In this document: positions 1-64,000 of the stretch, piece by piece | How positions within the stretch are numbered: position 1 is the stretch's first letter | Layout of the letters: each line of letters starts with the position of its first letter | Origin: Lytechinus pictus | Lineage: Eukaryota | Reading direction: 5' to 3' | Assembly (NCBI RefSeq): GCF_037042905.1 | Contig: NC_087249.1 | Location: 42,098,001-42,162,000, forward strand | Length of the DNA: 64,000 nucleotides | The notes under the pieces: model-generated | Told to the model about the DNA's origin: nothing | Seen by the model: only the letters and a program-made list of their open reading frames with translations | Database searches by the model: none | Translations under genes and position numbers: made by a program

Positions 1-1408
1 ATATACAGTGTATAAAGTACAACGCCATGTTATAACGTGTTACAAGCAGCGAGACTCGATAATTGAGCCGTGATCAAAAATTGAGCGCGAAATCTCGTGG
101 GTCATTAAGGTGTAAACCACCAGGGGACCCCGAACATAAAGTGAAAATATGAACGCCAAATGCGACTTTTTAAAGTTCACCCTTGGAGTACCTTGTCCCC
201 ATTTCCATTCAAAGTCGGATTTCATTTAAAAATCTTCATTTACCAATTTTACGAGTTGAAATTCTTCGGCGCGTCAAAATTGTATTACCACGTAACGAAA
301 CTATTATATCACTTGTCCGAGAACTATATATATGTTTGATGTTCAATAGACTGCCTTAATTGACATCGGCGACATTTCAAAACGCTTAACTGGAAATAAG
401 ACGCCATTAATTTATGTCTTGTGGCATCACATGAAGATATTAAAGTATTCTCTCGAGTGGGGTACTCCGGATCGAAAGGGGGGTAATCATACTTTGATTA
501 ATATACTGGACGAATGCTTGTCTTTACCCCATAACCCCTCCAACATCCATTGCTCCGGCCTGCATTAATCCTTAGAAGTATTAATATAGCTAGTAGCTAC
601 ACTGCAAGAAGATACAATACTCATTGGTCTTAACATGTTAAAGAGCGCGATAATTGTGCGTACCAGCATCGACAAAGTATTACTATACAGACATAAGAGT
701 TTCATTTCATCTCACATCGTTCTTTCGAGAATTCGTGATATATGGCCTTAATAAAATAGATATCTGTGCGTTGAACATCCTTCGTATCTCTCACATAAAT
801 CATTTCGTTACAACATGGTCTATAAAAACTGTAAAATGAGAACATTTCGATTCCATATTTCACCCTCTTTCGGCGCGCAACGTTTTGAATATGAAAAATT
901 GATGAAAGTTCGTTTATACAATATAGATCACAAAAGAACGTGGTGGCGACCGTGCTGTGGATTTCAATCACTATGAGGGGATTAGCTTAATCTTAAAGGT
1001 CATACAAGGATTCTGGTTTTATACTGGCCTATGTCACAAACAGAAAACCTACACAGAGTTTGTCAATATGCACCGCAGTTGGTGCAGATTATAAAACAGG
1101 TCTAATTTACATATAAATAACACATAATGTTGATGTATGATCCGACTTACAATCAATGTTTAACACGTTTCTTGTGAATGTGAAACATGTATTGCTACTA
1201 GTGGTGAGTATATACCTTAAAATAGTTAAGGATGCTTTGAATAAATCAAATCTTCCAGTAAATTGAAACGTCGCGCGAACTTGATTGACTTAAACTGTAA
1301 TATGTGAATCATGAATTATTCTGTTTCTTTCTCAATCATTCATTCTAAGACTTCTTTGAGACATTCTTTATTCTATGAAAAAAAGTAAGGGGAAAAGAAG
1401 ATACTTAC
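1..1408 (-). other. Intron 1 of the FGF gene (partial)
   Basis: Begins at the GTAAGT donor at 1408. No further FGF exon is recognisable in 1-1408. Confidence 0.8.
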
Positions 1409-2117
1409 AATATACATCCATATTATCCCGCGTTCCATTAATCGTTCCGTCCTCGTGAACGGCAAGGCGAAAGTTGGTTCGGCAGAAAAGCTGCGTCGGT
1501 TGCTTGGAGTTGTAAATAAGGGGACTCCCTCGACTTGATGCTTTTCTCTTTACCCTCCGACTGGGCTCGGCGTCGGCCTGGCTGCCTGTCCGTAGGTGGT
1601 GCTGGAGCGACGAGTCTGAATTCATTGGGCTCCAGCTATGCAACCTCTCACCTTGCTCTGTTCTATTTGAACCAGATGATGATGAGGGTGGCGAAGAGTT
1701 TAATCTCGACAACACTGAAGCAGTTAATTTTGATAACGTCGTCGACGACGATGTAATGTTTGATAATTTTATTTGATTAATAATATTATTGCTAACACTG
1801 TTGGATGATTTGTGCCCCTCCTTTGCGGCGGAGTCCGTGCTGATGCTGGCACTGTTTTTTGAAGCTAAGATATTTTTGAGCAACGCGCTGTTGTCAGCGT
1901 CTCTGATTGTTGCGGATATTGTGTGAATTTGTTGGTGCTGATTGTGGTGTTGTTGCCTCGTGTCGGCGTGTTCTCTTCTCGTTCGCATCCCGCCATCGTC
2001 CGATAACCCCGCTGCCAGGGATACGCATAAGAACCCGATGATGATGACATGCGAGGCTCTCTTACTCGCCGGTATCGTCGACGACCACCAATAATTTTCA
2101 TCCATCTTCGGTTTCAT
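1409..2117 (-). CDS. FGF9/16/20: Fibroblast growth factor (FGF9/16/20 / FGF-A type), first coding exon; the gene continues off the left edge of the window
   Basis: The ORF ends in the start of an FGF beta-trefoil core (QLFCRTNFRLAVHEDGTINGTRDNMDVY, matching the LYCR..G..L.I..DG.V.GT family pattern). A GTAAGT donor follows (plus strand acttac 1403-1408) at the conserved phase-1 FGF intron-1 position. The N-terminus has a hydrophobic signal segment (VIIIGFLCVSLAAG), a long Ser/Asn/Gln-rich region and RRVKRK. The first ATG is at 2117; a second in-frame ATG at 2105 has better context (AAGATGG). Subfamily call rests on recalled similarity and synteny. Confidence 0.9.
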
Positions 2118-2539
2118 GGAAACCGCGTCGCACACAGACGATGTCCAACGCGAAATCCAATCTCTTCAAAAAGATATCAAAATACAAATTATGATTACAG
2201 AAGAACTACGAAGCATGAAACGCATCTGTTCACAATCCAAAATTCTGAAGAAAAAAATAATTAATTCCAATGAATATTTAGCCGATCGCGTTCAAATCCA
2301 TTTGCACGTCGAAACTCCATGCGATTAAGTTTAAGTAATCCAATTTGTATTAAAAAAATAAAAGTGGCAAAGAAGAGTTGACGAAAAGTAAAATGTGAAT
2401 GAATTATTGGAGACGAGCGAAGTAAGAATCCCAAGAGAGGCCTTAGATGTCGGTTGTTATCCGGGAGACGAAATGTAGGAAGGAGAGGGGATAAGTACCA
2501 ACCAGGCGGAACGGACTGTTAGTCGAGTATGACAAGGTC

Positions 2540-2800
2540 TCAAATCTCGCACGAGCTCACATCACTGTCATTTACAGCTTCCAATCGAGGCTAGGATCTA
2601 CATGAACACACTGCGCACGCGCCTAATGACGTTGACTGAATCGAGTGGGCGTGGACAAATCCGCTTCGTTTGTCACAGAGAAGAGAAAAAAAGGAGGGAA
2701 GAAGGTAAACTTTTTTTCTCTCTCCTTCGCCAACAGATCGGAAGACGGGACTTCCTCGGCAAAATCCGCAAACACGAATGCGTTATTTCTTGAACACTCA
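2540..2800 (-). promoter_or_regulatory. Putative FGF proximal promoter, CpG-rich
   Basis: CpG-rich stretch upstream of the ATG with CCAATC (2581), TGCGCACGCGC (NRF1/P3A2-like, ~2612), TGACGT (~2627), a GC/KLF box GGGCGTGG (~2647) and TGACAG on the minus strand (~2565). The TSS cannot be located from sequence alone. Confidence 0.45.
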
Positions 2801-3105
2801 TTCAGTTCACCGTCTCGAATGGTGACGAATAAGTTGAGATGAGTTTATGGATGAGACGGTTATAATGTTTTAGTCAGGCATTATTATCTTTGGTGGTGTG
2901 GCTACTGGGTGCCCAAGCCCATCTTCATGATCGTTGGTTTAGCGGCTTGGTGACTCGTCTCCATGTAGTCTACAGCCCGATGGGTAGTGTCCGTGTTCAT
3001 GTAACTCGTCACCTGTTAAAGCAACAGGAAGGGTCACACCTAAACAGACAAAACAAAAGAAAATGCGATTTAAGAAATGGAGAAGAGATAGGGTGGTGAC
3101 GAGAA

Positions 3106-3243
3106 NNNNNNNNNNNNNNNNNNNNNNNNNNNNNNNNNNNNNNNNNNNNNNNNNNNNNNNNNNNNNNNNNNNNNNNNNNNNNNNNNNNNNNNNNNNNNNN
3201 NNNNNNNNNNNNNNNNNNNNNNNNNNNNNNNNNNNNNNNNNNN
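3106..3243. other. Assembly gap (N run)
   Basis: Run of n, flanked by purine-rich low-complexity sequence. Confidence 0.99.
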
Positions 3244-5091
3244 GAAAGAAACGAAGAAACAAAGAAAGGAAAGGAAGAAAGAAGGTGGGAAGAAATAAAG
3301 AGAGATGGGGAGAGAGATCGAAACTTCTAGAGGGAAAGGGGGGGGGGCAAAACCCCATAAAGGATAAGAATGAGAAAGAGAGGAACAGGTTCCAGGGAAC
3401 ATATAGGCATAATAGACAGAGTTTGATAGATGGAGGGGGGGGGGGGAGAGAGAGACAGAGGAGACGATGATAAATATACACAAATTGGTGAGTTAAGGTT
3501 TTGCATTAGTGAGTTCAGTGGTTGTATCATTAGCCAAATTAAGCCCTAAAATGTCTGTTTCCTGCGACACAATATAGAACATTCAACCCATGGGTTATCA
3601 GACAAATGAATATACACCGTCAGTGTCTATTCTAAATTGACTATTGTAATCGACACACACGCGCTGTTTTACTTTGCTATTGTTTGTTCTTAAAGGCCGG
3701 ACGTTAAATAATTTTCTTAATCCACTGGTGTGATTTACTTTATTTACAATGCATGCACGCCCATGTTACTAGCACCAATTCATTAATGTAATCAGGTGAT
3801 ATACACAACGGGTGATTTCAAGTTCAGTGTTGACCTTTTGGTGTTTGTGTTAGGTCAATTTTTACACGATTATAACACCAAACATAAAAAGACGATGGTC
3901 CCGAAAAGTCACTCACTAGTTGTTGAGATGTCAATAATGTGACCTGGATCAGTTTTACAAAGTCTGATTAGGTTTTGGAGCAAGGGGAGGCAATCCAAAT
4001 TTCAACACCAACACCGGACTTGAAATCATCCAACGTGTGGTTTGTCTCTAATGTAGAAATGCAACTCCGAGATACTCAAGTAAATATATTTCCTAAAATA
4101 AAAAAAAGCGTTTTTATAATGTGGATGAAAAATCTGCAAAAACTATGTAGTAATACCTACTTCGGGCTCGAATGATTTGTGAGTGAGATTCATTTCCCCT
4201 TCATGGATTAAAATGGTGCTTAGAATACTCCTCTTTGAAGTCAGTTTATCCAAACTTTCTTAATCTTTCATAATCTCAACCAATTAATGTCAATTTGAAT
4301 TCGTTTAGGGATATTAAATAAAATGACATAATATTGTGAATTAGAGGGGAGTAATCGTTTACAAAAAAAGTATATACACCTTTATAAATCATTTTGTTCT
4401 AGGATATTCAAAATAGATTGAGTTAGATTGAGTTACCGTTTACATAAATCCTCTACCCGTGCGACCTATCATTTTTTTTCAGTTTTCAATCATTTACTTT
4501 TCCATTATTTCCCCCCATTTTTTACTTTTCAATGGTCGTTGTGAATTCTCGTTTTCACTTTAATTTGTTATTAACCTTTAAACTTTTTTCGGTATTTATT
4601 TTAAAGGCAACTCAAATTGGGACGGAAGGTTGATAAAAATTGATTGATAGACATATACGACACACAGCAAATGCATACATTTTTTTTTACCTCACAATGT
4701 TATTTGGTTAAAAAGCATACTATAATTCAGCCCCCCCCCCCATTAAATTATACATTTTATAGAAGCAAGAAAGAATTATTTTTCGAAAAGTGATCCGCTT
4801 TATACTGCTAAGTCTGATGTATCAGTGTCATCTATGAAAAAGCTATAAGACGATTGATTTATAAAAAGGTTCTGTACATATGCCTAGCTTCAGTTAGACA
4901 TGACAATGATGTATTCAATTTCTCTAAAAACACAAATATTTTCTTATTCTATTCACTATTAAACGAATGAATGCTCAAATGACTACGGAAATTAAAGTGA
5001 ATGAATAAATTCAATAAGCTACTAAAGAATTGAAGTCATAAATGAATAGATAGAATAATAAATAAATGATTATGTGAATAGCTAATTGTGT

Positions 5092-5365
5092 GAGTGTGTT
5101 GGCTCAGTTGGTAGAGGGTCCGTCTCACAACCGGGAGGTCGGGAATTCGGATTCAAACAACGGCCATGACGGCCGCGTCAGACCAAAAGACGTTAAAACT
5201 GGGATGGGTAGTTGCTGCTACCCTGTTTGGCGTTCAACGATTAAGGGATAGAGCCTCGTCGATCTGGCGCTGCACAGCGACTGCCAGCCCCCGATCAATT
5301 GGGCAAAGTAAATTTTCGGAGTATTTCATTTCATGTCTATTTCGAACAATGAAATATTGATATTC
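5092..5365 (+). mobile_element. tRNA-derived SINE with a central domain resembling the Meta (MetaSINE) domain
   Basis: Pol III A box TGGCTCAGTTGG (5100-5111), tRNA-like anticodon arm and degenerate B box (GATTCAAAC). Then GTCAGACCAAAAGACGTTAAAA...GTAGTTGCTGCTACCCTGTTTGGCGTTCAACGATTAAGGGATAG, recalled as Meta-domain-like, and an AT-rich tail. Confidence 0.75.
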
Positions 5366-5858
5366 GGATTTTCTTTCAGAGTTAACATTTCAACAAATAA
5401 ACCAAAAAATCAATCAATTAATGAATAAATAGATAAAGTAAAATATAGGTAAAGAAATGCTTAAGTGGATAAACAATAGATTATTAAACGGATGAATTAT
5501 ATGCATGTATATCCAAATTGAAATATATATTTCTACACAATGTTTTATTGTCTTTGAATGAAATTTTGATTTTTTTTTTCATGCTGTTATTTTATTTCAA
5601 TAGATTATGTAATTATTTCAGAATAAATTGACTTGTTCCTTTTTAAATTATTAGTGTTTTTCATGCTTTTTTTCTTAGTTTCACATTGATGAATAGAGCT
5701 GTCTGTAGGAATAAACATTTGGCATAGCCACTGATTTTCAATGGGACGGGGTTAAGTTGAATAAGCGAAGCGATTGACCAACAAAGAGTCTGACAGGGGA
5801 CGCAACATCCTACGGAATATATATATATATATATATTACATTAGTGTTGTGAGAGCTG

Positions 5859-6038
5859 CACTCTAAAAACAAATCAGTCCAAAATGACTAGTTAATAGGG
5901 TCAGCTGGGTGCAACTGTTATTATTTTACTAGAATTGAGTTATTTCTGACTAGAATATAATCAGAAATGTGATTAGACTATCACTTGCACCCGGCTGACT
6001 ACTTGTCTAGTCAATTTGACTGATTTGTTTTAAGAGTG
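5859..6038. mobile_element. CACT...AGTG MITE (CACTA/EnSpm-like, non-autonomous)
   Basis: Long imperfect inverted arms CACTCTAAAAACAAATCAGTC / GACTGATTTGTTTTAAGAGTG, with internal TCAGCTGGGTGCAA / TTGCACCCGGCTGA. 2-bp direct flank TG on both sides. Confidence 0.75.
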
Positions 6039-8849
6039 TGGAGTTTTACACAATGAAATGTAAGGTTATGATAATTGATATACTCTATTATAATGCGAAG
6101 GAGCGTAGCGATCGAGAAGAGACAATTTGCTTGTTAATTCAGGGATATATTTTTTTAAAGAAATGAATACATTGTTTTTCAAAAGTTTGTAAACTGCATG
6201 TACGACAATCGTGTAGACTGAAAACAACCTTTTTTGGCTTATTGCATCAGAAATGTGCAGAAAATAATGTTAAGTGATTTTCCAGTGGAAAACTGATGTC
6301 ATAATTCCTCTAAATCGGAGACGCTGAGTGTATGTATACTCTAAGCTTATAGAGAGACAGCATGGGAAAGTGAAGGGCGGACGAGACAGAATATGAAATT
6401 GGTCGATTTTTTTCTCTCTCTTTTTTTTCTTCTTTTATGGAAGACACGGCGCTGTCGGCTCTCCTCGTCCTCGCCGACAATGATTAAGATGACTACAGAG
6501 CTGGAGGAGAATTGTTTATCCATATTCAAAATATATATTCCCCACTGTTTGTTTTATTTAGCTGCCTCCTGGTGCGACACGGGCAGTGTTTAATGTTAGA
6601 TTACTGGGGCCCCCGGGTTTTAGGGCTGTCGTGCACTTTGAGACCTGAGACCAAGTACATCCAATGCCATGTCTCAAGAACTCCTTGCAGATGATGTATG
6701 AGACCCCCCCCCCTGCCTGTTCACTCTCACCATCCCTCCTCTTCTCCTTATGGGGGGGGGGGGGGCTGTTGACCCTAGAGGTACATTATAAGAATCATGC
6801 TATAGGTAGCACCCCTCGTGCCCCCCTTTATAGAAACGAGGATAGATATACTTCTAGGCCCCCTTTTGCAACGAAGACCCCCCCCCCCAACCCCTTCTCT
6901 CCCTTCCTCTCTATATCTCTCATTCTCTTTATCATGTTTATCTAATATTTTAGTCTGAAATATGTCCTTTTTTTGCAGCGAAAACCCTCTGTTTGGGGCT
7001 TTCAAAATACAAACAACATCACTGCATGGTCTATAATGTTAGTATCCCCCCCCCCTAATTATGAAGTCCTGCATCAACCCCGGACCTCATTTACCCTCGT
7101 TTAGCACGATAATGAACTGGCATAGGGCCTGACATTTTACTATTATGAGTAAATGATTTTTGTTTCTTTTTTTTTATCTCACCACATTTTCTATCTGAAA
7201 ACCGAAAGCTTTTTGATAATAGAGCTAATTACTTTTCGAATATTTAATGTAGGAAAATGTAAAAAAATGCAAATTGTCATATCTGAGCACGTGATTACCC
7301 GTAAAAGTACTAGTTTTTTATTTTATTATGGTTGGATGAAAATGGTACCATAATTTATTTATAACATCGGGTTCGCTAAAATGAATATGGATAAAATTTT
7401 GGGAGGAATTATACATATGAATGAATGTCTTTAAATCTGTGAGCAACAACACTAATCTAATCATTGTTTCACATGTTATAACAATAACAGTCTAATACAT
7501 CTCTTAATCTGAGATCGTTTTTTTACTGTGTTACGTAGAACTTCATCCAACGGTTTTCATTTTCCGATATAGCGGTAAAATTTATCTGTCTATTGACCTA
7601 TTTTCATGGAAAATGCTTATGAATTATGATAGCCATCAGACTGGTTTGTAATGTGTTATGTGTGAACAAATATCTTAAAAAACAAATACAAGCTGGTTGG
7701 ATCAATAAATTCATGTAATAAGCCAACGCCAAACATAAAACCACATACCTTAAACAGGAGTGAATGGTTATCATAATGTCAATAATATATGTAATGCACT
7801 GGGTAACAATTATCTTGATAAGAAATGTTTACATGGGTGGATGTGTTGACTAAAAATCAGTTGCAAGGGTACAATACAACCAGGAAGTTTGAATTTTTAA
7901 AAATAATTTCACAAAATAATATACCTCATACAGAGCTGAATTAAAAAAAAATTATGAGTCTTTTGTATTAGCGTAGTAGTTTGTATTGATCAATACGCAT
8001 ATAAGTAGATCATGAACATTGTAAAGTAGAAAACCGTTTTGCATTTCCCATTAGAATTGATAAGTCGACATTGATAAGGGAATATTATCACATAAGATAC
8101 AAAAAAGTGTAGATTGATATGATATATTTTTCATGATTGCTTACCGGTAATTAAATAATAGTGATGGGAATTATTCATAATATCTTGCAATTTTAAACAT
8201 ACCAATCAATGATAAATAATTAACAAAAGTAATTAGTATAAGAGAAAATTATTATCATTCAAAGCTATGAATAACGTTTGAAATATGAGGTCAGTTGGGT
8301 GTATGGTTTAATATGACTTAAATGAAAATGGTTGTCATTGATATAACTCTAAGAAATTTACAAGAGTAAATGTCGTCCAAAGCTTCACTGTTTAACCAAT
8401 TTGTATATCCGTTTCCATAATGTTCTAAAATAATTTTCAGCTTACGCGTGTAACCAAGGGTTATTGATTAATATTCCTATGTGAATTGATAAATTCAATT
8501 TGTTCGTTAATCGAAATGAAGAAAATGCATTCGTAGAAGATGAATTTTTTGACATGTGATTATCCTTTATTTATCGCCAGGGCTTTTGAAGCACAAATTT
8601 AATTATGGAAAAAAAAAATCATTTTGCACAAAATATCATGCAGTCAGGTATAGTATCAGTACCACTAATGCGGGATAATTGAAGAAATAAACGAATGAGA
8701 AAAAATGTACGATCATGAAAGTTCATCTGTGTTGGTAAAAGATAACGATTTTGTTGAACTTTGGTTCACAACACAAAAAACAAAAAATGTAACTATGAAT
8801 AAATTTCGAAGATATTGTAAAAAAAATATATATAAATTTTGAGAAAGAA

Positions 8850-8958
8850 CGCGGTGGTATATTGCGGGTGGTTTTAGCAGACGACGTGCTGCCTTGTTTA
8901 CATTCAACAGCTGATTGATACGCATGCGCACTGAACTGCAGTAGGCAAAATGGCGACC
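8850..8958 (+). promoter_or_regulatory. CpG-rich housekeeping-type promoter/5' UTR of the MICU-like gene
   Basis: NRF1 (sea urchin P3A2)-type element CGCATGCGCA at 8921-8930, YY1-type AAAATGGCG overlapping the start codon, and a forkhead-like TGTTTAC at ~8895. NRF1 plus YY1 is typical of nuclear-encoded mitochondrial genes. Confidence 0.6.
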
Positions 8959-9183
8959 TCCTCGAGATTGTTTACAAGGCAAGCTCAGCGAATGATTTGT
9001 CGCATCCAGCGACAGTACAGCAACAAATCGAGTACCTATGCATCGACGTCGAGAACTGTAGGCCCAGTTGCTGCAAGTATCTGTGGTATTGGTTTTGTGG
9101 CAGCCACTGGTTACTGGTTGTACAATGAAAAGAAATCGCTTCTCCTGCCACCGACTGTGCATGCACGGGAGATCCCGCGGAAG
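8950..9183 (+). CDS. MICU2/3: Mitochondrial calcium uptake protein MICU2/MICU3-like (EFHA1/2), exon 1: presequence plus hydrophobic segment
   Basis: ATG in strong context (AAAATGG), 78 codons, then AAG|GTAAGT phase-0 donor at 9184. Arg/Ser/Thr-rich acid-free presequence, hydrophobic GPVAASICGIGFVAATGYWLY, then PTVHA, resembling the recalled human MICU2 N-terminus (GPLAAAVAGAALAGAG...FTVSAQK). Head-to-head with an FGF9/16/20 gene as in vertebrates. The EF-hand exons are not in the window, so the name is inferred. Confidence 0.7.
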
Positions 9184-9424
9184 GTAAGTACGGTACTAAG
9201 TGGGCGGGGGACGGGGGGTGCGAGATCTTGCTCTACCGCTCAGATTGTGCGGGCTTTTACTTTAGTGTTCAGTTAGGTCTACTTTAATGTCAATATCCTA
9301 TTAGTATTACGATCGAAATGAAACAACATTTGTAATATATGTTCTTTCTTTATGCATGGTCATCGCTTATGCTATGCTAATGGCTATATTTTTTCTTATC
9401 TAGATCTATCTAGATCTTATCTAG

Positions 9425-9486
9425 ATTCCCATTCTGGGAAAAGCGCTCTATAAAAATTGGCTATTATTATTATTATTATTATTATC
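9425..9486 (+). mobile_element. 3' tail of a LINE/SINE (L2/CR1-type tail) ending in (ATT)n
   Basis: GGGAAAAGCGCTCTATAAAAATTGGCTATTATTATT... A similar GTGCT-ANAAAT-TATTATT tail occurs at ~10755-10815 and ends the SINEs at 39602 and 50870. Confidence 0.45.
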
Positions 9487-10342
9487 TAACTTACATGTAC
9501 CGGTACCGGTACCTGTACTTCAAGTTCAACCAGTTGAAATTGAAATTATTCAACTTATTCAATGACGACAGATCATGTCAATTTCTAGACCAAAAGCTTC
9601 AGTCTCTGTATTTTGGTTGTTCCGCTGAACTGCGTTGGCTCACTCACCAATACATAGACTGAAGGGCATGGAGGCCCGTACGTACAGACAACGTATTTTA
9701 GCAGTTACGTTAGATCTAACAGCGGAAACCCGATTTTCCGATCGTTTTTATGTACATAAAATGTCACATTATGAAAAAAAAATCACATCCATATTTACGA
9801 GAAAATGTTTAAAATTCAGAAATATCGTACCTTAGACCGCAGTTACCGCTAATTCCTTTCAAACGATAATCGAAACATCGTCATCTTCGATCCTTTCGTT
9901 GGTCAACGTAAGTTGCCATCTTGGATGACGTCATCATCCTTACAGACGTATTTACCAGTCGCTATATATCGCAATTTGTGCCGCTGCTTTGCGCTTGTAC
10001 ATGTAGATGTGCGTGCGTTCAGAACTTGTCGCTCGCATTGATTGGCCAAGATATCGACAATTTAATCGGAAAGCCTTGATAAAAGCACAATTCGTTGACG
10101 GCTGCCATATTTTCCTCTCCAGCAGAAAATTAAAAAATAAGGAATAACCCGGGGAATAACTCATCGGTAACGTATATTTTCGATATTTTATAGATTTTAC
10201 ATCGTATCAATAGAAAGATTAGAGTCTAAAGAAAATAGTGGGCCTTCGTTCAAGATAATATAATGTCATTTAGAATCTAAAAGAAATGAAAAATCTGGAC
10301 AAAACCCACCCTCCGAATTGTCGAGCCAGATTACACATGCAG

Positions 10343-11665
10343 GCTCGCACTAACACACTACCGTCGGTAAATGGGGATTATAGTAAAATGTCAGAAATTG
10401 TTGAATAAATCCCCAGAAACGACGGTTATTCCTGTCTAGTCAATTTCATGATTAATTGGTCTAGATCTTTAAACATGAAGCGAAGTTATTCATGTTAATT
10501 GTAACTTGGAGCAAACTGAAGTCGATGATTCTGTCGTCCCAATGCTGAATGAAGGTTAAATATGCTTACTGTGTAGTGAGTGTGTGAGGTTCGATTTATG
10601 TGTACTGTAGATATCAATGTGAGCATGACAAGCCATTCATGCAGCAATGGCAGGGTTATCTCCATCCTTGACTCTCTTAAAATCAAAATTTAAAAAATAT
10701 CTCTTTAGTTAAGAAAATATGCTGTGCAGACAGAAGTAAAAAGAGCTCTGAACAAGCGCAGCTGAATATATCCATATAAAAGCTGTGCTTTACAAATTAA
10801 TGTTTATTATTATATTTAGACCAAACGTTTCAGTCTCTCTGCATTTACATGTAGTTGTTTTGGTGAACTTCGTTGTGTGGGCTACACTAACCTGTAGTAC
10901 ATTGACTGAAGTCTCGTACATGTAGGCCCATGCCAGACAGACAATGCATTATAACTCAACTCACACATGTATTTAGAGATCATGAATTTAAGCGAAATTT
11001 TTGTTTGGACGCTTTGAAAATTACTCCATTATGAGAAGAAAAGATTATACAATTAGGAAGTTCATACCTTCAAAAAGTTGTAATTGTAAATTGCCATCTT
11101 ATCAGTGGCAATACATGTATATTGCGATTAGTGTCACTTCCTTTTGTTCATACACGTTCTGCACTTGTCACTCGCATAGATTAGCCAGGATATCAAAAAG
11201 CCTAATCAAACGGCCTTGATAAAAGCCTAATTAAAACAAACAAACTTGGCGTAAATACATGTATTCATATCTGAATGGTACGCGCCTTAAAACCCAAGAA
11301 AACAACGATAACAACTAGGCTGCCAGTTTTTAATCCCCAGCAATAATTTTTGAAAACCAAGAAACAAACATGGTTAACTTTTTTTCTGTAATTTAACATA
11401 TGATGATTAATATTACATGTGCAATAAATGTTCGAATCTAAGGAAAAAAGTGAGCCATCAAGTAAAATTATGCTTGATCTAGTAAAATGCTTAAATTCTA
11501 GACAAACGTACATTATTGTAAGTTAGTATTGGGCAACGTGTGTATTTGCGTAGCGCTCACAGTAACGTACTACTGTCTGCATCTACATGTAGGAATGATA
11601 GTAAAATGTCAGAAATCGTTAAATACTAGTAGATCCCCAGAAAAGACAGTTATTCTTGTGTAGGT
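10343..11665 (+). repeat. Diverged ~100-bp direct repeat pair (10343-10440 and 11553-11665)
   Basis: ATAGTAAAATGTCAGAAAT(T/C)GTT...ATCCCCAGAAA(C/A)GAC(G/A)GTTATTC appears twice about 1.2 kb apart. Confidence 0.8.
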
Positions 11666-12466
11666 ACATGTAATAGACAGGAAGCTGGGGCTTATCCCAA
11701 TCGCAGTTAGTAACTGTTTTAGCCTACATTATTGCATGCATCATTTCAACTCACCTCTCAAAACTGGTGATTTGCATTGAAATTTTTAGGTCTATTTCAT
11801 TATGATTTTTTCATAGAACACATGTAACAACGAAAGATTTCTTGGAATTTCCTGCTTTAAAACTGATCTGAATTTTTACTTTAAAAAGTATGAAAATAAA
11901 CAGTTTACTGGGGGCTTTTGGCTCCTTGCTGCAAATTATGCCCTTCACGACCTACAAGTATCAATAAATGGTAGCTGATATATGATCAGAGTTATCAACA
12001 GTTGTGTCGCACATAACATTATGGAACTCTGTCTAAATGTATGTTGCACTTGCCTTGCATTGCCAGCAGGAAGTGCATGAAATAGGCTCTGGTTGATCAA
12101 GTCTATTTAAATGACTACGTAAATGAATTTATTTTTGGTATTGGGGAAAAAAGATAAAATGTCAATTACTAACTAAATACTCTGACTTCGGAACCCTGCT
12201 TTCTGAAACTTTACTAAAAGCAAATGTTTCTAAAAGTAGTTCAGATCACTATAAAATTTACTAAAAAAATACAGTCTATATCCGACTAGTGGCAAAAATC
12301 AACCGTTAATTGTTTGTACATTGTATGATTGAATTTTTACAGACGTGTATCAATCAGATATGATTTTTGTTTAGATCTTGGACTGATCTTGAAACATTGC
12401 CATCTTAAAGATGGAAATAGCTTTGATAACAGGTGCACACTACAATGTGCAATTACTGTATCTATA

Positions 12467-12860
12467 CAATGCGTCCCAGAAAAAAGGAAACCGGGATTCC
12501 CATGTTTTTTTTTCTTCAAAGGCAAATTAATGATGGTATTTAATTTACATAATCATATAATTCAATAATTCCTCTTTATTTTGATACCTAATATGTGACG
12601 AACACTACACGCATTAATGAGCAAAACGAGTTTGAATTTGTAATGTCAAAACCAGGTTGAGCAGAAAAATTGGACAAGTTTGGTTCGCGATACGTCGAAC
12701 GTGCATATTCGACGATTGACTCATTAGCATTTCTTTTGTATTCTTTGTTAGGATTCTCTCGCCTTGTCAAATAGCTACATGTATATCAACTTCAGAAGGC
12801 AAATCATGATAATACACAAATCACATAATTACACACTTATCAGTAACTACCACAGGAAAT
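12467..12860 (+). mobile_element. Truncated Tc1/mariner-like non-autonomous element (left end only)
   Basis: TA|CAATGCGTCCCAGAAAAAAGGAAACC is a TA-CAGTG-type terminus followed by CpG-retaining sequence. The matching right TIR was not found and the right boundary is approximate. Confidence 0.45.
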
Positions 12861-13172
12861 CTGAATTTCAGCAAAAAAAAATCATAGATGCCCCCCCCCA
12901 AAAAAAAAAATGGTGTAAATGTAAGGATTATTTCCAAAGCATCCACAGACATGGACTTCCATATCCTTAGATTAATTGAAAACCTGAGAATCGTTGGATA
13001 AACCAAATTTTAGTACTAGTCCAGAGTTTATAGAGAATGACATTCTGCTTTAGAAGTTTCCTTGTATTTGATAAATATTTGCTCAAAGTACATGTATGTG
13101 TCATTAAAAAACTTCCTCCTGCCAGTGTTACTACAAAGTAGGTAAACCCTAAACTCTACATTATGTAGTAGT

Positions 13173-13353
13173 CAGGGGCCACGGAATGGGTTTTGAAAGT
13201 GAGAAGGCTGAGCCAAAAGTGGGAGGGGGGGTGACCATGCAAAAAATCACAATCAGATGGCAATTTTTATGTTTTAGTTAACGGTTGTGGGAAAAGGGGG
13301 GTGGGGGTGGGCTGAAGCCCCCAGCCCCCCCCCCCCCCGTTTTACGGTCCCTG
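13173..13353. mobile_element. hAT-like MITE
   Basis: Termini CAGGGGCC...GGTCCCTG with a degenerate 8-bp TSD, GTAGTAGT / GTAATCGT (6 of 8 match). Confidence 0.6.
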
Positions 13354-13591
13354 GTAATCGTAGTAGTAGTATTACATTGTAGTATAAGTGGTAGTAGTAG
13401 TACTTAGTTGTTGTTGTAATAGGAGCAGTAGTACTCTTATTGATATTGCATTGTTGTTTTAAAATTAATATTGACAAACTATAGACAGATTCTACAGATC
13501 TTCTACATGTACATGTATTTCTTTATTTCCTTCTTTATTGAAGAAAAAATATTTTCCAAGCATTCTTGGCTTTATTGTATTACAAAATGTA

Positions 13592-14456
13592 GGGGAAGGC
13601 GGGGTAAGTTGAGCATAGGGGCAAGTTGAGCCACCACCCCCAGGCCAATAATGAATGAGTCAGACATTATGGTAGTGTCATGTATTGATGACCCATTACA
13701 TAACCCTTAACCCCACCACATTGTTTTCAACTTTGAAACAAAAAGTACTTTTTTAGAGGGAAAAATACACATTTCAGCCAAAAAAGTAAAAAAGGGTGTG
13801 AAATAGAAAAGTGTTTTTACACACACACGTCTTTACATATGATAAAGACATAAGAACAACATTGTCAGTCCAGGTATGGATCTTCATTCTTGTCACAGTC
13901 TTTTACATGATGGATGTGCATAAGAAATGTGTGGATGCGAAATTATCCCATTAAGTTCGGACTGGGGTAAGTTGAGCCAGCCAACATGGGGAAAGTTGAG
14001 CCATGGTAATTCTTATGGTAATGTAAATAAAAACAAACAAACCTTAAAAAGTCATCAATATGCAGGCAGAAAAGAGCAAATTCACATGACAGTTCTTTTA
14101 CTTTTAGAGAATGTTAGTATTTATAGAGAATTAGCATGTGAAAAGACTTTAAATAAAAAATTGACATGCTGGTTCTTCCCGCATACATTTTGTACATAGT
14201 TTTTGTGGCTCAACTTACCCTACATGTAGAAGATGGCACAACTTACCCCTAAGATGGGGCAAATTGTGCCACTTGACATCGTTTTTTTCAAAGGTCACAA
14301 CGACTTTCAGTGTGGGGGTAGAAAGTTGTATATAGGTGAAAAAGTTTTCACAAGAATCATATTTAAAGGCAAGGTACTTATTTCTACAATATTATTAGTC
14401 ATATCAATTCTATCATGCAAAATGCAAAAAGTTTCACAACTTACCCCGCCTTCCCC
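13592..14456. mobile_element. Non-autonomous TIR DNA transposon, GGGG termini, TA target duplication (Tc1/mariner/pogo-like)
   Basis: Perfect TIR GGGGAAGGCGGGGTAAGTTG / CAACTTACCCCGCCTTCCCC flanked by TA on each side. The internal motif GGGG(T/C/A)AAGTTGAGC is reiterated near 13601, 13619, 13964 and 13988 and inverted near 14207 and 14238. Confidence 0.9.
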
Positions 14457-16232
14457 TACATATATTGTAAAATTGCTTTGAAGAAAATATCAGTTAGAGA
14501 AACATGAATAAAGTATCAGCATGATAAACATGAATGAAGTATGGATTGTATATCAGTAAGATATTTAAAGAAATTCCCAGATTTTTAAAATGAACTTTAT
14601 AATAAGTCATTTCTTTTGTAATTGAAATGCAATATAAAGTTTGAGAAAAAAAAAATGAATTAAAGCTGATATGAAATGAATGTAATGCATGAATAAATTT
14701 AATAAATTAATAAGTTCCAAGTTTCTATATTAAATGAATTAATCAATTACTGAATGAATAAACAATTGTGAAATATACATGTATATCAGCAAAATAAAAA
14801 ATGATATTGCATTATATAGTAATTTGTCAACAAAATGCAATAATTAGTATTTAACAAATAGTATGTGTTCACAAATTAAATATACATGTAGTACTAATGA
14901 TAATATAGTGCTATGTGTATGTTGCAATGCACATACAAGTAATGCAATTTCTCTCAATTTTAGAGATTGGTTTTGTTGAATAAACATGCCCTTTGATCTC
15001 TTCAAACTGCTTTGTATTTTGAAATTTATGATTATTTTTTCTGTTCTTTCCTTGTCGTTTCAAATACATCACTTGACATTTTACCTTCTGCCTGCTCAGA
15101 GCTCAGATACTCTACATGCTTCAAGAATAGGAAATACCTCTCTCAAAATATGACCAGAAACTATTAGAAACATTTTTGTTGGAAATATATCTTTACTCTT
15201 GATTAAACTCACCAGACTTGAAAGTAAAAAAAGGATGTGCTCTGTAAACAGAGACTCCAAATACTATACACTGTAGCTCCACCAGTAGTATCCAACTTGA
15301 AAAGGAAAAGCCTCAGATTTTTTTTTTTTGAGCTGGATTTGAAATTTTCCACTGTGTGCTTGCCGACCACTTGCCAGACATTATATTAAAATTCATTCTC
15401 TGTGTACTCATCATATACTTGTATGTATTTTCAATTACTAATATTGCAATGCAATATGAGAAAATTACCCATTTGGATTCACGGCAAAGACAAGCTTGGT
15501 CTTGTTCTGGATCGAAAGGCGCCCTTTGAGCCCTTCCGACTTTGATGATTTTGTGTTCCCCCCTCGTTTTCTCTCTCTCCTTCATTCCTACCCATTCACA
15601 AGGCCTATGTAACTCTCCTCCCCGGCAAACCGTCGCCGTCCCCAGTCACAGGGTATATTGTTTACATATTTGACTTTATTGGTCTCAAGCGACACACTAT
15701 TCTGTATTCATACCTCAGTATTGTCCTCAAACGTGTTCAACAGTAATTGTTCCAATTGTCTGCTTTAGTTGTACTGGGAATGCCCTATTCTTGATTTTGC
15801 AATTGTATACATTAAGCATTCACTTGTGTTTTTCAGGTCTTTATTCCATGTACACTTTCATTCATGTTGGTGTAAAGGTATTCCCCAGTCAGGGTTCCCC
15901 TCTTAGCTTACGTTTCTCTGTTTTATGATGACAAACTTTGTTGCTATGACAGTTTTTTGTGGTAGGTGCTAAATGTACACCGGTGAAGTCACCTGTGTCT
16001 GAACTGTACTTGAACATGTGCTGCCCTCCATGCATGTAACCTGCCTTGAGATTACCAATTTCAGACAAATATACTGTATTTAAAAGCTGACATTTCTCTG
16101 TGTTAACTTTATGTCGTATACCTAATTAAGCAAGTCCAACTCTGATTAAAAAATGTCTGCTTTTTGCCTTTCCCATATACATTTTACCTGACCATGAAAA
16201 CAAGACTAAATTCATGAGTATGCATGTTTTAA

Positions 16233-16470
16233 CCCTTTGCACGCTGATTTTGCAATTTTGCACATTTGTACAATTAAATCCAACAATCTAAATAATTAGT
16301 TTTCTCCCCTAACTTCACATTAGAGAAGCTAATAAATGGCAAAAGTTCTTGGACAACATCTATAATAATCATTAGTATCAATTGTTCAAATGAAAATCTT
16401 GAATCAAAGAAAATAACATGGAAACAATTGTCATTATTTTCCCCCAAAGTTGATTTCAGTGTGCAAAGAG
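16233..16470. mobile_element. piggyBac-like MITE
   Basis: TTAA|CCCTTTGCACGCTGA ... TCAGTGTGCAAAGAG|TTAA: TTAA TSD and CCC-type terminus. Confidence 0.75.
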
Positions 16471-17644
16471 TTAACTAGTGAATATGCAAAATGAGTGAAA
16501 AATAGATAACTGTTGTACATGTTGAGGATATACAATGCAATGCAGACTCATGTAACAAATCATTTATGTAATTACATGTGGGATTAAAGGCATTTTGAAT
16601 TTTGTTGTTAAAAAGCTTTATTTTTAGAATTAGTTGTGACGGATGTCTGCATACTTGTGCAAGGACTCTCATTGAAATGGTAGCATATCTTTCAATTATT
16701 GACTTAAGATAAATATTCAAATAAAATATGGGAAGTTCTTGGCATGTATGTGCAGTGCATCCAGCATATTTGTAGGAACATATTGTTGATTATTAAATTT
16801 ATCAAATTCCTCTTTATGATTTAGGCTACAAGTTTAATCCAAAGTACAAATATATTGACTTAAATTTGTTGTATTTGCATAGTATTCCAGACAAAGTAAA
16901 TCAGCCTCATGAAAAGAGCACATTTTCATTAGCCAGCCTCTTAGTTGAAAGATCAAATAGAATGCAACTCTCCAGTAAGAGTTTCTGTGAAAGCATTTTG
17001 AGAATTCATATAAAAGTCTAATTGCAGAGGATTTGCTTTATCTAATTCTCCAATTTACCCACTTAAAGTACAAATAATGTTCCGCTTTTATCGCTACATT
17101 TATCCTTCATCTTCTTCATTGAACGATGAACTCCGTGACCTTTTCATCTTTTGCGATTGAAGTCTGGTCTAGCTAACTATGAGAAAATTGGATTGGAGGA
17201 AAAAGTACATATGTCGAAGTATAATAATGGTAGAGATTGTTTAAAGAGGAGGGAGAGTACACAGCAATAAAATGTGTTTAAGATTAGAGTGAATTACCTA
17301 AAATAGGGAACCCCCTGCCATCTTGGCCACACCATACAGTGAGAGTTCAACCTAAAATAGTTTACTTTTTGTTTTAATTGTGCCTTCTCTGTTAAAATCT
17401 GAAAACACAAGGAGGAATTGAGTCAAGGAGATGGAGTGAGTTAGATGCGTTCCCATTAGCCCCTAAACATGCTCAACTTTGAGGTAGCGGGAGTGATTTT
17501 CATCTGTACCCATTTCAAAATTAAAAAGTATGTAGTTTTCAAGACTCCAACTTTTACCATGCAGTCCTTTTAGGATCTAGAAAAAAAACAGCACCAGGGC
17601 ATTTCAGGGCAAAGGCTTAATAAATTTTGCCCCTTCTAACATTA

Positions 17645-17774
17645 GGGGAGCAATTAATGAAACAAACAGTGGTTTTTCAATATTTGTTACAAGCAACTGA
17701 AATCTTTGCATCTGATTGGCTCAGAGCAAGATTATGAGTGAAGAATTACTATTCGTGTTATGAAATGCTTCCCC
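17645..17774. mobile_element. Degenerate ~130-bp MITE (GGGGAGC...ATGAAA family; second copy at 54165-54303)
   Basis: GGGGAGCAATTAATGAAAC ... GTTATGAAATGCTTCCCC. The core TGAAATC(T/C)TT...CTGATTGGC is shared with 54165-54303. Confidence 0.55.
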
Positions 17775-18559
17775 GGTCTTTCATAGCCATCTCTGCAGTG
17801 GTTTAGAACACCATCTTTATTTCATTATTTTGTTGTGTACCTTTTCCCCTATTTATGCCCTAGGTATTGAGCATGTTTTTCAAGACACATGTATATCCAT
17901 TGCCTGCCATAGAAAACCTTCAGGTGCTTTGTCAAAAGTGTATTCTCTTTCAATGTTTGCAAAGATGTCCCTCTTTGCTTGAGATAAAAGTCTGAAGCAA
18001 CACTCCTTTGCATCTGTATTGTAAGTTAAAAACTTAGCTTATAAAGGTACATGTATCTTGTGCATAATCTTATGCTTAAAAAGAAAATCATCTCGGGGTC
18101 AGCGTAACCAACTGTTTTGTCAATGTGTGGGACAATGAGAACGGGCCTGGAGAGCTTGTAGCACATACAGGAGCTGGCATTGAAGTCCTTTGGTCTTCCC
18201 ACTGTTTTCCAAGATCCCCGCTTCCCATAAGCCTAGAAGCACGATGTAATGGTCCCTCTGATGCAAAACTAGTCGGGACCCCTGCCGGTACAATTTGTAT
18301 CCCAATCTTGTGCCTGTCCCCAACCCTTCATGTATCTAGGGAATAGTTAGTTCTCACTTCACTGATATACATAAACCATGTTTAAAAGTACCTTGAATAC
18401 TTTTATCATGTTTAAAAATTCCCTGTGTATTTCTAAATCACATTTAGTGCTAAAAATCATGACCTGATTGGTTTTAGATAATCTTAAAATTATTAATTTC
18501 AAAGTTTGATATTATTTACAGGTAAAAAGTACTTCACATCTTAAAATATGCAAGATACA

Positions 18560-19440
18560 ATGTGATACAATGTACAGTCTGAAATATGATGATGAAATTG
18601 ACAATTAAGATATCTAAAGTGAAACCCCCAAAAGTAGTAATTTTCTTATTTTCTCTTTTTGCTGTATCAAACCAGGGATTGGTCTTATGCAAGATATATA
18701 CTTCCTATGTAAGTGTATTTGATTATGATATTTTTATCATATCAAGTCCTTTTACGCCTTTTGGACCCCATGCGCGCGCCAATGCTCAGCGGCGCTTGCA
18801 CAGTCGCACAAGCGCAGCCCGGCTAGCGCTAGGGCTATATGCTAGGGCACGGCGGCCGTGGCCCCTGCCTGCTGCACTGCATGCACTGCGCTGTCTATGG
18901 TGATATGCATTTTAGGTACAGTATGCGCCCGGCCCGAATATGACAACTTTTGCCATTGGCCTGTGGTCTGACACATGTTTATTTAAAGCTAAAACGCGAA
19001 CGCGAAGTTTGACCAATGAACATCATTCTTACATGTACATCATCGTAAAGCTTAGAGAAAACTGCACAATGACTCATGGAAACTAAGCTGTAAGATACTA
19101 TCAAGCGAAATTGGATCGAGTGGGAAATCGTTTGTGGTGACATAAAGTAGGATTTTACGTTGAGTTTCATCCTATTTTTGATATGAAAGGGGTGTTTTTT
19201 ACCCCAAAACGCGAATGTAATTAACATCTTTGCAAAAATTTCAATTATTTAATGGAAATAATATGGGATATCATCAGCATTATATCATTGAAACTAAGGA
19301 TAAAAGTGGGAACTTTTTTCAGGAATGACAAAATTGTTAACAAAACATGAAATTTCCAATGGTATTTCCATCTAGAGTGGTAGACACTCGCGGAAAGCAC
19401 GCGCAGTTAGTGTCCCATAGGATTCGATATGGGGCACAGA
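18560..19440. mobile_element. Probable non-autonomous DNA transposon remnant with a GC/CpG-rich core
   Basis: Abrupt CpG-rich block (18770-18940, 18990-19130, 19385-19440) inside a CpG-poor intron. Termini were not resolved, so boundaries are approximate. Confidence 0.3.
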
Positions 19441-22400
19441 ATAATGACAACAGCTATTTACTCAGAATTTTTTTTTGTTTTTGTTTTAAACTGTAGTCTA
19501 CATTCTAAATACGTAATAGTGGTAATGATAATAATAATTTCTTATTGTGTGCCTTTTTGAAAGCTACAAAGTGCTATACAAAATGACAAGAACAAATACA
19601 ACAATTGCTAAAAAGTGACTGAAAATAAAACCACACTGCTTGAAGCACTACAAACAAATGACACTTGGGCATACATGTACATCTCTGCCTCTGCCTCAGT
19701 CATTAGATTCAGGACTGCAAAGCTTCATTCAAGTTCATCATTCCTACTTTCCTCTCCCCCCCCCCCCAGGAGATTTGAAAGAATGGTCACCTTCTAAACT
19801 TTAGAAACAATGCTGGGTAAAACCGCAAAAAAACCTGCAAAGGACTCCTCTCCTGGCAGGGGTGACCAAAAAACCTTGTTGGAAATCTTGGTTGTTCCAG
19901 AAAGATGAAGAGATATTTCATTCTTCATTAGTTTGGTAATTATATAATTATTATAATGACTAATTTCTCTTGTTTAAATACAAATCTGATTATAGGGAGA
20001 ATTTTTGATTAAAACTACATTGTATGTATAAAGGGGAGGGGGTTGGCATAAATGAAATTTGGATACTGGATTAACTACTCCTCCCCTCTTTGTGATCCAA
20101 TATTGTAAAAAAAAAAGTTAAACATTGATATCTTAACTGTCTTTCATAATTTTTGTCTGACATTAAATTCTTATTTTTCAAACCTAATTGGTAAGTTGAA
20201 AATGGAAAGAGGTGTATAATGTGTACATAGACCCATGGATACACATAAATGTAGGCCCTATAGTGTACGCACATGTCCATGAACGTATCATTTTCTGTAG
20301 AAATTGGTTTTGGAAATCCATCTTTGAAGTGAAGGTTTAGTGCTTGAACTTTTAACTTTCTGGAGCAGCCATGCAGTGTTTATTGTCCAAGTTCACTACA
20401 AAGACTATTTAAACAAAGTCCAGTTTAGAATGGTTCCTTTCTGGGATGATAGAACAATTGATGTAATATGCAAGTGTTCCTTTGTCAAGTAGTTTATTAC
20501 TTATTGTATACAAGGAATAAATTGTACTGGATGACAAGAACTTGTGCACAACAATGTCATTATTGACCCTTTTGTGTGTTGGCGTGTGAGTCATTGAAAT
20601 ATTAGATTGGTCTATATTTATCAGTGAAATAAATTGAAAGAATTTAGGTGATGATTTCACAATACTTGCCTATTATTGATGCAGTATTTACCCCTGTTTC
20701 TCTCTCAGAGAGGTGTTATTCCCTCAAAATTATTTTTTGGGGGGTTTTCAACTCTATATAATAAGAGCACAGTATTACAATAACAAGAACTTGCATGTAT
20801 ATGATTAAAAAAAAATTAAAAAAAATGTCCTGCTTTTCTTTTTGAATAAAATTTGATTGAAAAAGGATAAGGTGATGAATGATAATAATTATGTCATAGA
20901 GTGCCATATCAACTATGTAGAGTGCTCAATTCAGATAAAGTTAATAGAAAGAGTTTTGGAACATTTTTTAGGGACTTTACATTGAGTTTCAATTGTTTCA
21001 TGTCTTGTAGAAGTCTATTACACAGTGTGGGGCAAGCATGTGCAAAGGATCTTTCCCTCCAAATATGACAACAACCAGAAATTTATAATTCTTAATCAAA
21101 ACAAAGAAACTATTCTCATATTTTTTTTTAAAATAAAAAATGACTGGTGGGCAAACACCAGAACTTGACATCTTTGATTAGTTATTGGCTGCTCAGAAAG
21201 GTCTTGATGAGTGAGTTACCATGTTGAATAAGTTACCCATCATCGGGTAATACAAGACTTTAAGTAAGGACTCTAAACCACTCTTGGGATAATCTCAGAA
21301 TTAAAAACCTCTTTCTTTGATCCCCAAGCTTTCTCTACATCATCCCTACCACCATCTGAATCATCTAGTAGATCATCTCAAACTTTTTTCTTTCCTGATC
21401 AATAAGGACCCAAATTAAATCATTAGAAGATAATGCTGGCTAAATGAAGTCATCCAGTTGGTGAATTCAGCACACTTAATGATCATTGATTTACCCTTGA
21501 ATAGGATACATGGACCCACCATCCATGACGAAAATATTTATTTCACAAGTAGTTCATTACATTGATTTTTTTGACATCGTAAGCTGCTTGCAAGCTTGAG
21601 CTGTATGCATGGACATGGAAGGGGATAAAATTATTCGCTCTTATGGTAAATAATGGACATGATTACCTTAATCAGTTAAGATAATTGAAAAGAAGTCAAG
21701 TTCTCCTGCAGCAAAAGCTGTGAAGTCAGCCTGCCTTTGTTGTATACCCTGCGGCTTTTCCTTTGCTACTCTTAAGGACATGGGTCTTAACAGCTTAATT
21801 AACAGTCTTCAACCCCTGTAGGAGAAACATAATGGATTGATTGCCCTCCTGCGGTTTAATACTTACGAGCTTATAATCCATCCACAATGAAGTCCTGATT
21901 GACTCCAATGCATGAAATACCTCTACTTTGATCTGGTATTATCAAGATAATTAAATGCAACAAGGGACCTACATCATATACCTGAAGCAAAAAAATATAA
22001 TAAGAGGAAGAAAAACAATCCTTCTCAAACCTAGCTGTAAAAATATTTTCTGATATTCATCAATATTTCAAGACCGCGAGTATACCCCACATGTACATGT
22101 TAACCCAGGAAAGAAAAATATATGAAACATACAGTATAAATTTGATTGGTGATATTCCATTTGGTATTATTTTGGGAAATGATGCATACCTGCTATCAAA
22201 GTACATTTGTAAGTGCAAATGCTCTGGAATGTCAACAGGCGTGAAAAATAACTTGGGTATATTAAAATATTATAAGTGGAATTTGTACCAAAATTCTGTC
22301 ATAATTTCATCATACTCTATATAAAGACACATGTTTCAAAGTTTCTCCTCAAGGTGTAATATACTTTCTGATATTACAACATACTCTATGAACGTTGAAT

Positions 22401-23945
22401 AGTTTCTCTGTATGACTAATCCTATTCCAACCAAAGAATAGGCCTACATACTGAATCATGCAGATTCTACTGCGATAATATATTTCCAAGTAATGTATGA
22501 ATGAAGGAAACATATTCTTTTAACAAACTAGAGACCTAAGTTTCAATAACTATTTTAGCTTTGCCTAATATTCCAGACCACCATTTTACCAAACTTTCCC
22601 TGACTTGTAGGTACATGTATGTATGCCTTTTTTGGTGTGTAGTTTGAGAACAATTCATCTCTGAGCTCAACAAAGTGGCTCTTTTCACTAACCTGTTAAA
22701 TGGGATAATCTGCTTTTAAGTTTAATCTCATTCATTTATTCATGACAATAGAAGGGTGCTTCAAGCATGGAGATATCCAGCTTGCTTGGACTATTGCAAC
22801 TGTTTTGCCAACAAAAGAATGGATTAATAGTAAGAAGCATGCTTAGTGTTTTGTAATTAACGCTGGAATTGTATTACAGGAGTAAAGAATGAGAAAGTAA
22901 TCTGGTATGATGATCTGACAAGATTAAGCAAATTTGGTATATAGCAACAATGAAACTAAATTTTTGTCTCATTTTTAAAGGAAAAAAAAAACCCTCACCA
23001 ACTTTCACTTGATATAGCCTAGGCTTGTTCCTAAAAGTTAAGGAATAAATCTAATGAAAACTTGTGAGATTTCAACAGAGTGAAAAGTCAATCTTGTTTT
23101 GTTTTTGCGATAGAGGATCTTGTTTGTTGATGCAAAGTTGTAGGTCTCGGTGCAAATTTTCTGTTTCATATACCTCTGTACACGTAGGCCTACCGAGCTA
23201 CATACAGATTGTGACTCTTGCCTTGAATGGAAGGAGAGCTCTTGAGCGGCTCAAGATGTATAACCGAGCTACATACCTGTATGCTTGTCCATGTACAGTT
23301 TGTCTGGACACCAACCCTGTTCCTTATACGTTTACATGTATGCTGTCAGTGGGTTGAATGACCCAGAATTAAAAATCGCCAAGGATGACAATTGACAAAG
23401 TATAGCTCATAAATACAGGACAATTTGTCACCAGTCGAAGTAGAAGTGATTTTTCTAGAACTCTGAGAATACCGTCGTCGATCATGGTCCATTGAACAAC
23501 AAACAGAGCCGAGAAGGAAAAGCCTGATAGATGGTGACTAACTCCTTTCAAATTTTGCTCAAAACTTTTACACAAAGTTTCATTGACTTCTGCCTAGTCT
23601 CCAACCAGACCTTGGGGAAAGAATGAAAAGTGGTTGAAAAGGGGAGGAGAGGGGCGGAGCGAGGAGAGGATTTGAAGTAATGATGATCTGATCCATGGTT
23701 CGTGACATGCCATGTCATTTATATCTCAAGACAGAATTCCGTCAAACTTGTATGCATCAATTTCACTTTGCCTTTATGCTTATACATATCTATGGTATGT
23801 GTGAATGTGTAAATTGTGCCAGGTTGACACAGAGTTTGTCATTTTCTGAATAGATTTTGGAAAAAATATCATTGGCTGCCATCTACATGTATCCCTCCTG
23901 AACCCCACCCCAAGCAAGCAAACACAAAAATACACTCAGTACAGT

Positions 23946-24306
23946 AGGTGGTTCCCAACCATCTCAGTCTCATGAATCCCCATTGAATTTTTGCATTCAC
24001 ACTTCCCCGAAACATACCTTTCGCAGAAAGTTTTCAAAATTACGAGCATGTGCTGTTATGGTCTGATAGGCAAGCAAGGCGTGTGATTCAACTACACGCT
24101 GGGCTAAGAAAGTTCCTGTAATTTGCTTTCACACTGCCCAAATACCTGCAACCTAGGATGTATACCTGCGAAAGTTCTCGTAATTTTGTAGGTACATGTA
24201 CCTACTATTTAGCGGGTATTTTCTTTCGGGGAGATTACGCGTAGTTTGCTTTAACACTGCCAAAATACCTGGAACTGACGACCTTCAAGGAGGTTTGAAA
24301 CCACCT
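23946..24306 (+). mobile_element. MITE family A, copy 1 (PIF/Harbinger-like)
   Basis: Termini AGGTGGTTCCCAACC / GGTTTGAAACCACCT with reiterated TTCACACT motifs. Aligns along its length with 24899-25390. Confidence 0.8.
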
Positions 24307-24898
24307 TGTATTCACTCTCCTGGGCATACATAAGTTTCTGACATTATTGGGCATCTACATGTACATTTGCAACATTATGCTCATTCATTTAGCATTTCTG
24401 TTTTATTTATAAACGGGGTGTTTGTTTATACAAGTTGTTAATTTCATTTAAATTTGAAGTAATAAATACTTGAAATTGAAAATAATTGTGAAACTTTTTT
24501 TTATAGTTCTCAATAAAATCTGTATGGGAAGGATGGGAAGAAAAAAAGACCTCTGATATTTTTTTGGAAACCATGTCATTTGTGTGAATTACAGATTAGA
24601 ATATATATTTTAAAAGTGTTTTATAAGAATTCTTGTGCATGAATATGATTATGTAATCTTCATTCGTAAATTTAAAGGGGCTAAAACACTAATAAAAAAG
24701 GGATTATGGATTATGCATGATTTTCCAAATTTGATACATGTATCTAACAACTTCAAGAAAAGTCTTTATGCTAGCAGTTTTTAGTTATCATTTTCATATC
24801 ATTGGACATTTTAAGGATTTATGAATGAGCATCCTTTTACTGGAATCTTTCAGAGCTGGGTACCAATACCTACAAAGAAAAATAACCAATTACCAAAT

Positions 24899-25390
24899 AG
24901 GTGGTTTTCAACTACCTCAATCACAAGAATCCCCATTTATTTTGGAGAGCTTTTAAAAAAATACCCAATAATTATCCCTGCATTCACACCACGGTCCCGA
25001 AACATACCTTTCTGGGAAAGTTCTTGAAGTTACGAGTACATGTATGTGCAGTATGGTCTGATAAGCAGGCAAGGCGCGAGATTCAAAATCGCTAGCTCAG
25101 CAGCCACCCACGGTGCCCGCACCCAACTATACACTTGGCTAAGAAAGTTTCCGTAATTTCCTGTAATTTATAACCTGCAACCTTGGACATATCCCTGCGA
25201 AACTTCTTGTTATATTTACAATTACCTACTATTCAGCAGGTATTTTCTTTCGGGGATAGTAGGCCTACACGTAATTTGCTTTCACACTGCCAAAATTTCC
25301 TGGTATTTTCTGATTGGGGTAGATAAGGGTAAACTTTCCGATCAGAAAATACCTGGAACTGATGAACTTCGAGGCAGGCTGAAACCACTT
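24899..25390 (+). mobile_element. MITE family A, copy 2
   Basis: AGGTGGTTTTCAAC ... GGCTGAAACCACTT. Shares CCCGAAACATACCTTTC, TATGGTCTGATA, GGCTAAGAAAGTT and AAAATACCTGGAACTGA with copy 1. Confidence 0.8.
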
Positions 25391-27864
25391 AATAACTTGC
25401 AGGGGTGGTCTAAGGACAGTTCACATAGAATCTAAAGTGAAATCATATTTGGTACTGTAGCCTACATATAAGGTTTCTTGTCTTAACTTTGGATTAACTG
25501 ATAAGCGCTTTGACCTTCCCAAACAAAGGTAGGTGCAGTAAAAGGGACTTAACTGCTATCGTTTGATTTTATTTGCCAATGCTTTTACATGCATGAACTG
25601 CAAATGGGATTAGTGTATATTACATGGGACAACTTAGAAGAAGAAAGGTGGATTATGTACATGGTGTAGGTACAAAGGGTCACTTTCTTGTTCATCAGGT
25701 TTTGTAGATTGCTGATGATCCCTTGCTCCTTGATGGTTGTGAGGTTGACGATTGGACCATTGTCTGTGAGCATTGTTGGGCGCTGTCAACAGAGATTTGT
25801 AAGGACCGCTTCTCCTGATGGCAGGTCCCCCTTGTGCAGTTCAGGGGGTACATTCATTTTGGCCGGGCTCTACCCCTTCTTTTGAAAGGGATTGCTCTTT
25901 TATCAGAAGGGAGGGGAAAGATAGGCAGAGGGGGAGGTTGAGTGCGAGGGTTCGGGGACAGGCCAAATAGCCAGTGGCACCTGTGATGGGTCCTGTGAGG
26001 CGACATGTCAGAGTGGACACCTTTGTAGGGCTTCTGCGAGCTTTGAGGACTCACAACAGACACTATGGCGTCCCCCAGTGCCTTTCAAAGATTAGAGAGG
26101 TTGGGGTGAAGATCCATTTAACTGCATCACAATATCTGTCTGTCCATCTTCCATTCTGTGCCTTCATCAACATCCCCGTGGCATGCTTCTGTACTGTAAA
26201 CTGACAATAGAGTTCTATATTTTGAAACTATTTTTGTTCCGTTTCATACTTGTATTTACTCTGTCTATGGGATCGATCTTAAAGAATGAATCACCGCAAT
26301 CTAGAAGGCAAATTGCTCACCTCTTGAAGAAATGATTTGAATAAAAACTTGAAGATACTTTAAGTTTTTTTTTTACTTTACCCCTAGGGAGGGTAATGTT
26401 ACAAAGGTGTTTAAGCTATTCTTCTGGGGATGCCATGGCAAGTGATGATGTCAGTGTTGCCCTGGCAGCACTCAGCAAGATGGCTGAGAAAGGATGAGAA
26501 AATCGAGGGAGTGAAAGACAGAGAGAGAGAGAGAGAGATAGAGAAAGTGTTGAGGATGGAGTTGGAAAGGGGTTGGGAGGGTTAATACCTTTACCTTCAT
26601 GCAACAATCGTCCAGAGTGAAACAAGTGGACTAAATCTTGGCCAGGAAAACAATTCCCTGGTAACAATTCCCTGGTTTGACCAAAGAATGCTAATCTGTA
26701 TTAGTGTAGTCTTCCTATCTGAAGAATCGACAGTGTTTACCCAGTGCTTGGCTAACACCCAGTGGCCCAGGCCCTTTTTTTTCAAAGTTAACTTTCTCTT
26801 GTGCTGCACCACCCACCGTGGCGGTGCTTTTGTGACAGTGCCTGTGTGCCTCGATACTTTGTTCAAGTAATCAACTTTCAGACATCATAAAGTTTAGCGG
26901 GTTGACAAAGGACCAACTTAAAACTCATCCCCTCTTTGTTAGGGCACAGGTCTTGGGTGCTAATTAAGCTGGTTTGTTTCGCTGTTTAACATCGGTGGGG
27001 GGGTGAGCTTGAATGGGAGCTGCCAAGAAACCTTTCAGAGATTCGGTCACCTCGCTTGCTTCTCAGGGCTGGGGATGGACAGGGCATTTGAAGACCGTGC
27101 TCCGCCATACCCATCCCATTGTTTCGAAGAATGTGTGAAAATGTTTAAACAGTCTCTTGAAGGGGGCACTTCAATACTCCCATGTAGCTATCAGCTTTTG
27201 ATATTTATCATGAACAAACTATTACCGCTTGAGGCATTTTTGTTTTATTCCAGAATCACGTGGGGGGTATAAGATGCATCCCTCTCCTTTGGTCCATGCC
27301 GATTTGACTCATGGACCTGTAGAAATCGGGGTCGTAGACCCGGCGTTTCCTTTATCCCTCTATCCTTTTTTCACGCCAAACATCTGATTAGTTTTCCAAA
27401 CATTATTTGTGTATGTGCTAAAATCTGAACAATTATTTACTGTTGTCTCAAGGACGCTGAAGGTGTTGACTTCGTTTGTGATGAGACAAGATATACAGTG
27501 ATGATGTGTCATCACTTAATTTGATTTCACTATTTTATGTTGAGAGGGAAAAACTTGGTGCACGACCAACTCTTCTTCAGCAAATTTATAGCCGACCCTG
27601 TTCGCTCTGCATCAAAATCATGCTCTATTCCATGTTATCTTTCATGTGAAGGTGGTGTCGTTTTCTGCTGGTTTCCCCAGCAGCATGCACAAGTGGTCCA
27701 TTTGAACTACCTCATTGGTGTTGTGCTACAAGAAATAGCACACATATGAGCCATCTCTTGTCTAAAGGTCTTTGAAAGCAAGTTCACTGATCAATGTGCT
27801 TTGTGTCAAGGGTATCATTTGAATGATTGTTTTGTGCGGGTGGGTTCAGCTCGAGTAGGGGTCA

Positions 27865-28451
27865 TTAAGCACTTTTAGAAACGTACGTCGACATAGACGA
27901 CTGATACGAGATGACGTAATTTTTGGGCCTGCCATATGCCTCAGGTCCTCACAAATGTCCACTATCAGAATCGAGAACCTCGCCACATCAATTTTTTGGT
28001 TCTCCTAAATCATAGTCGACGTGCACGTGAGTGACGTCATTTCAACCGCTCAAGCTCAGCATGAAGATCAACCTTTCCCTTTCAAAACACAGTTTTCGGT
28101 GACTTTTCACAAAATTAATGTAAGTTTTCTGATCTCCAAACTATATATCGATATATATCCTAACTCGTGTAAAAAGAAATCAAAGCAAGTGAAAGGGCAA
28201 GTGTGCACAAGTTGCACCTTCGCATCACCCGACCGGGTCGCCAGGCGATGGTACGCCAGATCTTCCGGGTCGGGCAGCGTGTCATGACCCGCTGGTTATA
28301 GCGCTGTTTCACGTGGACGTACGTACACGTACAAGTCAAGTGATATCTAAAGTATTCGCATCTGTAGTGAACAAGGGCAGACGACAACGTTGACTCGAAC
28401 GATCAGACAACTGCTACGCCGTTCTCGTTCACTGCTCCTAAAAGTCTCTAA
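27865..28451. mobile_element. CpG-rich ~590-bp putative non-autonomous DNA transposon
   Basis: Imperfect inverted ends TTAAGCACTTTTAGAAAC / GCTCCTAAAAGTCTCTAA bracket a sharply CpG-rich block. Superfamily not assigned. Confidence 0.5.
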
Positions 28452-29484
28452 GAATGTTGCAAAAGAAAGTCCACAGAAGGAATTGCAATAGTTTATCTCA
28501 TGACCAAATGGCTATTGTGTTTTTACACCAATCTCGGCCTGGCGAGTACCTGCTTGTAAAATTGAATTTAAGAACAAAACATTTGATTTGGGTTATTTAA
28601 TTTTTTTGCAATGTTTTTTTTAATATAGTCCCAAAGACCCAGTAACATTAAGTTTAGAAATTTATGGCGGGGATGATTTTCATGATTGATGGCACTGATT
28701 ATTATGTGTGATCAATCGTAAAATAATAGCCCTGTAATCAGTCGCTAAGCTTAATGTTAAGTCGTTACAGGGCATAAATCTCTTTGGGCAATTTTCAGGG
28801 CTCGCTTGCTGCCAGATCCTCTTTTATGCCACATCTTACTGAAACTCCTCATTGTGAAGAGGGAACTGCGAAAGGGAAAGAACATGGCTTTTTGGAAAGT
28901 CCAGTGCAATTGACAGAAATAGAAGATGATTTGGTGGAACAGCTAGGAGAAGGCAACATTTGCTGTCCTGCAATGCTCCGGGCATCTGTCGTAGCTGGGC
29001 AGAGTCATTACACTTTTGTTTCCTGCCGAATCTGAGCCCATTTCCTGGGATCCGTCATCCCCTCTCCAAGTGCCGGACCGCTGATCCTCGCACATACGAG
29101 TCATTCATTTAGGGCCACTTGCTGAAAGTGTGAATGTATTCCTGTCCCTAGTCGGTTTTCATTGAGGTTTATCTTTCCTTATGAAGTCAGAGGAGGAGGA
29201 GGAGGGGTAGTGGGCAGGGAAGCAGGCAGGCTGGTGAATAGAGGGCTACGTCATCAGTCATCAGATATGTGTCGTAAAAAGCTTGTAAAACAGCCAAGAT
29301 AAGAGGAAATGAGAAAGGAAGGATTTCACAGGATGGTTTGTTCTAAGTAAAGATAAAACTAGGACAAATTTTGATATACATGTAGTTCGGGTCGATACTG
29401 TAGTTTTTTTTTTATTTTCACCTTTCCCCCCTCAATAGTTGGTTATTTAAAATTATTATTAAATGTAATAGCATTATTATACTA

Positions 29485-29517
<33 letters not shown>

Positions 29518-29910
29518 TACTATCATCATCATAATTATTGCTGTCATTGTTATCATTATCATTTTCAATTTCATGTCCTACATGTATACATGCTGTCAGT
29601 TTGACCAATTTACCATTTTATTTTCCCATGCTAAACTTGCCTTGGGATGCTATAAAGTAGACATTTAAAGCAAGATTTCTTTTTGCTTCTATGGCACAAC
29701 TTTATTTGACACTTCATACATCCCGTTTATGAATTCAATATAACTTTACATTGGGGAAAACACCTTGCTTGACACCGTATGGCACTCTCTTGAGCATACT
29801 TTTTTAATATAGCATGGAGATTTGTAGCAGAAAGTTCTCAAAATAATGAACTGCATTTTCTACCAGCATACAATGTCATTTTCAAAATGCTCATTTAAAA
29901 AAGAATTCTA

Positions 29911-30082
29911 CACTGTAAAAATGCTGTTTAAAATTTCAAGCATGTTGTTTAAGTCCGTCACTCTAAAAACTACTGTCTAATCTTTTTAAATAAGTTGTTT
30001 AAAAAGTATAAATAAATGCAAAAAAGTTTAAACAACGGGGTAGAGTGACAGGATTAAACAACATGCTATTTTTTTCACTGTG
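29911..30082 (+). mobile_element. CACTG...GTG MITE, TA-flanked (CACTA/EnSpm-like), family B copy 1
   Basis: TA|CACTGTAAAAATGCTGTTTAAAATT ... TTTTTCACTGTG|TA with internal inverted GTCACTCTA / TAGAGTGAC. A reverse-orientation copy lies at 43012-43212. Confidence 0.75.
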
Positions 30083-33000
30083 TAGAGGCACCTTTATGAG
30101 CCTCATGTGCAGTACTCTATTGAGTTTACACAACAATGTACTTTCATGGCAGCCTGTGCATTCGAGCTCTATAAGATATGATGACTTCATTTCTGAGATC
30201 ACTGTCATCTTGTGCAATGAGTCCAGACACATGCTTACCATACTTTCTTTTCAAGTTCATAGGATATCCTAAGAACAACGGGGAATTCCCCCAAATGCCT
30301 GTTCCGCATGTTGCTTGTTTTGCTCAATTGTTTTGTAAGGGGGTCATTGGTGTGCTCTTTTTCATCTTCAAAATTGATGTGTTCCGTTACAACCTTTAAA
30401 GATAGTTGTAAACTAGATTATTTTAAGGTTCATGTACATAATTATGTAAATCATATTTCTGGACGAAGTGGAATATTTTTTTAAATGAAAGGCTACATGT
30501 ATGTACATGTAGGTAGTATGACCTAGCACCCTCTGGCAATCGACACTTTGCCACTCTCTGCCCAGGGGTTAAATGGTTAACTGGTAGTATGTGAAAGTTG
30601 GATAGCCTGCCGTGGTCTTGTTGAAGACACCTCAGTTAACATGCCTGAGTGACAGTGCCATGAATCTAAAATTTTAAACATCCCTATTGCACGCGCATGT
30701 AACTGTGTTCGCTGCCTGTGGCAATATTATCACCAGTGACTTTGAAATTGTGCCATAAAGTTCTGCCCATCATAACTCAAATCAACCTTTCTGGAATCCT
30801 GTTCTGCTGTTTGCGGTTTGAGGTACTAATATTCAACAGACTTTACTTAAATGATATTGCAATTGCAATTAATAGTAATTACTCTATTCATTTTATTAAA
30901 ATAGGAACTTATCCACTGCTTCTAAAAGTTACCTTTAACAAAAATGGGTGACATGTGCGTATAAATATTTCAAACGATGGATTACTAGTATTTACTGTAT
31001 TTAGTATTATTGACATGCTTCTGTCAGCTGGGAACCTGTCTTAAAAGGTCCGGACTCCCTCCAACATTCCCCTTTTTTACCTGGGCTGCATGCCCTTCCG
31101 GCTAATGGCCCTGAACCCATCGCCCAAGTTCAAATCAGCAATCAACCAAAATGCGATGAGTCCTCAGGCAATCCATATGCCTGACCTAGGTAAACCCTAT
31201 CATCCTATTATCTTTGTATGTATATACGAGGAATCACACCTTCGGCTAGTTGATCCTCTAGGTGGAGTCCGGCGCTGGCTCACGCAGCACAATGAACAGA
31301 TGCACGGCCGGCCGTGCGTAATAGGAAATGACACAAAAGTAGACGCCTCTCTTGCCCAGATCCTCGTCGACTATCCATAGCTCGGCCAAATTAACTCCTT
31401 CCTTCCAATCCTGGAGGGAAACACTCAAGCAGCTGGTCACCCAGCCAGAAAATCCACTCCTAAAACATTAATAAAACAATAGCACTTATAGAATAATACT
31501 TAGTAATGCCCTTCGCGCCTTCTCTCTACCCCTCCTTCATGTGTTCTTTCGTTATTTTTCCCTCTCCTTGCCAAAGGAGTCTGGATGCTCCTCTGGTTGC
31601 TTCCTAGCATGATTTTGCATTTTGTTTCCTCCTTGGTTCAACAGTTCATGGTGTTTTCATTTGTGATTATATTTATAATGGAAAAGGATAATATCTTTCA
31701 TTTAATTTGAATTGCTTCTTTTATTTCTTTTCTTTTTCTTTTTCTTTTTACTTTTCAGGGCCTCTGTCTACCCCCCCCCCCCTTCACCCCCTTCAACCCC
31801 TCCTCCCTTCTTGAGTTTCTCTTCAAGTTATGTCTTATACCTTATTGGATCAGATGATTGAAAAGACTTTGTTTTGACTTATTTAAGATTAACTGATGGG
31901 ATATATGTCAGTCAATATGTCATTGGAAACAAAAACAAAAATGAATTAATATTTCAAAGAAATCTAAGCAAAATGTCAGAATTGAAATTTTCATTATTTT
32001 AAAGGCATATAGACAAAATGATGGATGTAAGAAATTGTCATTTGAAATGGAAATAATGAAGGTACATATATATAAATTTATATATATATATACTATTGTA
32101 TAAAAGACAGTGGCATCACATACAATAAAGTAATATTGCTAACATATTTAGGAAGGACAGTGAAGTCCACCCATTATAAAGCAATAATATGTACTGTGTA
32201 AAAAAAAACCATATAATGATAAATGGTGTCTTTTTCATCTTATACTTGCAGTTGAAAAAAATAGAACTTTAGAAGGTCCTCGTTCTTGATTATTTCAAAT
32301 TCAAATTAATTTGATTTAGTTTTCGAATTTAATTTACATTCTTGGTTCGTAAAACATGAATAAACATACAGGTGTACATAAGATACAGAAATAAAACTTT
32401 GTCACAAGACTCACAACATACAAAAAATATATTTATGAGAATGAGGGTCAAGAAAAAAGAGCAAATAGTGTTTATTTGACCCAACATAGTAATACATACA
32501 TAATAATTTTAATAAAAATATTACTGAATGTAATTCCTTTGCCTTGAAATGCTTCTATATTTACCGTAGTTGGATCTCATGTAGTGTATCACTCTCTTTT
32601 ACAAATTGTTTTCTTGGCTTCGTAATTGATACCATTCGTGGAATCGAAGCAAGGGACTTTGGTTTTCTTCGATTGTTTGGAGCATGAATCTGCATTTTGC
32701 GCTTTGCCTTGTTCAACTTTGCATGGTCATTATAGGTGGAATACTTGAGCAGGAAGTAATTAAGAGTTCTGCTTTATGTTAACTTTCTTTCTGCCAAGAG
32801 ATGAGATCTGGTCCACCTTGTCCTTGTTCTTGTTTTTCTTTGAAGATGCTTGTGTGCCCCCCCCCCCACCACTTCATCGTGAAAGTTTTTATTTAAGAAA
32901 GGTACAACTTGAATTTATCAGTTTCATCAAAATACATTTATAGTCTTCAGGTTAAACATCTGATTTGGTAAAAAAAAGTATAAGAGTCAACTTTTTATGC

Positions 33001-33289
33001 AGAAGTTTAAGATGCTTTTGTTTTGAAATAGGCCTACTCAATACTACTAGCATATTTTGATAAACTCGGGTGTAGAGACTTACATGAACCTCAAATTGTT
33101 TGTCCCCTTTTTCAGTTTCATCCAAACTAGATTGGATTATCTTTCTTATGGTATTGGATGTATCATCCGTCTTGAGCTGGAGGCATATGAAACTTCAAGA
33201 TCAGTGTTAATTTAATAATAATAATATGCAACTATATAGTGCTAAATACAGTTTTTTCTAAATGCTGCATAACCATTTCCCCAGCTCAA

Positions 33290-33440
33290 ACACGGCTACC
33301 CTGATAAGATGATCAAACATTCAGAGAATTCCTTCTTATTGGTTACTACACCTGGATGCATGGAGGGTGGCAAATATAGATAAACGCCTTGCCAAAGGAC
33401 ACAAGTTTCATAGTGGGATTGGAGTCAAACCCCAGAAATG
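33290..33440 (-). mobile_element. Degenerate SINE fragment (related to the 39602 family)
   Basis: Reverse complement reads GTGTCCTTTGGCAAGGCGTTTATCTATATTTGCCACCCTCCATGCATCCAGGTGTAG, matching the family core. Confidence 0.45.
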
Positions 33441-33599
33441 AGAGATGAAATTTAAACATGTATTTGATTTTTTGAAAAAACCCACGCTAATTCAGATTAT
33501 TTTGCAGGAGCTAATAATATCTTGAGATTGACTCTTAAAAATTGGAAGACAGGAAAAGAGAGAGTGAGGATGGGGGGTGGGGGTGGGGGTGGGAGGGGG

Positions 33600-33955
33600 G
33601 ATGGTGGAGAGAGAGGGGGGTAGGGGGAGAAGAGAGCAATAGGAGATCAAGACTAAGTAAGGGGAAAGGGGTGCAGAGGGAGAGAAGGGGGGGTAGGGGG
33701 AGAAGAGAGCAATATGAGATCAAGACCAAGTAAGGGGGAGGGGTGCAGAGGGAGAGAAGGGGGGGGGGGTAGGGGGAGAAGAGAGCAATAGGAGATCAAG
33801 ATCAAGTAAGGGGAAGGAGGTGGAGAGGGAGAGAAGGGGGGGGGGGTAGGGGGAGAAGAGAGCAATAGGAGATCAAGATCAAGTAAGGGGGAGGGGGTGG
33901 AGAGGGAGAGAAGGAGGGGGGGTGGGGGAGAAGAGAGCAATAGGAGATCAAGATC
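33600..33955 (+). repeat. G-rich minisatellite, about 4.5 copies of a ~75-bp unit
   Basis: Unit GAAGAGAGCAATAGGAGATCAAGATCAAGTAAGGGG...GGTG(C/G)AGAGGGAGAGAAG(G)nTAGGGGGA repeated in tandem with variable G-run length. Confidence 0.9.
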
Positions 33956-34190
33956 ACAGGAAACGTAGATAAAACAACTAAGACAAAGCCAATCAAATTT
34001 AGAAATGTATGTTTATGAATAAGGTAAACTGCTTAGAGAAATCTGTCATCGAGTGATGGGGTGGCTCGAGAAGGGGGATTACACTTTTGTGTAGGGGCCA
34101 AACTAGAAGAGATGAGCCACATGTATGATTCATGTATCCATCATGTTCACGCTATTTCGCCAGATACCATCGAAGAAATAGAAAAGCCCC

Positions 34191-34262
34191 TAATCCCAAT
34201 ATTCTTGTTTCATTGGGGGGGTCTAATAATCCCAATATTCTTGTTTCATTGGGGGATCTAAT
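34191..34262 (+). repeat. Tandem duplication of ~36 bp
   Basis: TAATCCCAATATTCTTGTTTCATTGGGGG..TCTAA occurs twice in tandem. Confidence 0.9.
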
Positions 34263-34916
34263 TAAAACAAAAAATAGTGCATTGTCATTGTCTTTATTTT
34301 ACTCTTTATGTCAGTGCAAAGTTGGATTATTGTCTGTCTACGTATAGATTGACAAAAAGCAGAAGCATTTTTTTAAGGGTTGAATTGAAATTTGAAAAAG
34401 TAATAATCTCACCCATAAAATGTATGATGACACCAGCATGGCAGCCTTCTGAATTCTTTCTTAAATTTTTAAAGAATAACATTTTGATGAGTGGATTCTT
34501 GTGATATTTCCATTTTTCCTTTTTTCACACAATTTTTTTTCCTTGAATGAATTATACAGCTCACTATATACAAGTGATTCCTATTGGCATATTAAACTCT
34601 GTTGAATGTATTCACTTTCCCTTTTTGAACATGCCTTTTGTACTGATCAAATAAAATTTCCAAGAATTAAAATATGAATGGGAAGAAGGGCAAGTTCTGT
34701 CTTCTGTGAGAAAGAACTATGATTTTGTTCTTTGTCGAGCCTTTTCAGAAGTATTTTTAGAAAATTCCAAGAATACAGCTTGTTTTATCGATGAATAATT
34801 TTCACTATAATGTCACATAAAGTTTAGGCTTGTGACAGGCGTGCATACCTTTACCAAACCCCTCCTTACAGCTATCTCTTTTTCCCACTCTCTCTCTCTC
34901 GATCCCCTCTCTCTAT

Positions 34917-35337
34917 GACACTGTTCTCATTAGAAACATAAAGACTAGTTTACTGGAAGCTGGTTCAGGAAAGCAGTTTGGAAGATCGTTTTGCTAGCGT
35001 TCCCATTTGATCACCCGAAACTGGGGTTCAAAACCACTTCATGGCTGCTTCACGTAAAGCGATCTTGTTGCTATGGGTACGCTCTCAGTTTGGCGCAAAA
35101 TTTGAAACCGCAGCGTAGGCATTCTCCACACCCGGTGCGAAGATCGCTTCTCGAAGAATGGTCGTGTCCTCACGTTAAAACCAGTTTCATGAGGCAAAGC
35201 GATCTTAAAAACTACATCGCAAGGTGGTTTTCTGAACTGGTTTGGAAGATTGCTTCCAAGACTGCTTCGACCCCTCTCATTACATGTTAAACTAGTTTCC
35301 AGTAAACTGGTTTTAGGACGGTAGTGAGAACAGTGTC
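34917..35337 (+). mobile_element. PIF/Harbinger-like MITE family C, copy 1
   Basis: TIR GACACTGTTCTCA / TGAGAACAGTGTC, subterminal CTAGTTTACTGGAA / TTCCAGTAAACT, reiterated AAGATCGC/GCGATCTT. Aligns with 40107 and 46243. Confidence 0.9.
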
Positions 35338-36215
35338 TTATCTTTTATTATCTGTCTCTCCTCTCGGTTTCTCTATCTTTTGTGTTCCTTTCCCTTATCT
35401 CATTATCTGTCTCTCTTATCTTTTATTATCTGTCTCTCCTCTCTGTTTCTCTATCTTTCTGTGTTCCTTTCTCTTATCATTCATTATCTGTCTCTTTTAT
35501 CTTTTATTATCTGTCTCTCCTCTCTGTTTCTCTATCTTTCTCTATCTTTCTGTCTTCCTTTCTCTTATCTCTCATTATCTGTCTCTCTTATCTTTTATTA
35601 TCTGTCTCTCCTCTGTTTCTCTATCTTTCTCTCTGCGTTCCTTTCTCTTATCTCTCATTATCTGTCTCTCTTATCTTTTATTATCTGTCTCTCCTCTGTT
35701 TCTCTATCTTTCTCTCTGTGTTCCTTTCTCTCATCTCTCATTATCTCTTTCTCTTATCTTTTATTATCTGTCTTTCCTCTCTGTTTCTCTATCTTTCTCT
35801 CTCTGTTTCTTTGATCTCTCATAATCTGTCTCTCCTCTCTGTTCCTCTATCTTTCTGTGTTCCTTTCTCTTATCTCTCATTATCTGTCTCTCTTATCTTT
35901 TATTATCTGTCTCCTCTGTTTCTCTATCTTTATCTCTCTGTTTCTTTGATCTCTCATCATCTGTCTCTCCTCTCTGTTTCTCTATCTTTGTATGTTTCTT
36001 TCATCTCTCATTATTTGTCTCTCCTGTGTTTTCTCTCTCCATTTCTTTCTCCCATCTCTCATCTGTCTCTCCTCTCTATTTCTATGTTTCTTTCATCTCT
36101 CATTATCGGTATCTTCTCTCTGTTTCTCTCTCTTCCTCTTTCTGATCCTTCTCTCATCTCTTATTATCTGTCTCCTCTCTCTTTCTCCATCTGTCTATCT
36201 TTTCTTTCCCTTTCT
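35338..36215 (+). repeat. Pyrimidine-rich (CT) degenerate minisatellite, ~75-bp higher-order unit
   Basis: Repeats of TCTCATTATCTGTCTCTCTTATCTTTTATTATCTGTCTCTCCTCTCTGTTTCTCTATCTTTCT...TTCCTTTCTCTTA, decaying rightwards and abutting the MITE end. Confidence 0.9.
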
Positions 36216-37519
36216 AGACTTTGCTGAAACTTTCCCAGAGGATTTCTCTAAAAATAGATGCACCTTTGTTTCAAAACGGTGCATCTATTTCGACTTTTGC
36301 AAGTCGCATACACCTCACCCCTCCAAATGGATAGAGTTGATCAGGGTCCTATTACACTGCATGAAAACAGAGAAGGACCTAGATCATTGACTTTGACATA
36401 GAATTTAACTGCAAGGTTAAGTTTGAGCCATATGTTTCCATCACTTCTTACCCGATGTCGCTGAAAGAGTTCTGCCAGTTGTCATCATTATTTCTGTTTA
36501 CCTTGAAAAGTAAACACACTTTGTGTGGGGATTAGAATTGTTTTGATTATGCTCAGATCACATGCCATGTATTGAAATCCTTTATTTTTAGAATACACAT
36601 TTTGTTTTGTCTTTTCTCAATGATGAAAATGTCATAATTGATTTGTTTTCAAATTTTGTGGTGATTATGTGAAAGATATTGAAGGACAATTGATAGCCCT
36701 TAATTGATTAGTCATCTTATTTCAACATTTTATAGGAACTGTTGTAAGATCTCTTTTAATACAGAAGGGCGAAAACTGATATATCTGACCAGGGGATATT
36801 TTTACTTTTTTCGGGGGGGGGGGGGGGGGCAGTTTACTCTGTTTTCAAACCAACGGTAAATGTATTTTATAGGCAGTTATTTCTCTTTTTTTTCAAGCCT
36901 GTTTTTTTTACATTTCACTGGTAACCCATTGTTAGCCCTGTGTATTTCTAGACTGCTGTATTGGTCTACAGCTTTTATTTTTATTATACATGTAGATCAT
37001 TGTTGATAAACAATGGAAATTAAAAATTTATGTCTCCTTTTTTGTAATCCATTTCAATCACATGCATCCATAAGATGTTCATGTATTTTAAAAATGCCTT
37101 TTTTACTTTTGCGACTGACAGATATACATGTACCTTACAAATCATTCAATTTTTACATCAGATCGCAATTACTTTTGAGAGAGTTTTGCTCAGAATTTTA
37201 GATCTGAAAAATCATTACCTTGGTTTACGAGACTGAAGATTTATGGATAATGTAATAATAAAGATAATTTACATAGTACTTACAACTACCAATTCACTTT
37301 AAAAAAATATGGTTGTCATTTGATAATAGACTTTCATTGGAGTGTCAATGCACAAGTGTACTTATTATTCTTAGCAGATTTTGGAAGATTATAGAGGATT
37401 TAGCAGTGTATAGTATTGATCACTGTAAGAAGGAAATAAGTTCAGAATTGTACAAATTCTGTTTGCCTTGTGTCACCCTCTTCTTACCTCATGACTCATT
37501 AACGAGTTATTTACTCCTG

Positions 37520-37691
37520 GTGGGTGTTTCATAAAGCTGTTCGTAAGTTAAGAGCGACTTTAAGAACGACTGGTGATCCTTTCTTGTGGTAAATGGTATT
37601 GAATTGGCGATTGTTTAGCGCGTATAAGGAGGGTTCACCAGTCGTTCTTAAAGTCACTCTTAACTTTAGAACAGCTTTATGAAACGCCCCC
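37520..37691. mobile_element. Hairpin MITE family D (Harbinger-like, CWG target), copy 1
   Basis: CTG|GTGGGTGTTTCATAAAGCTGTTC ... GAACAGCTTTATGAAACGCCCCC|CTG with long inverted arms. Second copy at 56356-56916. Confidence 0.85.
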
Positions 37692-37701
37692 CTGGTCGGG
37701 G

Positions 37702-38138
37702 GGGGGGTGTATCACACAGATTTAAGTATGACTTAAGGGGTGTTGCAAGAAAATATTTGCAATCAAATCGCAAATATTCTGTTGCAATTTTACAATTGAT
37801 TGATCAGTTTTAGCTATAGCAAATCAGATTAAACTCCTTGTTTCATGGAGCAGATTGGCAATCAATCGCAAATTTGCAATTAGTTGCACCGCACATGCTT
37901 GATTTTGGGAGCGAAAATAGACTTGCAATTCATCGCAAGTTTCTTGTAGTGCCCCATAAGAGTCGCACTTCAATGCCCAGTTGCGTGGGGTATAAAAGGC
38001 ATAACCGCATTGGTCAGATCATGCAAAGAGGACGCCCACTAATGCGTATTGATCAATTAGATTGCGTGTTGCGTTTCAGATACGCGTCGGCATTTAAGTG
38101 CAATTTAAGTCATACTTGAATCTTTGTGAAACACCCCC
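37702..38138. mobile_element. Hairpin MITE (GGGGGTGT.TCACA.AGATT termini) interrupted by a nested MITE
   Basis: Left arm GGGGGTGTATCACACAGATTTAAGTATGACTTAA and right arm TTAAGTCATACTTGAATCTTTGTGAAACACCCCC. The left arm resumes at ~37960 (GAGTCGCACTTCAATGCC). Confidence 0.8.
37737..37956. mobile_element. Nested MITE (GGGGTGTTGCAAGAAA termini, TAA-flanked)
   Basis: TAA|GGGGTGTTGCAAGAAA ... TTTCTTGTAGTGCCCCA|TAA with internal GCAATCAATCGCAA repeats. Confidence 0.75.
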
Positions 38139-38500
38139 CAGGTAATATAAAGCTTAGGGATTAAAAGTAGGCCGAATTTCTAAAATTGATTGCATCGATT
38201 ATTGTGTATGATCAATTGTAAAAATCATCCCCATGATCATTTGCTAAGCTTTAGAATATTTCACAGGGCACTGGATGAGTTAAATTGTATTACTGGTTAC
38301 TCTTTGTTCCATCTATGGAAAGATTTTTTTTAGAACTTCCCTTTGCTTTGCATTTAAAACAATGATGAAAAGTTGAGAATTCGCTGTAAACTTTGAACAG
38401 ATTTAACCAGATTTGAATTCATTTTGAAAACTTGAAATAAAATCTCTGTAAAGTCCTGAAGATGAGACAAAAGCTTGCACCCTGAGTACCCTCTCACCTG

Positions 38501-38653
38501 NNNNNNNNNNNNNNNNNNNNNNNNNNNNNNNNNNNNNNNNNNNNNNNNNNNNNNNNNNNNNNNNNNNNNNNNNNNNNNNNNNNNNNNNNNNNNNNNNNNN
38601 NNNNNNNNNNNNNNNNNNNNNNNNNNNNNNNNNNNNNNNNNNNNNNNNNNNNN
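38501..38653. other. Assembly gap (N run)
   Basis: Run of n. Confidence 0.99.
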
Positions 38654-38882
38654 CCTCTCTGCATCCAAGGTTGGGTCTCTCTCACCCCCCCCCCCCTTTC
38701 TGTATTTGTGTTTACATGTACTTCCATTTGAGTCATAGCATGTAATCCACTACGTTATGAATGGTGAAGTTGTAAGAACGCTAATGACTAGGAGTGGCCA
38801 CCTACACACGATCACATCTAATCTCCAGGTAACCAACTAACAGACCATAGATAAACTCACCTACCCCATACTTGACCTTAAA

Positions 38883-38954
38883 CCCTTTCGTTGCCAGAAC
38901 AAGATGCACCATGCATTGAGTCAATGGCATTCTTGGTTTGCAGTACGAAGAGGG
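38883..38954. mobile_element. Tiny (~72 bp) piggyBac-like hairpin MITE
   Basis: TTAA(A)|CCCTTTCGTTGC ... GCAGTACGAAGAGGG|TTAA with a central CATTGAGTCAATG palindrome. Confidence 0.55.
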
Positions 38955-39029
38955 TTAAAATGTCCTCAGTGGCATTTTTCAGGTATGACTTGTCACTGTG
39001 CAGTGTTCAAACAAAATTACCTGGAGAAA

Positions 39030-39257
39030 CACAATAAATGGAACCTGTTTGGAGCCAGAAGGTCTTATGTTCCCACAACATCTACTTTAAGATGTCAAAA
39101 GGGAAGAATCACAATAAATGGTACCTGTTGGAGCCAGAAGGTCTTATGTCATAGAATGCCTCCTTTAATATGCCAAAAGGGGAGAGTCACAATAAGTAGT
39201 ACGCCAGAAGATCTTATGTCATAGAAGTACATATATGCTCTTTATACACCAAAAGGG
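39030..39257 (+). repeat. Diverged tandem repeat, about 3 x ~79 bp
   Basis: CACAATAA(A/G)T...GCCAGAAG(G/A)TCTTATGT...CTTTA...CAAAAGGG repeated three times. Confidence 0.8.
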
Positions 39258-39601
39258 TACTATCAGTGGAACAATTCATTGGAGTTTTTAACCGGTTGGC
39301 TCCTGACACATGTAATTCCAAAATGTTTTGTACTGTACAGGGACCACCCAATTTAATTTCAGTAGGTCACAAGTATAAAGATTGTTTTGGCAGAAGACTG
39401 ATAATGCATGTTTAGCTTTGAGTACATCTAGATCTAATGCTCCAAATATGAAAAGCCAGATGAAATGATTACATGCAAAGATGACATCAAAGGCAATTTG
39501 GCAAATTTCATGTATCATTTTTGCACGATGAAATACATATACCAAACACTAAGATGGAACTTTTTCAAAGGGTTTGTTTTCAAGTACTTTCAGAGAATAA
39601 G

Positions 39602-39918
39602 AGGAGCGTTGTGGCCCAGTGGATTAGTCTCAGACTTTGAAACATAGGGTTGTGGGTTCGAATCCCAGCCATGGCGTAATTTCCTTCTGCAAGAAATTTA
39701 TCCATATTGTGCTGCACTCGACCCAGGTGAGGTGAATGAGTACCCGGTAGGATTTATTCCTTGAACGCTTTAGTGCCTATTGATATGGCGGCTCAGCTAC
39801 AGCTGGGGTAATAATATGATACCAAGTATCAAAGCATAGTTGAGTATATATGCACATACATGTAGTAAAGTTCTGTGCTATGTAAATGGACATATGTATC
39901 ATTGTCATTATTATTATA
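39602..39918 (+). mobile_element. tRNA-derived SINE with CORE-like central domain
   Basis: A box TGGCCCAGTGG (39612-39622) and B box GGTTCGAATCC (39655-39665), then TTCCTTCTGCAAGAAATTTATCCATATTGTGCTGCACTCGACCCAGGTGAGGTGAATGAGTACC and an (ATT)n tail. Other copies at 50870-51150, ~54355-54420, ~59600-59705 and ~62025-62160. The CORE resemblance is from memory. Confidence 0.85.
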
Positions 39919-40106
39919 AGTTTAAATGGATATAGCAAATCTGGAGAAATTAATTGAGTAAATTTTTTATCTTTGTTTACTAGTGAAAAGGTAGGCCTAT
40001 CGTAATAGATTAGCAGTCAAGGGTATAATTATTGAAGCAAGAATACGTAGATTTTGATGTTTGTGTGTATGACATCTTCAAAATAAGTCTGACTGATTGC
40101 CACTAA

Positions 40107-40562
40107 GACACCGTTCTCATTATGCTTTCTGAAACTAGTTTACTGGAAATCGAGTCAGGAAACCAGTTTGGAAGATCGCCTTGCTAGTGTTCCCATTTGC
40201 TCACCCGAAAGTAGTTTTCAAAAATCACTTCACGAATAGCGATCTTGTTGCTATGGAAACGCTTTCAGTGGGGTGACACGTTTCGCACAAAATTCGAAAC
40301 TGCAGTGTAGGCATTCTACACCTGTCGTGTGGAGTAGCGTGCTCAAAATGTGCGAAGATCGCTTCCTGAAGACCGGTTGTGTCCTCACTTACGCTAAAAC
40401 CAGTTTAACGAGGCAAAGCGATCTTGAAAACTACATCACCAGGTGGTTTTATGAATCGGTTTGGAAGATCGCTCCCAAGAGCGCTTCGACCGTTCTCATT
40501 ACATGTTAAGCTAGTTTCCAGTACCGGTAAACTAGTTTTAGGAAGGTAGTGAGAACGGTGTC
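40107..40562 (+). mobile_element. PIF/Harbinger-like MITE family C, copy 2
   Basis: TAA|GACACCGTTCTCA ... TGAGAACGGTGTC|TAA: perfect 13-bp TIR and 3-bp TAA TSD. Confidence 0.92.
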
Positions 40563-42054
40563 TAAACGCTTTTCACTGTAGCAATACAGTCTTTGGATAC
40601 AAAGGATCTAGCATATCCACCAAAGTGTTGGTGTTAATGCATATGATATGAATTTCATGGCTTCGTTTTAACACCATACAGACAAAGATAGCATGCACGG
40701 TAATGAAGATCAGGCTGTTTATAGGTACTTGGGGAGGGGGAAAAATACTTCAGAGGTACTGTTTGTGTGTAACATGGATTTTGACGTTCTTTTGTACAGG
40801 TGTCTGCATAGAATTTTTAGCATTCCAGCCTGGGTTTTTGTAAGTAAGTCGTTGCCCCGTAGTATCACTCACTCGAAGTTGAATAATCTTGTAGAATGGA
40901 GGATGCTCGACTTGCGAGCCTAAACTTTCAAGCACAACTCTTAAGGCTTCACCTGCAACCAAAAATAGAATAAGAGAAAGGGAGAAGAGTTTGTTCTGAA
41001 GCAAGGTCATCCAAGATGTGATGCCTTTAAAGAATCCCCAACAATTACTAGATTACAGAATGGATTAGTGTCCATTTTGCATGCTGGCTGAGCCTGTAGC
41101 ATATAATCAAAGTGATGTTTTTACCTTGGAAGATTGTTCGGAGAGGAATCGAAAAATGAAAAATGAGGCCAAATTTGTGGTCTTGCGTTGAGGATAACAC
41201 TGCAAGTGCAATTCAGATGAGCATTTGAAAGTTGTTATCATGAGGCGTTGCATAATCTAAAGTGGCATATTTTGTATCTTCTTTAGCTTGTGATATAATG
41301 CATATTTTGCAACATTTGAAATTAATTACAAAGGCCTGGAAGCCCCTCCAGCGCTAAGCTCCAAAGTGTCGTCGGTCCTGTCAATCTGGAAATTGTGATT
41401 TTTTAAGTCTCGTGTTATGACAGCTAAAACCAATCCACAACAGCTTAAAGGCAACTTAACCTTTCTAAGAGCTGTAAAGTGGCCGGCCCACCCCCCGAAT
41501 AAGAGGCACTTGCTACCACCAGAAATTCCACTTTAGTTCCTCTTTATTGTACCACTTGGAGTTTGCGTCAAATTAACCGCAAAGTGGATATTTGCACCTC
41601 TCCTTCATGCAACTCTTGCTCACCTGTGCCTACTAGTAATCCCTCCCTCTCCAAACCCATTGGCATGGTGTATGACGTATCGCAAAGGTGCATCATTTAT
41701 CGCATTTAAAAGAATAAAAACTTAATCCTGACCAAAAGTATGTGAGAACAATCTATCTTTTACCTTAATTTCCAGTATTAGAAACCCTTGATTGGCAGTA
41801 ACCACATCCCCTTTTTAATAATGGTACTATAATTATTTTTTCTACCAGCCTGTCCATGTGTAAGTACATTGAGGACGTTGTTATCCCTACCTTGTATAAG
41901 AAAGAGAAGGTATTTCAAGAGGGGAGTTGGGAGAAAGTGAGCGCAGTCTTGCTCTGGAGCTTGGTAGGTGAATCCACACCTGCCTGATAAGAGAAAATCT
42001 TGTAAAATTGAGATCTCACTTTGGCCTCAATATTTGATGACTTATGCAACACAT

Positions 42055-42820
42055 TCAAATCCCAGAAAAATGGTGATTTAAATGAATAGAAAAAAAATCA
42101 AACTAGTATAATGCTGAAAATTTCATCAAAATCGGATGTAAAATAATGTAAAAGGGGGTTTGTCAAGGCGTCTTCACGGCAGCGTCAAGCCGACCTTTCT
42201 GCTATGTGTAAACAAACTTTCGTAATATTTTTGGAGGCGGCTTGACGCCAGCATGAGGCCGACTTGATTAAACCAGCCCATGTGTAAATAGGGTCATTGT
42301 CTCTCACCAGAATTTTTGGAACCAAATATTGTATTTATTTTCTTATTAAAAATATTTCACAAACCCCTCGTCATCATAATACAGGTACATGAATTTCTGT
42401 TTAAAAGTACATGATATGTTGAATAAAACTTTCTGTATTTTTCTCTGTTGAAATGCGTTATGTAGTAGCTAGTTACCGTAGTTACAAAGTTTTGCTTAAT
42501 TTTCACAAAGCAGTTATATGGACAACTCAGTGATGTGCAAATGAGACAGTCGATGATGTCACTCACTCACTCTTTCTTTTGTTATTTATTGTTTGAATTA
42601 TACAATATTTCAGTTTTTTACAGATTTAGAATAAGGGCCAACTTGACTGAAACATGTAGTATTAAAATGATGTTAATTCTACATGTTCAGGGAGGAATTG
42701 ATATTTGTTTCACTTGACAATGAGGAGAAAATTAGAATATTTCATATAATAAAATACAAAAGAAGTAGTGAGTAGATGACATCATCAGTCTCCTCATTTG
42801 CATACCGACCAGGATGTGCC
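42055..42820 (+). mobile_element. Degenerate, interrupted copy of the Kolobok-like MITE at 49978
   Basis: Shares GCTGAAAATTTCATCAAAATCGGATGTAAAATAA, TGCAAATGAGA.AGTCGATGATGTC.CTCACTCACT and GATGACATCATCAGT..CCTCATTTGCATAC.GACCAGGATGTGC with 49978-50576. Unrelated sequence (~42150-42480, including another MITE end) interrupts it. Confidence 0.75.
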
Positions 42821-43011
42821 CTGGAAAGTAGTTTTTTAGTAAATTGTCTGTAAAGTTTTTCTATTGATCTTGCACATTTAAGGTCGAGAAATCGTTTTCA
42901 AACTTAAATGAATGAATAAAGGGATGAAATGAAATATGCATAGTAAATTTGGTCTGAAATAAGTTGATATTTTTGATGTGTGCGCCCTTCTGCTACTCGT
43001 GCGACGACTTA

Positions 43012-43212
43012 CACAGTAAAAAAAATTGCACATTGTTTAATAAGCATGTCACTCTAGCAACAAGTTGTTAAAACTTTTTTGTAATTGTTTAAACTTTTTA
43101 AACAACTTGTTTAAAAAGTTTAAACAGTTGTTTAAAAAGTTTAAACAGTAGTTGTATTAAGAGTGACGGGCTTAAACAACGTGCTTAAAATTTTAAACAG
43201 CATTTTACAGTG
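43012..43212 (-). mobile_element. CACTG...GTG MITE family B, copy 2 (inverted relative to 29911)
   Basis: TA|CACAGTAAAAA ... AATTTTAAACAGCATTTTACAGTG|TA with internal TTGTTTAAAAAGTTTAAACA repeats. Confidence 0.8.
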
Positions 43213-44277
43213 TATATTCCTGCATGCATAGGAAAGGATGCACATTCTTTATTCCTCACACACAAAAAAAGGTCTTGTAATATATATACTTATGTAGATA
43301 CCAAATTTTTTGTTGTTGGAATATTCCTTTTGGGGTATTACAAGTACTTGGTATTGACACTGACAAATTAGCCAGTATTTTCTGATGGGGTAGGATGCCG
43401 GATTAGGAAGTACCGGGTAATTTTTGTGATCAGGTGGGTCTGAAATCATCTTTGTGATGAGTCGTTCATCCCGAAAACAATCTTGAAAAGGGACAACAAG
43501 AAGAGGATATATTTTTGCCTAGAGCTGCATTCCAACTATCTCCTTAGCCTTTGTTAGGGAAAATGTTATGGTAGTAGCGAGTGAAAGATTGGCACAGGTT
43601 ACGTACATGCTAAGATTTCAGGCAGAAAGGGATGAGTGAATAGAGGAAAAGAAGATTGTAGAGAAAGTTGAATTCATATTTTTAATGAAAGAAAAAAGCT
43701 TTGGAAAAATGTCTGTATTTGTTTGTTTGTTTTATTAGTATGCAGAAATAAGGAGATTGAGAGTGAAAAAGAGAGGGGATGGTATGTTATAGATTATAGG
43801 CGAAGACAGGCATAAAGAAAGAATTGATTTTAAGAATGAAATTGGAAGAAGAGAATGAAGATTCCATGGAAATGAGAAAAGAACAGAGTAATGATTCAAA
43901 GAAATACTTTAGTCTCATACATTTACATTGTATACACACATGTGTTGACATTTTTCCATTGGTTAGGCAGCAAAACCAAAATTTCATGAGAGAATTTTTT
44001 TTTTGAATTTGACAGTGTTTTGCTCAGTTTGATAGCTCTTTATGTACCAATATCATAATCACTTGACCTTAAGTAAGCATTGCTTTGGGATTATCCAAAC
44101 TTAGTGATTTTCACAAAATATGAGGTCGGTTCAATCCAAGAAAGTCGTTATCTATAGTACCTTGTAGAATCCTCTTTCATTAAATGGATGATGGAGATTG
44201 TATTTAGGAGAACAGCTTGGTGATATACATTTTGATAACCGGTGATGCTGGAGGAAAGGTTTTTGAGAAGAGGGCAA

Positions 44278-44408
44278 GTCCCGTAACACAAAGGTTAGCG
44301 ATTGATCATATACTTGATTTTTTATAATTGATTGTACATTGTAATCAATGCAATTGATCATATATGTATTCTTCTACGATGATTGCAGGGCTTTGTGTTA
44401 CAGACCCC
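44278..44408. mobile_element. Short hairpin MITE
   Basis: GTCCCGTAACACAAAG ... CTTTGTGTTACAGAC inverted ends with ATTGATCATATA repeats inside. Related fragments at ~38150-38270 and ~45155-45215. Confidence 0.6.
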
Positions 44409-46242
44409 TGGTGTCCTGAAGGGTCCTTGACCAAAATGAAGTAGATGAGGAAACAATAGAGAAGCGGTGCAGAGCAAGACAAGAACACAAAAATATATGT
44501 CTGGGAACAACTTGGTATCGTCGGGTGTCAATCAAACGGAATGACATGTTCCTCAGCATGGGATTATTGGCAGGTTTTCATCTCCTAGTCCATCAACGTT
44601 GTGATTTCAGGAACTTATTTGTGATTTTCATGGAATCTTTCACTTTTATGAATCGTTGATGATGACATTTGTAAACTACAAATGTTAGTACAGTGCTGTG
44701 CGAATGCCGGCCATTGTTTTGCAACGTGGAACATTAGAGAATGACATCCACAACTTGCAAATGATGAAATTATTGAGCAAAGACGTAGAGACCAATTCGG
44801 TTTGGGTGCTGTTATTAATGGTAATTTCTAAATGGGGAGGGGTGTTTAAATATACCTCACAAAAGATAATTCATACACTTGACATAAATAGCAATGCTCC
44901 TGACTCATTGCTTATCCCTTTGAAAGTGATTGTGATCTTCTTTGGACCCCCCCCCAGTTATCGCCACCATTTGTCACTGTGCTCTAAAGTCGGACTCACC
45001 TATATGGTTTAACTATTGTTTTTAGAGGGTATAGTATGTCTGTGCTGATAATGAATGAAAATATGATAGTCCAAGTATACTCTTGTAGGAAATCAAAGAC
45101 AATCTGAAACATAAGTGAAGTTGAAAGAGAATTGTCAAAGAAGTGACAAGATGTTCAGGGTCAACAACGTGAAACTTAGCAATTGATCGTGGCGTTGATT
45201 TCTATGATTCATTATGAATAAAAACACATTCAAATCCAAATCGTAATGATGTCATCATCGGCTTCGACTTTAAGCCGATTTGGACTTTACTCCGACCACA
45301 GGGCTTGCCGCAAAGTTAAAATATGATTTTAGTATCCCTTACATAATGCCAAACTTTAAATAAAATAATCTTACTTCTTGGAACTTTCATGTTTAATGCA
45401 AAATGTGATTTCTTGAAAAATTGAGTCGCATCGGATCGCATAGTGTGAGACGGGCTTAAGGTATATGTAGTGGGGCCCTTGCAAGACGACTCAATTAATC
45501 CCTCAAGTTGACCCTTTAGATGTTACCATGGCTTGTCATGGGGTAGGAGATGGTCAGCTACAAATGGTTAGTCCCTAGAACCCAGTAGAAGTTTAGGATG
45601 AATAGATCGTCCGTAATACCTGTGTATTGGCAATTCAGAGATATAAATTGATTTGACTTTTATGTCACCGATACCGTGACACTTATCAGGGGCCGGGAAT
45701 TTCTGTCAAGGTGTATTATACACAGCAGAAGGGGCATGGTATAGTTCTTTTGAGGAACTTTTACCAGATAAAAGTACAGCTAACTTCTCTCCTTTAGAAT
45801 TGCAGCGATTTGTGCAGAAAAAGACACCCCTCCATTAAAATGATCAAAACACAATTCTTGCTTTATCTCCGTCTCCTCCCCATCACATTTAATGGTGGAT
45901 TAGCAGAACTTTGTCTCATTTGCTCCGTCTCCGTAATTGCATTTATGGTTAAACCCATTAAGCGGGTGCTTCAATATGGGGGCAGAAAGCCTCTAAGTTC
46001 TGGCCTGCATTTCCCAAACTTCCTCCATCAATTGCTAATTCAATGGTTTTGGCAACAATTACAGTTTAAAATTCTAAGGAGAATGGTGTTAAATACCCCC
46101 TACTGAATATAACTTACAGAATTTGGGTCAGCATTATTGGGGGAAAAGGTCTATGTCTTGAAATCATTATGGCTCAATTCTACAAACAACTTAAAAAAGA
46201 CTGGGAGTTTTTTATCTGTAAAAAGAAATAAAAGGTCCCATA

Positions 46243-46678
46243 GACACCGTTCTCACAACATTCCTAAAACTAGTTTACTGGAAACTAGTTGAATGTGAAG
46301 TGAGAACGGTCGAAGCGATCTTCCAAACCGGTTCAGAAAACCACCTCGCGATGTAGTTTCAAGATCGCTTTGCCTTGTTAAACTGGTTTTAGCATAAGTG
46401 AGGACACAACTGTTCTTCGGGAAGCGATCTTCGCACATTTTGAATGCGCTACTCCACGCGACAGGTGTAGAATGCCTATGCTGCAGTTTTGAATTTGGCG
46501 CGAAACGTGTCACCCCACTGAGAGCATTTTCATAGCAACAAGATCGCTTTCCATGAAGTGATTTTGATAACCACTTTCGTGTGATCAAGTGAGAACGCTA
46601 GCAAAGCGATATTCCAAACTGGTTTCCTGAATCGGTTTCCAGTAAACTAGTTTTAGAAAGTGTAATGAGAACGGCCTC
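46243..46678 (-). mobile_element. PIF/Harbinger-like MITE family C, copy 3 (inverted)
   Basis: GACACCGTTCTCAC ... TAATGAGAACGG. Its reverse complement aligns with 40107-40562; the spurious ORFs 46253-46588(-) and 40273-40509(+) give near-identical peptides. Confidence 0.9.
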
Positions 46679-47206
46679 CTACTTATCCCGTTTTTGGGGT
46701 CTTGTCTCTCAGAAACTCACAGTCCAAGACCTGGGGTGACAATAAGACCCTGAATAGGGCCCAGACTATAAATTGAATTAATCTTACAAAGCCAGGCAAT
46801 GCACGATCTTGTCGGGCATTTGCACAATAGAAAATTTATGCAAAATTGTTAAAGAAACATAAAAACTGTTGAAATGCATCGATCAAATGACACTCTGATT
46901 CAGTTCCTACAACAGGAGTAGTTGGCCTATCACGTAGTCTCTGCAAACTGTACTGCATTTGGCAGTTTGATTCTTACATTTTGTACGTAAAAATATAGCT
47001 ATGAAACACTCTTTTTCGAATAATGAAGCTTTTCTGCAAATTTGTAAGGAGATCTCTGTATACCTACCTATACCCTGAGAGGAACTCCAAGTTATTGCTG
47101 TATCAGATTAGTTCCTTCTCTAAATATCGTGCATGGATGGTATTATTTTGTGGCACTGCATTTAGCAGAAGCTGGAGTCTCCTAGACTTTGATTCCAAAT
47201 TTCTTA

Positions 47207-47332
47207 ATCACTTTTTTAAAATATATTTCTGATGACATATCACTTTTTTAAAATATATTTCTGATGACATATCACTTTTTTAAAATATATTTCTGATGAC
47301 ATATCACTTTTTTTCTATATATTTCTGATGAT
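47207..47332 (+). repeat. Tandem repeat, 4 x 32 bp
   Basis: ATCACTTTTTTAAAATATATTTCTGATGACAT three times near-perfect plus one diverged copy. Confidence 0.92.
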
Positions 47333-47387
47333 GAGCCAACATATCTCTTCTTTAGTAAGAGTCCTTTCTCATCTAGTAAATATTTAA

Positions 47388-48322
47388 GGACGTTCCACAG
47401 TTAAAGTGAAATCCATGTCATTTTCACCAAACTTTGCACATAGATACTTTAGAACCTTAATATTCGAAATATGCAAAAATTAACATAGGTCCATGTGCTT
47501 GATTTTTTGCTATAGTGCTTCAAAGTTCACCCAAATTGATGTTCTTAAAAATTGCGCATTCAAAAGAATTTGGCATTTTTAGACCGCCCAAGATTACTAC
47601 AATGAGTTTAAACCTCTATTACTCAGTCAAAATACATGAAAAAGTCATCAAATTTCGCAAGAGAGTTAATAATTGTATCGTTAGAATGGAGAATCTATTT
47701 ATAGTGCTATTTGTTTGCAATTTTAAGTTTAACAGCTCTGTCAGTTCTTAAAAAAGGCGTAAACGATAACAAAATCCCAATCTGAAAAATGTAAAATTTC
47801 AGTAACAAACTACAAACGTACAATAAATGCTGCTCTTTATTCAAAATCCATGTCATTTTCACCAAAATTTGCAGAGTTGTAGAGGAAGGTATACCTAAGA
47901 GGTACAAACATTGAAAAATAGGGGTTCATGTGCTTGTTTTTAAACTATCAGCATTTTTATTAGAGCAAATGTGCTTTTTAAAACACCAAAAATGCGCCGA
48001 ATGCTTTTGTATCTATGTGAAGAAAAAATCAAAATCACTCTACCATTTATTCAAACTCGGGGTAATATCCGTGATTCTTGGCAGCAATGCAGAGTAAAGT
48101 ATTTTGAAATTGTAGAATTTTTTTTTGAATGGTCCATGGAATAATTCAATTTTTTAGCTTCATGAAATAACGCATCGGATCTGCAGTTAAAGTGCAGAAG
48201 ATGAGAAAAATCAGCTCATACCCGCAGCTAATTAATCACTTGTTCATCCATTGTGACGTCAGCGCGCAGAGTGTAAACTATGCGCAGATCATAATGCGCA
48301 CAAACATAACTGTGGAACGTCC
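47388..48322. mobile_element. Kolobok-like non-autonomous DNA transposon (~935 bp)
   Basis: TTAA|GGACGTTCCACAGTTA ... TAACTGTGGAACGTCC|TTAA: perfect 16-bp TIR, TTAA TSD and purine-purine terminus. An internal direct repeat AAATCCATGTCATTTTCACCAAA lies at ~47409 and ~47844. Confidence 0.88.
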
Positions 48323-49977
48323 TTAAGATGGAGTTTTAATAGAGAAAAAAATCATACGTGGAGCTCAAATCCTAATCTTGTTTTGTGCTATACTGTATAT
48401 TTCAGTCGTCTGAATGGGGTATGTCTTTCCATGGGGAGATGGGTGTTTAGCCCCCTACTCATAGGGCTTCTCAGGACCTTGCAGGGGATCGGAGCCCGTC
48501 CTGTTTTTCCTACTCCACGCAAAGTTGTCTACCCAGGGTCTGGAAGGCACAGACGGTTTGCCACATCGATGGCGTCCCGGGGAATCCCTCTAACTGGTGA
48601 TGCTTCTTACAACTCCGTAAAGTGCATCTTATTCTCATCGACTGGCATCGTAAAGCTAGAAGTCTATTGCCTGGCCCTATCAAACACCACATCATTCATG
48701 TTTAAAGTAGGGTAGGGTGGGAGGGGGAAAGCAAGGTGGGAAAGGCTGTATACAACATGGCATTTAATTCCTGGCATGTAAGTCCATCAAATCCCATTTA
48801 GTATCTGTTCTATTTGTTTTGAGTGTTTCAAATATCCCATAAACCCAACAAATATGCAGGCTTCCTGCACAAAGTACAGTATATCACCCCCTCCCAATAG
48901 GAAAAAAAAGTGGAGAGAAAGAGCAACAACAACGAGGGTTTCACGTTGTTCTCTTGTCTTGTACGCTTTGTTGTAGCCATTTTGACAAGACCATTTAGTC
49001 CGTCATTTGTTGAGAATTGCCAAGAGGCTGCTCAGTGCGGAAGTAATTCATTTCATTAGCTTAAAAGCTTTGTTAAAAGACATTGAATAGGTTTACATTG
49101 TGCATCATGTTAGAGTAACAATTTGGAATAAATACCCAGTGTTGAAAAACAAGCAACAACAAAAAATGCCCGTACACCAAGCCCACACGTTCATCAACCG
49201 TAGGTCTCATCTACAACAGTCTTCACAAGTCATACTTGAAAATAAGTTTCATAATGCATTATTTTTGTTGCTATGACAGTTAACCTTCAATATTTCTAGG
49301 GGGTGGGGAGGGGGGGGGGTTGTTTAATTCACCCATGCCAGGCAAGTCCCTAGCCTATGCAGACCTCATTCTCTTCCAGCCAAGTTGGGGGGGGGGGTGA
49401 GTTTGGCGGGCTCCATTTTCATTTGATCTCACATATTGTGTGTCTGTAGTGGTATCGTTCTCCCGAAGCCATCCATCCCTGGCCATTGCTTGGCCTTTTC
49501 CTGTCGCTTCTGATAATTCCATGTAGACAAAGTATCTATCAGAACATGACAAGATAAAGATCCCAAGATTATCTGGGCGTGTGCAGGAATGTATACCCTG
49601 GATATCTTCAAGAAATGGTACCGTTGCCTGACTTCTTTTTACTAACCCATTCAATGCCGACATTTGCCTCGCACTTAGCCCATTGACGAGGAATATCAGT
49701 CACAATGCCATATTCAGTATGCAAGAGGTTAACTTTTGCACATGTTCAAGTTTAAACCACACAACAAAGCCACTTAAATATCAAATGTTTGAAGATGTGG
49801 TCCTTAGTTTCTAACATAGTCTTGTTGCCCACTTTAAGATTTGTAATGTTTTTATTGTTCTATTCAAATTTTTATTTTATTTCTTCACTAATTTTGCTTG
49901 ATACAATTTTGAATTATTCGTTTAAGGTTGAAGGAAGTGCTACAAAGACATTGGATAGCATCTCCTTTAGTCCTTAA

Positions 49978-50576
49978 AGGTCAAGTCCACCCCAGAAAAA
50001 TGTTGATTTGAAACAATAGAGAAAAATCCAACAAGCATAACGCTGAAAATTTCATCAAAATCGGATGTAAAATAAGAAAGTTATGGCATTTTAAAGTTTC
50101 GCTTATTTTTCATAGTTATATGAACAAGTCAGCAACATGCAAATGAGAGAGTCGATGATGTCCCTCACTCACTGTTTCTATTGTTTTTTATTGTTTGAAT
50201 TACACAATATTTCAATTTTTACAAATTTGACAATAGGGATCAACTTGATTGAATCATAAAATGTTAAAACAATAGTAATTCCACATGTTCAGAGAGGAAC
50301 AAAACTTTCTTTCACATGACAAAAAGGGGAAAATTAGAATAATTCATATTTTATTCAATAAAATACAAAAGAAATAGTGAGTGGATGACATCATCAGTTC
50401 CCTCATTTGCATACAGACCAGGATGTGCATATAACAATTTTGTGAAATTAAACGAAATTTAAAAATGTCATAACTTTCTTATTTTACATCCGATTTTGAT
50501 GAAATTTTCAGCGTTGTGCTTGTTGGATTTTTCTCTTTTTATTCAAAACAACTTTTTGTTGGGGTGGACTTGTCCT
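49978..50576. mobile_element. Kolobok-like MITE (~600 bp)
   Basis: TTAA|AGGTCAAGTCCACCCCA ... TGGGGTGGACTTGTCCT|TTAA with ~120-bp inverted arms (GCTGAAAATTTCATCAAAATCGGATGTAAAATAAGAAAGTTATG and its complement). Confidence 0.9.
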
Positions 50577-50869
50577 TTAACTGCCCACACAGACCTTGGT
50601 TCTTTACCCAGAATGCTACATTTCTTTTCTATCATGTAGTCTTAATGTTATATTTTTAATATACCCATTAAAATGAAAATTAATTTGTTGATTTAATCTT
50701 AACAGCATTCGTGCCACAAATGTTGCCAAGGAAAAGAAAGGATCATTGAATTCCCGGTACCTTCCAAATTTCCAATCCCTATCTGGATAGAGGGTGGTTC
50801 AATGCACAAGCTTGAGTGAGAGCATTAAGGCTTCAAACGAATTCATTTACAATACATATGTATTTTATT

Positions 50870-51150
50870 AAAATAATAAAATAATATAGGATGTGTATAG
50901 CTCATGTATCCACCTTGCTAGTTGCTCAAGGTGCTCCTATATTACCCCGGCTAAGCTAGTCTACCAATTCTGGTGCGCACAGCGTTTTGAGGAATTACTT
51001 CCTGCCGGTACCCATTTACCTCACCTGGGTTGAGTGCAGCACAATGTGGGTAAATTTCTTGCTGAAGGAAAACACGCCATTGCTTGGAATCGAGCCCACG
51101 TCCTTCATATTGAAAGACGAGAGTCTCAACCACTAGACCACAATGCCCCC
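50870..51150 (-). mobile_element. tRNA-derived SINE, same family as 39602, reverse orientation
   Basis: Reverse complement: GGGGCATTGTGGTCTAGTGG (A box), GGGCTCGATTCC (B box), TTCCTTCAGCAAGAAATTTACCCACATTGTGCTGCACTCAACCCAGGTGAGGTAAATGGGTACC, then a TATT tail. Confidence 0.85.
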
Positions 51151-52604
51151 ATTGATTAAGTCTACTGCAGGCATATGGACAGGAGCAAGAACAATGCACA
51201 GTATTGGAGTCTTATCAGAGGACGCCTTATTTGAGACCGACCACCTTGAAGAGACAGTTTAATTCTTGAAGCAAACTGCAAGATGCAGCGTGTGCTGCAT
51301 CTGAGGATGGAGATTCGGTTGTTTGGGAAGACTTTCATCATTCCAATGAGCTCTTTCATGTGCTGGGAGTAACATAATGACATGTTTTGGTCCAGACAAT
51401 CCGCTTTTTGATAACATTAGTCACACTTATCCAAAGATCAGAGCAAACCAATACAATGATTCTCACCTTCTTATGGCTCTCATTTTCCTAAGATCCATCG
51501 CAATCCTAATCTTGATGTCAATATTGTGTTCTGGTGAAACCTTACATAATTAGAACATGCGGATAATATGCCAGGAATTGCAAGTACATTGAACGGAATC
51601 TTTGGTTCTATGGTACTAAAGAATGTTTTGAAAGTTCTCAATTTTTCCTAGATGTTCTTTGGTATGATGTGTCTCCCATGTCAAAATTATTTTCTTTTAG
51701 TATATCCTACTTTCATCTTATTACATACTTTACCTTTATTCAATTTTACCTAGATTTAGGCATGAATTTGTGAAAATTTCATTATAGTGGTAAGGTCTTA
51801 GACTAGATAGAGTCAATTGTTGAGGTGAGGAAATCAGAGAGACCTGGGTAAAAAACTGACCTGGGAATGTTGTAAATGACAGTGTACCCATTGTGTCTCT
51901 TGACTCCACTCTCTCATGTCTGTTTTATATCTAGGCCTATATGACTCTCCAAATGGGGAAGGGGAGGGGGTACTCAACCATTTTGCTCCACGCAAGCATA
52001 GCCACAGGTTTGTGAAAGAGATATTGTCATTGGTGAAAACAATACCCTAATAATAGTTTCGGTCTACATTTTACCCCCTCAACAAGTGAAGACCCTATAA
52101 ATCATGTCTCCAAGAAAGAATTTCATCCCGACCTAAGTGAATTTTCATGTGGAATTGCACGATACATCCGCTATAACACGTTTTTACATTGTAGGCCTAC
52201 ACCATCCACCCCACAAGAGTGTTAGGATATTGTACATGCACTTCCATCATGTCCATACCGCATACATGCAGTATTAGGCTATATTGGAATAGTTACCAAT
52301 GCTCTTGGAGAATCCACCGGAACCTAAGAGAGTTTTTTTTTAATGATTTACTGAGCATATGATATAGAGGGGACTTTCAGCATGTAGGGTGCAAGGATAT
52401 TCTGCCTAGTGTACAACACATACAAAGTGATCACCCAGTTGTTTTTTAAAGCTCCCTATCAAAGTCTGGCAACAGTCATTGCTATTAAACCTGTACACAG
52501 GATGAGTTTGCAGAATGAAGGCAGAGTACAAACACAAACCAGAAACCAACCTATTTTTTTCTCCAACACCAACACAACTTTTGACCCTCTCAATGTACCC
52601 CTAA

Positions 52605-53271
52605 TACCCCTTTCATATTGCGCCTTTCACCGGCGAACTTCACCGGCGAAGTTCGCCAGCGAAGGGGAAAGTGTCCAGTATGAAAGGTACACAGGAGAAC
52701 TTCACCTGTGAAGTTCGCCGGTGAACTTCTCCACCTCTAGAGGTGGAGAACTTCGCCGGCGAAACTGTTTCACCGGCGAAGTTCGCCGGTGAAAAGGCCA
52801 GTATGAAAGCAAACCGGAGAACTTCTCCTCTTTAATGACGTCAGAGGTCAATTTTTTTTCTCTCCCGAAGTCCCCTGCACCGAGATTCCGCGCGCGATAG
52901 TTGCAAGCTCAGCTGAATGCTATGGCCAAGTAGATACCCTCGAACATTTTTTTTTTTAAACTAACAATATTTATTAAAAAGCACTTTTTACATGTATAAA
53001 ATGCGCTAAGATATAAAAACAAGGTGATATTGTTTGTTTTTATCGTAATACTTCCAAAATATGTTGTAATTAATTTTTTTTATACCTTTTTGTAATAGGT
53101 AAGAAGTAATGTTTACAATTTTCTTTCGTTTGTTCTGCAATCGCCCGTTGACTTTCGCCGGGAAGAAATGTCAGTGCGAAAGGGTACATTTTTTTCTTCG
53201 CCGGGGAAGTGAGGAATGCGAGGCGGAGAAGTTCGCCGGTGAAAAATGAAGAGGGCAGTATGAAAGGGGTA
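52605..53271. mobile_element. PIF/Harbinger-like MITE, TACCCCTTTCATA termini, young and CpG-rich
   Basis: TAA|TACCCCTTTCATA ... TATGAAAGGGGTA|TAA with many direct and inverted TTCACCGGCGAA(C/G)TTC motifs and reiterated AGTATGAAAG. Confidence 0.92.
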
Positions 53272-54164
53272 TAATACAGAATCTGCCAATCTTCCAGGCT
53301 CTGTCAAAGCAATCTGTGCTGAAATCGACCCCTTGGTGAAATATCAAATGACCAGGCCTTGACTAGTAGAATAACTGGACACCATTCAAGTGTAATTGAG
53401 CATGGTTAAAGTGTGACCATGACTGGAGTGACTCATGACTGACCACTTCTTGGAACCATCAAACCTTTTAGCAGGCTTTTGCTCAGAGGGCCTCCACTGG
53501 TGGTGTGTTCCAGATTTCAGAGTTGCATGCTATGGGGTAATCATGGTGAACCTAAGGACAGGATAGGAAATAATCTTTATTTTTAGGTTCTTTTTTGTTG
53601 TTGCCACATTTAGGGTAATTGCTGGATTCTGGGCATTTCATTTGAATGGCTACTTATTTTGTTCAAAGAGCGATTATGCTCGAAAAGCATATGCAGAATA
53701 TTGATTTTCTAATTGTTCTTAAATGTTACTTGTGGAAGATCTTGGGACACCTTATGAAAAGATGGTCGCCCCAAAGCACATTCCATTTTGCCAATTTTAG
53801 GGGCAATTTTGGCTGTCATGCAGATGAAAATGACTGGTCCCCTTAAGTATTTTGTATGCTTAAAGGTACATTCGTAACTAAATGTCTTATTGAGGAAAAA
53901 ATCTCCTTGTTTTGCTCAAATGCTAGTATCTTCCAAGCTTTATCTGCACTGAAAAAAAAATCTATATCAAAAATATTATTGGTACATGCTGAGACTAGCA
54001 AACCCCTTGAGGCTCGGAGTGTAGATGAGAGTGACACTCAACAGACATAAAATGTACTTCTTACAACCCCTTGGGGGAATTGTAGAGACAAATTGTTTTG
54101 TAATGGATCAGTCCGACCAAAAGAGCGCTTCCAGGTCAGGCTAGCGACTGAAAGCAGTAGTCTT

Positions 54165-54303
54165 GGGGGAGCATCTCACGAACCAAATAGTGATTTTTTT
54201 TCACTGACTATCTGTTATAAGCTAGTGAAATCCTTACTCCTGATTGGCGCAGATCAAATTAGATAAAAATATTTTTTTAATACTTGTTTCATGAAATACT
54301 CCC
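54165..54303. mobile_element. Degenerate ~135-bp MITE (family of 17645)
   Basis: GGGGGAGCATCTCACGAA ... TTTCATGAAATACTCCC, with the shared TGAAATCCTT..CTGATTGGC core. Confidence 0.55.
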
Positions 54304-56355
54304 AGATCTGCATCTCAAACTAAAAAGTTCAAATAGAATGCAGGACCGGCCATGACATCTTTTCCTTTAGCAAGAAATGTATCCACATTGTGCTGCACTC
54401 GACCCATGTTAGGTGGAAGGTGTCCTGGAAGTATTCTAGTCTGCTGTGCAAAACCTTCACTTGAGTTAAGGGTCTAAATGTTCAGCCTACAACGACATGT
54501 GTGCTGAAGGCCCTCTCGCTCAAGATCAAAACAGCAAGTTTTCTATGTGCTAGTCTTTGCGTGGAGACCCACTTGTTGATCAGAGTTTCAATCAGGGTTT
54601 GTGCCAGCAGACTATATTGATTCCTTTAATGTATTGAACACTGGCAGTTGCAGCTTGAGATATTCAAAGCTAGGGTAACAATAATAGTTTTCCGTGGAAC
54701 AGGTTATTTCTAGCTAGATGGCGATGTATAATTAGCTATTATTATTATGTAACACAGAGTAAAAGGCTGGGATTTTGCCATGCCAGGTGTATGCTGCTGA
54801 TGCAGCCCCATTGATCTTTTTTAGTGGAAAATGGTACTTTTTCGATGTAAGTAAATCTCCTTTATAGTGGACTTCAGGCACAAAATTGGTGAAAGTACAT
54901 GCAGATAGCATGAAGGGTAAAATTTTAGAAATCATCCTGGTCTTAAAAGCAAAGCCATTATGGTGAGCTCTTTTCTTGTTGGCAATCATCTACAGTCTAG
55001 TAATCAGACTAGCAATTTTTAACCCCAAAGGGGACTTGCCCTGAAGCACCCAGGGTGGAAACAAATCTGTGTCCTCATCTAAGGACACCAATACACAGAC
55101 AGGCACATACCTCAACTTTACACCATCAGAAAATGTAGGGGGTCCAACAAATATTTATATCTCGTTTCATTTCAAGCAGTGTATGATGAGGAAATTATTA
55201 CTCATCCTGTGTAGTTCCACAGGGATGGTATGTGTAGCCGGAGGCAGCAGGCATTTCGCTCTCACCACCAGCCAGTCATTACCATAGGGAAGTAGTGGGA
55301 TGGGGAATGCTTTGAGGAGCAGCAAAACAGGTCTGCTGCTGTGGGATGGGATCGGTCCATGGTTTTGGCGAGTGGAAGTGGAAGAAGGAGCAGCGAACTT
55401 CTGGGACAAAGATTTATCGGGTATCTGTGTATCTTCTGACTCTCGAGTCGAAAAAGGATGACCATAAATAAAATTGCTCTTGGAAGAGAACTAACTGCGA
55501 AAGGTTCAAATGGCATCTCATGATGTCTGGGAATTTTCTAAAAATATGTTGCGCTTTAAATCATAAATGTTCCCTAGAACAATGACCCTCTTTTTATGTT
55601 GCTGCAATAATGAAGGTGTTAAAGGTTGCTTTAGGAGAAGGTCAATGTTCAGATACAGTAAATAATTTACCGGTATATTCTTTTTTCAGCCTATTCCAAA
55701 CTGAATTATATTCATTGGCCATCGAGAATGCAGTCATTATATGAGGTTTAAGTATGTACATGCGTAGGTAGTAAACTGATTTGGTAATACTTTGTGTTTA
55801 ATTTCATTCAGGTTAAATTTTTTATTTCTGAATAATATTGTGATAGTGCACAGATACGGTAAGCATTCGGATGGAAGCAAAATAAATTTGTCGCTCTTTT
55901 GTAAAAAACCTACAGTCTTGAGAGAAGCCAACACACCTGTGTATTCTCAAGCATTCTAAATTTAGGAAGAAGCCGATAAGTGAACTTTACTTATTTATGA
56001 CATCACAGAACATAAACAGTGTACCTTTTATGATTTCCTGAAGTAGTTTCGAAAGTGATACAATGTGAATAGTTAGTAACACCAATACTTCCACAAAAAA
56101 ATACTCAAAACTTCTTTCTGAAGTATAGACCTGTCCCTGAGTTAAAAAAAAAACATGCTCAGTGTTGCTTTCTTTGTCAATAGAAAACTATTGACAATAC
56201 CATGGAGATGAAATATCTCCATGAAGATTCAGGAAAATGCCCTTTTATTTCCAGCAAACTGATCTTCTCTGAAAAATTTGAAGTTTTTTATTTAAAAAAT
56301 GCATGTCTATGAATGATATACCTTCGTTGGCTGCGGTTGGCATATCATGGACCTG

Positions 56356-56916
56356 GTGGGTGTTTCATAAAGCTGTTCGTAAGTTCCGATTGCCTTGATG
56401 TACGATTGGTGATCCTATCTTGTGGTTAATTATGTGCACCAGATCTTCATTGGTAATGGTATTGAAGGCTTAGAAAGGATCACTAGTTTGTAAAGTCACT
56501 CATAAGTTATACCCCTTTCATAAACCCAATTATGCGGCTGATAGCAGCATAATTTGGTCGTAAAATCGGAGGAGGACCAGAGTTATCCGCATTATTTTGA
56601 TGCTGCAATTATCCGCATAATAGCGGCATCGGGACCAGATTTTGACTTTATGAACGCATTTTCAAATAATGCGGATAATTGCCATGGTGCGGTCACAAGG
56701 TCACCCTTTACCAACGCAACCGCATCGAAGGGGGCGTGTGCAGTTGTCATGACGATTGTTCGCCTTTTACAGGAAGGGCGCTCGTAAAAATAGTGTGGAT
56801 TATTTTCGGAGTTTGTGAACGCAATTTTTATTGAATTATCCGCATTACTCTTAGGCGGCTTATTGGAGGATGGGTTTATGAAAGGGGTATTACAATAAGC
56901 TTTATGAAATACCCAC
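56356..56916. mobile_element. MITE family D, copy 2, split by a nested insertion
   Basis: GTGGGTGTTTCATAAAGCTGTTCGTAAGTT is identical to the start of 37520. The right end AGCTTTATGAAATACCCAC resumes after 56892. Confidence 0.85.
56510..56889. mobile_element. Nested PIF/Harbinger-like MITE, TACCCCTTTCATA termini
   Basis: TTA|TACCCCTTTCATAAACCCA ... TGGGTTTATGAAAGGGGTA|TTA: perfect 19-bp TIR and TTA TSD, with internal TTATCCGCAT/ATGCGGATAA repeats. Confidence 0.92.
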
Positions 56917-59130
56917 CAGATTTCATTTTAAGTATTCTTAAATCATCAAACGAATTGACAATGTGTCTCCTCTAACTTACGTCTGCGGTATTTTGTTTTT
57001 CAGATTATGCTCACATTTGAACAATCCTCTTGACGTTTGCATCTAACGTGAACATGTATTTTCCCATTCAATGCTGGTTCAAGTCCACATGTGAACGTGA
57101 CCTGGATGAAGTGGTGATGAAGAATCTTTGAGGATCTTTTTTTTTGTTGAGCCTACCCCTGTGGTCTTGGATCTCATAAATGAAGTCCTCACTCTTCTCC
57201 CCTGCAGGGGGTAGTATATGGCTTTGGACTTGGGTCAAATCCAATTTCATAGACCCCCTCCCTATTCTTTCTTTTTCTCACTCTCTCTCTCATTCCATCT
57301 CTTCTTCCAAAGAATCTCCAATAAGTTTGAAGTAATCACCCCAATGCTCACTATTCCCCATTCACTTGGTTTTTCTTTCTGTATTGTCAGTATTTTGTCT
57401 TTTCTAACTTTCTTCTACTTTCTCCTGTTTCTCAATCATTTCATTCTTTCTATCCATCGCTACATTCTTCTCAATCTCCCTGACTACCCCCCCCCCCCAT
57501 TCACCCGTCTTATTGACACATGCTATTCCCCCATTTTTTTGCCCATGCCTTTTTAAGCATTTATGGTTGAATTATTTGAGACCTCATTTCAAGACTTTTA
57601 ACCCTTGCCCCCTTTTCCTCTATCTCCTTTCGTTTTGACTCTGTTGAAATCCATCCCCATTTTCCCTTGCCTCTTTTCCCCTGTCTCTTTCTTACCCTTC
57701 ACCCATCTCTTCCCATTTTCCCCACGCCCCACTTTTCCTCCTATCTATGACACCATCTTCTAGACTAAATTACATTCAATTATGTCTTTGTGATTGAATG
57801 GGTTAATCCTGTGACTTTTGCCCTTCCCCCATTCCTATTCTCTCATCCCCCCTCGTACATTCCCATCCCTTTCATACTTTATTGCCTTCTTATTTTTCTC
57901 TAAATAGTTGACAAAAGAGAACATCCGTCCCTTTCTTCTCTCTCTCGAGATCTGTATACCCCAATTTTCCTTCATCTTTATAAATGGTCCACTTGGGTCG
58001 ACATGGTGACTTTCAGGAGAGAAGAACCTCCAGTGATATCAATTATCGACAGACCCTCTATTTGATGGGATGCATGGCGCACTGCACGGTTATCCTATTT
58101 TATACAAAATGGTGCAATTTAACCGAGCAGTGATGGCGTAATTATACTGATCTGACATTCAATCAACATTGTCTGGGTTTAGATTCAAGTGAGTTGTATT
58201 CATAGGACACCTCAAAGACAGTCTTGTCAGATTTTAGGAGATCACCGGATTCCTACGGCACCAGCTTTAATTGGTAAAGATCATCACAATGTTGGTTGGA
58301 ATACCAGAATAATGGATCCAGTGAAAAACAATGTTATTCTAGACATCCCTTTCATTATTTACCGGTATGCCATCCGTTTTATGAAAGATGCTGCTATATC
58401 TTAAAAGAAGATTTGATTTTTGATTAAATTCAACCATTATGTACTTATGTTTTTAATTGTTTGCTTTGTAATCATATTGTACTTCACTTATCTGTAAAGT
58501 GACCCTTCAACTTGTGCTGCTGGTCAATATTTCCCCATATGTACACCAATGAAAAATACTTGAAATAAATTGCATTGTCATTCTACATACAAAGTTAATT
58601 TAATTTACAAAGAGTAAATTGTTTTGTAATGTTTGGGTTTTAATCAATTATACTACCACCAAATTAATTTGGCGTTGGTACATTTAGATCTGTGATTCAT
58701 TTGACCCATTTCATGGAAGACATAACAGTAAAAATTTACATTACTTTTTGTTAAAAAGATTACTATTGGATTGTGGCATTTGATTTTTTTTCTCAGTTCT
58801 GTGAAGTGTAGACACTGAATTTGGTTAAAACTCCATAATTTGCCCTGAAAAATACTTTAGATACTCTATCAATAATTATTTATGTAGACATTGTGTTTTG
58901 TTTTTCTCCACACATGTACCTCTGTATTATAAACTCTAGATATATGTGATGACCACCACCACACCATCCCTCCCTCTCTCCCTTCTTGAGATCCAAAGGA
59001 CATGGGTAATCAAATACTTTAAAGAATGAGAGAGCACCATCACTGTTTGTATAATTATCTGTTGAATTGCATGTATATAGTTTTCCTCTGAATTTCTGTT
59101 TTGGTTACCTGTCGCTGGATGGTATTAAAG

Positions 59131-59579
59131 CAGACCTGCCAACCATTACGTTTTGGGCGTATTTAGTACGTTTTTGCAACCAAAATACGGCAGTACGTTT
59201 TTTCTTTAAAAAATATGTTTTTGTAAAAAATATATATATATATATTTTTTTTAACAAAATGGTAATTTATTGAGAAAAATCATCTCTATATGTCTCTATT
59301 TCATAAAACTTACACAAATATGGTTATTAGATCAATGTAATTTCAGGTAACTTTTTTTTTTTTCAATCATTTTGTTGAAACCAGGGTGAGATATACACAT
59401 CTTTAAATGTTTTTTTTTTCATCTGCAAGAGCAGTGCGCATTTTAGCTTGCATGCAGCTTGAGCGCCGCGATGAGCGAGTGCGCCACGGATTTGATTATG
59501 AAATACACTTTTTGGGGGAAAAATGCACTTTTTTTAATCACAAAATACAATTTTTCATTCCCAGAGGTTGGCAGGTCTG
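59131..59579. mobile_element. hAT-like MITE with a 6-bp target duplication
   Basis: TTAAAG|CAGACCTGCCAACC ... GGTTGGCAGGTCTG|TTAAAG: perfect 14-bp TIR and exact 6-bp direct flank. Confidence 0.88.
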
Positions 59580-60533
59580 TTAAAGCATGCATCTACTTGC
59601 AGAAGTGTCAGATGGTTGTTCGTTCAAATCCCACCTTGGCATTTCCTTTCTCCATAAGATGTTGATCTACATTTGCCCCTCTCCACCCGGGTTATTAATG
59701 GGTGTATGATAATAATTTGATTGTATTGTTTTAGGTAAATTGTGCTTGGGAGCTTTCCCCCCTATTGTGTGTTCCCCAGGGAGTGGAGAATAAGGGGAAG
59801 CCAAATCCGATGACAGTGTTAATGATTCCTAATAATTCGCCTTTCTCCCTATTTTTTTTCCCATAATTTCTAGATAAAGAATTAATGCATACCTGTCAAT
59901 ATTTACATGCACATAAAAACTTCTAACATTTTTTTTAGTGATGCTTTGCCTGGCTTTGCCACAGTCATTTCCATTTAAATTGCTTGTAAATCTATTTGAA
60001 TTGGGTTCTTAAATAGGCTCGCATTGACACGTCTTAACGCATCGCCCCTCCTCCTTACATGTACATGTATGAAGACAATTATATGTGTCCTTCATGGCAT
60101 TTACCAAGGTATGTTCTCATCTAACATAGATTTGAGCAGATGTATATACAGAGTTTGCTTTAATTATCTTTTATTTCAAACCTCTAAAAAATTCTGTATA
60201 TTGAAAATTAAAATCGTTCATTTCATCTTTCAACACTTATTTTCTCAATTCATTATTATCCGCATCCAGTTCAGCTTCCAGAGGTGGAGTGAGCGAGAAG
60301 GAGGGATGCAGACAAAACTGCGGAGGAACATTTAAGTTATGCAGGGAGAAATGATGAAAGGATTTGTGTGGGACTGAAATAGCCATTCTTGGATTAGGGT
60401 CGGACTGAGAGGGGAATGAGATGTGATGGATGGGGAGAGGTATGGAGGGGTGAAACAATGTATAGAACAACGCTGCTCCCTCACACATTCAATAATACTT
60501 AGTATATGATACCGTATCACTATTGCTGCATAT

Positions 60534-60703
60534 ACACTCGCAGAAATTGTTTAACCAACCTATTAAGTTTTTTAAAATATGAAATGACAAACAGTTGGTT
60601 AAAACCAAATTGCATGCAACATGAATTGGATTGATTTAAACCAATATTTGGTCGATTCATATTTTAAAAACTTTTGGGTTGGTGAAAAGAATTCTCAAGA
60701 GTT
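60534..60703. mobile_element. Degenerate CACT-type hairpin MITE
   Basis: TA|CACTCGCAGAAATT...CCAACC..AAGTTTTTTAAAATATGAA and inverted TTCATATTTTAAAAACTT..GGTTGG...AATTCTCAAGAGT. Confidence 0.5.
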
Positions 60704-62024
60704 TATTTGGCATGATCACCTGCTATTTTGAATGATATTTTGTGTTTCCCTGCACTGTTTGTAGGCCTATATATCCAAGGAAAAGTGTCTAATTCCTGTC
60801 TACCTCCATGCTGGTACATGTGCGAGTTTAATCAGTGACTAGTTCTACACTGGGCCAGATGTACAGGATCCTAACAGTGACAAACCCAATAAAAGACATG
60901 GTTTTTCATTGTTATACATAATCATAATATTACATTTGGTGAAAATGTATGTGTTAAATACTAGTGAAAAAACTCTTGCATCTTTCATTTAATAGAAGAG
61001 TTTCTTTTGGCAGATGTCTATTTATTAAACTGTGCTTCTTGAAGAAATTTTTATCCTCCAGAATAGAACCAATATACGGAGGTTGGTCCATTAGCATGGA
61101 GAAGTGCCGTTAGTTTTACCTGCATCTTTGTGGTGCAGGGTGGCAAAAGGAGAATGTCTCTTTTAACCAAGTGAGGAATGTCTCGCGTCAGACATTAACG
61201 TAGTTTGATCAGCAGCGGTAGCTCGGTGCGGATCCCGGGCTAACTCCGGCAAGATCTAATGCTCATCAGAGCTGTCAGGGCTTTAAGGAATGATTTCGAA
61301 TCCATCAATCGTGGCCTTGCAGAAGCGCCATTGGCCTTGGCACGACCTCATTTCGTTTCCCTGCCCCTTGTCTCCGGCATGCTCCACGTGTGAACCTATG
61401 CAGGCTGACGCATTCCTCCCTCCCGATTGCAAAACCTGCCGAAAATCCCTTGTCTAAACTGTCGCCGAAAAACCAAACAGAGTCATCACTTTTCACGCAT
61501 AGACATCTGGTAGGAATTTGGGAGGTTTTCAGATTTTTCTTCTTCCTCTTTTTTGTGGAAGATTTTTTCTGTATTTCTATTTTATATTTTAGGATATAGG
61601 TCCAGGAAAGGGTGGTTGCAGAAATACATGTAGTATTGTTAGGAGAGAAATCTATAAGAATATTTGATTGATTGATAGATAGAATGAAAGGAAGGTAATG
61701 ACAGTATATACCAACAGAATAGACAACAATGGGACTTCAGTAACTTCAGGGTAAATGAGTAAAATCCGGGAAGTAATCCAGTACATGCACGTAAATGCTC
61801 AATATCAAATGATAATGAAGAGATAAATATGTTTAAATGAAAATAATATTTTGCCGCAATAAGACAGAATCTTATAGGATAAGGCTACTAAAAAGTGAAT
61901 ATTATACTTTGAGGCTACAATCTAAATGCCAAGGTCTTAGAGACTGAATTGATGCCGCTCATTAAAAACAATTGGCCATACTGGGAGAAGCACAGATTTT
62001 TTCGTTCTGAATAGAGGAGCTTTT

Positions 62025-62165
62025 GTAGATAAGTGGATTAGTCTCTAGACTCAAATTATAAGGTCCATGGTTCAAATCTCTCCGTAGCAATACCAATTCA
62101 TTAGCAAGGCATTTATTCCCACTTGCCTCTCTTTGTCCAGCTGAAGTAGATTGGTACCTGATAAC
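62025..62165 (+). mobile_element. Old SINE copy (39602-like family)
   Basis: GTAGATAAGTGGATTAGTCTC (A-box remnant), GGTTCAAATC (B box), AGCAAGGCATTTATTCCCACTTGCCTCTC...GGTACC. Confidence 0.55.
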
Positions 62166-64000
62166 AAATTCTGCGAATGCAGAAGTGCCTTATGATAGCT
62201 CCACTGGAAGCTTTGCTAATGCCTGGGTAATAATATAGATGGCACTTCGAAACATTCATATGAAGCTGCATGTATATGAATGTTTCTATCCTCAAACTAG
62301 TATTTACTTAAGAAATTATCAAGGAATAGGCCAATAGGAACAAGATACATGTTGTACGGAAAGTTATTATATGTGGAAACAGATCTATGAGGAAAGAAAA
62401 TACAAGGAGAAGAGAGCAGAGTTGAAACCGTCAGAGATGTAAAGACAGAAGGGATACCAGACAGTATGCAGACTGATAGTCATATCACATTCAGCGATTC
62501 CGAGATTAATTTGACCAGAACAAACAGGTGTAATTGGGAATAAAGAGTGTATTCAGTTTGGCCGACAGACAGTCATTTTTTACTTTCATTTCTTTGAATG
62601 TCTCATGTTTGATTATAACATGGCCTAGCCATGGTAAAGAAAGAGACTGCTGGTTTTTCGTAAAGTCCTTCTTGAAACAAAAATGCAAAGAATATTCTAA
62701 GCATGGAAAGTGGAACAGAATGTGGTATGATCATGTTTGAAAAGAGAGTTTGTTATAGATGAAGATGAGGATAGATGATGCGCTGAATTAAGCAAAGTGA
62801 AGGAGGGGACAATGCTGTATTCACAACTTTTTTTTAAACAAATAATATAAAGAATGGTTAGTTTTTGTATTGTAAACTTGGAGAATGGGGACGATTCCCC
62901 ATCCCTCTCCTTATCTTTCCCTAGCAAAATATAAGATGATACAGAAGGGCATTAGTAATAATATTGAATGAATATCGGGTCAATGATTAGGTTAGGGTTA
63001 TATGCTCCAAGGGATAATCTTTCAGCCTTCTGGTCCAAAGAACAACCAAGTTCGATATTGAAATGATGATCTGACCCTCTATGTTTTATGTATTACATTA
63101 ATTTTTTTATGAAGTTTCATATACGTGGTTATATCTGTTAATCAGCGCTAAGCATAGGGGAAAAAGTATTATCATTATATAGCTTTACTATTTTGGTGCA
63201 GTTTTGGTGCAATGTAGGGTATGTTTTTTGCATGAACAGAGGGTTGACATCCCAACAGGAAAAAAAATTCTCCATCTGATTAATATTTGTCTTCATCTAA
63301 TTAATTTGAATCCTTCTTGATTTTGAACAACTACCAAACCATTTAGTCATCTGTCTAGCTGTTGGTCTATCGCTGCTATTGCTAGGGGTACAATCCCAGA
63401 GTTCAGTAAAGAGAGAGGAGGAGGAGTATCTGCCATGTCTTATCCCAAAGTCGGTCCATCCTGGTTGCACGCATGCATTTGTGCAGCAGGGTCGGGTCCC
63501 TTGGAAGCGGGGTAAGCCAATTGGTTGAGATGTGTGGGGTGGCTCTACTCGCAATGTTTGTATACACGTCAAGTGACCCAGACTCTTCCCTGGTGACATA
63601 CATGTCAGCTCCTATGGGAACACGCTTAATCGTTGTCACTGGGCTCTCAAAACCTTGTATCTCGTAATGTACAAGTTTGAAGACAGTTCAGAAAAAAGTC
63701 TTTGAGTTGTGATATAAGTGGCAACCTTCTTTTTCCTAGAATTGATTATCTATGAGAATTAGGAAACTGTTTTCATGCAATGTGAGGTTGTTGCCTTTGT
63801 CACCATTGCCATATTTCTATTTTTAAAAAGTTATTTTTTAGATGGCTGCCTTCACCATTTTAAATTTTGAGATATGAGGTTTTTCAGCCAAGCATGCAAC
63901 ATTATAGAAGTGTGAAAGTTGAGTACAACATCTGGCCAACATTTGACGAGTTGAACTTAAACGCTGAGAAGTTGGGTCAGCTTTTTTAGCATCTCGTTAT

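Follow-up and report, generated by a model that had tools for sequence, protein, structure and literature searches.

The fgf20a/efha2 pair was described by Irimia et al. 2012 (Genome Res, PMC3514665, Fig. 4E) as a conserved microsyntenic pair formed by a trans-dev gene and a bystander, with H3K27me3 present on fgf20a and not on efha2 in zebrafish. In that study the majority of the conserved pairs were arranged 5′-5′, and gene order elsewhere was mostly scrambled over such time spans (PMC3514665). Vertebrate EFHA-FGF9/20 blocks have also been described (PMC3636272), and the FGF/MICU linkage itself, published since 2012, is not a discovery of the present work. In the Isl-Scaper and Otx-Ehbp1 regulatory blocks (PMC3514665), a developmental gene lies beside a bystander with very long introns and the association is conserved across phyla, as is also the case for the fgfA/MICU3 pair reported here.

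On the FGF side, the described counterpart is sea urchin FGFA, represented by the Paracentrotus lividus protein B0EVL8 (Rottinger et al. 2008). Oulion et al. 2012 concluded that the sea urchin FGF was not assignable by phylogeny (PMC3420111). Elsewhere, an echinoderm fgf9/16/20 group was placed with chordate genes (PMC8180256), a paper that also cites Adomako-Ankomah & Ettensohn 2013 for fgf9/16/20 of L. variegatus.

Here we show that a locus of the sea urchin Lytechinus pictus, analysed as a stretch of 64,000 nucleotides (the window), is a sea urchin case of the ancient bilaterian FGF9/16/20-MICU2/3 (formerly EFHA1/2) microsyntenic pair. As in the pair of Irimia et al., the two gene families are immediate divergent neighbours, and a developmental signalling gene stands beside a long, intron-rich, unrelated gene; the L. 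pictus locus differs in being the echinoid instance, of which no description was found in the literature searched. Current gene models do not reveal the echinoid pair, since 119 kb separate MICU3 exon 1 from the exon that follows and the L. pictus RefSeq protein lacks exon 1. This analysis adds that unannotated exon, a microexon and a conserved element of 109 bp in the intergenic region.

Results

The minus-strand gene of the window (Table 1) is a member of the FGF family (Pfam PF00167). Minus-strand translation of positions 1409-2135 gave an open frame whose last residues are ...QLFCRTNFRLAVHEDGTINGTRDNMDVY; a GTAAGT donor comes next, at 1408, the start codon is the ATG at 2117, and positions 2166-2168 hold an in-frame stop. 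The exon 1 frame matched residues 1-236 of P0001, the spliced fgfA product in L. pictus RefSeq (342 aa, with a PF00167 FGF domain), at 100% identity. It encodes a hydrophobic signal-like segment at the N-terminus, then a long spacer of low complexity and the first beta-strands of the FGF core. A six-frame profile search of the genome located exon 2 outside the window, at C5:42076554-42076670, with 29.5 bits against PF00167 (curated cut-off, 24 bits); exon 3 lies ~600 bp past exon 2, also outside the window; both exons match P0001, and intron 1 measures ~22.7 kb in all. The gene thus has three coding exons, and their boundaries fall at the positions of the core that are conserved in FGF genes, with exon 1 ending in ...NGTRDNMDVY (phase 1), exon 2 encoding SSLYIQ...NLYGN and exon 3 running from RRVSRNCYF to the stop. 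The same three-exon layout was found in the partner FGF genes of amphioxus and Ptychodera, and the fgfA core matched 139 FGF chains in the PDB.

Table 1. Position of the features of the fgfA/MICU3-like locus within the window
Feature	Position	Strand	Evidence or remark
fgfA intron 1, window part	1..1408	-	GT donor at 1408-1407; onward to exon 2
fgfA (fgf9/16/20) exon 1, coding part	1409..2117	-	translation; identity to P0001
Assembly gap (N)	3106..3243		intergenic; purine-rich low-complexity flanks
Conserved non-coding element, candidate cis-regulatory	6513..6621		86% identity to Diadema over 109 bp
MICU3-like exon 1	8938..9183	+	transcript contigs, stranded RNA-seq, junction reads
MICU3-like intron 1, window part	9184..64000	+	motif scans, tblastn with MICU3 proteins

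The L. pictus gene is the orthologue of sea urchin FGFA, the only well-studied FGF ligand of sea urchins, from which it shows no notable difference: exon 1 is 74% identical to that of P. lividus and 87% to that of S. purpuratus, the identity of the FGF core is >90%, and the three-exon structure and long N-terminal spacer are common to all. In a word-indexed protein search the core retrieved echinoid orthologues only. Compared with human FGFs, the single fgfA sequence scored 77.8 bits with FGF20, 76.4 with FGF9, 72.6 with FGF2 (a partial match) and 62 with FGF1, while an echinoid profile gave 92.5 bits with FGF9, 91.7 with FGF20, 75.4 with FGF2, 68 with FGF7/10 and 61 with FGF13; exon 3 alone scored 22.7 against FGF9 and 18.8 against FGF1. 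The amphioxus MICU3 neighbour is clearly FGF9/20-like, scoring 72 bits with FGF20/FGF9 compared with 49 for the family ranked next, and the top score of the Ptychodera partner was with FGF9. Similarity ranking and synteny support the predicted membership of fgfA in FGF9/16/20, the synteny through the divergent MICU2/3 linkage at this locus. The RefSeq name of L. pictus fgfA, 'fibroblast growth factor 14-like', finds no support in the similarity ranking.

The plus-strand exon was delimited with RNA data. Two transcript contigs extend from 8938 to the donor, and stranded RNA-seq covered 8938-9184 at a depth of 10-20x on a single strand, as expected of a plus-strand transcript. The exon carries a 5′ UTR of 12 nt and a CDS at 8950-9183 with its ATG at 8950, preceded by an in-frame stop at 8932 and followed directly after 9183 by a phase-0 GTAAGT donor. 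The 31 RNA-seq reads that run past 9183 yielded one consensus (agreement 0.98) with a unique genome match 119 kb downstream, at the start of the first conserved MICU exon; this exon at +119 kb is also joined to 9183 in a transcript contig of 1854 nt. Because junction reads link 8938-9183 to a gene scoring as MICU, these data identify this stretch as the true first exon of the MICU3-like gene. Before position 60, the encoded 78-aa peptide has 12 R+K but not one acidic residue, and a hydrophobic helix comes after this part; the peptide is best read as a putative mitochondrial targeting presequence plus a transmembrane-like anchor helix. It is 45% identical to Diadema exon 1 (E 9e-15) and colinear with the MICU3 N-termini of sea star, hemichordate and amphioxus. 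The RefSeq L. pictus MICU3-like model lacks this exon and therefore the putative targeting sequence, and the retrieved S. purpuratus and L. variegatus MICU3 proteins are N-terminally truncated, beginning well downstream of that segment.

Intron 1 of this gene spans ~119 kb and the whole gene ~226 kb, and motif scans and tblastn with MICU3 proteins revealed no further MICU exon within the window. In the window part of intron 1, the ORFs of at least 130 aa corresponded to CT-rich tandem repeat only, with no other long ORF; a second assembly gap, at 38501-38653, and tandem repeats were also observed there. An earlier note, made from the DNA sequence alone, had proposed an FGF exon 1 and a presequence exon 1 diverging with ~6.8 kb between starts, the latter belonging to a MICU2/3 gene. 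The arrangement was confirmed and splicing from 9183 bore out the MICU identity; the remaining exons, which the note proposed to seek on the downstream scaffold, are not close by but 119-226 kb further along the same chromosome.

The MICU3-like product (P0283) scored 334.5 bits against human MICU3, 258 against MICU2 and 143 against MICU1, contains the EF-hand loops DRDGNQRIDRKEF and DKDGDGKLSQKEF, and has orthologues named calcium uptake protein 3-like. Judged from its sequence, the plus-strand gene is a member of the MICU family, MICU2/3 branch, with a predicted colinear MICU fold with EF-hands. It is the pro-orthologue of the vertebrate genes MICU2 and MICU3, whose EF-hand products regulate the mitochondrial calcium uniporter. 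The whole conserved region of human MICU3/MICU2 (PDB 6agi, 6eaz and others) is colinear with the L. pictus product, which shares with them the canonical first and last EF-hand loops and a basic, presequence-like N-terminus followed by a hydrophobic segment. The human genes are a duplicated pair, whereas L. pictus has a single invertebrate gene predating the duplication, with a predicted function; unlike them, this gene uses alternative 5′ exons and includes a microexon of 15 nt.

An FGF gene was found directly upstream of MICU3, on the opposite strand and at 1.6-5.3 kb, in Asterias, Ptychodera, Branchiostoma, Lingula and Apostichopus, and in Diadema a single contig carries both the MICU3 body and the MICU exon 1, 8.3 kb away from the ATG of the FGF gene. 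The lineages with divergent FGF/MICU3 genes are therefore Echinoidea (two orders), Asteroidea, Holothuroidea, Hemichordata, Cephalochordata and Brachiopoda, to which the literature adds vertebrates. The same unrelated genes are thus adjacent in at least four major lineages, as expected of a conserved ancestral microsyntenic pair. No gene was found within 10 kb upstream of MICU3 in Limulus, so the pair is not universal. The MICU3 gene spans ~244 kb in Diadema, ~226 kb in L. pictus, 183 kb in Asterias, 117 kb in Apostichopus, 97 kb in Ptychodera, 71 kb in Lingula and 56 kb in amphioxus, for a coding sequence of ~1.4 kb. The earlier note had dated the linkage before the echinoderm-chordate split; this stands, but its limitation to deuterostomes understated the age, since the presence of the pair in deuterostomes and in the brachiopod Lingula makes the linkage bilaterian. 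The divergent human linkages that it named, FGF9 with MICU2 and FGF20 with MICU3, correspond to the published blocks (PMC3636272, PMC3514665), and its use of synteny as support for the orthology of fgfA to FGF9/16/20 agrees with the scores of the amphioxus neighbour and the echinoid profile.

The distance between the ATG codons of fgfA and the MICU3-like gene is 6833 bp, a value that rests on the estimated length of the assembly gap. This gap is intergenic, and each of the two coding frames meets an in-frame stop before reaching it. In Diadema, an ungapped contig presents, in the same order and orientation, the FGF exon 1, a weak 41-bp match, the 109-bp element and the MICU exon 1. The 109-bp element matches Diadema L031:6242-6346 and L032:3233-3337, colinear with the flanking genes, and is present as a single copy in the L. 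pictus genome; it showed no RNA depth and no match in Rfam. Comparison of both species also revealed four colinear conserved elements in fgfA intron 1, while in the 3′ half of MICU3 the exons were the sole matches, with no conserved non-coding DNA.

Discussion

The best explanation of these data, to which we assign a probability of about 0.8, is that the window contains the divergent 5′ ends of fgfA and the MICU3-like gene, an ancient pair probably kept together by cis-regulatory constraint. We infer that a genomic regulatory block is the reason for this persistence. According to this model, regulatory DNA of the developmental gene fgfA would sit in the shared intergenic region and probably also inside the giant first intron of the 'bystander' MICU3, so that a breakpoint between both genes would damage fgfA expression and the pair would be retained. 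The unusually long introns expected of a bystander are found in MICU3, whose intron 1 reaches 119 kb in L. pictus. Regulatory constraint is further favoured by the single-copy 109-bp element and the four elements of fgfA intron 1, and by the zebrafish fgf20a/efha2 pair with its differential H3K27me3 (PMC3514665). On the other hand, the absence of conserved non-coding DNA from the 3′ half of MICU3 leaves the prediction of bystander enhancers unsupported in the part tested, and, unlike Isl-Scaper and Otx-Ehbp1, cross-order conserved elements of fgfA/MICU3 were found only between the two genes and within the intron of fgfA itself. It is a tentative proposal that the 109-bp element, those of fgfA intron 1 and putative ones in MICU3 intron 1 form one fgf9/16/20 landscape that has locked the pair since the bilaterian ancestor.

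The sole conserved element between the genes could just as well belong to a shared or bidirectional control region. If such control within the short intergenic region, rather than enhancers inside MICU3, kept the pair, this would account for the head-to-head arrangement in each lineage found (separation of 1.6-8 kb), for the location of the one strongly conserved element between both starts and for the lack of conserved elements in the MICU3 3′ introns, and it would accord with the predominance of 5′-5′ pairs (PMC3514665). We nevertheless regard it as unlikely, given that the functions of fgfA and MICU3 are unrelated, that chromatin marks differ between zebrafish fgf20a and efha2 (PMC3514665 Fig. 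4E), that 2-8 kb exceeds classical bidirectional promoters and that consistently huge MICU3 introns better suit a bystander.

That the adjacency has no function, reflecting slowly decaying ancestral gene order or chance, seems very improbable. Some lineages have apparently lost the pair, such as Limulus within the 10 kb covered, and vertebrate FGF16 is not known to have a MICU partner, both in line with a dispensable linkage; against this, the genes are immediate neighbours in the same orientation in five echinoderm species of four classes, a hemichordate, a cephalochordate and a brachiopod. With only a handful of FGF genes among the ~20,000 genes of invertebrate genomes, the probability that chance alone repeatedly made them neighbours is negligible. 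The pair also occurs in vertebrates (PMC3636272, PMC3514665), over times in which gene order has otherwise been largely scrambled (PMC3514665). Least probable of all is a misjoin of the assembly at the gap: although a gap of estimated length in low-complexity sequence does separate the two exons, the independent ungapped Diadema contig has identical order and orientation across the equivalent interval, and the same neighbours were found in five other species. Cis-regulatory constraint on an ancient pair is the reading that we favour.

Altogether, these results extend the published pair to four echinoderm classes and a brachiopod, and correct the L. pictus MICU3-like annotation by restoring its real first exon. 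The orthology of fgfA to FGF9/16/20 gains positional support that is independent of sequence trees, which had left the question open (PMC3420111). The 109-bp element provides a concrete object for testing the regulatory-block explanation. If the single-landscape proposal is true, no system would be simpler than the sea urchin, which has only one fgfA and is easily accessible to reporter and CRISPR assays, for demonstrating directly why the pair is unbreakable.

fgfA on the minus strand

Translation of the minus strand over 1409-2135 gave an open frame, the peptide of which starts with a hydrophobic N-terminal segment, continues with a long Ser/Asn/His-rich spacer and then reaches QLFCRTNFRLAVHEDGTINGTRDNMDVY, the start of the FGF core, immediately before a GTAAGT donor. 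In the RefSeq model the ATG is placed at 2117, with an in-frame stop at 2166-2168, and the frame 1410-2117 showed 100% identity with the L. pictus RefSeq FGF protein P0001 (342 aa), which is the spliced product of the gene. An earlier note had read an FGF exon 1 on this strand, and the identity with P0001, the donor and the core start bear that reading out. When the whole 812-Mb genome was searched with the Pfam FGF profile (cut-off of 24 bits), exon 2 was located at C5:42076554-42076670 (29.5 bits; C5 is NC_087249.1) and exon 3 about 600 bp beyond it. Intron 1 is therefore about 22.7 kb long, and exons 2 and 3 lie outside the window. The nearest relatives of P0001 were the FGF of S. purpuratus (87% over exon 1), the cloned FGFA of Paracentrotus lividus (B0EVL8; 74%) and a protein of Diadema antillarum (45%). 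The minus-strand gene of the window is fgfA, named fgf9/16/20 in the sea urchin literature (PMC8180256). Its intron 1 contains, outside the window, four colinear non-coding stretches with 70-83% identity between L. pictus and Diadema antillarum (see the table of features).

A MICU3-like gene on the plus strand

On the plus strand, an ATG at 8950, preceded by an in-frame stop at 8932, opens a frame of 78 codons up to 9183, where a phase-0 GTAAGT donor follows. The first 59 positions of the encoded peptide include 12 basic but no acidic residues and lead into a hydrophobic helix; the peptide is colinear with the N-termini of MICU3-like proteins from a sea star, a hemichordate and amphioxus. EF-hand and MICU motif scans together with tblastn detected no further MICU exon in the window, and the remaining exons lie beyond it. 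A motif scan of the 200 kb downstream of the window revealed, at a distance of 189 kb, an EF-hand exon typical of MICU, and one downstream exon matched human MICU3 better than MICU2 or MICU1. MICU3-like query proteins, recovered with a 38-aa downstream exon in a representative-protein search, were then used in tblastn and located twelve MICU3-like exons between +128.4 kb and +235.1 kb (plus signs mark positions counted from the start of the window along C5).

Splicing was analyzed over 6500-12400 with two runs of stranded total RNA and two sets of contigs from L. pictus. RNA depth around exon 1 was restricted to 8938-9184 and came from a single read orientation, as expected of plus-strand RNA; two transcript contigs start at 8938, one of them with 1854 nt. 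In one run, 31 reads pass the donor at 9183 with a single consensus (0.98 agreement), and the 30-mer after the donor has a single match in the 264 kb examined, at +128,448, which is the second base of an exon starting GCAGAAGACCTG and coding AEDLSLYPISDKEYRF. Since the edges of both exons are in phase 0, the frame reads through as ...HAREIPRK/AEDLSLYP... (the slash marks the junction). The junction reads and the unique 30-mer therefore identify 8950-9183 as exon 1 of a MICU3-like gene, with an intron 1 of about 119 kb, at C5:42107184-42226446, and a total length of about 226 kb. Against human MICU3, the full conserved part of its protein scored 334 bits, compared with 258 for MICU2 and 143 for MICU1. 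The assignment of the presequence-like exon to a MICU gene, proposed earlier together with tblastn and RNA-seq checks, was thus upheld by both kinds of data.

The RefSeq model of this gene (P0283, XP_063955582, 393 aa) starts with MTDSLDG... at a small exon at +123.35 kb and is without a targeting sequence; the retrieved MICU3 proteins of S. purpuratus and L. variegatus are even shorter. This 5′ exon has an in-frame stop 13 codons upstream and no acceptor, so it was rejected as an internal cassette; either it is an alternative first exon or it is an artefact of the model. In one transcript contig, derived from another sample, exons 1 and 2 are separated by 15 additional bases, which correspond to a microexon at +87,378 flanked by AG and GT. 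One of the MICU3 coding exons runs into a tandem array (118-bp unit, 36.7 copies, 98% alike) that starts inside it and copies the last 35 nt of the exon plus the GT donor, so that the real donor is followed by about 36 decoys.

Within the window, MICU3 intron 1 includes the two ends of a repeated element, which RNA reads of either strand cover very deeply. About 730 bp are skipped by many of the joints (9641 to 10370), and the poor agreement of the loose ends indicates that these reads derive from many copies elsewhere. Long ORFs at 35.3-36.4 kb were rejected as a gene because the sequence is a CT-rich tandem repeat, and the only long ORFs in the window are due to that repeat.

Features in and around the fgfA/MICU3 pair (bare coordinates, window positions; L-numbers, fetched loci)
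Feature	Location	Remarks
Conserved stretches of fgfA intron 1, L. pictus vs Diadema	L003:3790-3926, L003:8308-8655, L002:376-485, L002:6393-6467	
tRNA-like sequence	5090-5290	GGCTCAGTTGGTAGAG...
RNA-covered stretch just upstream of the MICU3 start	8711-8788	
Ends of repeated element, MICU3 intron 1	9455-9651, 10243-10439	
Tandem repeats and second gap, MICU3 intron 1	33615-33956, 35336-36023, 38501-38653	G-rich and CT-rich, units of 77 and 83 bp
15-nt microexon	L010:3378-3392 = C5:42185378-42185392	GATGCGAAAGATGAG, coding DAKDE
Start of the RefSeq MICU3-like model	L013:9354-9410	MTDSLDGVMKSEKSEEEVE
118-bp tandem array, MICU3 coding exon	L024:3020-7345	
L. pictus match to this part of the Diadema locus	L025:8300-8514	215 bp
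COMM-domain gene	L033:62404-66541	tail to tail just after MICU3
Second FGF9-like gene, Ptychodera flava	L028:109566-116613	tail side of MICU3

The intergenic region and its conserved element

The ATGs of fgfA and the MICU3-like gene are 6833 bp apart, in line with the spacing of some 6.8 kb given in the earlier note, and the figure depends on an included gap, an N run at 3106-3243. This gap is intergenic, has purine-rich low-complexity flanks and is preceded on either side by stops that close both coding frames short of it, so frame continuity is unaffected. As to contiguity across the gap, an ungapped Diadema contig showed the same order and orientation across both genes, running from FGF exon 1 through a weak 41-bp match and a 109-bp conserved element to MICU exon 1. 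Between L. pictus and Diadema, MICU exon 1 showed 45% amino-acid identity (E 9e-15) and FGF exon 1 only 71-77% identity; within the 12 kb around both starts, conservation was highest in non-coding DNA, namely the 109 bp at 6513-6621 (86%). This element is single copy and without RNA depth, and an Rfam search gave no RNA-family match for it or anywhere else in the window.

Two other stretches of the intergenic region were observed. Just upstream of the MICU3 start, a short stretch with RNA depth varies at several positions and has loose ends at either side; it is probably a repeat common to transcripts from elsewhere and no part of the MICU3 gene. The tRNA-like sequence resembles a tRNA-derived SINE, and no tRNA was called by ARAGORN in the stretch near 5100-5290.

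Age and spread of the pair

The longest annotated MICU3-like isoforms were surveyed for called genes within 10 kb upstream. An FGF gene was found upstream of MICU3 on the opposite strand in the sea star Asterias amurensis (255 aa, at 2.8 kb), the sea cucumber Apostichopus japonicus (351 aa, 5.3 kb), the sea urchin Diadema antillarum (347 aa, 8.3 kb between ATGs), the hemichordate Ptychodera flava (256 aa, 2.3 kb), the amphioxus Branchiostoma floridae (196 aa, 1.65 kb) and the brachiopod Lingula anatina (440 aa, 1.9 kb). In the horseshoe crab Limulus polyphemus, no gene was called within 10 kb on that flank of MICU3. MICU exon 1 and the MICU3 body of Diadema lie on one contig, about 197 kb apart; the interval orthologous to L. 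pictus MICU3 intron 1 is at about 1,142,000-1,329,000 of contig JBFRCO010000091.1. The same divergent neighbours in echinoderms, a hemichordate, amphioxus and a brachiopod therefore indicate that the linkage is at least as old as the bilaterian ancestor, with losses. The earlier proposal that it predates the echinoderm-chordate split holds for amphioxus, the hemichordate and the echinoderms, but understates the age, given its presence in Lingula.

Several observations concern the surroundings of the pair. In Ptychodera, two FGFs flank MICU3, the second being FGF9-like. A COMM-domain gene follows MICU3 tail to tail in Diadema, Asterias and Lingula, and a stretch about 7 kb after the L. pictus MICU3 stop has 79% identity with this part of the Diadema locus; the conserved block may therefore comprise three genes (FGF, MICU3 and COMM-domain). 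A second Diadema contig (L032, JBFRCO010000093.1) encodes the same FGF protein in a gene of 30 kb instead of 88 kb, with the conserved element 3 kb further from the ATG, and probably represents either the second haplotype or a region duplicated in the assembly.

Subfamily of the FGF partner

The assignment to FGF9/16/20 is a ranking of scores and not a phylogeny: exon 3 of the amphioxus neighbour reached 72 bits with FGF20/FGF9, the next family following at 49, the Ptychodera neighbour scored best with FGF9 and has an FGF9-type C-terminal tail, and the single L. pictus sequence gave 77.8 bits with FGF20, 76.4 with FGF9 and 72.6 with FGF2. The margin was wider with an echinoid profile (FGF9/20, 92 bits; FGF2, 75; FGF7/10, 68). 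With the FGF core as query, a homologue search yielded no more than four echinoid proteins and one fragment, and a protein-atlas look-up only generic FGF clusters. Of the partner gene in Lingula, the fetched locus contained exon 1 only. The sea urchin FGF could not be placed by phylogeny in one study (Oulion et al. 2012, PMC3420111), and echinoderm fgf9/16/20 was grouped with the chordate genes in another (Czarkwiani et al. 2021, PMC8180256). The conserved position beside MICU3, which the earlier note had put forward as an argument for orthology, provides independent support for fgfA as FGF9/16/20.

Discussion

The observation of the pair is confirmed and its interpretation supported. Wherever the pair was found, its two genes are divergently oriented at distances of 1.6-8 kb, and MICU3 is very long in all lineages examined, spanning 56-244 kb with about 1.4 kb of coding sequence. 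A cis-regulatory constraint would keep fgfA and MICU3 together, and the critical regulatory DNA could lie inside MICU3, as in a genomic regulatory block with a long bystander gene, between the two genes as shared control, or in both places. The developmental/bystander block suggested in the earlier note agrees with the length of MICU3 and with the conserved elements found between the genes and in fgfA intron 1. On the contrary, comparison of L. pictus with Diadema revealed no conserved elements outside exons in the 3′ half of MICU3, which counts against the classical form of the model. Taking together the invariant orientation, the long MICU3, the 109-bp element and the elements of fgfA intron 1, a cis-regulatory constraint is the most likely reason for the persistence of the pair.

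In a metazoan microsynteny survey, fgf20a and efha2 (now MICU3) illustrate the conserved pairing of a trans-dev gene with a bystander (Irimia et al. 2012, PMC3514665, Fig. 4E), and vertebrate EFHA-ZDHHC-FGF9/20 blocks have been described (PMC3636272); our literature search found no paper on the pair and its synteny in echinoderms. As the pairing principle is already published, the sea urchin pair adds one more instance, in a new lineage, and is of low novelty. Its useful by-products are a corrected first exon of the MICU3-like gene, a microexon and a candidate regulatory element with defined limits.

What the first reader, a model, noticed from the sequence alone, without database searches (positions are those of the whole stretch)
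9398..61632. Pervasive TA-[palindrome]-TA 6-bp micro-insertions: a fossil record of transposon excision inside one gene
Seen: TACATGTA occurs at least ~30 times by eye after 9.4 kb (e.g. 9492, 10846, 10917, 11112, 11256, 11584, 11665, 13504/13510, 14221, 24193, 25037, 30494, 60056), against about 2 expected from base composition. TAGGCCTA occurs about 8 times (22439, 23185, 25260, 33029, 39992, 51932, 52192, 60762); TACCGGTA, TACTAGTA and TAGATCTA also recur. Paralog alignment shows these are insertions. CCAGTA[CCGGTA]AACTAG at 40522 corresponds to CCAGTAAACT in the two sister MITEs. GTA[CATGTA]CCTACTATT at 24193 corresponds to TTACCTACTATT at ~25222. AGTA[GGCCTA]CACGTA at 25260 corresponds to ATTACGCGTA at ~24234. 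GAGTA[CATGTA]TGTGC at 25037 corresponds to GAGCATGTGC at ~24044. AATA[CTAGTA]GATCCCC at 11624 corresponds to AATAAATCCCC at ~10404. Established: Tc1/mariner elements duplicate TA and can leave the two terminal bases of each end on excision (the Tc1 TA-CA-TG-TA footprint). Inference: each word is the footprint of a family with CA..TG, GG..CC, CC..GG, CT..AG or GA..TC ends, so insertion followed by excision is a major, largely unannotated mutational process here. TA-flanked elements with CA (12467) and GG..CC (13592-14456) ends are present in this window as candidate sources.
Basis: partly seen in the sequence, partly recalled or inferred. Interest (0 to 1): 0.85.

Follow-up and report, generated by a model that had tools for sequence, protein, structure and literature searches.

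The report
Jumping-gene excision scars in an intron
One long intron of a sea urchin gene is peppered with identical six-letter insertions at TA sites; they are best read as scars left when cut-and-paste jumping genes landed and left again, a known kind of scar seen here at unusual density.

Summary
TACATGTA occurs 37 times (1.2-3.4 expected), TAGGCCTA 8 times (about 0.4) and TACCGGTA 6 times (about 0.3). These are the three most enriched of all 256 eight-base palindromes. The window is Lytechinus pictus: FGF exon 1, then MICU3-like exon 1 (8950-9183), then over 54 kb of MICU3 intron 1, which holds all 37 TACATGTA.

The words are real 6-bp insertions at TA. Against the L. variegatus orthologue, six of eleven alignable sites are clean TA versus TA-NNNN-TA indels, arising in both lineages. 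Two further words are private to one copy of a repeat, and a third is missing from most other copies of its family. Control palindromes never align to 6-bp gaps.

Three results support Tc1/mariner excision footprints:
- TA-flanked inverted-repeat families here end in CA..TG, GG..CC and CC..GG.
- The flanks carry the Tc1/Sleeping Beauty A(-3)/T(+3) target preference (52% against 34%).
- CpG-decay precursors are not abundant.

TACTAGTA has weak support and TAGATCTA none. No site was found in all three states (occupied, scarred, empty), and no transposase was examined. Density is 14-fold lower in the adjacent FGF locus, which is unexplained.

The scan noted the same signal in at least 13 other windows of this genome. 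The mechanism is known; this density appears unreported.

The parts
8950..9183 (+). Exon 1 of the MICU3-like gene (calcium uptake protein 3, mitochondrial-like). All of 9184-64000 is its intron 1.
   Evidence: tblastn of S. purpuratus MICU3 isoform P0014 gives 80% identity over residues 1-82, and no later exon is found in the window. The L. pictus gene model XP_063955582 spans 111.7 kb.
1368..2135 (-). ORF holding exon 1 of the FGF gene, head-to-head with MICU3. The FGF side of the window has no TACATGTA.
   Evidence: 100% identical to L. pictus XP_063956486. There are no TACATGTA in window 1-9491. The whole L. pictus FGF locus plus intergenic DNA holds 2 per 41 kb.
9492..61632 (.). Field of 37 TACATGTA, 8 TAGGCCTA and 5 TACCGGTA words in MICU3 intron 1. 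About 1.2% of the intron's TA dinucleotides are affected.
11112..11119 (.). TACATGTA where L. variegatus has plain TA, a clean 6-bp indel.
   Evidence: L. pictus reads CAGTGGCAA-TACATGTA-TATTG and L. variegatus reads CAGTGGCAC-TA-TATTA.
11624..11631 (.). TACTAGTA where L. variegatus and an internal paralogue (about 10404) have plain TA.
11584..11591 (.). TACATGTA shared with L. variegatus apart from one substitution (TGCATGTA there). It is either an older scar or a chance word.
14221..14228 (.). TACATGTA inside the GG..CC element. Most other genomic copies of that family lack these 6 bases.
   Evidence: read laying reports 'left out 2' at 14221 plus 'left out 4' at 14224 in most of the contig depth of runs X11 and X12, and in a minority of runs X13 and X1.
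40522..40529 (.). TACCGGTA private to one copy of a small non-autonomous element (MITE). The sister copies at 34913-35338 and 46241-46674, and copies in L. variegatus, read CCAGTAAACT.
25260..25267 (.). TAGGCCTA aligned to a 6-bp gap in the paralogous segment 24089-24266.
9492..9511 (.). Stacked words TA-CATG-TA-CCGG-TA-CCGG-TA. Other stacks lie at 13504-13517 and 60056-60069 (TA-CATG-TA-CATG-TA).
13590..14458 (.). TA-flanked high-copy element with GGGGAAGGCGGGGTAAGTTGAG inverted repeats (GG..CC ends), the candidate source of TAGGCCTA.
   Evidence: Word depth in the runs is very high.
56510..56889 (.). TA-flanked element with CCCCTTTCATAAAC inverted repeats (CC..GG ends), the candidate source of TACCGGTA. 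A second copy lies at 52605-53271, and the family is also in L. variegatus (L003 13141-13583).
12465..12512 (+). TA followed by the left end CAATGCGTCCCAGAAAAAAGGAAACCGGGATT of a Tc1-like CAGTGCGTCCCAG family (CA..TG ends), the candidate source of TACATGTA. The right end was not located in the window.
   Evidence: About 45 bases match the end of the complete TA-flanked element L003 60103-60895.
38501..38653 (.). Run of N inside the intron. It was not read and no conclusion crosses it.

Best explanation
The words are excision footprints of Tc1/mariner-type cut-and-paste elements, mostly non-autonomous copies moved by a transposase encoded elsewhere.

Proposed sequence of events: an element integrates at a TA and duplicates it. 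On excision the transposase cuts the non-transferred strand two bases inside each end. Each flank therefore keeps TA plus a 2-nt 3' overhang made of the element's terminal bases. End joining fills in both overhangs and ligates them, so TA becomes TA-XY-Y'X'-TA. Families ending CA..TG, GG..CC and CC..GG give TACATGTA, TAGGCCTA and TACCGGTA.

Shown here: the words are 6-bp insertions at TA; they arise independently in both Lytechinus lineages; the inner bases match the ends of the TA-flanked families present; and the flanks carry the transposase target preference.

Inferred, not shown: the 2-nt stagger, the fill-in joining, that an element actually sat at each site, and that the regional clustering reflects where elements land, are tolerated or hop locally.
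For: Enrichment is 10- to 30-fold and confined to three 4-base inner palindromes.

Insertion status:
- In 40 kb of L. pictus / L. variegatus alignment, 4 of 17 clean 6-bp indels are TA[CATG x2, GGCC, CTAG]TA against TA, two carried by each species.
- Window words 11112 and 11624 are 6-bp gaps in L. variegatus.
- Words at 40522 and L003 48084 are private to one of 4-7 repeat copies.
- The word at 14221 is missing from most other family copies.
- Non-enriched control words (TATTAATA, TAACGTTA, TAGTACTA, TATCGATA) align without 6-bp gaps.

Sources: every end found of the CAGTGCG..., GGGGAAGG... and CCCCTTTC... families is flanked by TA. By contrast, candidates with AA or AG 'ends' prove to be TTAA-duplicating elements and have no matching footprint excess.

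Target signature: T at +3 (equivalently A at -3) occurs in 77 of 148 half-sites (52%). It occurs at 34% of all TA sites and at 28% of control-word flanks (chi-square p = 2e-5). Sleeping Beauty's consensus is ANNTANNT, with A(-3)/T(+3) the conserved positions (PMC8934666).

Mechanism literature: staggered cuts of Tc1, Tc3 and mariner leave 2-bp footprints and Sleeping Beauty leaves 3-bp ones (bioRxiv 10.1101/659086; PMC7827188). A Tc1/mariner element (Minos) integrates in the L. pictus germline (PMC11361634).

Both elements and footprints are absent from the FGF loci of both species.
Against: - No site was seen in all three states (element, footprint, empty) within the 44 kb that could be compared between species.
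- No transposase gene lies in the window, and none was matched to these inverted repeats.
- In C. elegans the commonest Tc3 footprints are reported as TACATA and TATGTA. Those 6-mers are not enriched here (31 against 25 expected; 30 against 31), and no 4-bp TA[CA]TA or TA[TG]TA indel occurs between the species. The repair outcome therefore differs from the best-studied case.
- Footprints outnumber resident CA..TG elements by roughly ten to one.
- Density varies 14-fold between adjacent genes and drops to zero over 13 kb inside the intron. Neither is explained.
Confidence: 0.8

Rival explanations
1. Some other TA-specific break-and-repair process, not involving a resident transposon at the site, inserts short palindromes. 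Examples would be a nuclease or domesticated transposase cutting at TA, or aborted integration followed by repair.
For: No occupied allele was seen at any footprint site. Footprints greatly outnumber elements. The repair product differs from the common Tc3 footprints. Density tracks particular gene bodies rather than being uniform.
Against: The inserted bases are constant whatever the flank, so they are not copied from the flanks. Only inner words equal to the ends of the TA-flanked families present are enriched. The flank preference is that of an integrating Tc1/mariner transposase.
Confidence: 0.1
2. The words are a compositional product: CpG decay of TACGCGTA, TACACGTA or TACGTGTA in a methylated gene body, or selection for a binding motif.
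For: The intron is CpG-depleted (observed/expected 0.50) while the footprint-free FGF locus is not (0.95). Single-substitution neighbours of TACATGTA are mildly enriched (73 against 43 expected).
Against: The supposed precursors are at background in unmethylated FGF DNA (2, 1 and 0 copies). The words align to 6-bp gaps, not to substituted words, at most alignable sites. The excess of TACATGTA in the intron survives an order-2 Markov background fitted to the intron itself (37 observed against 2.3 expected), and the window-wide excess survives orders 1-3. L003 has 24 kb of CpG-poor DNA with no TACATGTA.
Confidence: 0.04
3. The words spread by slippage or duplication of a 6-bp unit, or by inheritance within repeat families, rather than by independent events.
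For: There are stacked copies: TACATGTACATGTA at 13504 and 60056, and TACCGGTACCGGTA at 9498. Parts of 9.5-14.5 kb are high-copy repeats.
Against: Flanks are unrelated at nearly all sites. Words are private to single repeat copies. Different words are stacked together at 9492-9511, which slippage cannot do.
Confidence: 0.03

Closest known systems
Tc1 / Tc3 excision footprints of Caenorhabditis elegans (Tc1/mariner superfamily, 2-nt staggered cleavage)
   Same: A TA duplication is kept. The inserted bases are the element's terminal CA and TG. The element ends begin CAGTGC-like. TACATGTA is the complete two-overhang product.
   Different: The commonest Tc3 products are reported as TACATA and TATGTA (bioRxiv 10.1101/659086). 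Here the full 8-base form dominates and the shorter forms show no excess. Families with GG..CC and CC..GG ends contribute as well. The scars are fixed germline history at about 1 per kb, not experimental revertants.
Sleeping Beauty canonical footprint and target preference
   Same: The target preference is the same: TA with A at -3 and T at +3 (PMC8934666; here). Footprints equal the overhangs left on the donor flanks after end joining (PMC7827188).
   Different: Sleeping Beauty leaves 3-nt overhangs and a 5-bp net insertion (TACAGTA / TACTGTA). Those words are not clearly enriched here (5 against 5.0 expected; 9 against 4.4).
Minos (Tc1-like) 6-bp footprint
   Same: A Tc1-family element that leaves a 6-bp net insertion, so a reading frame is preserved. 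This is from my own memory of the Drosophila literature and was not checked here. Minos is active in the L. pictus germline (PMC11361634).
   Different: As I recall it, the Minos footprint is TA plus four terminal bases of one end. Here the inner four bases are palindromic, that is two from each end. The equivalent one-end words TACAGTTA and TAACTGTA occur 0 times.

Membership tests
Tc1/mariner excision footprint | The net insertion sits at a TA and keeps TA on both sides (a retained target-site duplication). | tested here: met
   Clean TA against TA-NNNN-TA 6-bp indels between species and between repeat copies. Among 17 clean 6-bp indels, TA is the commonest duplicated dinucleotide (6, of which 4 are the palindromic words).
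Tc1/mariner excision footprint | The inner bases equal the terminal bases of the two ends of a TA-duplicating inverted-repeat element in the same genome. | tested here: met
   CAGTGCG... (CA..TG), GGGGAAGG... (GG..CC) and CCCCTTTC... (CC..GG) families are all flanked by TA. A CT..AG candidate lies at L003 47856-50711.
Tc1/mariner excision footprint | The sites show the transposase's target-site preference (ANNTANNT). | tested here: met
   T at +3 / A at -3 in 52% of 148 half-sites against 34% of all TA sites, p = 2e-5. The consensus is from PMC8934666.
Tc1/mariner excision footprint | The same site is found occupied by the element in another allele or species (occupied, footprint and empty states). 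| tested here: inconclusive
   None was found among the large indels of the 44-kb L. pictus / L. variegatus comparison. That locus is almost free of such elements, so the test had little power.
Tc1/mariner excision footprint | An autonomous partner encodes a DD34E/D transposase that recognises these inverted repeats. | not tested
   No transposase ORF lies in the window. The rest of the genome was not searchable with these tools.
Tc1/mariner excision footprint | A 2-nt staggered cut at the element ends, followed by fill-in joining. | not testable with these tools
   This needs a biochemical or in vivo excision assay. It is inferred from the 2+2 composition of the words.
CpG-decay product of a methylated gene body | CpG-containing precursor words are abundant where DNA is unmethylated, and the words align without gaps to such precursors. 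| tested here: not met
   TACACGTA, TACGTGTA and TACGCGTA occur 2, 1 and 0 times in 41 kb of FGF DNA with CpG observed/expected 0.95. Most alignable words face 6-bp gaps.

The most novel reading that the evidence does not exclude
Footprint density may be set by germline chromatin state rather than by chance. Two head-to-head neighbours differ 14-fold. The CpG-depleted (presumably gene-body-methylated) MICU3 intron has 0.68 TACATGTA per kb. The CpG-rich developmental FGF locus is at background in both species. If the elements integrate, or are tolerated, preferentially in such gene bodies, or hop locally within them, the scars would be a base-resolution historical map of germline transposition and chromatin domains. 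They would also be a large share of the short indels in one of the most polymorphic animal genomes.
Probability: 0.3. Interest if true: 0.7.

Novelty: new member of a known kind. Interest (0 to 1): 0.55.

Why it matters
Cut-and-paste elements do not multiply by moving, so their past activity is normally invisible once they leave a site. Here the departures can be counted: about one scar per kilobase, affecting about 1.2% of the TA sites in this intron. Each scar can be assigned to a family by its inner four bases and dated by comparison between species.

That makes several things measurable in sea urchins: excision rates per family and lineage, target choice, repair outcome (full two-overhang fill-in rather than the shorter products reported from C. 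elegans), and the regional bias. It also flags a specific, unannotated source of 6-bp indels that comparative and population analyses of Lytechinus genomes should model. The underlying mechanism is textbook, and the scan had already noted and once followed up the same signal elsewhere in this genome.

Tried and rejected
- **Read laying.** Much of that stretch is high-copy repeat, so the output was dominated by family variation. It gave only one usable result (14221). Contigs of runs X11-X13 were identical to the window in the unique parts, so they showed no polymorphism.
- **Orthologous L. variegatus sequence for the rest of the intron.**
  - The exon-1 ORF is not on record.
  - A representative search with exon 1 found only fragments.
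  - The L. variegatus MICU3 models lack exon 1 and start about 180 kb downstream. L003 therefore does not overlap the window.
  - The L. pictus gene spans 111.7 kb and is too long to be served as DNA.
  - Direct interspecies evidence for the window therefore stops at 11668.
- **Later MICU3 exons.** An EF-hand pattern search and tblastn for later exons found nothing in the window.
- **Rfam.** No hits.
- **Literature.** Searches for TACATGTA, for CATGTA with footprint, for sea urchin with excision footprint, and for footprint indels found no report of a genome-wide excess.
- **CpG-decay derivatives of CpG-containing footprints.** TAGTGCTA occurs 4 times but its reverse complement 0 times, and TACTGGTA and TACCAGTA 0 times. 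This is inconsistent and no conclusion was drawn.
- **Large indels between the species.** None was a TA-flanked element facing a footprint.


Full report
**What the window is**

The ORF at 1368-2135 (- strand) is 100% identical to exon 1 of an FGF gene of Lytechinus pictus (XP_063956486). The L. variegatus orthologue falls in the same 90% cluster. The L. pictus locus L002 contains the reverse complement of window 1-12118.

Window 8950-9183 (+) is exon 1 of a MICU3-like gene, 80% identical to the S. purpuratus protein. No later exon lies in the window. The annotated L. pictus gene (XP_063955582, 393 aa) spans 111.7 kb.

**The observation**

| Word | Observed | Expected (shuffles) | Expected (Markov order 1-3) |
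|---|---|---|---|
| TACATGTA | 37 | 1.24 | 1.3-3.4 |
| TAGGCCTA | 8 | 0.44 | 0.3-0.55 |
| TACCGGTA | 6 | 0.30 | 0.3-0.5 |

- No dinucleotide-preserving shuffle reached the observed counts; the Markov values are.
- These words are ranks 1-3 among all 256 eight-base palindromes.
- Among TA-N(2-6)-TA words, nothing else stands out apart from microsatellites.
- TACTAGTA and TAGATCTA (3 each) are not significant by count.
- Flanks are unrelated from site to site.
- Stacks occur: TA-CATG-TA-CCGG-TA-CCGG-TA at 9492-9511, and doubled CATG at 13504 and 60056.

**Are they insertions?**

I fetched the L. variegatus FGF locus (L001) and aligned it to the L. pictus locus. This gave 40 kb aligned at 83-91% identity. 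I excluded the part of L002 that corresponds to the window's N run at 3106-3243. L002 contains no N at all; I did not read or print the letters that correspond to the window's N run.

Of 17 clean 6-bp indels, four are TA[CATG], TA[CATG], TA[GGCC] and TA[CTAG] followed by TA, each against plain TA in the other species. Two are carried by each species. No 4-bp TA[CA]TA or TA[TG]TA indel occurs.

Within the window:
- 11624 (TACTAGTA) and 11112 (TACATGTA) face exact 6-bp gaps in L. variegatus.
- 11584 is shared with one substitution.
- 8142 and 9711 are shared intact.
- 9998 is messy.

Over all alignable sites of the enriched words in either species, six of eleven are clean 6-bp indels and one more is probable.

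Repeat copies give polarity:
- TACCGGTA at 40522 is absent from three or four other copies of its small non-autonomous element (MITE).
- A TACATGTA in L003 (48084) is absent from five or six other copies in both species.
- The six bases at 14221 are missing from most other genomic copies of the surrounding element.

Control palindromes that are not enriched (TATTAATA, TAACGTTA, TAGTACTA, TATCGATA) align without 6-bp gaps.

**Are they transposon footprints?**

Three independent results say yes.

1. Sources exist with the right ends. A scan for TA + inverted repeat + TA found three families, and every end found is flanked by TA:
   - GGGGAAGGCGGGGTAAGTTGAG at 13590-14458, which is very high-copy.
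   - CCCCTTTCATAAAC at 56510-56889 and 52605-53271, and in L. variegatus.
   - A Tc1-like CAGTGCGTCCCAG family: complete copies in L003 at 60103-60895, a related family at 33994-34971, and a left end at window 12467.

   Candidates whose apparent ends were AA or AG prove to be TTAA-duplicating elements. The matching words are not enriched.

2. The flanks carry a transposase signature. After removing half-sites that face a stacked neighbour, T at +3 (equivalently A at -3) occurs in 77 of 148 half-sites (52%). It occurs at 34% of all TA sites and at 28% of control words (p = 2e-5). A is also depleted at +1. Sleeping Beauty's majority consensus is ANNTANNT, with A(-3)/T(+3) the conserved positions (PMC8934666).

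3. The alternatives fail.
   - CpG decay would need abundant TACACGTA, TACGTGTA or TACGCGTA in unmethylated DNA. The FGF locus (CpG observed/expected 0.95) has 2, 1 and 0.
   - Copying from the flanks would give site-specific insertions, not a constant CATG.
   - Slippage cannot stack different words.

**Mechanism and how it differs from the textbook case**

Tc1/mariner transposases cut the non-transferred strand inside the element. The donor flanks therefore keep short 3' overhangs of element sequence, and end joining turns these into footprints. Tc1, Tc3 and mariner give 2-bp footprints and Sleeping Beauty 3-bp ones.

Two 5'-CA-3' overhangs cannot pair. Fill-in and blunt joining gives TA-CA-TG-TA. 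This step is inferred.

The commonest Tc3 products in C. elegans are reported as TACATA and TATGTA. Here those 6-mers are at expectation and the full form dominates. Urchin germline repair thus appears to keep both overhangs. Minos, a Tc1-family element, integrates in the L. pictus germline (PMC11361634).

**Distribution**

| Region | TACATGTA | CpG observed/expected |
|---|---|---|
| L. pictus MICU3 intron 1 (in the window) | 37 per 54.7 kb | 0.50 |
| L. pictus FGF locus plus intergenic DNA | 2 per 41 kb | 0.95 |
| L. variegatus FGF locus (L001) | 2 per 44 kb | about 0.95 |
| L. variegatus MICU3 downstream part (L003) | 16 per 62 kb | about 0.4 |

- The difference between the first two rows has binomial p = 1.5e-7.
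- The TA-flanked families are likewise absent from both FGF loci.
- CpG depletion is not sufficient. The first 24 kb of L003 and window 39.9-53.0 kb have no TACATGTA (P about 1e-4 for the latter). The start of the intron (9184-10500) has CpG observed/expected 1.3 and still carries 2 TACATGTA, and the next 1.5 kb (0.60) carries 6, the densest stretch.
- The pattern fits elements and scars accumulating where insertions land and are tolerated, perhaps reinforced by local hopping. This is not shown.

**Limits**

- No site was seen in occupied, scarred and empty states. The only comparable 44 kb is nearly free of these elements.
- No transposase was examined.
- Orthologous sequence for 11.7-64 kb could not be obtained.
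- The N run at 38501-38653 was left unread, and nothing depends on it.

**Relation to earlier notes and the literature**

The scan's index lists 13 first-reader notes of the same TACATGTA excess in this genome. One follow-up reached the same reading on another window. I treated these as leads only. Full-text searches found no published report of such a genome-wide excess.

**Verdict**

The kind of scar is known; the density and family spectrum are unusual. Interest 0.55.

Noticed in passing
window 1-9491 against 9492-64000; L002, L001: Sharp contrast between two head-to-head genes. The FGF side has CpG observed/expected about 0.95, 90% identity to L. variegatus, few large indels and no TA-flanked inverted-repeat elements. 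The MICU3 intron has CpG observed/expected 0.50, about 83% identity and many elements. This looks like an unmethylated, constrained developmental domain abutting a methylated gene body.
   Followed up: partly
L001 / L003 (L. variegatus CM031015.1) and window 8950-9183: The L. variegatus MICU3 models (300-324 aa) lack the N-terminal exon that lies next to FGF. The annotated model starts about 180 kb further on. Either intron 1 is about 180 kb in L. variegatus or the annotation misses exon 1. The L. pictus model (393 aa, 111.7 kb) appears to include it.
   Followed up: partly
window 12317, 13373, 20016, 43924, 44335, 52185: TACATTGTA occurs 6 times (0.7 expected) but its reverse complement only once. 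It could be a 7-bp footprint variant (TA-CA-T-TG-TA), but the strand asymmetry argues against a symmetric process. At 52185 it abuts TAGGCCTA.
   Followed up: no
L002 / L001 alignment (FGF locus): Six of 32 clean 3-bp indels between the species are TA[A]TA or TA[T]TA against TA. This may be AT slippage, or retained 3-bp duplications of TWA-targeting elements.
   Followed up: no
window 16230-16473, 47385-48325, 49975-50579 (also L003 54631-55220): Inverted-repeat elements flanked by TTAA, for example TTAA|CCCTTTGCACGC...; these are piggyBac- or Kolobok-like small non-autonomous elements (MITEs). No matching footprint word is enriched, as expected for precise excision.
   Followed up: partly
window 33591-33956 and 35336-36215: Two tandem-repeat arrays (HSP offsets of about 73-75 bp and about 80-160 bp). 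The second begins right at the end of the element copy 34913-35338 and produces the long spurious ORFs at 35324-36390.
   Followed up: no
window 39603-39761 and 50990-51149 (-): Two diverged copies of a tRNA-derived SINE-like element (GGAGCGTTGTGGCCCAGTGG...GGTTCGAATCCC head).
   Followed up: no
window 3106-3243: The public record of the same chromosome (L002) contains no N, so this N run looks like a mask rather than an assembly gap. The letters were neither read nor used.
   Followed up: no
window 10420-11090: About 650 bp present in L. pictus and absent in L. variegatus, bounded by CCTGTCT / CCATCT rather than TA. L. pictus also holds an internal duplication (10343-10439 against 11555-11663), so this stretch has a complex history.
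   Followed up: partly
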